A stretch of 64,000 bases of DNA, taken from contig NW_018407155.1 of NCBI RefSeq assembly GCF_002113885.1, positions 561,097 through 625,096 on the forward strand. The letters run 5' to 3'. The position numbers and the translations under genes were made by a program. Shown in pieces: positions 1 to 64,000 of the stretch. Source of the stretch: Mizuhopecten yessoensis. Its lineage: Eukaryota. Position 1 is the stretch's first letter. Every line of letters starts with the position of its first letter. The notes beneath the pieces were generated by a model. The model ran no database searches. It was not told the origin of the DNA and saw nothing but the letters and a program-made list of their open reading frames with translations.

Positions 1-1521
1 ATAGAAGGCTTAGATCCATAGACTCCAAGTACAAAGACGGATCAGATCCATAGACTCAAAGTACAAAGAGGGCTCAGATCCATAGACTCCAAGTACAAAG
101 AAGGCTTAGATCCATAGACCCCAAGTACAAAGAAGGCTTAGATCCATAGACTCCAAGTACAAAGACGGATCAGATCCATAGACTCAAAGGACAAAGAGGG
201 CTCAGATCCATAGACTCCAAGTACAAAGAGGGCTTAGATCCATAGACACAAAGTACAAAGACAGCTCAGATCCATAGACTCCAAGTACAAAGAAGGCTCA
301 GATCCATAGACCCCAAGTACAAAGAAGGCTTAGATCCATAGACCCCAAGTACAAAGAAGGCTTAGATACATAGACTCCAAGTACAAAGAAGGCTTAGATC
401 CATAGACACAAAGTACAAAGAGGGCTCAGATCCATAGACCCCAAGTACAAAGAAGGCTTAGATCCATAGACCCCAAGTACAAAGAAGGCTTAGATCCATA
501 GACTCCAAGTACAAAGACGGCTCAGATCCATAGACCCCAAGTACAAAGAAGGCTTAGATCCATAGACACAAAGTACAAAGACGGCTCAGACCCATAGACT
601 CCAAGTACAAAGAAGGCTCAGATCCATAGACACCAAGTACAAAGAAGGCTTAGATCCATAGACTCCAAGTACAAAGAAGGCTCAGATCCATAGACACAAA
701 GTACAAAGAAGGCTCAGATCCATAGACTCCAAGTACAAAGAGGGCTTAGATACATAGACTCCAAGTACAAAGAGGGCTTAGATACATAGACACAAAGTAC
801 AAAGACGGCTCAGACCCATAGACACAAAGTACAAAGACGGCTCAGTTCCATAGACCCCAAGTACAAAGAAGGCTCAGACCCATAGACTCCAAGTACAAAG
901 ACGGCTCAGATCCATAGACACAAAGTACAAAGACGGCTCAGATCCATAGACTCCAAGTACAAAGAAGGCTCAGATCCATAGACCCCAAGTACATAGAAGG
1001 CTCAGATCCATAGACTCCAAGTACAAAGAGGGCTTAGATACATAGACACAAAGTACAAAGACGGCTCAGACCCATAGCCACCAAGTACAAAGAAGGCTCA
1101 GATCCATAGACTCCAAGTACAAAGAAGGCTCAGATCTATAGACTCCAAGTACAAAGAAGGCTTAGATCCATAGACTCAAAGTACAAAGAAGGCTCAGATC
1201 CATAGACTCCAAGTACAAAGAAGGCTTAGATCTATAGACCCCAAGTACAAAGAGGGCTCAGATCCATAGACCCCAAGTACAAAGAAGGTTCAGATCTATA
1301 GACCCCAAGTACAAAGAAGGCTTAGATCCATAGACACCAAGAACAAAGAAGGCTCAGATCCATAGACACCAAGTACAAAGAAGGCTCAGATCTATAGACC
1401 CCAAGTACAAAGAAGGCTTAGATCTATAGACACCAAGTAAAAAGACGGCTCAGATCCATAGACCCCAAGTACAAAGAAGGCTCTGATCCATAGACTCCAA
1501 GTACAAAGAAGGCTCTGATCC
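1..1521. repeat. 32-bp minisatellite, ~47 copies, runs off the window start
   Basis: Unit GATCCATAGACTCCAAGTACAAAGAAGGCTCA. Confidence 0.97.
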
Positions 1522-4443
1522 ACAGGGCATTTGGTAGAGCTTGTGGTAATGGCCTCGAGTGGTCTCCCAAACTGGCTAAAGGCATGCAATCTTTGTCGTA
1601 AGTCATGGCTGATCAGCTAATCTGCTACGCCATGTATCGAACAGTCGCAGTTCTCCTTCTCACGAAGGGTGGGTGTAACTGCCGACCGACATGCGATCCC
1701 GACAGTGGCCAGTAATTAATCTGTGATATTCTGTATAAATACCATGTCACATCGGAAATCGGAGCATTTCTTACTTTACTCATGCCAGAAAAATTAGACC
1801 AGACTTGTATTGAACTTACACGACAAAAACTAATCCAGGATTCACAAAGTCATATTAGACCCAGATTTATTAAACAGAGATACGACACATGTTTCTAAAA
1901 GCAAACAAAACCATGTTTCTCAGATTAAAAGTTTTTTTTATTCTTTTTTCTGAATGTGAATAAGACCAAGCATCTCACATTTCCAATGAGACACGATTCT
2001 CAGATTCAAATAAGTTAGATAAGATCGACTTTCTTCTTATCAGTGTTTTGGAAATCTTAATTTGTTGTTTGAAAGGAGGATAATACTGGCAAGCTAGAAC
2101 TAAAACAACAAACAGTGTCTTGTTCCGTTTTTTATACTTATAGTCAGGACTGATGGCCGATTCAGGCGTCAGACTATTAATGTACATGTGTTTAAAAAGC
2201 AAACATTCAGTTCTGGAATGTGTATAAGTATTTCAGAAATTATCAATTCCATTTATGTTGACTGAAAATATGCATTTATTAAAGAAAATCAATCAAGAAA
2301 TATTCTGTAAAAGTTGAAATTAAAGAATTTGATAAAAAAAAATTACACGTATATAATAAAGATTATATTCCTTTAAACATTTTTCTAAATATATATATAG
2401 ACATTGTGATGAGGCAATTTTCAGCTGAAGTATGGTAATCTTATATTTGTGTGAGACTAATGGCACCAAATTTAGGGATATTATAGCGATCACGAGAGGT
2501 TGTATCATTGACGACTCCTCCGCCCGGAATCGTAACCGGAACATGATCCAGGTCATGTCCTTATATCGGCTACTAAAGGGGAAGACTGTTACAGTACGCC
2601 CAGAATAAATGTTACCGGAGGGATGTAGACAAGTGTTGTATCATAGCAACACTAAGACAGGTCATCCACGGCACTAAGGTGGTGCAGAGGCGAACCAGGA
2701 GTCAAACTCCACGAGTAGCTGGTGTCACAGACACCTAGGAAGCAGAGGTCGGGTTCTAGGAGTGTGAAATTGGTGCGATTGGTCTGAGAGGGAGTCACAG
2801 ATTTCCTATAGAAATAATATGATTATTTTTGAAAAAACATCACAAAATTTTGAATTTTAAATGATGCACAATGCTTTTGTTGTATTTAGCACATAAAAAA
2901 GCAGCATTATATGTGCTTGTTGTGAAGGGATCAAGGACAGATTCGAGGAATATTGGATTTAAGGAATAGATTTTATACAATGTACAGCTGTTTGGATTCT
3001 AAATTATCATTGCGTAGTTTCGAAAAAATAAGTTTTTCTCTAATTGTTTTCTCGTCTTTGCTTCACCTTCATTGCACTTTGACAGAGTGAAAAGGTCAAT
3101 ATGTCCATTGTGACCCATACCAATTAACGCTTAGCCAAAGATACAACTATGGGGTTTGAAAATAGACATTTCTAGATTGAAAAATTGAAAATGACTAATG
3201 TTTTAAAAACCTTTTCTTTACAAAATCTGGAAAATATGTCCGTATGACATTAGATATTCCAGTGGTTTGTTAATGGTCAATTGCTCTGTGGTGACCTTAA
3301 GGTGGAGAGTTCAAATTGTCCTCAGCGATCCAACCTTGTCAGGTGTGTTTATCCAAGAACGTTGAAAAATCTACGAATTAACCCAGAATAGGCCCCGTAG
3401 GGTCTCCTAGAGTGCTTCGCTGTTTGTAAGATACCCATCATGCACTACTCTGATGGCTGCCGAGGGAGCCGCTGCGATACCCATCATGTTTAGTGTAACA
3501 GTCACCTTGGGACCCATAACAAGGGCTGAACTGACCATAACAGGGTCTTTTAATATCGGCTTACTGCCCATGTACGGAAGTGAGGCTCGGTGATATTGAT
3601 TCGAAGTTTGAGGAGTCAAAATAAATTCCTGCCAAGGAAAGCAGTGAAGGACTCCCTTGGGAACTACAGAGCTACGAGGACATTGTTACATGTGACTTCA
3701 CAGCTCGGTCTGGTTTTAGGGAGCCACTTTTAGGTTTTCCCCTAATTGATAACAAATCGGAATACAAATTTGGGATGATAAAAATCCATGAGCGTTAAAA
3801 ATTGTGGCATGTTTTTTTCATACCACCAACACAACATGCGTGACTGATTCAATTGGAGATTTTTCTTTTATCACTCCAAAAATATTTTTTTCAGGATCGT
3901 AAAATTATATTAAGCTCCACTGCTGAATGGCCAGGCATGAACCATTGTTAAGATTATACGACTATTGTTCGTACGGTTTGAAAACATTTTGTTCTGCCTC
4001 AAGCTACACAATTTTATGTTTGATACAATTCACTTTCCTTATGGATCAATACTATACAAGCTCATCCGTGCTTAATCACGAAGAAATTAAGGAAATGCGA
4101 CAAAATAATTTGATACTTGTTGTATTTTGTATATATAAAGCCTTAGTTTTGTCGGGTTATAATTGCAGATTTTGTTTGTGGATCGAATTTACGGCAAAAC
4201 TGTCTTTTATACCCTATTTGATGCAATAAAGATGCCCCACAGGGATATAAAAAAAGAATAGCTCAGATGCTTATCTTGAAATTCATTTTTGTTTTCCATT
4301 TTCCATTTTATAATTTCCAGAAGTCGTCCAATTGGTAATGGTGCTGTATATTGGTATATTGACTGATAACAAAAGCTCTCACAGAACAGTTATCTACTGA
4401 AACAGTGACCAATGCAATCTGTCAGAATATTATGTGGCTTGTA

Positions 4444-4708
4444 CATACCTGCCAACTTTTATAAATTTCCATGGGGAAGATTAGGCCTGCTCAGAATTTA
4501 AAACTTGAATGTGTGTAAAACACCTTAGGGAAAAATAACACTTTTCAATGAGATTTTTGAGCTGTTCTTTCAGATGAAATCATCAAATCTTTTAAAAAAA
4601 CACACAAAAAAACACAAACAGTTTAGCAAATTCACTTGTTGAAAATGCTCAATTTTGAAGTTCAAATTTTGAGACTCCATCCCAAAATAGGGAGAGTTGG
4701 CAAGTATA
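4444..4708 (+). mobile_element. ~260-bp MITE with CATACCTGCCAACT / AGTTGGCAAGTATG terminal inverted repeats
   Basis: TIRs at both ends. Internal sequence is shared with the copies at 36922 and 61733. Confidence 0.75.
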
Positions 4709-4954
4709 CTTGTTTGAAGTGGGATTCACCTATGATTGGCCTAATTACAAACCTACAGTGGGGAAATACTCAAAATGGAGTACGCTGGTAAAGGAAAGTT
4801 GAGTCTAAATAAGATATCCGGTCATTTAACCACTCTGATGCCCTTCAACATCAAATACAGTATATTTGAAATTCTTTTAAAAGGGCATTTAGTTCACGTG
4901 GTTAATATTTTATCCATTTATATTAACAGTTACAAAGAAATGAAAAAAGAATGT

Positions 4955-5001
4955 TTTTAATAATAAATTTATGTGTTATTTTGTCTTTTCAGGTAAGTGT
5001 T
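4955..5001 (+). promoter_or_regulatory. Candidate recursive splice site RS1 (3' splice site fused to 5' splice site)
   Basis: TTTAATAATAAATTTATGTGTTATTTTGTCTTTTCAG|GTAAGTGTT. AG at 4991-4992, GTAAGT at 4993-4998, about 40 nt free of AG upstream, weak TTAAT/TAAT branch candidates at 4957-4964. Confidence 0.7.
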
Positions 5002-5230
5002 TCTAGTGGAGAGATGAGTTTGTGTGGTGATGTCACAGTGCCTTGTGACCTTGGGGGAGGTGACCTTGGCTGGTGACCTCGTGTGACCTTGGGACAACGT
5101 GTGTATATGCTTCTACATATAATGGAGTGACAAAGGGTATAACAAAATAGTTAAATGAGGTGATAAACATTTTACTGTTGTATTACAAATCGTAATATAT
5201 GGAAGCATTGGGACGAAGTTTAATGTTACC

Positions 5231-5304
5231 TTAACTCATTCACCCCTGGAGTTTCATAATGAACTATTCAAACTTTTAAATTGGAAGAGTTCAAAAATGA
5301 GTTA
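5231..5304 (+). mobile_element. 83-bp TTAA hairpin MITE, subfamily A, partly deleted
   Basis: TTAA CTCATTCACCCCTG...TTGGAAGAGTTCAAA. Confidence 0.8.
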
Positions 5305-5337
5305 TATTATATATTTCAACACTACATCTCAAGTTTC

Positions 5338-5766
5338 TTGAAGTACATAGGTTTATTGGTGGAGAATTAGGTAGTATCTTTGGAGAAGTACATGGGTTTA
5401 TTGGTGGAGAAATACGGTAGTATCTTTGGGAGAGGTACATGGGCTTATTGGTGGAGAAATACAGTAATATATTTTGAGAAGTAGATGGGCTTATTGGTGG
5501 AGAAATATGGTAATATCTTTGGAGAAGTACATGGGCTTATTGGTGGAGAAATATGGTAACATATTTTGAGAAGTACATGGGCTTATTGGTGGGGAAATGC
5601 GGTAATATATTTTGAGAAGTACATGGGCTTATTGGTGGAGAAATATGGTAATACATTTTGAGAAGTACATGGGCTTATTGGTGGAGAAATATGGTAATAC
5701 ATTTTGAGAAGTACATGGGCTTATTGGTGGAGAATTATGGTAATATAATATATTTTGAGAAGTACA
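5338..5766. repeat. 46-bp minisatellite, ~9 copies
   Basis: Unit GAGAAGTACATGGGCTTATTGGTGGAGAAATATGGTAATACATTTT. Confidence 0.95.
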
Positions 5767-6297
5767 GTTCTTGTCAAGTGAAAAATATCTGGTAGCATTT
5801 AATGAAGGAAAAACAGCTGTGAGAGACAGGATGCAATAGGTCAACAGTGTGATGGAGGGACGATTCTACAATCTGTTCTGTCATTTAAAAATGCTCAGTT
5901 CGTTCCTGCTTTTCTCCATGTCTATGGATTTTAGTCACTAGTCTCTAAGTCTTGCTGGGAGTTTAACACTTCTTTGAAATTGAGCTTCCTATAAAAGGTC
6001 TCCTGTGTGTGTCGGTTGATAGGGTAACCATGGAAACATATTTGACAGTAATGTTAGAATTATGGGATGGCTTATCACGTCATTGGGGATGATATTTACT
6101 AAGACTGACACACAGAGTGGTTGTGATGGCCGGAGAGACATCTCCCTGGGACATTTCCTTGGTAACCATTTCCTAGTTTTGTAAGTAATGGACACTGACA
6201 CACATTGGGCAAACTTTAGGTAAATTTGGTTTAAGTGCTTTGAACCTTCGAAAGTCTGTCACATCTTGTATCCATGTTGTCAGTGACATGGTAAACC

Positions 6298-6640
6298 TTT
6301 GTTGTCGTGGTGACATTGCTGTGGTAGTTTGTTGTTGCCATGGTGACATTGCTGTGGTAGTTTGCTGTTGTCATGGTGACATTGCTGTGGTAGTCTGCTG
6401 TTGCCATGGTGACATTGCTGTGGTAGTCTGCTGTTGTCATGGTGACATTGCTATGGTGCTGTTGTTGCCATGGTGACATTGCTGTGGTAGTTTGTTGTTG
6501 CCATGGTTACATTGCGGTGGTAGTCTGCTGTTGTTATAATGACATTGCTGTGGTAGTTTGTTGTTGTCATGTTGACATTGCTATGGTAGTTAGTTGTTGT
6601 CATGTTGACAGTGATAGGGTAGATTGTTGTCATAGCAATA
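6298..6640. repeat. 33-bp minisatellite with X-box-like units
   Basis: Unit CATGGTGACATTGCTGTGGTAGTTTGTTGTTGC. It explains the CCCHGDIAVVV pseudo-ORFs. Confidence 0.95.
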
Positions 6641-6842
6641 GTTGTATGGTAGGCTCACAGTTGTGGTGGACCCTTGTTGTCAAAGTGCCAGTGTTATGAT
6701 AAGAAAGTTGGCAATGTAAGCTTTCGGTTGTCAAGGGGACATTGCTATGGTGATACTATTGTATGTTTGTTGTCAGTGATCAAATGGTCAACCCTTGTTG
6801 TCATGTAGTCAATCGTTATATAGCTGTTAACAGTAAAAATCA

Positions 6843-7275
6843 AGAGGCTTGTAACAGCAAAACTGTAGAGGCTTGTAGAGGCTTGTAACAGCAAAACTGT
6901 AGAGGCTTGTAGAGGCTTGTAACAGCAAAACTCTAGAGGCTTGTAGAGGCTTGTAATGGCAAAACTCTAGAGGCTTGTAGAGGCTTGTAATGGCAAAACT
7001 CTAGAGGCTTTCAACAACAAAACTCTAGAGGCTTGTAACAGCTTAACTATAGAGGCTTGTAAACTCTAGAGGCTTTTAATGGCTTGTAAAGGCTAAACTC
7101 TAGAAGCTTGTAATGGCTAAACTATAGAGGCTTGTAATGGCTAAACTCTAGAGGCTTGTAACGGCCTAACTCTAGAGGCTTATAGAGGGCTCGTAAAGGC
7201 TTGTGACGTCTAAACTCTAGAGTCTTGTAGAGGCTTGTAACGGCAAAACTCCAGAGATTTGTAACAGCTTAACTC
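6843..7275. repeat. Compound repeat of TAGAGGCTTG and TAACAGCAAAACTC modules
   Basis: Short modules of about 10 and 14 bp reiterated in mixed order. Confidence 0.9.
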
Positions 7276-7872
7276 GGGTTATGGAGGAAACAATTGCCAG
7301 CCTTTGTCAAGGTAGCCTATTCCTGTAACAGAATGAGCCTTACGACACACTTATAATAGATTCCATGTTTGTATGTTCCGTCTGTAATGGCCGGACCATT
7401 AACTCGACAGTTTACACCAGCCAGATGGCAGGTTTAATAGCCATTCCCTTTATTCCTGTTTCTACGATTCATAATTCATACAAACTTTGATGTGCATTGT
7501 TTCATGTTTTTATGCCACTCGTAATTTTCTATTAACTCATATACTGGGTGTATATATATATATATCTCCATGCTTTTTGCCACCATTCATAAATTCACAT
7601 AAGCTTTTGTCCTAATAGAATGTTTCTGTCGGGCTTGTATGAAGGCACTGTTACATTATCATTAAACTTTCATTGGTCTGCGTACATACAATAATGGTGA
7701 TGGACCTATAGCTCGTTAAATTTTGCTAATCTTGTGGACAGAGATGATCGAATAGATCCCTTAAAGAAAGAGAAGTCTCCGACATCTATTGCTAACATAT
7801 CTATGTTCTCTGTAAATGATAAGAAATCATTTTTAACTGTTCTTTGAATTCTCCCCCCCCCCCCCCCCCCCC

Positions 7873-8594
7873 NNNNNNNNNNNNNNNNNNNNNNNNNNNN
7901 NNNNNNNNNNNNNNNNNNNNNNNNNNNNNNNNNNNNNNNNNNNNNNNNNNNNNNNNNNNNNNNNNNNNNNNNNNNNNNNNNNNNNNNNNNNNNNNNNNNN
8001 NNNNNNNNNNNNNNNNNNNNNNNNNNNNNNNNNNNNNNNNNNNNNNNNNNNNNNNNNNNNNNNNNNNNNNNNNNNNNNNNNNNNNNNNNNNNNNNNNNNN
8101 NNNNNNNNNNNNNNNNNNNNNNNNNNNNNNNNNNNNNNNNNNNNNNNNNNNNNNNNNNNNNNNNNNNNNNNNNNNNNNNNNNNNNNNNNNNNNNNNNNNN
8201 NNNNNNNNNNNNNNNNNNNNNNNNNNNNNNNNNNNNNNNNNNNNNNNNNNNNNNNNNNNNNNNNNNNNNNNNNNNNNNNNNNNNNNNNNNNNNNNNNNNN
8301 NNNNNNNNNNNNNNNNNNNNNNNNNNNNNNNNNNNNNNNNNNNNNNNNNNNNNNNNNNNNNNNNNNNNNNNNNNNNNNNNNNNNNNNNNNNNNNNNNNNN
8401 NNNNNNNNNNNNNNNNNNNNNNNNNNNNNNNNNNNNNNNNNNNNNNNNNNNNNNNNNNNNNNNNNNNNNNNNNNNNNNNNNNNNNNNNNNNNNNNNNNNN
8501 NNNNNNNNNNNNNNNNNNNNNNNNNNNNNNNNNNNNNNNNNNNNNNNNNNNNNNNNNNNNNNNNNNNNNNNNNNNNNNNNNNNNNNNNNNNNNN
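7873..8594. other. Assembly gap following a poly-C run
   Basis: Run of N. Confidence 1.
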
Positions 8595-10221
8595 TGGTGA
8601 CATTGCTGTGGTAGTTTGTTGTTGCCATGGTGACATTGCTGTGGTAGTCTGCTGTTGTCATGGTGACATTGCTGTGGTAGTTTGTTGTTGCCATGGTGAC
8701 ATTGCTGTGGTAGTTTGCTGTTGTCATGGTGACATTGCTGTGGTAGTCTGCTGTTGCCATGGTGACATTGCTGTGGTAGTCTGCTGTTGTCATGGTGACA
8801 TTGCTATGGTGCTGTTGTTGCCATGGTGACATTGCTGTGGTAGTTTGTTGTTGCCATGGTTACATTGCGGTGGTAGTCTGCTGTTGTTATAATGACATTG
8901 CTGTGGTAGTTTGTTGTTGTCATGTTGACATTGCTATGGTAGTTAGTTGTTGTCATGTTGACAGTGATAGGGTAGATTGTTGTCATAGCAATAGTTGTAT
9001 GGTAGGCTCACAGTTGTGGTGGACCCTTGTTGTCAAAGTGCCAGTGTTATGATAAGAAAGTTGGCAATGTAAGCTTTCGGTTGTCAAGGGGACATTGCTA
9101 TGGTGATACTATTGTATGTTTGTTGTCAGTGATCAAATGGTCAACCCTTGTTGTCATGTAGTCAATCGTTATATAGCTGTTAACAGTAAAAATCAAGAGG
9201 CTTGTAACAGCAAAACTGTAGAGGCTTGTAGAGGCTTGTAACAGCAAAACTGTAGAGGCTTGTAGAGGCTTGTAACAGCAAAACTCTAGAGGCTTGTAGA
9301 GGCTTGTAATGGCAAAACTCTAGAGGCTTGTAGAGGCTTGTAATGGCAAAACTCTAGAGGCTTTCAACAACAAAACTCTAGAGGCTTGTAACAGCTTAAC
9401 TATAGAGGCTTGTAAACTCTAGAGGCTTTTAATGGCTTGTAAAGGCTAAACTCTAGAAGCTTGTAATGGCTAAACTATAGAGGCTTGTAATGGCTAAACT
9501 CTAGAGGCTTGTAACGGCCTAACTCTAGAGGCTTATAGAGGGCTCGTAAAGGCTTGTGACGTCTAAACTCTAGAGTCTTGTAGAGGCTTGTAACGGCAAA
9601 ACTCCAGAGATTTGTAACAGCTTAACTCGGGTTATGGAGGAAACAATTGCCAGCCTTTGTCAAGGTAGCCTATTCCTGTAACAGAATGAGCCTTACGACA
9701 CACTTATAATAGATTCCATGTTTGTATGTTCCGTCTGTAATGGCCGGACCATTAACTCGACAGTTTACACCAGCCAGATGGCAGGTTTAATAGCCATTCC
9801 CTTTATTCCTGTTTCTACGATTCATAATTCATACAAACTTTGATGTGCATTGTTTCATGTTTTTATGCCACTCGTAATTTTCTATTAACTCATATACTGG
9901 GTGTATATATATATATATCTCCATGCTTTTTGCCACCATTCATAAATTCACATAAGCTTTTGTCCTAATAGAATGTTTCTGTCGGGCTTGTATGAAGGCA
10001 CTGTTACATTATCATTAAACTTTCATTGGTCTGCGTACATACAATAATGGTGATGGACCTATAGCTCGTTAAATTTTGCTAATCTTGTGGACAGAGATGA
10101 TCGAATAGATCCCTTAAAGAAAGAGAAGTCTCCGACATCTATTGCTAACATATCTATGTTCTCTGTAAATGATAAGAAATCATTTTTAACTGTTCTTTGA
10201 ATTCTCCCCCCCCCCCCCCCC
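8595..10221 (+). repeat. Near-identical copy of 6308-7872 (offset 2353 bp), likely a false duplication
   Basis: Same 33-bp array, same compound repeat and same unique sequence, ending in the same poly-C. The two copies flank the gap. Confidence 0.9.
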
Positions 10222-11286
10222 CCCCTCCTCCTTTCACACCTTAAATTCCAGTAGCATAAAATAAGCAAAAGCTGATTATTTTATGTTAAACATTGAGAGA
10301 TGCAAATGTGTTAATATATTATTGTAGTTTTCTGCTCTAACAGCCAAAATTGATTGACCATTGATATTGTTAGATAGTTTGTGTTTCTTCGAAAGGGCAA
10401 CAGTAGAAATTGTTTGTAAAATGTAAAACGAGGACACTTTCGAGACCGTCCCTTTCAGTATTTGTGTCTTTGAGATTGCAGCATTATGCGAAAAGAACCA
10501 AAACAACATTGAAATGTAATTTGTTATATAAATAATTCACAGCTGGATGACTTCAGCTGTTAATAGTATGCATGTGAAACCCAATGAACCAAATCAAACC
10601 ATCTTAGAGACAGAAAAACGGTCAAATGACTGCACATGAAATGTTAAAATTGCAACAAACGGGGAAACCTATATCAGATGTTAAAGACACAACCGTAGCA
10701 GGTCCATTTGCAAGAGTGTTTTGGTCTGGTGAGTGCCGGTGTATCTCGTTTCACTACCATAACAGTGTTGGGAAGGTATAAAACGGGATAATAACTTGTA
10801 AGTGTTTAGCTGTGCAGCATATTGTTGCACTCTATGGCTCCTTTCGTTGCGTCGTGCCGTGACTGGACGGGGGGACCATCCACTCGTATTGTGGAGAAGT
10901 TTTATACAAAAACCTGTCTGTAATCACTTACGGAAATTTTCTCCAGATGGTTTCCGTTTGTAACTGGTTACATCAGAGAGCAGCCGTAATTACACGATGT
11001 GGAAAACCTTTTCTACTCCACGCTGACGGACGCTTCATTGGTGATGAGCAGTTACGAAGGACAAGATACAAACTCGCCGAAAAAAATAATTCAGTCAAAT
11101 ATTTCTTGCAAAATTTGCAGAATTAGTGTGTATGGGAAGAGTTTATAAGAGTTAATTATTATTCATGATAATTTGATTCAAAGGATTTTTTTTCACTTTT
11201 ATTATCTCGTTAGTGAGACAATATATATGCATAAACATGTTCCTAAATCGTAAACTTTCAAATTCAATTTGCAGAGTAATAGGCTA

Positions 11287-11491
11287 TACAGTCAAGCCTG
11301 TATTAAAGGGACCACCCTCGAGAAATCCAAAAAGGGGTCTCAGAACAAAGGTGGTCTCTTAATACAAGTTCTGTTTACTATTTAATCTTTTACAATGGCC
11401 AACATGTACAATGGCCTCATTACAAAGGTATTGGCCTCATCATGAAGGTGGTCTCTTAGTAGAGGTGGTCACATGACCAGGTTTGACTTTA
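11287..11491. mobile_element. Tc1/mariner-pogo-type MITE, ~200 bp
   Basis: TA-CAGTCAAGCCTG ... CAGGTTTGACTT-TA, with internal GGTGGTCTCTTA subterminal motifs. Confidence 0.7.
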
Positions 11492-11830
11492 TCGTTCTAT
11501 CCCCTACCCTTATCCTACAGTCTAAGACACCAGTCCTGGGTCTTCAAATTCCCTACCGACAGTAGATTCTGCTGGCTGTCGTATCTGGTCTTCTTAAAGA
11601 GGTGGTCACATGGGCAGGTTTGACTGTGTCGTTCTATCCCCTACCCTTATCCTACAGTCTAAGACACCAGTCCTAGGTCTTCAAATTCCCTACCGACAGT
11701 AGATTCTACTGGCTGTCGTACCTGGTCTAAAGCATGTTTGACTATCATTCTACCCCTTACCCTTACCATACAGGGGCCATGCGTCTTCAAATTCCCTACC
11801 ATAGGCTCTTCTGGCTGTCATACCTGGTTT
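11461..11830. repeat. ~137-bp tandem triplication that includes the MITE right end
   Basis: AGAGGTGGTCACATG..CAGGTTTGACT..CCCTACCCTTATCCTACAG at 11461 and 11598, with a degenerate third unit. Confidence 0.85.
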
Positions 11831-12507
11831 TGGGTTTCCCAACTGGTGTGTATAAGAGAGAGATTGGTGTCCGTGTTATCACAGAGTGAAGGATTATTGA
11901 GTATACTACTTAATGGGCTACAGTAAAACACTGTCCTGTCACTCACACAGTCATGATTAGGGGAAGTAGACATGTGCAGAGTATGATTTAAGGAAGTTTT
12001 GTCACTAGATTTTCTCCAATTCAGCCAAAACATAATTGTTATGTTTCTGCATTCGGCCTTCAAAATCAGAGTAGGTAGTGGATTTTTTTCTTTTTTCGGC
12101 AAAATATTTCTATGCAGTGTTTGTTTGTAATTAGGGGGGGGGAAAAGACAAGAGTTTTCACTAAACTTCAGGTAAAACTTTAAAAGTCCCTGAGTTCCGC
12201 TGGGTTTGTTACAATAATTGTCAACCTGATAGATCCTAGATTATTTCCTGTAAAATTTATCTCTGTAGAAACTAAACCAAGGCTAGGCTACAGGCAATAA
12301 ACAGAGACTCAAGTGTGGTACAAATTAGAATCAAGTCCTATCTCAACGTAGCTACTGTTACCGAAATGTCTGTTTTTTGTTTGGATTCCTCTCGTAATGT
12401 CAACACTTCCGTCATTGTTACACAGGTATGTAGTGTTTCTCCGTAATGTTAGAGTGTTAATCTTCATTATTACAGATTTTGAACTCGGGTTAAGCTTTGT
12501 TCACGCT

Positions 12508-12598
12508 CAAACTCATTCATCCCTGAAGACACATTTGAACTCTTCCAATTCAAACGTTGGAATAGTTCATTATGAAATTTCAGGGGTGAATGAGTTAA
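12508..12598 (-). mobile_element. 83-bp TTAA hairpin MITE, subfamily A
   Basis: CTCATTCATCCCTGAA ... TTCAGGGGTGAATGAG TTAA. Confidence 0.9.
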
Positions 12599-13049
12599 AG
12601 TTGACTTGATTTATAGGTCACAACTGGGTTGGCTTATTGAAGTGCTTTGTAAATCTGTTATCTCAAAAATCGTACTTATCTTATAATGTTTCCATTGAAA
12701 GATAACAAATTTTATGATGTTTGTTGCAGGTGACAAGGTTGAGATTTTTTACGTTATTTAGTGTAATTTTAAATGCTATTTTTTTCGTAAAACGGGAAAC
12801 GTATTGCTTGGTCACCTATGACCATGCCATGTATTAGTTTAGGCCTTCTGTATCAGTCTGCTTGACTTTATTGGAACTTATCGGAGCTCCCCTGTGTGGA
12901 GGTCACCAGGGTTACAGTCAAGTGGAACTCTCTAGTGTGAAGATCACAGAAGCTATGTCTGGTATGTGTCTGACCACCCTAATTGTAGATATCTAGAGGA
13001 TAAATAGCTGGTCCTGTCAGTGTGATATCAAATAATATGATGTCTTTTG

Positions 13050-13570
13050 GAGGGAATGAGGGGGTCGAGAGGAGGGGGAGGTGAGCGGGGGGGGGGGGGG
13101 GGGGGGGGGNNNNNNNNNNNNNNNNNNNNNNNNNNNNNNNNNNNNNNNNNNNNNNNNNNNNNNNNNNNNNNNNNNNNNNNNNNNNNNNNNNNNNNNNNNN
13201 NNNNNNNNNNNNNNNNNNNNNNNNNNNNNNNNNNNNNNNNNNNNNNNNNNNNNNNNNNNNNNNNNNNNNNNNNNNNNNNNNNNNNNNNNNNNNNNNNNNN
13301 NNNNNNNNNNNNNNNNNNNNNNNNNNNNNNNNNNNNNNNNNNNNNNNNNNNNNNNNNNNNNNNNNNNNNNNNNNNNNNNNNNNNNNNNNNNNNNNNNNNN
13401 NNNNNNNNNNNNNNNNNNNNNNNNNNNNNNNNNNNNNNNNNNNNNNNNNNNNNNNNAGGGGCGGCGAGGAGGGGGAGGTGAGAGGAGGGGGCGGCGAGGA
13501 GGCCGGGGCGGTGAGAGGGTCGGCAAGGAGGGGCAGGTGAGGAGGGGGACATGGAAGAGAAAAGGGGAAG
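13050..13570 (+). other. G-rich purine tract with poly-G, interrupted by an assembly gap at 13110-13456
   Basis: GGAGGGGG / GGGGCGGCGAGG runs on both sides of the N block. Confidence 0.9.
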
Positions 13571-14045
13571 GCATCAGGTCAAGGTACATGTCGATTAGTC
13601 TTTCCCAACACCATTATTGATTAATCTCAGTGATTGTTTTCTACAGTGTATACATTTTCTTTGGGTTAATTCTTATACCTGATTCTGAAGATTTGGTAGA
13701 AAAACATGTTAAAAAAGACCTTTGAATAAAAACCTAAGAGGCTCCTCAATATTTGTTTAAACAAATCTTCTTTCCATTCTTCACAAAAAGAAACTGGTTG
13801 AAATGAAGATGGAAAAGTGAGAAGGGACATTACACTGGCCTGTACATTCCGGTACTTGCAGTCAAAAACATATTTTAAGATATTGCAAAATTACTCCAGT
13901 CTATCATAATAATAAAGAACAGAAATATGGTCAACCTGCTATAGAGAATATGTCTCTATTAAGAGACCACTTTTAAAATTCCCTTTGCATTTATAGTCAT
14001 TGAAAACACATCTGTTAAAAGATAACCTGTGTTAAAAGACCACTT

Positions 14046-14136
14046 TTAACTCATTCACCCCTGAAATTTCATAATGGACTATTGCAACCTTTGAATCGGA
14101 AGAGTTCAAATGTATTTTCAGGGGTGAATGAGTTAA
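14046..14136 (+). mobile_element. 83-bp TTAA hairpin MITE, subfamily A, complete
   Basis: TTAA on both sides and 16-bp TIRs CTCATTCACCCCTGAA. Confidence 0.95.
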
Positions 14137-14272
14137 ATCCATATTGTTGTTATTTTCTACACCTTCATTAAGAGATTACTGTGTTATGAGACCACTTTTA
14201 AAATCCCTGATAGCAGGTATTTTCATGGTGGAGATCTTCTGCAATATTAAAAATGATATTAAAAGATTTGAC

Positions 14273-14540
14273 CTGCTGTAAGCATGTAATTGATTGATTT
14301 CCTGGTGGTGATCTCTTTATACAGGTTTTACTGTTGGTTCTGCTGTAAGAATTTAATTGATGGATTTCCTGATGGTGGTCTCTTTATACAGGTTTTACCA
14401 TTGGTTCTGCTGTAAGCATGTAATTGATGGATTTCCTGGTGGTGGTCTCTTTGTACAGGTTTTACCATTGGTTCTGCTGTAAGAATGTAATTGATGGATT
14501 TCCTGATGGTGGTCTCTTTATACAGGTTTTACCGGTGGTT
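14273..14540. repeat. 67-bp tandem repeat x4, each unit carrying a Tc1-like MITE end
   Basis: Units start at 14273, 14340, 14407 and 14474 and contain GGTGGTCTCTTTATACAGGTTTTAC. Confidence 0.9.
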
Positions 14541-15402
14541 CCACTTTGAACTGATATATTAGACTTAAACATTTATGTTGCAACTTTTTTTGACTTCGCC
14601 AAATTCTTCTGTAAAAAATGTCATTAATACATCGTCATACTCGGCTCCCCTAAAAAAAACTTGGTAGCTGCCCGGTAGAGATTTGTCTGTTAGATTAATT
14701 ATATGTAGTACAGAGGTGAATTAAAGTAGGAGTTGATAGATATACGATATTCTCAGCTTGATTTAAAGATGTTTTTATATCAAAATCAACTTATCTTATA
14801 CACGAGACCTGATATCAGATCCAACAAATGTCGCGATGATAAAAAAACAGACTTCCATGTTGTCGCCCTAGTCACTCCTCACTTTTCCTGTCAGTCAAAT
14901 ATTCATCGTGATATTTGACACTTCTGAGGCTGAAGTGTTTGCTGTTTATTCACTTTTTTTACCAGTATTTGTATGTGGTGTAATCTGTTTCTCTGTATGG
15001 TTTAAGACAGGGTAAGATTGTTTTGGTACTTTGTAGAATTCGGTAAGAAATCTATACTAGTAGTTGTACAACTAGATAGTTTTATTTCAACAATGTTTTA
15101 TTTTAAGTATAACCTTTCTGCAGTTTGAAATTCAAATTGTGTAAGGGAGGATGAAAAATGTCTTTAATTATACAAATATGAAAAACAATGAAAATGGGGA
15201 GGGGGAGGGGGGATCAAGAGTGAATGTGTAAAGCCCCCTTGGGACCCCCCATCCAGCCCTCCCAGAAACAGAAACTCATATTTGAATTAAAATATCTGTT
15301 TAAATATTTATTCCATACATTGAAACAGTAAATAATTGGCATAATAGAAAAATCAGACACCTGGTCAAAATGTGTTCAGCCCCATTTCAATAAGAAAAAA
15401 AT

Positions 15403-15645
15403 ATAAACTTTATCTGTTTTACAACTGTTATGAAACAAGTTTTTACAACTTATACTAATCACTCTTGTTGGCCCTGATGTTAGCACGCAAGGGGTTTTAC
15501 TGTGGGAAGAAACTAGAGTACCTGGAGAAAACCTGTGGTTGGGCAGGTGACCCCCCCATACCTTTTCACGTCCGATCGGGAAATCAAACCTCGGGCCGCC
15601 TTAAGGAAAGGCAAGTGTGCTATCCACTGCGCCACCTGACCACCC
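15403..15645 (-). mobile_element. tRNA-derived SINE with V-domain-like core
   Basis: Reverse strand has A box TGGCGCAGTGG, B box GGTTTGATTTCC, core GGTTTTCTCCAGGTACTCTAGTTTCTTCCCAC and an AT-rich tail shared with the copy at 42.2-42.6 kb. Confidence 0.85.
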
Positions 15646-16902
15646 AGAAAGAAATTTGAGTGTCAACCCTTTCATAATTTTTACAAATTCTTGCATAACG
15701 TACAGTTGTTTGAAGCACCGTCATGGAAAAAAATTAATGTATAACAGTTCGTGATTTTAACCACAGTTAGAACAGTTGTCTGTATGCATCAGTGCCACAC
15801 CATTCAACAACTCAATTATAAAATATGATAAAAGGAAACAGAAACCTGTGACAGCGTTCACCACCTTCATCAGCTATGTAACACATCTATTGCTAACTAT
15901 AAAATGTAAATCATTTTGAAAAACAAAGCGCTCGTTTAATTCAAATACAAAGCTTGTAACGAGACCTAATCAATGCCAGTCTTCATCAGTGAAGTGCTTA
16001 TGTTTGCATGTTTTTGTGCAATGAAACCCTGTCTGATATGTGCGTTAGGTGGCTTTCATCGCAAACATCTGAAAGATCGAGATCAGTTTCAAATTTTACA
16101 AAAATCTAGGAATTGTAGCCTGAGGCAGCAAAGTAAATCTCGCAGCGTCAATAACACATCTTTCACTACAGGAGATTTAAGAGTTTATGTGACCTTGCAA
16201 CCCTGATCTGGGTCTTGTATTCTCTTTGAAGGCTGTATATTTAGCTGATCCCGGGTGTTTTTCTCACTAATCGTGTTTTACTGAGAAACATTGGTGGGGT
16301 TTTGTTGGAATGGTTACGACTTTTTATTTACTCGAGGATTCTAAACTGTCGTCTGATCTTTCCTTTCAGTAAATTATACAGCATGCTAATTAACTTAATT
16401 ACGCATGAAATTCATTTACTTAATTATATTTGATGCTCATTAACGAACTCTTCCATTTTCAAATGCTTTCTACAGATTTTTTACGAAACTAGTTGGAAAA
16501 GCTCAGTAAATAGTTTGTAAAAATTCAATTTTGACACAATGTTTTTATGAACGGCACTTAAGCGTCCTTAATTACATGTTCTACCAAGCTTCAGATGATA
16601 ATAAGATTTTAGCGAATCCTGGTGAAAATACCTAGTTTTTGTTTACAGTTGATGTTTGGAGTAACCCAGTACATATTTAATGAAATTGCATCAATCTGAT
16701 TGGTTAATGGTATCCGGATGATATTTTCAACGGAATGTTAATATTTTGATGCGACTTGACGATGATACACATTACCCCTGCACCTGATAATATTCAGTGA
16801 AAGTGTTGATGACTTTCTCCTTTAAATCCTGTAAATAAATTCAAAATTTTAAAAATCAAAGTCCTCCCATCTAGGGGAAGAAGCATTAACATTTGAGAGA
16901 CA

Positions 16903-16991
16903 TTAACCCTTTCAACAGTGTAGACCATAATGGACTCATCCATATCAATTCATGGCAGAGTCTACTGAAGTTACATAGGGGTGAAAGGGTT
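16903..16991 (-). mobile_element. 83-bp TTAA hairpin MITE, subfamily C
   Basis: TTAA CCCTTTCA ... GTGAAAGGG. Confidence 0.9.
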
Positions 16992-17337
16992 GTGCAGCAA
17001 TTTACATTTGTATTTTCTTGACACGTGTAGGCAATAATACCTCCACTTCTGTAAAATTATTTTTCGTGAAAATTCATTGCATCCGGATAAAACTGAGTAA
17101 ATGATAATCTTAAAACTGTCATGTGAAGTATTTGAAAAGTTTTGAGATATTTTACATGAATTCCTGTACCGTGCCTAATGATAGTATTAAGTGTACTTTT
17201 AGGGGCAGAGTACATTTGTATAAGGAAAAAGAATTATGAAGTTCATGCAAAGTAATTGAAAATTACTAAATTTTCAAACTTGAAACCCTCGATATTCCAT
17301 GGGTTACGCTCACTTGCGATGTCTGCACCCCTAGTAG

Positions 17338-17507
17338 TAGACTGGCCACCGTCTCTAGAATATTAAATAATTAAGAAAAAACTAACTCTAGTAATTTTGA
17401 TCACTTGGATGTCTGATTCTAGAGTTCTAAACTAGGGGGAGATAAGCTAGTAGTAAAATGCAGTCGAGAAATTCTTCATAAAAACTTAGGGGCTGGTGGC
17501 CAGTCTA
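17338..17507. mobile_element. 170-bp MITE, Mutator-like
   Basis: TIRs TAGACTGGCCACC / GGTGGCCAGTCTA and a 9-bp target duplication CCCTAGTAG / CCCTAGTTG. Confidence 0.8.
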
Positions 17508-18535
17508 CCCTAGTTGATGTTGTGACTAAATCAAAGACACAATATTGGCTAGTTGATTGGTTCCAGGTAAAAATAAGTGACCAGTTGCTAGACTGATACC
17601 TGTCCTTTGAAAATTACAGAGGAGTGACACCCAACCTAAAAGCCGGTCAATTTTACTGGTCAAATTTAGGTCAATTTCACTGGTCAATTTTACTGTTAGC
17701 TGTACAATTCTTTTGATGTACATCAAAGGATCAGACTTGTCTATTTGTATCATCTACAAAGTTGTGTGTACAGAGCCTTCGATTCCGTCAGGACATATTC
17801 CAGGGGTGCAGAAAACGTAAGGGACTGTAACCCCTAGACTATGGAGGATATGAACACCTGAAGAATGACATATGATTAGGTACATGAGGAGGAGCAGGGA
17901 AATCCTTGTATCTCTTCCTGACCATCAGTAACGATGAATGGAAGTTGAGCAATCTCCCCTTTCCTGTCTGTTGTTACAGGCCCGTCCGCTGTCAGTATAC
18001 ATACAGATAAGGGGAAGGGGTGTCATTCTTATGATGGAGGAGAAAGTCCTGTGCCTTATCATGACCAAGCTATCTTGACCAGTGGTCATCTGATACCTGG
18101 TCAGCAGTCATCTGATCTTGACCATTGGTCAGTGCTGATGGATAGGCACCTAATGGACCCTATATATGTCGACTGGAATGGCTATTTAGATACCCTTCAT
18201 AATGAAACAAAGAATTAAACTCCAGGCTCGGGGGAACTTGAAACAGCCTTAATTCAAAATGTTGATAAAATTAATATTTCTTTTGGAAATCTGTCTAAAT
18301 TTGTGATATAGTCGGTATTTATTGTTCTGTGTTTGATGATATATCTGTAAACTCACATTTTGATGTAGAACTCAAAACTTCAAAATATTCAAATCTGGAC
18401 ATCAAAGAATCTTTTAATGACAATCAATTTGAAAAAAATAAATATTGAAGTAGGAGAATTTCAACGTCTATTAGGCAGAAGCAATTTCACCACATATTGC
18501 ATATTTTGTTTCCAGCTTTAAAAAATATCCAAATA

Positions 18536-18626
18536 TCACCTTATTCTCCCCCGGAGACACATTTGAACTCTTCCAATTCAAAGGATGGAATAGTTCATTA
18601 TGAAATTTCAGGGGTGAATGAGTTAA
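18536..18626 (-). mobile_element. 83-bp TTAA hairpin MITE, subfamily A
   Basis: Body and the right TIR match the family. The left TIR is degenerate. Confidence 0.85.
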
Positions 18627-19777
18627 TAGACCATTACACTTAATAAGAATAAAGCCTGATAATATGTTTATATCTATAAGCTTGGTTTGTAAAGCTTTCT
18701 TAGTTTGTTGATATAAAAAGTAGAACTTTTTCAAATGTGTCTACAACCGAATGAATGGTCTTGGTCCTCGTGTCTAATTTAGAACATCAAAATATGCTGC
18801 CTTTTTAAGATCTAAGGATTTTATTCGAATAGTTAAGAAGATGCATTGACAGAGAATTTGTTTTTATGATGTGAGGTTAAGCTAACTATGCTTAGACAAC
18901 TATACTCATTACAAGTTTAGTCACAAAATCATTGACTTTCAAAGTTGTAATAAAATGAAATCATGTGATTTTGATCAGCTTTCCGAAAAAGATTTCAAAC
19001 ACACTTTCAGAAGAATTTTATTTACATAATTGATGGTTAAATGCACTATTCTGATGCTGAATGTAATTTTCCCATAAAGAAATGAGATGTTTTTACAGAT
19101 CATGTAGATAAATTGCATATGAAAAACTTATAAAATGGACGTATGTTGTATTGGTATGCATAGTATACACATGAAGGTGTAACTTTGTGTCAAAATATCT
19201 ATTTGCTGCAAGTTTACATATTTCAGGGGTAATTTTATTTTAGTGCTTTTGCGTTTTCCTTAGGCAAAAAGCTGAATATTAAATAGTGGAAAATTTCTCT
19301 GGTAAACATTTTATGGTATTAAAATCTGTATGTCAGATAACGGTACTAGCTGTTATTGGTGGATATAGATTTTGTATGAAATCTGTGCGTCAGATAGCGG
19401 TACTAGCTGTTATTTGTGGAAATATATTTTGTATGAAATCTGTGGCATCTTTTAAGTCTTTAAACGGACTGTATGTTGGGGTAAACATTTTGTGCAAACT
19501 TCATGCATCCTTAAATATTTACTGCCTAAAGCCTCTCTTTTGTTAGGAGAAGCACTTTAGGTTTGTATTGTACTTGTTATAGGATTTGTACAGTGAATTA
19601 TATGATGTTTATTGTGACCGTTACCGTCCCTCAGGGAAAATTCTGGAAGCTGAAAGTAATAGGCCTTTTTTTTTTTTAGCAATTTCAAGTCATGATTAGC
19701 TGAACATCAAATATTACAGGGATATGAAAGTAAAGTTGTAAAACTAAAAGAGAATGGAAACAGCCGGGATCAGTTCC

Positions 19778-21455
19778 AGTTTTTTAGGCCCCTGGGACCC
19801 CATGACCCTCCAGGATTACCCCTGTTCGAGATATTTTTTTAGGGCCCCAGGACCCCATAGCCCATCCATGATTACCCGTGTTCCCTACATGTATTGACAC
19901 AGTTTTTAGGCCCCCATGGCCCCTCCATGATTATACCCCTGTTCCTTACATGTATATATACAGTTTTTAGGCCCCCATGGCCCCTCCATGATTACCCCTG
20001 TTTCCTACATGTATATATACAGTTAGTTTTTAGGCCCCCATGGCCCCTCCAGGATTACCCCCGTTTCCTACATGTATATATACAGTTTTAAGGCCCCAAT
20101 GGCCCTTCCATGATAACCCTGTTTCCTACATGTATATATACAGTTTTTAGGCCCCCATGGCCCCTCCAGGCTTACCCCCGTTCCCTACATGTTTATATAC
20201 AGTTTTAAGGCCACCATGGCCCCTCCATGATAACCCCTGTTCCCTACATGTATATATACAGTTTTTAGGCCCCCATGGCCCCTCCAGGATAACCCCTGTT
20301 CCCTACATGTATATATACAGTTTTTAGGCCCCCATGGACCCTCCAGGATTACCCCCGTTCCCTACATGTTTATATACAGTTTTAAGGCCACCATGGCCCC
20401 TCCAGGATTAACCCTGTTTCCTACATGTATATATACAGTTTTTAGGCCCCCATGGCCCCTCCAGGATTACCCCCGTTCCCTACATGTTTATATACAGTTT
20501 TAAGGCCCCCATGGCCCCTCCATGATAACCCCTGTTCCCTACATGTATATATACAGCTTTTAGTGCCCCATGGCCCCTCCAAGATACAGTTTTTAGGGCA
20601 GAAGACCCTATTGCCCCTCTAGGAATACCCCTGTTCCCTACATGTAAGAGATATAGTTTTAAGGGCCCCAGGACCTCATGGTCCCTCTATGATTACCCCT
20701 GTTCCCTACATGCTACAGATACGGTTTTTAGGGCAGAAGACCTTTTTTCCCCTCTAGGAATACCCCTGTTTCCTTCATGTTAGAGATATAGTTTTAAGGG
20801 CCCCAGGACATCATGGCCCCTCTAAGATTACCCCTGTTCCCTACATGCTACAGATACAGTTTTTAGGGCAGAAGACCCTATTGCCCCTCTAGGAATACCC
20901 CTGTTTCCTTCATGTTAGAGATATAGTTTTAAGGGCCCCGGGACCACATGGCCCCTCTAGGATTACCCCTGTTCCCTACATGCTACAGATACTGTTTTTA
21001 GGGCCCCAGGACCCCATGACCCCTCTAAGATTTCCCCTGTTCCCTACATGCTACAGATACAGTTTTTAGGGCAGAAGACCCTATTGCCCCTCTAGGAATA
21101 CCCCTGTTCCCTACATGTTAGAGATATAGTTTTAAGGGCCCCAGGACCCATGGCCCTCTAGGATTACCCCTGTTCCCTACATGCTACATATACTCTAGGA
21201 TCCCAATGGCCCTCTAGGATTACCTCTGTTCCCTACATGCTACAGATACTCTAGGATCCCATGGCCCCTCTAGGATTACCCCTGTTCCCTACATGCTACA
21301 GATACTCTAGGATCCCATGCCCCCTCTAGGATTACCCCTGTTCCCTACATGCTACAGCTACTCTAGGATCCCATGGCCCCTCTAGGATAACCCCTGTTCC
21401 CTACATGCTACAGATACTCTAGGATCCCATGGCCCCTAGCTACATGTAAGAGATA
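19778..21455. repeat. Layered minisatellite with zones of 59 bp, a 135-bp dimer and 56 bp
   Basis: Shared core GGCCCCTCYAGGATTACCCCTGTTCCCTACATG with zone-specific spacers. Confidence 0.95.
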
Positions 21456-21485
21456 CTGTAGCTATCTGTTGCTTGCTACACTGTA

Positions 21486-21523
21486 TGCTAACTGTTTGCT
21501 CTGTTGTGTTGTAGGTAAGTGTT
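21486..21523 (+). promoter_or_regulatory. Candidate recursive splice site RS2
   Basis: TGCTAAC branch site at 21486-21492 (branch A 23 nt upstream of the junction), T/G-rich tract, TAG|GTAAGTGTT with AG at 21513-21514. Confidence 0.75.
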
Positions 21524-22493
21524 CCAGTGTCTGATCGCCACACAGCAGTGAGATACCAGTCGGCTATATTGACTGGGAGAGTAAGAGAGAGAGCACTAGG
21601 CTACAAGGCTTCACAGCCAACCATAACAAAGTGGCAGGCAGGACCAGTGTAGGACCCGCGTCTCCACGATGTTGTTGTGAACAAAAATCGGTGGAGAAAT
21701 GTTAAAAAAATGTGCTTTGATGGTTATGTGTGACCTTGGAATTATAATCTTCCTCAAATAATGGGATTTAATGGCTGTTTATACACACAACTGGTGATCG
21801 GTGGGGTCCTGGGGATATTAGCCTTGGTACACTGTGAAGGTAAGACCGGTGTAGCGGAGGGCACTAATGTTATGTGTACAGGGTATCAGCATGCTGGTGT
21901 CAGCCCTGGGATATTGAAAATATCAGCTAGTTGTTGTATTGGGATTTTCGAGTCTCTATTTGTAATGTTTGAAATATCGTAAATATTGATAAGGATATAT
22001 AGAACAGGGATGTTGAGGGGTGGGGTGGGGATGTTGGGGGGTGGGGCGGCGATGCAGCAGAGAGATCGTAAATATTGGTAGGATTATTGGGGGAGAGAGG
22101 CAGAGGGGTCAATATCTTGAGTATATATTGTTGTAAGGATATAGAACCAAGTGTTGGAGTCAGGGATGTTTTGGGAGGGGGGCAGCTGAGTCAAAAAGAT
22201 CGTTAATATTGGTAAGGATATAGGGATCAACTTGGAATATTGAAACGTGTAATAATATTATATCATTGGGTATTGTGTATACTTTATTGATGAACAATTC
22301 AGTTATCGAGACACAATTGGGTCATCAATGTTGAGAAATTGGTTCATCAATCAGTGTACAGGTCAACGGAACTAGTCCATGTGATATTGTATTGGTAATA
22401 ATAGATCTCTAGAGAAGACGTTTGAATAATGGTAAGGGTAGGTCTCTATGGACTCTGTCAGTGATAATGAATATTTATACTACACAGAGGGAG

Positions 22494-22580
22494 TTAACTC
22501 ATTCACCCCTGAAATTTCAAAATGAACAATTCCAATCCTTGAATTGGAAGAGTTCAAATGTGTCTTCAGGGGTGAATGAG
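22494..22580 (+). mobile_element. 83-bp TTAA hairpin MITE, subfamily A
   Basis: Both TIRs and the left TTAA. Confidence 0.92.
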
Positions 22581-22842
22581 ATGAGATAGAAGTAGAGGGT
22601 GTCAGTGTGAACACTTGGATATATAGAACAATGTGTCCCAGTACAATAAAATAAAACACGTAAATAACAATAGACCAGGTCTTGTCACCGGGTCATACAG
22701 GCGTGTGGCATCAATGTACGTGAGTGTATCAATGCTGGGATTACTTGTACTCCATGCAGGCTACCATTAGAGAAAGGGGCACAGTACTTGCTGTTCTGCT
22801 AGGGTTCGTGAGTGATGGTTTTAGTCAGTGTGTTAGGTATGA

Positions 22843-23227
22843 GTGGTGGTGCTAGCCGAAGAGTGCTACTTGATGTAGTATAGAGAAAGTGCTGGTGCTA
22901 GTCAAATAGTGCTACTTGATGTGGTATAACGTAGATGGTGGTGCTAGTCAAATAGTGCTACTTGATGTGGTATAACGTAGATGGTGGTGCTAGTCAAATA
23001 GTGCTACTTGATGTGGTATAACGTAGATGGTGGTGCTAGTCAAATAGTGCTACTTGATGTGGTATAACGTAGATGGTGGTGCTAGTCAAATAGTGCTACT
23101 TGATGTGGTATAACGTAGATGGTGGTGCTAGTCAAATAGTGCTACTTGATGTGGTATAACGTAGATGGTGGTGCTAGTCAAATAGTGCTACTTGATGTGG
23201 TATAACGTAGATGGTGGTGCTAGTCAA
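22843..23227. repeat. 46-bp minisatellite, ~8 copies with a homogeneous core
   Basis: Unit GGTGGTGCTAGTCAAATAGTGCTACTTGATGTGGTATAACGTAGAT. Confidence 0.97.
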
Positions 23228-25376
23228 CCAGTTAATAGCTTATGATGAGAGTGGACCACATATCGGGGCATCAGGTCATTGACTGATATCAAAATACTTC
23301 TAGTTAAATTGTTGGGGTCCCACATTAAGGATGTAGATGCCCTATAGCAATCACAAGTTATCTCGGAGTTAAAACAAAAAATAATGATTTTTTTGGCTGG
23401 TGATACACGGTGATACGCAGATGTAAAATTTCCAATGTTAAAGTTAAGGTCACTTGCTAAAAATAAACCATAGGGGTCTGAACAAGCGCATGGCAGGGCC
23501 CTCGCTGAATTGTCAGTGCTGTAGTAAATATCAGGTATACTGATGGACCTGATAATGGGGCATCATGTTGTAATGTTATGACATACAGCCTCGGGACATT
23601 CAATAATTAGCTGTAGTACTTCCGATATTCCACTGTGTATCTGATATGACTCGTTGCCTACAGTAATGCTAAACATTGATGCGTATTAATAGTATGGGAC
23701 ATTTTTGAATAATTGTACACGGTATAGGCCAGGCTAGGCATAAGACATCTCAACACCAGGTCAATGGAGCCGCCGTGATATTGAAACATCAGCCGAGTCT
23801 CCCAGATACATCGGTGTGAAGTGTCAATAAGGTTCGTGAAACTTGAATAATTGTAGGCCTTGAGATCCTAAATCAAGAAAAAAATGGATGATGTGTAACA
23901 GGATGTGTTGTTCGTAAGCTCTGGGTGTGCAGGTTATCTGACATGGCCGACATAAATAGACCGTTCTTTTTAAACACATTTCCTATCCATTTGCTGTTAA
24001 TGGAGGAACTGAAATAAAAACCTGTCAGCTCCGGTGTGATGTAACACGCGGCAGGTCTCGTTGATGAATGTAAGGGCCACGTTATATATAATCTTGTCGA
24101 CCTCGCAAGCTTATATTTTTTACTGCAGTTACATTCCCAGTTACCTGGGGTTTGGAAGTGTGCTGAGTTTTCTTAGATCACTGCAGATGTAAAAACACAG
24201 AAATATTTCAGGATTTGGAGGTGTGAAATATTTTCTTGTATTGTTGCAAATGAAAAAAAACACCTAGACTTTGCATGATGTTTTCTTGTATGCTTGCACT
24301 TGAGAAAACGCGCACACACAAAAATGTACGGGTTCAAATGTGTGAAATGTTATCTTGTATTGTTGCACTCCAAAAAAAAAAAAAGTTTTAGGATTTAGAG
24401 GTGTGAAGTGTTTTAAGTATTTCAACATGAAAAAAATCCAGAAAGTATTTCAGGGTTGGTGTTAGTAATTTTGCAAGTAAATATCCTACAGATTTTTCAG
24501 GCATTGCTAGTTTGTAAATGTGCAATGTTTTCCTAGCTCATTACAAATCAATTACTTCTAAACAAGTTTTTGCAGAGACAAGTGATATTGTGTTACATCA
24601 TTTCTCTCAAAAAAGCTGTAGAAATTGGAGGTGGCAATGTATCCTTAGAATTAAGATCCTGTAAAACAGAAATTAAGGGGAGGTTAGAAAAGCCCCATTG
24701 CAGCGGAACAGGACTCCTTAAATGTTTGGATTTCTCTAGATTTGAGCCAGTGTTTAGCTCGTAGGTAATTCTAGATAAGAGTCGGTTAGTAGCTCATAGG
24801 TAATGGTAGAAATCAAGGCATTGATGTGTCCTAAACTTAAATGGTAGGATTTTGCAAGATTTGAGCCAGTTGGTGGCTCAAAGGTAGCGGTAGAAATCAA
24901 GGCAGTGATGTATCCAGGACCATTTTGTTTTGGAGGTAGCCGAGCAATGAGGCAAGTGATGAATTTGTTTCCTCTGCTCCTGGGATATACCAGTTGAGAT
25001 ATGTCCGTGTCTATATGATAGGCAGTATAGCCGGTGTACTACGTCATATGACATGTTTTATTGGTCAGCTGTGCACAATTTCCTTTCCATCCTTAGTTCG
25101 ATGTTATAACTTCAGTTGTCAACAACGGCCATTTTCAAATTATTTATTGACTTATCAAAATTTTACAGCTCATCAAAATATATATTGGGTCCAGAAATAA
25201 CCATTAAACCACAGCTGTGTAGCTTGGATTTTCTGCTTATTGTGAAAATAAAAATAATACCAGCCAAGGAATTGAACCTCGGCGGGCTTGCTGGTATGCA
25301 CTGGTACAACTTTGGGCATAAGGGGCAACTTGTGTTGGACTTCTAAAGGGGTCTTTAATATATTGTATAAATGTTG

Positions 25377-25460
25377 TTAACTCATTCAACCCTGAAGACA
25401 CATTTGGACTCTTCCAATTCAAAGGTTGGAATAGTTCATTACAAAATATCAGGGGTGCAT
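25377..25460 (-). mobile_element. 83-bp TTAA hairpin MITE, subfamily A
   Basis: TTAA CTCATTCAACCCTGAAGACAC... Confidence 0.85.
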
Positions 25461-25782
25461 TTGGGAAGCCCTTTTGTGGAAATATTGATAGTCTATGACA
25501 ACTGTAGCGTTGTTAATGATATTTCTATGTGAAATATGATTAAAAGCTGTAAGAGCCGTGAGGAAGTTGCTACTGTTCTTAGGGATCCGCGTTACATTGC
25601 CATAAAATGGTAGCTATCGCCATAAAACGGTAGCTATTGCCATAAAGCGGTAGCTATAAAGGTACAGAAGCTCTAGTGAACCATTTCTGGAAAAAAAACC
25701 ATTTGTTAAGACTATCATGAAAGAATAACAAAGATGAAACAAACAAATCAACAACAGTGGTTTTACTGTGAAAATGCAAAGA

Positions 25783-25855
25783 GGCCAGACTAGGATTTGA
25801 ACCCTTGACCTCCGATCATTATACTATCGCTCTAACCAACTGAGTTACCTTGTCA
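25783..25855 (-). mobile_element. tRNA-like SINE head, degenerate
   Basis: Reverse strand GGTAACTCAGTTGGTTAGAGCG...GGTTCAAATCC has A and B boxes but no intact cloverleaf. Confidence 0.6.
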
Positions 25856-25903
25856 ACTGGATTACCCTGGCCAAGTGGCACTGCAGTTATATCCAGAACA
25901 AAA

Positions 25904-25994
25904 TTAACTCATTCACCCCTGAAATTTCATAATGAACTATTCTCACCTTTGAATTGGTAGAGTCCAAATGTGTCTTCAGGGGTGAATGAGTAAA
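25904..25994 (+). mobile_element. 83-bp TTAA hairpin MITE, subfamily A
   Basis: Both TIRs. Confidence 0.92.
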
Positions 25995-27351
25995 GGGAAG
26001 GTTACTGTATGTACATATGGGATAATGAGCAAAAAGGCCAGGTGGTAGAAAAACAAAATACTATTTCTTGTCTTTTGTGATTTGTTTTCTGGACATGTAC
26101 AACGTATTTGGCCTTGGATCTCGAGGTTAATTTTGATATATTTCTGATTATATTGGAGTCTATTCGCCTGACACCTGTAGTTTATACATTTCTGGACACT
26201 TTTGATTAGTTTGGCCTTCTGGACTCCTGCCTTATTGTGATATACACCAATACCCTTCACTCTGTTGTTCGCTATGTTAATTGTGATGAATTGTTGAAGA
26301 CTTTTGATTAGTTTGGCCTTCTTGACTTCTGCTTTTTGTGATATATACTAATGCCCTTCACTGTACTGCCTGGTATCTACACCCCACCCCTAGCTCAGGC
26401 CTACGGTAAGAGATGTATGACCAGGGGTACAGAGTATCCTTTACCCATTATCTCCAAACTTGTGATAAAACTCAGGTTTTTCATTTAGAAACTTTCCCCA
26501 TTGATGCTAATGATGCTGGAATCTTGTCTGGATCTTCATCAGTCGGTATGTGCAGTGACCTTGAAATTGGGGCAAAGTCATTCATTTGAATTCTGAAGCC
26601 ACTAATGAGGGACTGCTGTTCTGTAATCTCGTCCTGGTTGAGTTTATACCACAAGGCCAAACTGTTCCGATTCTTTGTACAACTGTTCTTGTACCATTGC
26701 TGGCACCATTGGCAATCTTGAACACTTTAATTATATTTGTTGTAACACTTACCAATGTTGATTTTGTCCTCGCAACAAAGATGACAGTTAATTAAGTGTT
26801 TTAATTTTCTGTTGGTCTATTTACACTTTCATCCACACAACGTTTTCATCAAGACTTTGTGTATAACTCTTTTTATCAAATTCATGAATGTATATATCTT
26901 CAGAAGAACTAGGCCAATTCATCTTTTGTAGGTCACTGTGACCTATTATTCCTTGTTCACTGACTTTCGTTAGACTTCATTAGTAACTATAGACAAATTA
27001 AGTCTTTGTGATTAGCAAAATTTCCATCAAGGCAGGAGTAAATGTATTTTAAGTATGTTTTACGAAAAAGATATTTTGGAGAAAATTTATTATATTTTCC
27101 TGGTAACTTTGTTTTCTGGTGATTTTGTGGACATGTGTAAGTCTAGGAATTACTGTGGAGGTGTTACTGCAGTGTAGACAATACATGTCTATAGATTTAC
27201 TGTTGTATACAGGCCAGTGTACATGCTGTAGTGTTATGGCCCCTATATGTGTGGTGTGTGATAGCCTGCTTGGCATCTGGATGTAAGATGGCATGACAGC
27301 CTGCTATTTAGACTGGACACAGCTATGTTGGGTAAACAATCAGCTGTGATA

Positions 27352-27565
27352 ACACTCACTGCTCAGGACCCTATACTGGAGAAATAGGAAACTTTTAACC
27401 TCTAGGGAGCTGATGCATCAAAGTGTTACACTCACTGCTCAGGACCCTATACTGGAGAAATAGGAAACTTTTAACCTCCAGGGAGCTGATGCATCAGAGT
27501 GTTACACTCAACCACTGGGGACCTTATACATGGAAGTGTTACACTCAACCACTGGGGACCTTTAA
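27352..27565. repeat. ~76-bp duplication plus degenerate partial units
   Basis: ACACTCACTGCTCAGGACCCTATACTGGAGAAATAGG occurs twice. Confidence 0.85.
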
Positions 27566-27889
27566 CATAAGAAATATAACACTTTGAACATACTCTACTT
27601 AATTCCCTCTGTATTCAATATAGTATGATTTAAAAAAAAAAAATGCACATACATATATGCAGCTTGCATTAGTCAAGGAGTATATATATAAGTAAGACTT
27701 CTTTAAAGGGCAAGTGTTAATATGCATGGTTATTCAAACTTTCAACATTTAAAGTAAAGATGTAAAATGATGCAATACTATCATTGAAAGATTGCATAGG
27801 GATTCATGTACAGATAATAAATTTCCTTCAGTTTTCGTGCATAAACAGATTAATTTAATGTCTGTACGACTACAAAGGTGAATGTTTTT

Positions 27890-27968
27890 TTATCACTATA
27901 GACCATAATGGACTTACCCAGATCAATGCATGGTAGAGTTTATTATAGCTACATAGGGGTGAAAGGGT
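27890..27968 (-). mobile_element. 83-bp hairpin MITE, subfamily C, degenerate
   Basis: TAGACCATAATGGACT...ACATAGGGGTGAAAGGG. Confidence 0.8.
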
Positions 27969-28088
27969 GTAAATAGCTGTTCTACATTTTGTTCTGGATA
28001 AAAAGTGTTATCAAGAAAATTGATAAAGATATAAAAAAAAATATTGGCAAGATGCAACAGCCAGACACTGGTAATAAATCTGTTCTAG

Positions 28089-28179
28089 TAAAGTCATTCA
28101 CCCCTGACATTTCATAATGAACTATTCCAATCTTTGAATTGGAAGAGTTTAAATGTGTATTTAGAGGTAAATTGGTTAA
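28089..28179 (+). mobile_element. 83-bp hairpin MITE, subfamily A, degenerate right TIR
   Basis: TCATTCACCCCTGACATTTCATAATGAAC... Confidence 0.85.
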
Positions 28180-28585
28180 GTCTAGTTAAATCTTGTTATG
28201 TTCAATAATATAGGACATCATATATATAGAAAACAAGCTGTCTCATGGTTTGTAAGCATGTTGACACAATCCCTGACTCCCTCCCCAACCTCCATCAATC
28301 CCCACCTCACACACCCAATTAAAAAAAAGCTAGACAAAAAACCTGTAAGACGTGAACGCCCCTTTAGCTCTGTGGTTGACCTATAAATAGCAACAGTGAG
28401 TGACCTTGGCATTGATATTGTGACCCTGAAATGCAAACTTATTCACCGATTTTTGATACTTAACCTTTGTATATAATTTAATGGAAATCTGTTGATTAAG
28501 GAAGTCAGTAGAGTGGTGACAAGGAATCGGGACATGACAGACACGAGTAACATGTTATGCCCCCCTCCCCCTCCTTCGAAAAATG

Positions 28586-28777
28586 CTATTCCGTCCTTGC
28601 GTATTGCAGAGTTATCTTCTTTTGGGAGCAGGTATTGATTGTTACGTCATTGGTCTGTGTGAGAAAATTACGACGTTTTCTCAAAAATTGATGACGTTAT
28701 TCTCACAAACAGGTGACATAACAATCAATACCTGCTCCCAAGAGAAGATAACTCTGCAATATGCAAAGACGGAATAG
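28586..28777. mobile_element. 192-bp foldback element with ~65-bp inverted arms
   Basis: CTATTCCGTCCTTGCGTATTGCAGAGTTATCTTCT..GGGAGCAGGTATTGATTGTTA is mirrored by TAACAATCAATACCTGCTCCC..AGAAGATAACTCTGCAATATGCAAAGACGGAATAG. Confidence 0.88.
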
Positions 28778-29134
28778 GCATAAAAAGAATTTAAGTCTTC
28801 TATTTGTCATGTGTTTTGTCCATTGCTTTTGAATTGGAGAGCATGCATGGTCTTAGTTTTGATAATCAAAAAGGAGATTCTTTGACTAGCTTGTTGTAAA
28901 TCTGTCGGTAAAACTACCACTGGAACCAGGACTGTCAGAGGAATTTTTGACAGAGCACCGCTTTCATCTACAAAAGTAAATATTGACATTTTAATTTTGA
29001 GATTGCATCTGAGTGTGGATCCAAACACCAAACACAACAAAAACTCATGTGTACACATTCAGAATAAATATAAATCTCATTAAGAAATTGATTGATAAAA
29101 TGCAGGGCACTGCATAACACAAATAGAATATTCA

Positions 29135-29225
29135 TTAACCCTTTCACCCCTAAGTAACTTTAGTAGACTCTCCCATGTATTAATATGGATGAGTCTAATA
29201 TGGTCTACAGTGGTGAAAGGGTTAA
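29135..29225 (+). mobile_element. 83-bp TTAA hairpin MITE, subfamily C, complete
   Basis: TTAA CCCTTTCACC ... GGTGAAAGGG TTAA, piggyBac-like ends. Confidence 0.95.
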
Positions 29226-30438
29226 ATGATCAGGCAGAATTAGAATGTCCAATGATCAAACTATCGGACAGGAATGAAATAAAAGAAAATATAGTATTAG
29301 GTTATCACAGAGAAATTACCGGACTTGTTTAGAAGTGCAGCACACATTGTATAGGACATTATGGGATGGGGGGTGTTTGCTAGGTCATTCAACTTGTGAT
29401 TAAACACTAGAAATCACATGTTTGACTGCCACTACAGCTGAAATTTGATTCCGTAAATTAAAAAATATTCCGTTCTTTAAACCATTCAATTTGTTAATGG
29501 GTTTCTGCCTGGCACAACACAGAACATTATTTGAAAATATTTGCTTTTAGATTTTTGTTGTTTGCACAAAAGTAGCGAAATATTGGAAATTCATTGAAAA
29601 AAACATAAAATAGAAATGAGGTTGCTCAAATACAATTGGAAAATTGGCATCAAATGAAAATACAGTTTCATCACTTCATTGATTGCCTGTAATAAACAGG
29701 TAATTACACAAATTAATATTGTTTCTGATTCACGCTTTGAAAGTCAACATTTCATTGTGTTGACATATAGGACTGAACATTTTAAATATGGTGTAGAATC
29801 CAAATAAAGGGGGACAACTCCAATAATTGAAACCAGATGACAGTAATTCACTCTCGCTTCCTGGAGATGGCATAAATAACCTTTGAACTTTATACATTAC
29901 GATTTGTTTATTGATGCAGACTCTCAATGTTTTTTGTAGATTTAGAAATAAAACCGAGTTACAGCATTTTATTCCAAACTTAAATGTCAGCCTGTCAGAG
30001 GGGGAAGAGACGGAGGAGAAATTAACTACATGTGTTATCTAATGGTATACAGACCTTGTACATACCAGCTTATACCAGGGATCTAAAATCTGTCAAAGAA
30101 TATGTGCAGCTATTTGAATTGTTTGCCTGTCATTCGAGTGTGCAGTAATCGTGGTAGACCCTGGTGCATGGTTAACACATGTAGGTAATAGCTCTGGAAT
30201 GATTTGTAATGAGCTCACCTGGACATCACTCTCATGTTTACTGGTGCACATGGCATTGTTTGGCTGACTCACCTACATAATTGTTTCTTGAATGAAAAAA
30301 AAAGAAGATGAAAGCATAATTGTATTTATGAATTAACATAAATATGAATGACTTGTTTGTGGAGGGTCTTGGGTCCTTACAACAGTTAACGTTCTAGGAA
30401 GAGGGTGTCCACAGAGGATCAGGCTAATAGAAGGCTGC

Positions 30439-30529
30439 TTAACCCATTCACACCTAAAGTCACATTTGAACCTTACCAAAGCATAGACTGGGCATGTCCA
30501 GTTTAAATAGTTAGGGGTGAATGAGTTAA
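30439..30529 (-). mobile_element. 83-bp TTAA hairpin MITE, subfamily B
   Basis: TTAA CCCATTCAC ... GTGAATGAG TTAA. Confidence 0.9.
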
Positions 30530-30910
30530 GGATCCCCGTACTACTGCCAAAAAACGAAACTATGCTTTTAAACCAATATTTTCTGGCATGACTATAGCTT
30601 TGATAAATAACTTTTGAAAAGAAATTAAACCATTCCTGGTGGGATTTTTATGAGAAAGGAAATTAAGGGGAGGTAACTATATAGAAAAAACACAGTGCAG
30701 TGGTACATGGATCCTTAAGGAGGTTAAGGGGAGGTTACTGTGTATAGGTAAAACTACAGTGCAGTGGGACAGGGATACTTAAGGAGGTTAAGGGGAGGTT
30801 ACTGTGTATAGGTAAAACCACAGTGCAGTGGGACAGGGATCCTAAAGGAAGTTAAGGGGAGGTTACTGTATATAGGAAAAACCACAGTGTAGTGGGACAG
30901 GGATCCTTAA
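30526..30910. mobile_element. TTAA-flanked element with GG...CC ends (Kolobok-like) whose right end is amplified as 64 bp x4
   Basis: TTAA GGATCCCCGTACTACTG pairs with CAGTGGTACATGGATCC TTAA (30698-30718). Units start at 30663, 30724, 30788 and 30852. Confidence 0.7.
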
Positions 30911-32497
30911 ACATGTCACAGCACATCAGTATCATTACCTGGACACTGCAGCAGGGAAAAACAAGTTTAAAATAAAAGTAAATAGTATGTGTTTTTTTTA
31001 TTACAGACTTTACGAAATTTAAAGAAAAGGCAAACAAAATGCGATTACAGAGTGATGGTATATGAAACATTTGGAAACTGGAGATTATTTGATTAACTGT
31101 TGTGAAGGACTTTGTAGTCAGAAATAAAACATGGAATATTTCTTTATTTGCCTGAAGTCTTTTCTGTCCTGTTGATAACACCAGTATTTTTGTGATAGAA
31201 AAAATCAATTTGTATCCCCGGGTTTGAGCTTTTCCAAACATAATGCTGTTACTTTCACTAATTACGAACTGAAAATCAAATAGAAAAGAAATAAAAAGAT
31301 CTTGGCTCCTTGTGAAGGTATTTTTGTCTGGAAGCATATCTTGTCAATTATCTCTGGCTAGAAGCTCTCTTTGCTTACAGTCAGACTGGTTCAGGGTTTG
31401 GCAGGATATATATATAAATTTTGACTCAATACTTTCTATAGCATAAAATAACTTTATTGAAAATATTGAAATTTTGTTATAACCGTATATGCAATACGGT
31501 TTCGCAACATATTTCTGTGGGGATGATATTTTTGCGATTTCGCAGATTAATAACTTGATTGCAAAAAAATGACAAGCGTAAAAATGTGACGTTATAATAA
31601 CTTCATACACTTACTTGTTGTTGCTTTCTATGCTGCCATTAAGCCTATTCCTTTGACTGTTTGACACTTTATTTGCCGAGTGTCCAGTTGTTGTGCTAAA
31701 ACACTGCGAAAATTTAGTTCTTTCACATGTCTAGATCATGATTATATCATCCGTGTAAATTTAATTTTCTAATTTTGGGACAAAATTGCAAAAATTTAAG
31801 ACTGTGAATAACCTTGGTAATTATAAAAATCATATCGCAAATTGCTGTATTTTACCTAAAAGTAAAGGAAAGTTACATATGTAAATGTTATTCAGGGAAA
31901 CACTGATGCATTTTTTAATGGGGAGGATATCAAAGCCTCATTTTCACATTCGTTAATTGTGTCAAAGTCGTATTTGTTACCGTGGTTATGAACTTCTACA
32001 AGATGATGTGCTGTATTTAATGAATAGATAGACCCTGATAGCCTCAGTAATCATTTCATATCCAGGACCTGATGCTCTGGGTAATTATTTCATCAGGGAC
32101 ATGATGCGCTACAGAATTATTTTGTGCAGTACTTAGACATTGATGGTAGTCTCTGTAATTATTTCAGTCATATAGTCCTACTCTTGGAACATGTTTTCAT
32201 TGGGAGATGTTTATAGGCAAGAGGGTGAAATTGATGTGGAGGAAATTAATGTTAGGGAAAAATGATATTGAGATGGATGAGAGAGGTGAAGGGGAGGGGG
32301 TAAAGGTGACTTAGTATACAGAAATACAACAGTACATCACTGTGTAGGGTTCAATCAATGACAGTTGGAACCACATCATGAGGACTGCTGATCCTCTATA
32401 ACCAGTAGATTACATTGAGATCTGTGTCACAACTAGATAGCCTGCTGTTAGGCACACTTGTGTAATCCCTTTACATTTTGATTGACAGAAGAATATT

Positions 32498-32630
32498 TAG
32501 ACTGGCCACCAGTCCCTAAGATTTTGTGAAGAATTTCCCATCTGCATTTTACTTCTAGGTTATCTCCCCTTATTTTGAGAACTTTTGAGTTTCGATCTTG
32601 AATCAGACATCCAAATGATCAAAATTAACT
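32498..32630. mobile_element. Truncated, inverted copy of the 17338 MITE family
   Basis: TAGACTGGCCACCAGTCCCTAAG...CAGACATCCAAATGATCAAAATTA. Confidence 0.75.
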
Positions 32631-32826
32631 TTTACTGAAAAATTCCTTTGTATGTTTCCCTTAATTATCACCTTATTCCTTTATAATGACTGAATTGTGG
32701 AAAAATATTATAATGGCAGGATAAAATATTATAATGGCAGGATAAAATATTATAATGGCAGGATAATGATGTCTTACTGTAATTGTAAAGAGCTATATGT
32801 GTGATGGTTACTGTCCTCCTAGACTT

Positions 32827-32917
32827 AAACTCATTCACCCCTATAATTTCTAAAATGGACTTGCCCAGCCTTTGATTTGGTAAGATTCAAATGTGACTGT
32901 AGGGGTGAATGGGTTAA
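32827..32917 (+). mobile_element. 83-bp TTAA hairpin MITE, subfamily B
   Basis: CTCATTCACCCCTA...TAGGGGTGAATGGG TTAA. Confidence 0.9.
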
Positions 32918-33828
32918 TAACTGTATTCCTTACTTGTTGCTATACTGGCGTTTCTTCCTGTCAAACATGACAACTTATTTTGGTAGTTATAACTCTGGGA
33001 CCTGTAAACATTTCTGACCAAGACTTTCCATTTTCTCATCATTCCTGACCTAGATTTGACCTGAACCATTTTGCTGACCCTATCTAGAGGTTGTATAAAT
33101 ATATAATATCCCTTTCATCAATCTTCGGACTGTCGTTCACTTTGTAGGGACTAGTTGGTATATGTAGTGGAATCGACTTTATATACAAACTGCCCAACTT
33201 CCATCCAACGTATTTAACAGGATGTGTGATCTGAGAGGAAGGTCACAGAGGTCATGCTATGAGAGGTCACAGGTTGTGAGGTGACAATGGTCAGACTGTA
33301 AAAGGTCATTGCGGTTTGTAAGGTCAAGCTTTGATAGGTCACAGGTCGTGAGGTGATGCTGTGATTGATTCTTGATGTCACGGCTGTCCGTGAAAACTAC
33401 ACTACGACACACTGAGGTTCTCATCAAAAGAGGTTTTTGAAAGATGAGGAAGCTTAAAATTATATATAGAATCAAAGTCATGTTGGATGGGAAATCACAA
33501 CTAATGTCATGGGTGTTACTTAAAGGTATTTTCAAAAAAAAAACAAAACCAAAAAACCAAAAAAAAAATCTGTCGCATTCAGACAACAGAACAAATCTTT
33601 GAAATCATATTTGAGAAATGAGAACGATGCTGTGCGTTTGGATAAGACAAGTTATACTGTGCACATTTGCCTAGCAGTATAGCATCAGTACTATTATACA
33701 AATTGTGTAGTATCAGGATATGTCCGTATTTGTATGACATTAGCTATTGCAATGACATTGAATCTCATACAAACAAAAATGGATGTATATAGTATCCGTA
33801 AAATACCAGTATAGTTCCAGTGGTACAG

Positions 33829-35452
33829 CACAGCATCAGTGGGCATCAGAGACTGTACTCTACAACATCAGTGGGCATCAGAGACTGTACTCTACAGCAT
33901 CAGTGGGCATCAGGGACTGTACCCTACAGCATCAGTGGACATCAGAGACTGTACTCTACAGCATCAGTGGACATCAGAGACTGTACTCTACAGCATCAGT
34001 GGGCCTCAGAGACTGTACTCTACAGCATCAGTGTGCATCAGAGACTACTCTACAGCATCAGTGGGCATCAGAGACTATACTCTACAGCATCAGTGGGCAT
34101 CAGAGACTGTACTCTACAGAATCAGTGGGCATCAGAGACTGTACACTACAGCATCAGTGGGCATCAGAGACTGTACTCTACAGCATCAGAGGGCATCAGA
34201 GACTGTACTCTACAGCATCAGGGGGCATCAGAGACTACCCTACAGCATCAGTGGGCATCAGAGACTGTCTCTACAGCATCAGTGGGCATCAGAGACTCTA
34301 CTCTACAGCATCAGTGGGCATCAGAGCCTGTACTCTACAGCATCAGTGGGCATCAGAGGCTACTCTACAGCATCAGTGGGCATCAGAGACGTTACTCTAC
34401 AGCATCAGTGGGCATCAGAGACTATCCTCTACAGCATCAGTGGGCATCAGAGACTCTACTCTATAGCATCAGTGGGCATCAGAGACTGTACTCCACAGCA
34501 TCCGTGGGCATCAGAGACTGTACCCTACAGCATCAGTGGCCATCAGAGACTGTACTCTACAGCATCAGTGGGCATCCGAGACTGTACCCTACAGCATCAG
34601 TGGACATCAGAGACTGTCCTCTACAGCATCAGTGGGCATCAGAGACTGGACTCTACAAAATCAGTGGGCATCAGAGACTGTACACTACAGCATCAGTGGG
34701 CATCAGAGACTGTCTCTACAGCATCAGTGGGCATCAGAGACTCTACTCTACAGCATCAGTGGGCATCAGAGCCTGTACTCTACAGAATCAGTGGGCATCA
34801 GAGCCTGTACACTACAGCATCAGTGGGCATCAGAGACTGTCCCCTACAGCATCAGTGGACATCAGAGACTACTCTACAGCATCAGTGGGCATCAGAGCCT
34901 GTACTCTACAGCATCAGTGGGCATCAGAGACTATCCTCTACAGCATCAGTGGGCATCAGAGACTGTACTCCACAGCATCCGTGGGCATCAGAGACTGTAC
35001 CCTACAGCATCAGTGGCCATCAGAGACTGTACTCTACAGCATCAGTCGGCATCAGAGACTGTACTCTACAGCATCAGCGGGCATCAGAGACTGTACTCTA
35101 CAGCATCAGCGGGCATCAGAGACTGTACTCTACAGCATCCGTGGGCATCAGAGACTACTCTACAGCATCAGGGGGCATCAGAGACTACCCTACAGCATCA
35201 GTGGGCATCAGAGACTACCCTACAGCATCAGTGGGCATCAGAGACTGTCTCTACAGCATCAGTGGGCATCAGAGACTCTACTCTACAGCATCAGTGGGCA
35301 TCAGAGACGTTACTCTACAGCATCAGTGGGCATCAGAGACTATCCTCTACAGCATCAGTGGGCATCAGAGACTGAACTCTACAGCATCAGGGGGCATCAG
35401 AGACTACTCTACAGCATCAGTGGGCATCAGAGACTGTACTCTACAGCATCAG
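33829..35452. repeat. 32-bp minisatellite with 29/30-bp variants, ~51 copies
   Basis: Unit TACAGCATCAGTGGGCATCAGAGACTGTACTC. It is the source of the 551 and 563 aa pseudo-ORFs. Confidence 0.97.
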
Positions 35453-36921
35453 TACTGCTCAGCCTCCCACATTCCTGTAGCATTGAGTCAGTAGATCTGG
35501 GCATTGACTAGATATGATGATGTGCCAGATAAAGAGGATCATAAATTATATAGGGGGGGGCCCTATCTATTGCCTGTGTGAATAACTTAATATCATAATT
35601 TGATCTACGGCCCCTTAATGGTCTGAACTGTTCATTAAATGTTGACCCCCCCTCCATGCACACACCAATTACTACACACAGAATCGGCTGGCTGCAGACA
35701 TCACGTCTACTGTGATTCACTTACTCCCTAAATCATTGTGATACCATGCAGTTTGGACATCCCGTTAGAGTTCCTAACATCCCGTTAGAGTTCCTAACAT
35801 AGATGTTTCCTGCACCAGCATTTCACCATGAAAAAGATAAACAATTATCATGTCCAAGACAACAACAGTTCAAAAAAAAAATTAAAAAATTTCGGCTTCA
35901 TCTGAAAAATGAAATTAGAAATGACAATATCTTAGGAAGATAAGGCTGTAAATTTGCAAAATAGTTAAAGAGACGCAAACCAAACCTCTCATTAGTAAAC
36001 TTCAATAGATATTGATCTTCTTCCTCTTTAAGGTCTGTTACACAGACCTATTACCAGTTGAAAAAAGCCCCTCTGAATTCCACCAACTTGTTGAATATTT
36101 TTGGGTATGCAAATAATTCTATAAAGTCTGGAAAAATAAATCAAATAAAGCATTCCATTTCACAATTACAGGAATTTTTTTCTTAGAATTACTGATTTTT
36201 CTTAATTTCCATTCAGTGTCGACTGTTTCCCAGAATGCACTGTTAAATCCTATGTGTTAATCTATGATGGAAGTAGATGATTTATCAGAATTACGATGAA
36301 AACGAGAAAGGTATCATGCCCTTAAAATCTGTTCATTGTAAAAGTCCTTAAAAGGTGACGTGACCTTAAATTCTATTTACTGCAGAAAATTCACAGAAAT
36401 TAATGAAATTTGTGTGTGAAATATTGGTATGAACCGAGTACCTGTCCTTTAGCGAAAGAAGATTACAGAACGACACGTTAATCTCTACAGCAACTGTTTG
36501 AACGTCTATTACAGTGAGTTTAAGTATTTCCTGACGATTGAAAGCCTGGTAATTTGTGCAGAGTTGTTTTAACACTGGGGGATGGGTATGTCATAGGTAC
36601 ACATCACAGCCCATGTGAGAACACGCGTAATAGATTATAAGTGGGGAGAGAAATCGTGGAATCGCTTCAGAAAGTCGAAAGTGGTGAGGTGTGGTACTAT
36701 TGGGGAAGCTAATTGTTGTGATGGGTAATTAAACCTGCGAGAGTCGTCCATTTTGTAGTGTGATTAGTGAGAATTTCCTTTGCTGTATCAACTAACGTAC
36801 AATAAGTTACAGCAATATTTGGAGCACTCCATATACTGGTGTTATGTACTATATAAACTGTAGTAAGAAAATGCTGTACTGTATCAACTAGTGTCAGTAA
36901 ATTACAGCAATATTTAGAACA

Positions 36922-37175
36922 CCATAATTGCCAACTCTCCCGATTTAGGAGGGAGACTCCCGATTTTGGACCCTTAAATTTGGTAGTTTCAGCCCAGAGA
37001 GTTTTCTAAACTATACTTATATGCTAAGATCTAATGATCTCATCTGAAAGATCAACTCAACATATGTAATTTTAAAGGGTTATTTGTCTCTAGGGGGTAT
37101 ATACAAACATTTTATTTGAGTGTTAATTGTGAACATTTAGAATCCCACCCATGGAAGCTTTAGAAATTTAAAATA
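36922..37175 (-). mobile_element. Inverted copy of the 4444 MITE family
   Basis: CATAATTGCCAACTCTCCCG... followed by internal CATCTGAAAGA and GTCTCTAGGGGGTATAT. Confidence 0.7.
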
Positions 37176-37674
37176 CCCATTAGGATCTCTGGATGAAGAT
37201 ATCATACGAAACAGGCTTAGAAATAATTGATCTCGTTAGTGTGGCGATATTGTCTACCTCCACTGTACTGTCTGAAGAACTACTACACTACTGTTTTAGC
37301 TCTTGTAACATTTATCAGGGAGGCCAATAAACTCGTAATTAAAATGGTGCTTTTACACGACTGGCTTTGGGAGTGTAATACAGACCTAAGGGAAGGTTTT
37401 CGTTACATAATGTACTTTTATGGCTTCAGTTATTTCCGGACGACAGAATAATGAATAAGGGATTAGTAGAATTGGGTTTTCTAGAATGCTTGATTGTTAA
37501 ATTGCCGATCAGTAGCTGTGAATGTTTATGGAGTTTGCGACAGTTTGGTGCAATTTCATGACTATAAAGTTAACTGTATTCATTGTAAAATACCCAAAAT
37601 AGGAACATCACCAGGCAATATTGTGTGGGAGAACAAAAATAAAAAGGTACCTCCTGCCTGTCCATCAAGGTCTC

Positions 37675-37765
37675 TTAACCCTTTCACTACTGTAGACCAT
37701 AATGGACTCATCCAGATCAATGCATGGTAGAGCCTACTAAAGTTACATAGGGGTGAAAGGGTTAT
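37675..37765 (-). mobile_element. 83-bp TTAA hairpin MITE, subfamily C
   Basis: Both TIRs and the left TTAA. Confidence 0.92.
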
Positions 37766-38017
37766 ACCTAAAACACAATACATGTTAGATAATAACAGAT
37801 TGTTGTCATTCAGCAGTATGGTAATTCACAAATAAAAACTGTGTAAATAAGTTTTATTAAGAAAGCGTTCCAGCTCTTTGCTCTTTGCTCTATGCTCCTA
37901 AACTAGTCTAGCGTATTGCAGACCAAATTACACTGGATCCTTCTTCCGAAGAAAGCCGAAGTCTGGTCTATTTGTCTTTGAAACTGTCCACAGCTTCTCT
38001 TAAAAACAACAACATGT

Positions 38018-38450
38018 CAGCTTTCTTTTTCTGTTGAAAGCCGTCATTGTCTATTCCAGTAAGCTGGTTTCTTTGCCTTTTTTTCCTGTTGAAAGCCTCA
38101 TGTTCTCTGTTTGAGTGAGCTGGTTTGTTGCCTTCTTTTTCTGTTAAAAGCCATCAAGTTCTCTGTTTGAGTGAGCTGGCTTGTTGCCTTCTTTTCCTGT
38201 TGAAAGCCATCAAGTTCTCTGTTTAGTGAGCTGCTTTCGTTGATTTCTTTTTCTGTTAAAAGCCATCAAGTTCTCTGTTTGATTGAGCTGGGTTTTTTTT
38301 TCTGTTGAAAGCCATCAAGTTCTCTGTTTGATTGAGCTGGGTTTTTTTTTCTGTTGAAAGCCATCAAGTTCTCTATTCGAGTGAGCTGCTTTGTTCCCTT
38401 CTTTTTTCTGTTGAAAACCATCAAGTTCTCTATCCTAATAAGCTAGTTTC
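38018..38450. repeat. ~50-56-bp degenerate tandem repeat, ~8 copies
   Basis: TTCTGTTGAAAGCCATCAAGTTCTCTGTTTGAGTGAGCTG reiterated. Confidence 0.9.
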
Positions 38451-38947
38451 ATCTTATCCAATGTTGATGTATTCCTGAGCATTACAAGGGGATGCTGTTG
38501 GAGCGCCGCTACAGCGTACCGTTACAGACTACCGTTACAGAGTACCGCTACGACAGGCGCTACGACAGGCGTTACGACAACAGCTTGTTTATTTGTGACA
38601 CTCTCAATATGGTCAGTGCTGATCTGGTTAGGCGGTATGGTTCGTCTGGCCACTTACTTATTCAACTTCAGACAAGCTGTGTACTGTAGTACAGAGAGGG
38701 CCTAGAATTATCCCGTAACACCTGAGGGTCTGTACAGAGCATAAAGATGGCTTAGATTTATGAAGGTACCATGAAAACTGCTTCAATATCAACATAAAAA
38801 AAAGAAAAAAGATGTACTACAAAAGTGCTTGAATTTGGAATAGAGTCCTGAAGAGTGGTTATATATAAAAATCAAATGGTTTAGCATGCTTGAATGTTTG
38901 TTAAAAATCTCTGCATGAACCCAAAGCTCCTTGGCAAAATAATGTTA

Positions 38948-39122
38948 CATGTGCCATCCCCTTATATAGGTGAGAATTTTACCCGTGCAGCTCATAAAAC
39001 AGGTGAGAATTTTACCTGTGCCATCCCCTTATACAGGTGAGAATTTTACCTGTGCAGCTCATTATGCAGGTGAGAATTTTACATGAGCCACCCCTGATAC
39101 AGGTGAGAATTTTACCTGTACC
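38948..39122. repeat. ~34-bp tandem repeat x5
   Basis: TGTGCCATCCCCTTATACAGGTGAGAATTTTACC. Confidence 0.9.
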
Positions 39123-39167
39123 ACAAAGCCTGTCAAAGAAAAAATTATACAACAATCTTCTGGTTAA

Positions 39168-39258
39168 TTAACTCATTCACCCCTGAAATTTTATAATGAA
39201 ATATTCCAACCTTTGAATTGGAAAAGTTCAAATGTGTCTCCAGGGGTGAATGAGTTAA
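39168..39258 (+). mobile_element. 83-bp TTAA hairpin MITE, subfamily A, complete
   Basis: TTAA on both sides and both TIRs. Confidence 0.95.
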
Positions 39259-40046
39259 GAATGATGAAATTAATTTTCAATATTGAAATATTGCAGCAAT
39301 ATACAGAGGGGTCTCGCATTTTAAGTCTTATTTAAAAATATTCTTACTTTCGCGAAAATTGAGGGAATCTTACCATACTTTGCTGTTAATTGTTTTGTTT
39401 AAGATGTCATTAATCAGAGAAGTTGTTGAATGACGGAGCCCTGATGTGGGATTGTGTCATGGTCGCCAGACGCCCTCAGGGGAAGGGTGTAGATGTAATT
39501 CTCGTAACCTGATGGTAACGATTTTCTGGTTCTCACAGAACAAATCATTAAAGAGAAGAACCTGCATCACATATTTGTTAAAGTTTTGATAATTTGTATA
39601 AACTCATGTACAGTTATGTGTGTAATGAAAGATAATGGATATATAATGTCTAACCATGCATCACTATAGATTCCGAACATCAGGATCTCCTCCTAATAGT
39701 TGCACTTCAGTAAAAAGTTAATAAGAATTATCAGGGTACCAGTAGTATCTATAAAGATAAATGTACATTTTAACTGGGAAATTACTTTGACATTAAGAAG
39801 ATTTAGAATGACATATATCTTCCTAAAGAAATAAAATTTACAGATTGAATTTTCAAGATGGGTTGTTTTGTAATCTGTTCAAATGTGTGTGTTTTTTTTA
39901 AATATTCCGAAGTTTTAAGTAAATATGAAGGATTGTTTGGCAAACAGCTGAAAATGCTGAGGAGAAAATTTACTCATACAGTCGTAAATATACCTGCAAA
40001 CGAATTGGTGATGGAAAAAAGTGCCACTGATGTGTGGAGTAAACTA

Positions 40047-40137
40047 TTAACTCATTCATCCCTACATGTCTAAACTGGACTTGCCCAGTCTTTGAATTGG
40101 TAAGGTTCAAATGTGACTTTAGGGGTGAATGGGTTAA
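40047..40137 (+). mobile_element. 83-bp TTAA hairpin MITE, subfamily B, complete
   Basis: TTAA on both sides and both TIRs. Confidence 0.93.
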
Positions 40138-40637
40138 GAAAAGTGCTATCTTTGAATGTGTTGGTTTCATTATTCAGCCTCCGACACTTTTATTGTCCAT
40201 TAGAGAGTTCGGCAGCTTTCAACCAAGCAAAAGTCTAACAGAACTGCATCACAATTAAAAAAGATACATTACAAATAAATTGTTTGAGTGATTTAAAAAG
40301 ATATGCTAGAAATAAAAGCGATAAAGCAAATAAATTGATGCCTTTATCAGCTTTATTATCACCTGTTGAAGGATCCGGGGAGAACAGACGGTATAAAGTC
40401 GTAGCGTTTCAGAAAATATTCCGGTTCAGAAGTAGTAAGTGTCTTGTTAAAATTCCGCCAAGTTTTAATCTGGTTTTATGTTTAAGTCTTGCGTACTCTT
40501 GATTGTGTGGCATAGGACTGATTGACAGGTAAGGGGAGATAATAAGGAATAAGACTATCACGTATTATAAGGTGAATGTAAGATATTTGAAAACTTTTTG
40601 TTTAATACAGAAAAACCTGTATATAAGCCAACCTTCT

Positions 40638-40728
40638 TTAACTCATTCACCCCTGAAGCCACATTTTAACTCTTCAAATTCAAAGGTTGAAATAGTTCAT
40701 TATGAAATTTCAGGGGTGAATGAGTTAA
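40638..40728 (-). mobile_element. 83-bp TTAA hairpin MITE, subfamily A, complete
   Basis: TTAA on both sides and both TIRs. Confidence 0.95.
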
Positions 40729-40825
40729 GATACCACTGTAAGTATTCCTTGTCTTGGTGAGTTTTGTGTGAATTGAGCCTGCATTTACAGTGTTACAGTT
40801 CACCTGCAGTAAAAGACCAACTGTA

Positions 40826-41320
40826 AGGGAAATATGATTGTTTGAGGGAAATATGATTGTGTCGGAGAAGTATGACAGTGTGAAGGAAATGAGGGAAATA
40901 AAAAAATGAGGAAAATATGATTGTTTGAGGGAAATAAGATTGTGTGAGGAAAATATGATTGTTTGAAGGAAATAAGATTGTGTGAAAAAATATGATTGTT
41001 TGAGGGAAATAAGATTGTGTGAGGAAAATATGATTGTTTGAGGTAAATAAGATTGTGTGAGGAAAATATAATTGTTTGAGGGAAATAAGATTGTGTGAGT
41101 AAAACATGATTGTTTGAAGGAAATAAGATTGTGTGAAGAAAAATTGATTGTTTGAGGGAAATAAGATTGTGTGAGGAAAAAATGATTATTTGAGGGAAAT
41201 ATGACTGTTTCAGGGATATATAAATGTGAGGGAAATGAGGAAAATATGATTGTGTGAGGGAAATATGGACGTGAGGGGAAATATGAGGATGGAAATATGA
41301 TTGTTAGGAGGGAAATTTAA
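40826..41320. repeat. 19-bp minisatellite organised as a 38-bp dimer
   Basis: GAGGGAAATAAGATTGTGT and GAGGAAAATATGATTGTTT alternate. Confidence 0.93.
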
Positions 41321-42245
41321 TTGCCTGAGTTACAAATTCCCTAAAGGAATTATATGAGCTCTTATTTGATTTTATCTGGATTGATAACTGCGTTATAGTA
41401 CAGTGATGCGCGTGTCCTCCTTCTGTAACCCCGGTACATTTCAATACATCAGTACAGCACGACATAAATCTATTTCCTTAATCAATTTCAAATATTGATT
41501 TTACCTCCATTCCAGATTTCAATGTACTCTTCACCCGATATGATGTCCGTGCAATTAGTTAAGCTTGTACTTGTCAGGTTTCTCACAGCCAAGCGACACG
41601 TGCATCCCAAGTACTAACTGTCATGTCAGATAGGTGTTGATCTGTCACGGATGCCATTACGTTGTAAAAAATGAAAACAAAACACAGAAGATAGATCTTG
41701 CTCATTATTTGGTGATGTACAGATCAAGACCTGCCTTCCTTCAACTTGCATGCCTCGCTGACGTTTTAATTGTCTGGATAGCGGAAAACCTGTTAAGATT
41801 GTTAAGAGGAAACACCTTCAGCAATCCAATAGTTTCTATTGTACATTTGTGGGTCTGATTTTTGTTGTCGTTTGGAATTTCAGAAATTGTGGAGATATGT
41901 CTGCCATGCATGATAGATAGAAAAGTTATGTAGAGGTTCTCAAGACAAAACTATGTGTGTTTTACAAATGTGGCAGTGTTTATATAAATGCAGGGTTCGA
42001 TTCGTGAAAATAACGTCTGTGACTTTATCAAGTGATAGCACCTGATGTCTGAAGGGGATAACAACACGCGATAAGTAACATGTCATGTTCTGCAGAAATT
42101 AATTTTCTACATGATAATTATTAATAAAATTTATTACATTTGTAAAAGCAAATTGTTACGATGTAAGAAATGCTGGAGAAAGTAATCTGGGTTAAGGTTT
42201 GGTCATTTTGATTTTCTTTCAGCATGTTGGTTTTATAATGTTATG

Positions 42246-42580
42246 CTGGGTTAGATTCCCCGATTGGACTTGAAAAGGTATGGGGTCACCTGTCTGACCA
42301 TGTGGGCTTTCTACAAATGCTCAAGTTTCCTCCCAACATTGATTAAGACACACACACACACACACCCCTCTCCATCCTCCCTGCCATACATCCCTGCCAA
42401 CAAGATCGAGTGATTAATATAAGTTGAAATGACATGTTTCATAATCAATCATTAAGACTCAGTTTGTTTTGAACACAAACAGAAATTGAAAACTTATTTG
42501 CGAGCTTAGCCCCAAACTGACGATTCTTATTCTGAATATTGTTTCATAATTGTTGTAAAATAAATAAAGTTTATATATAT
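42246..42580 (+). mobile_element. V-domain-like SINE copy, 5' truncated, with a (CA)n insertion
   Basis: GGTTAGATTCCCCGATTGGACTTGAAAAGGTATGGGGTCACCTG... matches the 15403-15645 element. Confidence 0.75.
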
Positions 42581-42779
42581 GACTCTGTGAATCAGTTCAG
42601 ACTTAGACGATCTTCCATTACAGACAACCTGTGTCATTAGTGATACAGGGTTCCCTCTGACCTTGTGTCGTTGCTGAGGGAAGCTGGTGGATTAGGTGAT
42701 ACTTGTCCATATGTCACTGTCCTGTATCACTGTCAGTGTGGCCACTGACCATGAAATTAACAACTCGTTAGACACCTGA

Positions 42780-43210
42780 TACTGGTCAGCTTGACCACCA
42801 CACTGACCACTACAAACAAGACTAAGCTTTATAGCTTAACCACTAATTCAGCTCATTTCCCCTATGACCTCATTTTCCCCAAAATATTTAGGTAAGACCT
42901 GGACAGAATCACTGAATTAAGATTTTGGTCAGTTTGACTGTTACAGTGACCGGAGTGCACAATCAGCTTTGAAATTTAGCCATTAATTACGCTCATTTCC
43001 TCATTAACCTCATTTTCCCCCCAGATATGGAGGGAAGTCCCCGACAGAATCACTAAATTAAAATTGTATATATATATATGGTTTGCTTGACCTTGACCGC
43101 TACAGTGGCCAGAGGACAAGACTTGGCTTTATAGCTCATTTTATATTTGACCTCAATTTTTCCTGAAGTATTTAAGATAATCCCTGGCAGAATCACTAAA
43201 TTAGGATTAC
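42780..43210. repeat. ~140-150-bp degenerate tandem repeat x3
   Basis: GCTCATTT...ACCTCATTTTCCCC...CAGAATCACTAAATTA occurs three times. Confidence 0.75.
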
Positions 43211-43344
43211 TGGAGTAATGTGATCATATTCATCCTTCATTGAAGATAAGCCTTGTTTAACACAGTTTCCAGACATAGATATTCCATGATGACCTGAAGC
43301 ATGTCTTGGAGAATTTTGTAAATATTTGGGGTTCGTACCATCAT

Positions 43345-43458
43345 ACATGCAGGGTTCATACCATTGTAAATGTAAGGATCATACTGTCATAAATGCAGGG
43401 TTCATACCATTGTAAATGTAAGGATCATACTGTCATAAATGCAGGGTTCATACCGTCG
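43345..43458. repeat. 46-bp tandem repeat x2.5
   Basis: ATGCAGGGTTCATACCATTGTAAATGTAAGGATCATACTGTCATAA. Confidence 0.85.
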
Positions 43459-44537
43459 TTAAGGCCGGGTTTTGTATCGTTAATGCATTTTAATCCTAAG
43501 TTGAAGTTGAAGCTTATTTGAGACTATTCTGAAATGTCTTGTATAAGTTTGAATTCAATGTATAAAAGAATGAATGACCTGCTATTACTGAAACAGTGCG
43601 ACTCGAAAAATTCCAGAAAAGTTTCTGTTCTGTAAACAGTCGCTTGTAATAATTCCTGGGGTTGAGCTTTCTATTCAGATCGAGGATCCCCTCAGAACTG
43701 TAAATATCGTAAAATAAAAATCATTCAGAAGCGTTGTAATGTCCTATAAATTGATAAAATGTGTATTTTGAATGTAAGTGGAGTTTGTGGGTACAGGCAG
43801 TGCAGTTTCGTAAACTTCATTACCTGGATACTCAAGAGGCTGAGACAAAGTAGATTATGATTTTTCATTTCGGAGAAAACCTAGAAAACCTAATTACGAG
43901 AATTGCTGATCTAATTGCACAACTTCAGTAGCGAACGCGGTAAATTAATTACGAACTTCCTTTTCTTTTCACATGCTATTGATATGATAAAGTGTTTAAA
44001 AAAAAAATCTACTCGTGTGCATGATGTGCAGCGTATATTCCTTAATATTTTGATTTTAAAAAAATAAAATGGTGATGCTTGTAATGAAGAATATAGACAT
44101 TTTTGACGTTTGATTGAGGGAAATATTTCTTTTGACAGTTTGTCACTTTTTGTAGTTTGTCCTTTCAGTGGTATGAATGATTCTGAAAACCCCAAAGCAT
44201 CATGGGAACCTCTTACGGAATAGAAATTAATGGCTGCCATGTTGGTTTTGCAGCTTAACTAATCATGAAGTTTAATTTGTTGCCAACATTTAACATCTTT
44301 CATGGAACTACTTGCTTCTAAGCTGTTTTTGATGTGCAAGTCATTTGTAATACATTGGCATAGCTTAGGAAAAATTCATCTGTACCAGCTAACATGGTAT
44401 GGTGTCCATTTAAATCATTGTAATACAATGTCAAATTAAAGTTCTTATAGCGATGAAGCATGAAATACAGCATCACAACAAAAGTTTGAAAGCCATTAGT
44501 GTTCGAAAAGGGTCTAAATAATTGGCCCATGGCATAG

Positions 44538-44730
44538 AGGGATTCCCCAGAGCTATATTTAGAATAGATGGTTTCCAATGTGATTCAGGTAATTCCCTAC
44601 AGCTATATTTAGAATAGATGGCTTCCATTGTGATTCAGGGAATTCCCTACAGCTATATTTAGAATAGATGGCTTCCATTATGATTCAGGGATTTCCCTGC
44701 GGCTATATTTAGAATTTATGGCATTCAGTG
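44538..44730. repeat. ~50-bp tandem repeat x4
   Basis: CCCTACAGCTATATTTAGAATAGATGGCTTCCATTGTGATTCAGG. Confidence 0.9.
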
Positions 44731-44986
44731 TGAACTTTGGAATATTTTACCATTTATATCAGGATGAGGTTTCTTAAATCACATAAAGTCAACTTTATAT
44801 TCACATTGATAGTTTTTCTCATCAATTAATTTTGTATTCTCTCATCCAAAACATTCAATTGCTTATAAGTATTTGTCCATTATATAAAATATATTTACTT
44901 TGAATGGAGTCTCAAAATCTTGCCTGATAAATCAGACAACAGCAGATATTGTTTTAGAATAACAAAAAATATGTACCACACTTAAA

Positions 44987-45077
44987 TTTGCTCATTCATC
45001 CCTGAAGACACATTTGAACTCTTCCAGTTCAAAAGTTTGAAAAGTTCATTATGCAATTTAAGGGGTGAATGAGTTAA
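44987..45077 (-). mobile_element. 83-bp TTAA hairpin MITE, subfamily A
   Basis: Both TIRs. It ends ~40 nt upstream of the RS3 branch site. Confidence 0.9.
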
Positions 45078-45114
45078 GTAGTTCACAATTTTCTGTGTTT
45101 ATTATATTGTAATC

Positions 45115-45152
45115 CTAATATTTTCTTTTCTTTGTCTTTGTAGGTAAGTGTT
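45115..45152 (+). promoter_or_regulatory. Candidate recursive splice site RS3
   Basis: CTAAT branch site at 45115-45119, tract TTTTCTTTTCTTTGTCTTTG, TAG|GTAAGTGTT with AG at 45142-45143. Confidence 0.78.
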
Positions 45153-45183
45153 GATCAAGTGCTGAAGGAGATGGCTGATCTTA

Positions 45184-45197
45184 GTTGCCATGGTAAC
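45184..45197. promoter_or_regulatory. RFX X-box consensus match
   Basis: GTTGCCATGGTAAC. Confidence 0.45.
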
Positions 45198-46682
45198 AGA
45201 AACTGTATGTACGATAAAGTTGACAAATTCAGATCATGGAGTTAACAATAGGAAAAAAGACGTTGTCCATTGAATCGGGATTACCTCTGTGGTGGCTAAT
45301 GTAGCAGTTATACCAAATCTCTAGTCTGTAAAGTTTCTTCACTCTGTTAATTGGTTCAATATTTTTGAAGTTTTTAAATTCTTTGAATCATCATTTCGCA
45401 GTTTCTTTTTCAGCAATATAGAATTGCTGTTAAATTGGCATCATTCATACAAGATTATGGTAACATGGAAAGCCCAATATTTATCTGAAATTACAAATAA
45501 TATTCATTAAAGTGACAAATCATTTCCTTGGGTCTGTACTTCTGTAATTATGTTTTTTATAAAAAAAATATAATGAATGTGAAAATAGAGAAAAGAACCA
45601 TGTGAACAAAAATACTTCCGCATGATCACTGTGCTGGCTTTGTCCTGAAAAAAGCCAAGGGCGCTAAAATGAAGACAAATAGATTTTGTCAGGATTCCAG
45701 CCACTGAATATTTATAACCAATTGACCTTTGACCTTCAATGTCCTCTTAGCTGAATGCTCATTCTATCTTCCATAATAATTCACACTAAGCATTGTGTCT
45801 AGTGGTTTATTGTACGGATAAAGTACAATACTTGTGTTTTCTGCAGCAATTAGATTAAACAGAATATTGGACATATCTTGGTCCAGGAGAGCAGTATATA
45901 GTGCTATTAAGATTGACTTGTGACAGGGACTCATTGCTTTTGTCAGGTTTTAATTGGTCAGATACGGGACGTTAATCTGTTTGGTGGGTTTGATTGGTTA
46001 ATATTAGAAGAAGTCCTTAACATGGACTTGTTTATTGCAAGCAGATGGCAAAATCCTCATACAAAAGTCCATTTTTATTATAGCTTTTTCCCCCCCAGAG
46101 ATGATTTCAGCATTACTATGTCTTCAACAGTTATCCTTCCCGAAGCTTTTGGTCAAATTCGGTATTTGTTTCGCTCCATTAATTGCAACCATAGGAATTC
46201 ATTGTGTTTATAAATTAGGATTATTGTCACACGGAGGAAAGGCTGTATGACTAAATGTCCCGTCACGCTTGTCTATCCGATGTCCGCGTCTTTGTCCGCC
46301 TTTACGGAACCGCAGAATGGATCGGGGCATGATGAGAAATCTCTTAAATGCAGCGCAACGTTATAAGACTGCACTCTAATGATGGGACATAAAAATGACA
46401 AACAATTTGTCGGAGACTGTTTTTATGGTTCTTGTGAAATTATCGTAAAATGAGATTGAAATAATTGGATTATTTTTCAATTTTCGCATTGTTAGTCATA
46501 GAAGGTCATCTGATTGTTTGCATATTAAAATAAACACGTGCGCAACGCATAGGTCGTGAACCTGGTATTGGTGATAAGGGGATAGGAGTGTATATATAGA
46601 TTTCTAAATTTCTGTTCTCTCCTCAAAAAACTCAATAAATAATACTACTGTATTAATAGAATGTAATTTAACTCGGTTAGTT

Positions 46683-46832
46683 TTGTTGGCCCGGATGTTA
46701 GCATTCCTGGGGTCTTAATGTGGGAGGTAACCGGAGTACCTGGAGAAAACCCATGTGGTCAGTCAGGTGACCTCATACCTTTTCGCATCCATATAGGGAA
46801 TCAAACACCGGCCGCCTTGGTGAAAGGCACAC
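46683..46832 (-). mobile_element. V-domain-like SINE copy
   Basis: GTGGGAGGTAACCGGAGTACCTGGAGAAAACCCA..., colinear with 15465-15615. Confidence 0.85.
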
Positions 46833-47769
46833 ATAAACACTTACAGGTTGTCATACATAATTAATACTTAACATTCTGAACAATGTTAATTTAGCATTAA
46901 ATAAGGCATCATTCAAATATTTTGTATTGGAGAAATGTGACAAAATTTCAATATGTATAGAAGTACCTACAAAGATCCCATTTGACAAAATAGCAGCGAA
47001 AAAACTGTCATAACTGGTACATTATGTGCCATTTGTTAATCAGTTTTGAGCAAAAAGCAAAATTCAAGGGATTTCAGATAGTTTCAAGAGAAAATGATAA
47101 GGGTAAAAACAGCAACGTTCTCCTTCAAGAAGAATGAGACTTGTCATGTATTTGTGGGTTTTAATATTCAGAAATTGGACGAAGTGGTGTCGGCTTCACA
47201 TGGCTGATATATTTTTCTATTTATATGGGTAGAATTAATTCTGCTGGCCTGTCCAGACAGATATTCCTGTGTACAAATTTCATTCAAAAGTAATTCTACC
47301 GAGGTTTATAAGGATCTGTTGGCAATGCTTACACATTTTCGGGTTTGTCCTTGTTTCCGTGGAGACGCCCTTGGGTGGTGATACTCTAATACCTTTCTGT
47401 CTGTGTTTGTACATGTTTAGACAGGCTAAATTCCTAGAATGGAAACTCTTGGGAAATATAGAACAGATTGTATTTTCTTATCTTTCTGTTTCTATTTTTC
47501 AAAAAAGTTAAATATGTTCATTTCTGATTAAATCCATGACAAGTAAGTTTGACTCTGAAATTGTTATACACTGGCCGTTTCTTTTCTTAATTTAATTTTC
47601 ATGTTTTTGTAGATGAATAATCTGACATGCATTGTGATCTTTAAGAATGGAATCAACTTCTTGTGGGTTTAACAAAATCAGTACCACTCTGACTGGACCA
47701 AGTGGGTGTATATAGGAGATGTCATTTCACTTCATTATCGTGAAAATGTTTGTCATGACATGAAATACT

Positions 47770-47860
47770 TTAACCCTTTCACCCCTAAGTAACTTCAGTA
47801 GACTCTACCATGCATTGATATGGATGAGTCCATTATGGTCTACAGTGGTGAAAGGGTTAA
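47770..47860 (+). mobile_element. 83-bp TTAA hairpin MITE, subfamily C, complete
   Basis: TTAA on both sides and both TIRs. Confidence 0.95.
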
Positions 47861-48234
47861 GAAATATGAGATTCAAAAGATTTTCATAATCAATTTTAGT
47901 TTAAAATTTGTTTGCCCGAAAAAATTCCCTGAAGGGGCATTAATTGTCCTTTCCATTGGTCAACACTTGTTTAGACATTGTGTTTGGCGCCATTTTGATA
48001 CCAGACGTTCAACATTCATCAAACTTCATACATATAAGCATGTAGAGAAGTACCTCACAAATATGTCAAATGCAGGTCACTGTGACCTATATCTCCTCTT
48101 CACAGATTTCGGTGGACTTTAGGTTAATCTCCATTCCTTTGGCTGGGTTGGTGTCTTGCCTTTATTTCTATCAAAGCAGATGCAGGAATATGCAAGTTTT
48201 ACAATCATTTTTCGGTTGGTATACTGTATTAAAG

Positions 48235-48416
48235 TAGAATATTTACCAGCCCCTAAGTTATATGAAGAATTTCTCAACTGCATTTTACTACTTGCTTATC
48301 TCGCCCTAGTTTAGAACCTAGGATCTGACATCCAAGTGATCAAAGTTATTTGAGTTATCTTTTTCTTCTAAATAATTCAATATCTATGTAATATACTAGT
48401 GACAGGGGCCAGTCTA
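48235..48416. mobile_element. Inverted copy of the 17338 Mutator-like MITE family
   Basis: Body matches the family, ends in GGCCAGTCTA, and the flanks TGTATTAAAG / CGTATTAGAG resemble a 10-bp duplication. Confidence 0.75.
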
Positions 48417-50018
48417 CGTATTAGAGACTCAGATGTTTTTATTAATGAATTTATACTTAAATCCTGATAGTGCTTGTTCTGGTATCCATGACAACAGTTA
48501 TCGTTCTCAACACCAGACATAGAGTAAATAGAGATGTTGACATTGTCCAGTTTACTTTACCCTATTGCACTTTGTCAGTGTGGCCTACATTCTCAGCAAT
48601 CTGACAGTAAATATATAAAATTTGGCTATTCTAAAACAAAATCATTTGTATATCTTCAATAATTCTGACAGATCTTATAATGACCATATATGGTATGAGC
48701 TAGATCTTTTATGACCATATATGGAATCATCTAGCTCTGTTTATGACCATATATGAAATCAGGTAAATATTTTATGACCATATATGGAATAGATTTCAGA
48801 CTATAAATGGAATGAAACTTTTTCTTTAAGAACCAAATATGGAATGAACAACAATAATACTAATATAAGAATTCTTCAAAGACTGAGAATTGGTTGAGTC
48901 CTGACCAATAAAAGCTGCTTGCATCAAAGTTTAAAGAATGGGAAACTTAATTAGAATGCTTCCATTAGCAGTCGCGTAAAGAGCTCTACAGACCAAGATA
49001 TATTATCATGATCTACAGAACTCTTTGGCAAGCAGCACCCTGTAATTGTTCCGAGGCCAAAAAACGAAATTGTTGTGTTACTACCTTTGTCTCATATAAA
49101 TGTAGATAGTTGTGTAGGTAAAATGTTGTATTTTTTAAAACATTTTCACAACTGTTATGAAGAGACTATGTGTTTCAGCCTTGAAAACTGCCTGTTTGAA
49201 ATGAGTGAGAGGGAAATTATAATATCTAAGGTTAGAATAAGCTAGGATAAAGATAGGGAAGGCAGAGACAAAGTTTTTTTCGGCCTGGTGTGCCCTTAAC
49301 AGGCTGGTTTTAATTGTCGATCACCAGGTGGAAAAATGTGTAACAATTCCAAAATGTTCTCTTTACAATTTGGTTGACAATCTCTCTCAAGTGTGAAATG
49401 GAGTTAACAGCGAAAATGGTGAGATGTCTCCGGGGTCTAACAATGCTGTTTTCATGTGGAAAAAAGAAACAAATTCAGAAAAAAAATTGTCTCTAGAGTG
49501 TGGTAGCTTTTGTTTTGAAGTGTGGAAAAAAGGAAGGCCAATTGTGATGTTGACATGTCGTAAAGTGTGGTCGTCTGGATGACGACTTTAATTGAGAGTT
49601 GTCTGACCTTGGCGACGAGAAGACCCAAATTCCTTGCCTCCTGAAGTGAGAAAAAAAAGCAATCGACACCTTCGTTAAAATAGGGTCATCTTTTTGAACA
49701 GTTGTAATTGGGTTTTTTCGTTCTCTGTTAAAATATCTCGCCTTTGTAACATGTTCTCACTGACGATTTCAGGTCCTCCAGGCAAAAGGATTAGAATTCA
49801 AACGAGTTTTTTATGTGTTTTTTTCACAGGCCTTCAATGATGAATGATGTTTTTTTCACCCTCACTAGAAACAAATGTATATAGCAAAGCATTGTGTGAT
49901 TTTACATTTTTTTATTTTTTCAAAATAATTTTCCAATATGACATTATGATAAACATTAATTGTACTGAAATCACCGAAAATATATCACTCCATGTGAAGA
50001 AGGTTAACGGTCCCGATG

Positions 50019-50070
50019 AACTCATTCATCCCTGAAGACACGTTTGAACTCTTTCAGGTGTGAATGAGTT
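50019..50070 (-). mobile_element. Internally deleted subfamily A hairpin MITE
   Basis: Both TIRs are retained and the inner part is lost. Confidence 0.75.
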
Positions 50071-51051
50071 TCAAATTCACTTTATTTGATTAACAGCATC
50101 AGTATTATTTTCTCTATATTTTTTCTAGTAATTCAACATCTGTAATTTGGGATTAGGGGGAGCATTTACTTCAGAGATTCATTTAAGCTAGCTTGGATAT
50201 ATTGATGGTATTTGACATTCTCTATCAATCTGTCTTGGCCGTATGCCTTGATTTGTTGATTTTGGAATTAGCTCAACTTGTCTATAGCCCAAGTTTATCA
50301 GTAGTCCAACCTTATATGTGGAGATAGTAAACCTCTATACAATGCCTCCTTTTCATTTGGCACCTCGTTTGCTGCCAACATATTGCAAAGTTCCTTTTTC
50401 TTGTTTTTCTTTAAAATTCCTTTATACATTTCCCTTTATTTATAAACCTGCAAGCCCCTATATAATGCAAAGATTTTCTGGACAGTTGGTGGCAGTATAA
50501 CAAAGTTTTACTGTACATCTTACGTAAAAATAACACCAATATATATCAAATATTTGTCCTCATGACCTATATTTCCTGCTTCACTGACTTTAGTCAGACT
50601 TTGTTTCAAGGTCTGTTTTCCTGATTAGGTTTTGCCGATGGCTCTCTTTTCATCAAAGAGGGGACATGTATATACTTTATAAACATTTTCTAATCTTTCT
50701 ATTCACCTCGGAGACAACCCAGAAGGTGGTTTCAGACAAGGTGGTGTTTGTGTTTGATGAATGGCTTTAGAAGTGTAGATACAGCCTATTTCTCCATATT
50801 GATGAATTCTGTCACCACGCAAATGTCTGTCGCGACACGATATCTACGGATGAGATGGATTTTTTCTTGTTTTTGTCGCTGCCACCAACATCAAAAGGTA
50901 GTGATCTATCGGAGTAGATGTATGTACGACTGTCATGTTCCGCACAGTTTTGTCATCAGTCTGTCTGAGAATGGTTTGTCAGAGCACTGTTATCATCGGC
51001 TATGAAGCCAATATCTCCCGTTTGCAGATAAAATGTAAATATCTATCTGGC

Positions 51052-51430
51052 TGATACCTATAGCTGACAGTAGGGTGTCCTTAGGTATAATCTGGGTCAT
51101 AGTCAGGTCAAGATGAGGTCAAGGTCATACATACCTACAGCTGGCAGTAAGGTGTGGTGTCCTTAGGTATAATCTGGGTCATAGTCAGGTCAAGATGAGG
51201 TCAAGGTCGTACATACCTACAGCTGACAGTAAGGTGTGGTGTCCTTAGGTATAATCTGGGTCATATTCAGGTCAAGGTCGTACATACGTACAGCTGTAAG
51301 TAAGATGTGCGGAGATACCTTCATCTGGGCCCTGTGGTGTCCTTAGATATAATCTGGGTGATAGTCAGGTCAAGGTCGTACATACGTACCGCTGTAAGTA
51401 AGATGTGCGGAGATACCTTTGTCTGGGCAT
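51052..51430. repeat. ~80-bp tandem repeat x4, rich in CAAGGTCA
   Basis: GGTGTCCTTAGGTATAATCTGGGTCATAGTCAGGTCAAG reiterated. Confidence 0.9.

Positions 51431-64000: not shown

Follow-up and report, generated by a model that had tools for sequence, protein, structure and literature searches.

The first intron of the scallop neogenin/frazzled gene spans 187,611 nt (C3828:451285-638895) and encloses the whole 64,000-nt stretch of Mizuhopecten yessoensis DNA analysed here (the window). It is probably removed stepwise through recursive splice sites that combine a stereotyped acceptor with a full donor. We put a probability of about 85% on the explanation as a whole, namely that the sites are recursive, that each is first defined as a cryptic exon, that they belong to a class of the form TGTCTTTNYAG|GTAAGT, that the AGTG tetranucleotide downstream of some of them is a chance feature, and that the site at position 21515 has a dual role.

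Tandem splice sites in the first intron of neogenin

Exon-by-exon mapping of protein P0001 placed exon 1a ~110 kb upstream and exon 2 ~14 kb downstream of the window. Within the window there are exactly three AG|GTAAGT sites, all on the plus strand, and none on the minus strand (Table 1). In all three, a strong acceptor directly abuts a strong donor (YAG|GT), with 14-18 pyrimidines in positions -23 to -4, AG-free zones of 41-60 nt and the donor GTAAGT. Two further sites lie upstream of the window at C3828:534575 and C3828:518836. Together, the five same-strand AG|GTAAGT sites split intron 1 into segments of 67.6, 15.7, 31.5, 16.5, 23.6 and 32.7 kb, the first of which, including 4.7 kb of N, is free of such sites. 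Against these five sense sites, the antisense strand of intron 1 has no GTAAGT preceded by a strong acceptor. The sites are likely recursive (ratchet) splice sites.

Table 1. Features of the neogenin/frazzled window (positions within the 64,000 nt) and hosts of other site clusters.
Feature	Positions	Strand	Remarks
Whole window	1..64000	+	inside intron 1 of neogenin/frazzled-like gene
Site 1, acceptor	4952..4992	+	AG-free zone 41 nt, T-rich tract, fixed register TTGTCTTTTCAG
Site 1, candidate recursive donor	4993..5008	+	GTAAGT, GTT 4999-5001, AGTG 5005-5008
Site 2, acceptor	21462..21514	+	AG-free zone 51 nt, UG-rich tract ending GTGTTGTAG; outside fixed register
Site 2, exon starting with candidate recursive donor GTAAGTGTT	21515..21839	+	325 nt; N-terminus of annotated isoform P0128 and Pecten maximus P0004
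Site 2, downstream donor of the exon	21840..21845	+	AAG|GTAAGA, phase same as exon 1a
Site 3, acceptor	45082..45143	+	AG-free zone 60 nt, fixed register TTGTCTTTGTAG
Site 3, candidate recursive donor	45144..45204	+	GTAAGT, GTT, AGTG 45158-45161; in-frame TGA at +9 to +11
Unbroken contig, runs X1 and X2	45142..46013	+	begins at site-3 AG, foreign letters in front
TIA-1/TIAR-like host			2 sites, within 169-kb intron between RRM exons
AMPK-gamma-like host			4 sites
RBPMS/couch-potato-like host			3 sites
EGFR-like host			3 sites

A preliminary description had reported an extended donor motif shared by the three sites on non-homologous flanks. The copies are present on the plus strand as GTAAGTGTT-TCT-AGTG (4993-5008), GTAAGTGTT-CC-AGTG (21515-21529) and GTAAGTGTT-GATCA-AGTG (45144-45161), and the flanks are indeed unrelated, with local scores beyond +9 of 12-18, where random sequence has its median at 15 and its 95th percentile at 20. 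None of 100 dinucleotide shuffles contained three matches (mean 0.04), a test that is post hoc because the pattern was derived from these same three sites. AGTG at that spacing is missing from both additional sites; C3828:534575 continues with GTT and then CGTG, and C3828:518836 has neither.

In-frame stops occur within 2-7 codons of the site at all five neogenin sites (p=0.03, post hoc); at site 1, for instance, the frame of exon 1a meets TAG at 5004-5006. The candidate downstream donors of site 1 are all weak. The candidate cryptic exon of site 3 comprises 61 nt and ends at ACT|GTATGT (45205), a donor recognised from its sequence alone.

RNA evidence for the first splicing step

Runs X1 and X2 belong to one study and are presumed, by guess, to be RNA; X1 contains the exon 1a-exon 2 junction. 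In both, about 870 nt of intron follow the AG of site 45144, passing the candidate downstream donor unbroken, and the AG is preceded by 19 (X1) or 16 (X2) foreign letters. Exactly nine letters are common to four of the five neogenin sites, and 19 letters is the length predicted for a branch after +9, which requires site 4993 or site 21515, either one. Likewise, a branch after +12, up to which sites 534575 and 45144 agree, is predicted to give 16 letters. Two short pieces also came from run X1: one of 33 nt stops at +5, and the other, of 34 nt, departs from the exon's own intron at +6 and stops at +9. This arithmetic assumes a word length of 31, the index's stated value, which was presumably also used in contig assembly. 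On the basis of these lengths, the foreign letters would be the end of exon 1a, and RNA joining exon 1a to site 45144 and continuing into the intron is likely.

A junction between exon 1a and a site was not seen in the raw-read runs X19, X22 and X23, which hold only 1, 0 and 6 reads on exon 1a. Depth was flat with no visible sawtooth in the contigs, the raw runs being too shallow for this purpose. Splicing from the regenerated donor would then form the second step, whose product is identical to that of one-step splicing; neither lariat nor sawtooth was seen. Three observations were set aside as evidence, namely that the first bin shows no cover upstream of site 45144, that X3 does not cover this site, and that 12 runs have small word shares for the stretch at site 21515.

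An alternative signal-peptide exon at site 21515

The exon at site 21515 begins with a donor and occurs in mRNA, as documented by isoform P0128, which runs from it into exon 2, and by its Pecten counterpart. Its ATG at 21761, preceded by five others, opens an alternative 27-residue signal-peptide-like N-terminus; the frame of exon 1a stops after 5 codons. Among 18 scallop isoform N-termini read, 16 derive from exon 1a, two from the site-21515 exon and none from elsewhere, a count that cannot reveal untranslated or unstable inclusion of cryptic exons. Besides its place among the likely recursive sites, 21515 starts an expressed exon by which one signal peptide is exchanged for another. This exon may be entered from exon 1a, from a different first exon or from a promoter of its own. 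The preliminary description contained nothing on this coding alternative exon.

A genome-wide class with a fixed acceptor

The strongest signature shared by the sites is on the acceptor side, TGTCTTTNYAG, which had previously been missed. Genome-wide, 27 sites combine this fixed-register acceptor with the donor GTAAGT. As the collecting patterns demanded part of the register, 27 is the number found with these patterns, and sites outside the register such as 21515 are therefore undercounted. The pattern YYYTGTCTTTNYAG|GYAAGH had 17 matches compared with 3 in the control, and GTAAGT was found in 17/17 although other letters were permitted. GTAAGT directly followed TTTGTCTTTTCAG in 7 of the first 100 among 142 copies. 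When -10 was left free, G occupied it in 14/20 sites and T in 0/20; a free -8 was C in 15/24. The register itself matters: shifted by one base, the pattern gave 27 matches versus 29 in the control, and TGTC in that register was absent from 24 ordinary neogenin acceptors. Donors 30-100 nt past the class sites are enriched (12/27 vs 6.2%, p=2e-8) and fade with distance, and the G content past the sites declines from 0.26 to ~0.19.

Class clusters share the strand of their host exons (Table 1). The hosts were named from PDB sequence matches, with Pfam matching 3/11 exon fragments, and the upstream exons of the AMPK-gamma, cpo and EGFR clusters were not located. With a relaxed donor (GTRAG), strong-acceptor matches in the cpo region numbered 4 antisense versus 3 sense.

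A chance or repeat origin of the sites, which would then merely resemble splice sites and play no part in splicing, is strongly disfavoured, to the point of being scarcely credible. Such a reading can draw on the strict all-pyrimidine pattern, which was not enriched (54 vs 123 in a backwards control that may be inflated; GTT 2/54), on the 10 of 37 distinct pattern matches removed as weak or tandem, and on the one of three metagenome matches to a 20-mer that falls within a bacterial gene. It is opposed by the register-specific enrichment, the co-orientation with host exons, the lack of flank homology and the start of the contigs exactly at the AG. A common repeat origin was likewise rejected: in blastn comparisons of 20 loci, matches at the sites were confined to the T-rich tract and core, and the flanks scored at the random level. 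Another candidate cause of G at -10 was the tolerant central site of U2AF2. According to the passages of PMC9128377 concerned, -9G is neutral and most other guanosines cost approximately three-fold; tolerance therefore fails to account for a preference for G at this position.

The donor extension

The three extended donors had been proposed as a lineage-specific recursive-site signature. This is supported for the letters next to the donor, which are enriched outside neogenin, and fails for AGTG. At 23 class sites in other genes, G at +7 occurred in 13, as against 84/350 background GTAAGT donors (p=0.0013), and GTT in 5 versus 13/350 (p=0.003), both p values coming from a set of 10 tests. In a control of 51 purine-rich exon ends with unverified donors, counted by eye, G+7 occurred in 10 and GTT in none. 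AGTG was found in 0/23 compared with 38/350 in the background and was rejected as a class signature. Its presence in three of the five neogenin sites (naive p=1.4e-4) is accounted for only as a post hoc pattern, and the tetranucleotide probably arises by chance in cryptic-exon sequence rich in G.

Alternatively, GTGTT-N(2-5)-AGTG might be a neogenin-specific element whose bound factor holds the end of exon 1a to successive recursive donors. Besides the three copies and the GTT..CGTG of a fourth site, the same pattern recurs in the 3′-terminal 35 nt of exon 1a, and 264 kb contain 8 sense versus 2 antisense copies. However, the strand count falls to 5 vs 2 once the three sites are removed, the exon-1a copy codes for signal-peptide residues, the class sites of other genes lack the pattern, and a motif of variable spacing was picked post hoc. 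We consider this element unlikely.

The extension might also have been selected for longer snRNA pairing, either with U1, as previously suggested, or with the bases of U6 that immediately precede the ACAGA box. U1 can pair with G+7 and T+8 (one wobble). Scallop U6 has CGAU before ACAGA, so that GTTG could add four pairs, and 6/23 other sites reach 3-4 contiguous pairs, but the U6 extension score was not significant (p=0.10). Against such pairing, A at +7, which would form a Watson-Crick pair with either snRNA, is rare (2/27 class sites vs 31% of the background), and the perfect +7/+8 match to U1, AT, is found in 0/27; (A/G)T was not enriched either (6/23 vs 70/350, p=0.32). The U1 5′ end was canonical in all 12 loci read, of 18 hits, with no variant among the 12. 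Moreover, fly ratchet points favour T at +7, which pairs with neither snRNA. Selection for snRNA pairing is accordingly an unlikely explanation, and reinforced U1 pairing in particular fails. [quoted passage not shown]

Proposed mechanism

According to our model, exon 1a would be re-spliced stepwise through successive sites until intron 1 is gone. Each site would first be recognised as a brief cryptic exon, rich in G, through its strong acceptor and a weak downstream donor. Joining of the cryptic exon to exon 1a would regenerate the donor AAG|GTAAGT. The regenerated donor would outcompete the downstream donor, and the cryptic exon would therefore leave with the next segment. Mis-spliced products would be disposed of through the early in-frame stops.

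The sites could instead serve poison or cassette exons of the ordinary kind as acceptors, with the downstream donor used and the leading GTAAGT left idle, the message being degraded or, at 21515, kept. The stops at all five sites, the enriched downstream donors and the annotation of site 21515 as an exon fit this view, as does junction evidence limited to the first step. What it leaves unexplained is that a full donor leads 17/17 sites, that the X1 and X2 contigs run on beyond the candidate downstream donor, and that the spacing resembles the segments of flies (mean 18 kb). We regard poison or cassette exons as very unlikely and recursive splicing as the preferred reading.

Comparison with known systems

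Recursive splicing with RNA support is known from flies and vertebrates. Vertebrate RS-exons were reportedly treated by Blazquez in 2018. In the literature searched, no paper on recursive splicing in molluscs was found. Drosophila ratchet points with cryptic RS-exons are described for Ubx, kuz, Bx, luna, cpo and fra in passages of 10.1101/006163, PMC8605326 and PMC6110457. As far as these passages go, Drosophila and scallop have in common the tandem acceptor|donor, very long introns with several sites each, segments of tens of kb and a short cryptic exon followed by a donor of lower strength. C at -8 is also common in both (in flies 14 of 25 displayed rows, by eye). In contrast, the scallop class, with 27 members under the patterns used, is small next to the >500 sites of flies, and it is far more stereotyped. 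Most scallop sites have G at -10 when this position is left free, whereas none of the 25 displayed fly rows with GTAAGT does; two fly rows whose donors differ from GTAAGT carry the scallop acceptor. Whereas the scallop prefers G at +7, the fly AG|GTAAGT ratchet points in the same partial data have T 24, C 8, G 4 and A 1, with GTT in 0/37. RNA support in the scallop, unlike that for Drosophila, concerns the first step only.

Expressed RS-exons are represented by Ubx mI/mII and by the vertebrate RS-exons of Sibley 2015, as summarised in parts of PMC5126111 and PMC8605326. Like these, the site-21515 exon starts with a full donor, owns a downstream donor and is followed by stops in the upstream frame. 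In contrast to the internal in-frame pieces outlined there, it provides an alternative start codon and signal peptide. A computational enrichment of RP-sites in insects and sea urchin was reported by Shepard et al. (PMC2773006), with combined sites in sense-strand excess within introns >50 kb, as in the scallop; the species table lists no mollusc, and RNA junctions and an extended motif are absent from the passages concerned.

The hosts overlap as well. Recursive sites occur in fly fra, SNF4Agamma and cpo (Duff et al. 10.1101/006163; Pai et al. PMC6110457, in the parts available), matching neogenin and the AMPK-gamma- and cpo-like genes of the scallop. The 197 ratchet points that supplements of the Duff preprint (10.1101/006163) list by gene bear on this overlap. 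The table of Pai et al. (PMC6110457), covering S2 cells only, has 0 rows for the identifiers used for fly Egfr, TIA1-like and cpo. Recursion in fra/neogenin, cpo and AMPK-gamma might be ancestral to flies and molluscs, with the near-fixed 17-nt UGUCUUUNCAG|GUAAGU(G) read by a dedicated factor and one ratchet co-opted as a netrin-receptor signal-peptide switch, a possible history that we nevertheless hold to be rather improbable.

The scallop locus provides a junction-level lead in a bivalve together with a short, sharply defined list of sites, and, as flies have some of the same host genes, the age of the mechanism can be tested. The fixed G(-10)/C(-8)/G(+7) should be much easier to mutate and pull down than the loose fly consensus, and the signature bears on how the spliceosome distinguishes ratchet from ordinary acceptors.

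Five candidate recursive splice sites in the first neogenin intron

The three motifs singled out in the preliminary description are present at window positions 4993, 21515 and 45144 (first donor base), all on the plus strand and each directly preceded by YAG. A three-match outcome occurred in 0 of 100 shuffles of the window, but the shuffle pattern was derived from the same three sites and a test on other sites was therefore needed. We examined 110 kb of DNA before the window and 90 kb after it. The exons on the downstream side code for Ig and fibronectin-III domains and for a membrane segment, and their best protein match is P0001, a Mizuhopecten yessoensis protein named neogenin-like. Given the positions of exons 1a and 2 (Table), the window, C3828:561097-625096, lies inside the first intron, which spans 187,611 nt. 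This intron contains five AG/GTAAGT sites with a strong acceptor, namely the three in the window and two at 518836 and 534575 of contig C3828, splitting it into segments of 67.6, 15.7, 31.5, 16.5, 23.6 and 32.7 kb; the opposite strand of the intron has no such site. At all five, the exon-1a frame meets a stop within 2 to 7 codons (p = 0.03, post hoc).

Site 21515, the only one with an off-register acceptor, opens an exon whose ATG yields the N-terminus of the annotated scallop isoform P0128 and of the Pecten maximus protein P0004. The two signal-peptide exons end alike and in the same phase (GTGAAG/GTAAGAC, window 21761-21845, and GTGAAAG/GTAAGAC in exon 1a), a hint that an exon was duplicated long ago. 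A compound tandem repeat of 1.6 kb with units of 56-68 nt (window 19849-21439) stops some 75 nt short of the site-21515 acceptor. Elsewhere in the window, an identical tandem-repeat set flanks an N gap (6299-7264 and 8595-9617), possibly an assembly duplication. Copies of a palindromic dispersed element of about 90-180 nt, very abundant in RNA contigs, lie at 44990-45080 and 47770-47860; a half copy precedes site 45144 by about 65 nt, and many other loci have similar copies nearby.

Table. Exons of the neogenin-like gene and genome-wide class sites
Feature	Location	Strand	Remarks
Exon 1a (signal peptide)	C3828:451197-451284		ends AAAG/GTAAGA; P0001 mapping
325-nt exon	window, opens at 21515	+	ends AAG/GTAAGA at 21840; ATG at 21761
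Exon 2	starts C3828:638896		P0001 mapping
Class cluster	TIA-1/TIAR-like gene, inside 169-kb intron	same as exons	
Class cluster	AMPK-gamma-like gene, upstream of exons	same as exons	
Class cluster	RBPMS/cpo-like gene, upstream of exons	same as exons	
Class cluster	EGFR-like gene, upstream of exons	same as exons	
Single class sites	scallop contigs C306, C690, C2300, C4188, C4370, C4512, C4613, C4717, C5367, C5471, C76723, C82157		

Probable first-step junctions in presumed RNA contigs

Two sequencing runs of one study, X1 and X2, consist of contigs that carry neither level nor strand, both being presumed to be RNA. The exon 1a-exon 2 junction is present in X1. Further sequences of this run at exon 1a are a 33-nt piece that stops at intron position +5, a long contig that continues into the exon's own intron, and a 34-nt piece with four final letters that mismatch that intron. 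At site 45144, X1 has an 892-nt contig whose alignment begins at 45142 after 19 leading letters; the corresponding X2 contig, 888 nt long, has 16 such letters, and both run unbroken to 46013. Four of the five neogenin sites have GTAAGTGTT in common and diverge at +10, and two sites share 12 letters. Assuming 31-letter words, a branch at +9 predicts 19 foreign letters before AG and a branch at +12 predicts 16. We read this as exon 1a joined to site 45144 in X1 and X2, with the foreign letters identified by length. By the same reading, X2 also has exon 1a joined to 534575, and X1 has it joined to either 4993 or 21515. In three raw-read runs, only 1, 0 and 6 reads fell on exon 1a.

A stereotyped acceptor register

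Genome-wide, a pure-pyrimidine acceptor pattern showed no enrichment (54 vs 123 in the control). The neogenin register, TGTCTTTNYAG followed by GTAAGT, was enriched (20 vs 5), as was a pattern that also admitted C at donor position +2 and A or C at +6 (17 vs 3, all 17 being GTAAGT), counts that understate sites lacking the register because the search patterns require part of it. Moving the register letters by one base abolished enrichment (27 vs 29). When left unconstrained, position -10 showed G at 14 of 20 sites and T at none, and position -8 showed C at 15 of 24. TTTGTCTTTTCAG has 142 copies, followed by GTAAGT in at least seven (7 among 100 copies listed). None of 24 ordinary neogenin acceptors showed the register.

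The class was drawn from 37 distinct matches in 90 fetched loci, one further match having no locus; with minima of 15 pyrimidines and of 20 nt for the AG-free zone, 27 were kept and 10 weak or tandem matches removed. A donor lies 30-100 nt downstream in 12 of the 27 (6.2% expected), and the first 60-150 nt after the sites are G-rich (n = 27). A cryptic exon with a downstream donor is the layout of fly ratchet points given in PMC8605326, and the class sites resemble it.

Near the AMPK-gamma cluster, a long transposase-like ORF, presumably piggyBac-like, precedes the first site by 2 kb (L167:2286-3722; G000:C5245:162286-163722). Two class sites enclose an exon-like ORF (L170:8213-8494; G000:C5245:198213-198494) that has RRRS/RRGS motifs and no Pfam match and is possibly an alternative first exon of the AMPK-gamma-like gene. 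The 20-mer TTTGTCTTTTCAGGTAAGTG gave three metagenome matches, two of them (L266:1501-1520 and L268:1501-1520, records with the same name prefix) in eukaryote-like non-coding DNA, where the AG-free zones measure 52 and 43 nt. In L266 another GTAAGT follows some 55 nt further on. The remaining match, L267, lies within a bacterial gene.

The donor extension

The preliminary description proposed that GTT at +7 and a downstream AGTG form a lineage-specific signature of recursive sites that reinforces U1 pairing or binds a factor. We compared 23 non-neogenin class sites with 350 background GTAAGT from 848 kb in ten tests. G at +7 was found in 13 of 23 vs 84 of 350 (p = 0.0013) and GTT in 5 of 23 vs 13 of 350 (p = 0.003). 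Among sites with G at +7, T at +8 was not enriched (6/13 vs 32/84), so most of the signal lies in G+7. The class has a partial preference for G or GTT from +7 on. The other half of the proposal found no support: AGTG within +7 to +25 occurred in 0 of 23 class sites (38 of 350 in the background), U1 was canonical at all 12 loci read, and its perfect match, AT, occurred in 0 of 27. Extension of the U6 helix is conceivable on paper and did not reach significance (p = 0.10).

Of the two neogenin sites outside the window, one carries GTT and CGTG, the other neither GTT nor AGTG. We regard AGTG at the three sites as a coincidence of G-rich sequence, noticed post hoc; there is a minority chance that it is a gene-specific neogenin element. 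GTGTT-N4-AGTG also occurs within the final 35 nt of exon 1a (L031:160-172; G000:C3828:451256), to which each site would be spliced; this copy may be a chance product of signal-peptide codons.

Comparison with flies

The scallop sites would work like Drosophila ratchet points, which they resemble in sequence, position, probable first-step junction and candidate cryptic exon. In the table of PMC6110457, +7 is T in 24 fly AG/GTAAGT ratchet sites, C in 8, G in 4 and A in 1, and none has GTT; A is avoided in scallop and fly, whereas the replacement letter differs. Two fly ratchet points from that source (table rows 13 and 132, one in Hs6st) have the acceptor TTGTCTTTTCAG in common with the scallop class but differ in their donors. 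Fly fra has two recursive sites within a 26.7-kb intron, cpo two, and SNF4Agamma one of high confidence. Since 63-70% of the very long introns in flies are recursive, shared host genes alone are no proof of common descent.

Our literature search on recursive splicing found no mollusc paper; PMC2773006 deals with insects and sea urchin, and a 2024 preprint with flies, mice and humans. As the preliminary description had held, the three motifs are probably sites of recursive splicing in a mollusc; their acceptor is stereotyped, and RNA contigs support the first step.

Follow-up and report, generated by a model that had tools for sequence, protein, structure and literature searches.

Three fused splice sites on one strand of a 64-kb window as candidate ratchet points of a giant intron

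At 3 places in the 64,000-nt stretch of DNA analyzed here (the window), a sequence resembling a splice acceptor runs directly into a consensus donor. The question raised by this arrangement is whether the window lies within a single giant intron that is removed stepwise, as the initial annotation of this DNA proposed, or whether the 3 sites have some more ordinary origin. We have approached the question through the composition of the sites themselves, the predicted strengths of their donors, and sequencing runs that cover the neighborhood of the third site.

Composition and distribution of the fused sites

Exact searches of both strands showed that the 8-mer AGGTAAGT is present in exactly 3 copies in the window, at positions 4991, 21513 and 45142, all on the plus strand and with no copy on the minus strand, as had been noted earlier by eye. 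Each copy continues with GTT, and at each a YAG abuts the donor sequence GTAAGTGTT directly, which places the GT of the fused sites at plus-strand positions 4993, 21515 and 45144. By itself the 8-mer is not significant, since 2.6 copies are expected over both strands, and on this point we concur with the earlier remark that chance would suffice to explain it. We therefore rely on a composite rule, YAG/GTAAGT (the slash marking the splice junction) preceded by at least 14 pyrimidines in 20 positions and by no AG within 20 nt. Three sites of this composition were found on the plus strand and none on the minus strand, against an expectation of 0.005–0.03 per strand per window from order-2 and order-4 Markov simulations; the 3 plus-strand sites originally described thus hold up. 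Acceptor context of the composite type is found at 3% of the AGs in unique sequence (cube, 2.6e-5). The threshold was chosen post hoc, which does not undo the result, because a loose cut-off of 10 of 20 pyrimidines, by which 13% of AGs have acceptor context, still gives a low figure (cube, 2.4e-3). Among 210 YAG/GT sites on both strands, sites 1, 2 and 3 occupy ranks 1 to 3.

The acceptor half of site 1 (4955–4992) comprises a weak branch-like motif with its A at 4960, a T-rich tract and CAG at 4990–4992, and is followed by the putative regenerated donor GTAAGTGTT at 4993–5001. Site 2 has a near-consensus branch motif (A at 21491), a T/G-rich tract and TAG at 21512–21514 within an acceptor half extending from 21486 to 21514, and its putative regenerated donor is at 21515–21523. 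Site 3, whose acceptor half (45113–45143) includes a branch motif with its A at 45118 and TAG at 45141–45143, is the strongest acceptor on the plus strand of the window; the donor sequence occupies 45144–45152. The AG-free zones before the 3 sites measure 41, 51 and 60 nt, respectively. Thus all 3 show the AG/GT juxtaposition of a 3' splice site with a consensus 5' splice site that characterizes ratchet points, and, as judged by motif, each has a pyrimidine tract and a YTRAY branch-like A (at -33, -24 and -26, that of site 1 being weak) within the interval of -21 to -36 reported for flies (10.1101/006163).

The distances between sites as assembled, 16,522 nt (sites 1 to 2) and 23,629 nt (sites 2 to 3), agree with the approximately 16.5 and 23.6 kb given at the outset. 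Both assembly gaps fall in the first of these intervals, the second being gap-free. Across the gap at 7873–8594, the segment 6308–7872 is letter-identical to 8660–10225, probably an unmerged contig overlap in the assembly, and the true spacing of sites 1 and 2 may therefore be ~14.2 kb. The other gap (13110–13456) is bordered on both sides by one and the same G-rich low-complexity tract. The fly segment mean is 17,953 ± 9,039 bp (10.1101/006163); the segment sizes here match it, the branch points, at -24 to -33, are within the fly range, and both support identification of the sites as ratchet points.

We observed that the flanks of the 3 sites are unrelated to each other, as previously described, except for a common core of 15–22 nt. 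The cores are unique and lie outside tandem and dispersed repeats, and the sites are not copies of one unit; we accordingly rejected a repeat origin. Two shared features extend beyond the consensus, namely GTT at +7 to +9 (chance, 6e-4) and AGTG situated 2–5 nt after GTAAGTGTT (chance ~0.02 for some shared 4-mer). These might suggest that unannotated non-coding exons, rich in T and ending in YAG, use the sites as ordinary donors, or that a small duplicated element of the form GTAAGTGTT(N2-5)AGTG has left them behind as relics, an explanation that we regard as very improbable. The flanks are unrelated and outside repeats, branch motifs and long AG-free zones lie upstream, and the G and T at +7 and +8 complete the pairing with U1, which accounts for most of the shared extension; the T at +9 may lengthen pairing with U6. 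A plain donor would also behave in the opposite way to what we describe below for site 3, where a contig keeps the downstream side and exchanges the upstream one.

In unique sequence of the window, G is in excess over C (z 10 for a skew of +0.079), as is T over A, a bias that fits transcription in one direction. The sign of the GC skew is identical in all gap-bounded segments; inversion across the gaps is not indicated by it, and sites 1 and 2 may be continuous. No credible coding exons were found in the 64-kb window by a splice-site scan, a six-frame listing and Pfam analysis of ten frames, and no RNA genes were found in it. In an effort to reach the junction letters or the host gene by way of called proteins, exact look-up of ten frames and 2 homologue searches, which longer or shorter kin may escape, returned nothing, and a search of representative proteins returned only 2 unrelated repeat ORFs.

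Several other positions were considered as sites and not retained. Position 42892, a YAG/GTAAGA within a local repeat of three copies, scores poorly as an acceptor and has neither a contig start nor a lasting depth step in the run X1 discussed below; 40529 is without a tract; and 38970–39103 is a tandem array. The candidate at 12426 has a weaker donor than the 3 sites. A 21-nt pattern taken from site 3 had a sole match in metagenomes, in a bacterial leucine operon, which we attribute to chance.

Putative regenerated donors and candidate cryptic exons

We consider it likely that the 3 sites are ratchet points of the Drosophila type, belonging to one giant intron of the plus strand. The window would then lie inside one intron of more than 64 kb, in a plus-strand gene whose exons are beyond the window, and the intron would be taken out stepwise at zero-length ratchet points. 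As the polymerase passes a site, the AG there, with the tract and branch point before it, would serve as acceptor for the upstream exon; the join would rebuild a strong donor, exon-AG/GTAAGTGT, which would prevail over a weak cryptic donor 50–80 nt downstream and then be spliced to the next site. The piece removed first would be ~14–16.5 kb long, the second 23.6 kb and the third at least 18 kb, and nothing of them would be left in the mRNA. As an overall judgment on stepwise removal, the anatomy, strand bias and spacing of the sites fit it, and the run data at site 3 are consistent with use of that site as an acceptor in unspliced RNA; that sites 1 and 2 are likewise used, that all 3 share a single intron transcribed from the plus strand, that a second splicing step follows and that the cryptic donors play a role are parts of the proposal that we infer.

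Downstream of each site on the plus strand, a weak donor delimits a candidate cryptic RS-exon: 67 nt at 4993–5059 (GT at 5060, alternative at 5073), with a GC content of 50% versus 19% upstream; 66 nt at 21515–21580 (GT at 21581, alternative at 21548); and 49 nt at 45144–45192 (GT at 45193, with an alternative at 45205). Since chance alone often produces weak donors, the 3 exons are presumptive. The putative regenerated donors gave U1 pairing energies of -12.5 to -14 kcal/mol, versus -3 to -6.7 kcal/mol for the candidate cryptic donors, so that at all 3 sites the site donor is the stronger. This agrees with the donor-competition model, which calls for a regenerated donor stronger than the cryptic one (PMC8605326).

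Alternatively, the sites may be real acceptors whose exons, be they short RS-exons used alternatively, alternative last exons or parts of an lncRNA, are expressed and begin by chance with GTAAGT, the regenerated donor not being the main route of intron removal. Frame 0 is open for 27–45 codons past each site, the 66-nt candidate exon of site 2 would be frame-preserving, and the 70 nt following each site are purine-rich. However, the opening of 3 unrelated exons with a perfect donor requires selection on the donor, and the peptides have only V-S-V in common and no homologues. Together with the run data given below, these points lead us to regard expressed exons as unlikely.

Sequencing runs around site 3

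Runs were examined in the 6 kb around site 3. One of these, X1, consists of assembled contigs and is probably RNA, a status that we have guessed. Its contig 5 (length 888, depth 14.3) matches the plus strand from 45142 to 46013. The fit starts at contig letter 17, so that the contig runs 870 nt into the intron from the AG at 45142 and carries 16 unmatched letters ahead of it. The other listed X1 contigs on unique sequence align end to end, the one exception being without a mobile element. The fit starts 2 nt ahead of the predicted join, as expected because exons commonly end in AG, and a foreign contig end within 2 nt of that join has a chance of ~0.001 per such end. The 4 contigs upstream of site 3 have depths of 3.3–6.2 and cover 45% of the sequence, versus 10.3–20.3 and 93% for the 3 downstream, GC being equal; with 4 versus 3 contigs, the one-sided rank p of this step is ~0.03. 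Contig data of this kind carry no strand and no true level, and since records resembling human sequence are dropped from them, holes in their coverage prove nothing. The X1 word share of 0.56 over 41400–50900 fits coverage continuing past 48 kb.

We interpret contig 5 as probably a recursive intermediate in which an upstream exon is joined to site 3, and the depth rise is what the reset of a saw-tooth would give; the 16 foreign letters would be the end of that exon. By a simple graph argument, a junction contig should carry 21 exon letters; 18 were found (16 plus AG), a shortfall for which an allele difference or a read end might account. In the RNA-seq runs X11, X14 and X21, of which 18–26% each was read, no reads fell on unique sequence around site 3, consistent with there being no mature exon apparent at the site in those samples. 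The same 3 runs give no sign that the stretch is transcribed at all, which counts against the proposal. Thus, of the upstream-exon junctions and saw-tooth coverage anticipated for all 3 sites, site 3 has yielded a foreign-ended contig and a depth step in X1 and nothing in the 3 RNA-seq runs.

These observations bear on each of the other explanations. A long terminal exon would also yield a junction and a depth step at 45144, but the absence of reads in the 3 RNA-seq runs and the passage of contig 5 through both candidate donors of RS-exon 3 argue against expressed exons. It could also be supposed that the motifs are neutral and arose by chance in AT-rich DNA, whether intronic or intergenic, with the foreign end reflecting an allele or a misassembly and the depth step reflecting noise. 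The 8-mer is after all expected about once per strand, the window was chosen among hundreds with thresholds fixed post hoc, the species is polymorphic (including presence or absence of mobile elements), and the step involves so few contigs. Against this, the composite probability is 1e-3 to 1e-5 or lower and the foreign end falls where it would seldom fall by accident, and we find such a coincidence distinctly improbable, more so than expressed exons. Leader exons are short, and the foreign part of contig 5, at 16 letters plus AG, is leader-like in this respect; site 3 might then accept a spliced leader in trans, the leader being the 18 letters that end in AG. To this we attach next to no probability, since such an acceptor needs no GTAAGT after it and no ORF follows site 3; among the literature titles, we found no paper on leader trans-splicing in a scallop host.

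Relation to known recursive splicing

The nearest counterparts of the sites are the zero-nucleotide ratchet points of Drosophila genes such as Ubx, kuz and luna (10.1101/006163, PMC6110457, PMC8605326). In both, an acceptor is fused to a consensus donor as AG/GT, several such sites occur per intron (here in what is probably one intron), and the segments are of similar size (14–24 kb here, fly median 16.4 kb); the branch points here, at -24 to -33, and the weak candidate donors 50–80 nt downstream are further points of likeness, and the junction-like contig and coverage rise at site 3 would be others if they represent an exon junction and a coverage reset. The present sites differ in that they come from another phylum (probably a bivalve mollusc) and in the extension of all 3 donors to GTAAGTGTT. 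Vertebrate recursive sites and RS-exons, as the work of Sibley et al. (2015) is related in PMC8605326, follow the same chemistry and donor-competition logic; that account gives no more than nine fully suppressed sites as definitively recorded in the long introns of mammals. The ratchet motif is little enriched in long introns of vertebrates (PMC2773006), whereas 3 sites in 40 kb is a fly-like density.

Shepard et al. found the motif enriched in insect and sea urchin introns of >50 kb; their survey included no lophotrochozoan, and its sea urchin was without RNA evidence (PMC2773006). Their rates per 100 kb are 0.5–2.2 on the sense strand, versus 0.0–0.12 antisense (PMC2773006), and the window, which shares this sense-strand excess, gives 4.8 versus 0 by another scoring and as a selected window. 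With the mechanism well known and the motif enriched in these groups, its presence in molluscs is to be expected. A library search gave no report of recursive splicing in molluscs, yielding two off-topic reviews; in the papers found, RNA evidence is for flies and vertebrates, other insects and sea urchin being represented by motif counts only. If confirmed, the bivalve ladder would show that molluscs too use a mechanism already known elsewhere, fill the third main bilaterian branch, and make a single ancient origin of recursive splicing testable. We put forward tentatively, as possible but doubtful, the wider proposal that bivalves, and perhaps lophotrochozoans at large, use dense fly-like ladders with a donor signature of their own (GTAAGTGTT, then AGTG within 2–5 nt), recursive splicing being ancestral and routine in bilaterians and reduced in mammals. 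If true, the extended signature would be a testable rule for when the regenerated donor wins over the cryptic exon donor. In flies, a cryptic exon that breaks the reading frame enters the mRNA when a site is weakened (PMC8605326), and the annotation of giant mollusc genes would be affected by such sites for this reason. The public runs X1–X4 contain the intron, and with 3 exact coordinates the ratchet-point assignment is cheap to test.

Composite splice-site motifs in the window

The sequence AGGTAAGT occurs three times on the + strand, at 4991, 21513 and 45142 (sites 1, 2 and 3, respectively), and a search of the whole window found zero occurrences on the - strand, so that both the positions and the one-strand distribution reported in the initial annotation were recovered. 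At 3/3 sites a pyrimidine precedes AGGTAAGT and GTT directly continues it. The branch point, pyrimidine tract and YAG described earlier before each GTAAGT were found, as motifs, at all three: YTRAY at -33, -24 and -26, tracts with 15/20, 14/20 and 18/20 pyrimidines, and AG-free zones of 41–60 nt. The cores lie outside repeats, which cover ~27% of the window (GC content, 37%), and the flanks, as had been noted, are mutually unrelated; by these criteria the three sites are independent. No tRNA genes, Rfam matches or credible coding exons were found within the 64 kb.

By count, the 8-mer alone is unremarkable against chance, in agreement with the initial annotation. In contrast, the composite motif, scored by a fixed rule, occurred 3 times on the + strand and 0 times on the - strand, against 0.005–0.03 expected per strand in Markov simulations trained on unique sequence of the window. 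Also, only 3% of AGs (13% under a much looser threshold) have an acceptor context like that of sites 1–3, which gives a probability of 2.6e-5 to 2.4e-3 that 3/3 sites would have it. The composite, unlike the 8-mer, is beyond chance expectation, and the observation of three composite splice-site motifs is confirmed.

Contigs and reads at site 3

With 41400–50900 as query, four public sequencing runs of one species label (X1–X4, RNA status guessed) were seen to contain 40–56% of its words. We compared 42144–48143 with X1 and three raw RNA-seq runs. Between 45142, where the A of the acceptor AG lies, and 46013 the window is matched by one X1 contig (888 nt, depth 14.3), whose 16 opening letters match nothing in the compared region; this putative junction is one observation from one contig, in a run whose RNA status is guessed and which may be DNA. 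The remaining X1 contigs listed for unique sequence fit along their whole length, except one that lacks a mobile element. Contig depths were 5.3, 3.3, 6.2 and 4.1 upstream of site 3 and 14.3, 20.3 and 10.3 downstream, with equal GC on both sides, although X1 contigs carry neither strand nor true level, and coverage holes in them prove nothing. Such a contig start and depth step are expected from an AG-ending upstream exon spliced to site 3 with the intron beyond still unspliced, which suggests that the 16 letters plus AG are a candidate upstream-exon end. The initial annotation had proposed to look for junctions and saw-tooth coverage; X1 showed a contig start at the AG and a depth step. Reads of the three raw RNA-seq runs fell on dispersed repeats only.

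Expressed or terminal exons that begin with GTAAGT would likewise yield a junction and depth step; this is unlikely, since no mature exon was seen near site 3 in the three raw RNA-seq runs (the gene is perhaps silent in those samples) and the perfect donor would not be accounted for. Chance motifs with an allele difference at the contig end are less probable still, as two coincidences are required. Plain donors or a duplicated element, which predict the opposite contig geometry, appear very improbable, and a spliced-leader acceptor at site 3, which does not account for the donor, is scarcely credible.

Putative stepwise splicing

We regard recursive splicing of the fly type as the best explanation for sites 1–3, with considerable confidence. 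Each site would first be defined as a cryptic exon, the upstream exon would be joined to the site acting as acceptor, and the recreated donor would then outcompete a weak donor downstream. The donor-competition model requires the recreated donor to be the stronger (PMC8605326), and predicted U1 pairing follows that order: 10–11 bases and -12.5 to -14 kcal/mol for the recreated donors, only -3 to -6.7 kcal/mol for candidate downstream donors at +33 to +80. The G and T at +7/+8, common to the three sites, complete the U1 helix; the shared +9 T and nearby AGTG may be chance. The stepwise intron removal proposed in the initial annotation is partly supported: site anatomy, strand bias and the contig and depth step at site 3 are consistent with it. 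That a second splicing step follows, that sites 1 and 2 are used as well and that a host gene is present we infer.

By this model the sites would work as a Drosophila ratchet-point ladder does, and their segment sizes and branch distances agree with fly values (10.1101/006163). They show the sequence features of the ratchet-point class, the RNA features are suggestive at one site, site 3, and none of the defining features examined failed. Recursive splicing is described with RNA data in flies, human, mouse and lungfish, and by motif counts alone in insects and sea urchin. For molluscs, bivalves, cephalopods or planarians nothing relevant appeared in the literature searched, most subscription papers lying outside its scope; the initial annotation had likewise been aware of no molluscan case. 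The ladder is probably the first indication of recursive splicing in molluscs, where it is expected from phylogeny, the mechanism itself being already known.

Assembly gaps, other candidate sites and repeats

Both flagged gaps, 7873–8594 and 13110–13456, fall in the segment that runs from site 1 to site 2; the sequence from site 2 to site 3 is gap-free. Near-identical 1.6 kb copies (6266–7872 and 8619–10225) flank the first gap, with full identity from 6308/8660 onward, such that the 1.57 kb before the gap is letter-identical to 8660–10225, and poly-C terminates both. Probably the pair is an unmerged assembly overlap rather than a true duplication, in which case the first segment would shrink from 16.5 to ~14.2 kb. 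The second gap lies inside one G-rich tract. GC skew is positive in every gap-bounded segment, so orientation is probably kept across the gaps; a gap here may conceal an exon or mis-join.

A weaker candidate, CAG/GTATGT with a 72-nt AG-free zone, is located at 12426, between both gaps. A tandem array of 33/34-nt units (38941–39119) carries five YAG/GTGAGA units, a small repeat-borne AG/GT ladder with a moderate tract in 2 units, and one copy of a three-copy local repeat (42825–43210) has TAG/GTAAGA at 42892, with no sign of use in X1. Strong isolated + strand acceptors without a following donor motif occur at 49830 and 17980; an exon of 120 nt could start at the latter, and its single open frame had no Pfam match. 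In metagenomes the site 3 pattern matched only L001 2894–2914, within a bacterial leuC gene, and this match was dismissed as chance.

An 88-nt MITE-like element with terminal inverted repeats (47771–47858) is missing from the X1 allele and is a presence/absence polymorphism. A MITE-like family of ~90 nt occupies >20 places in the window in both orientations (e.g. 12510–12598, 39165–39275 and 44991–45078) and is abundant in RNA-seq reads originating at other loci; one copy stops ~40 nt upstream of the site 3 branch point. Large minisatellites are found at 3–1522 (32-nt units), at 19781–21439 (56–68 nt units, ending 75 nt upstream of site 2) and at 33830–35453 (32-nt units), the last being the source of spurious long ORFs.
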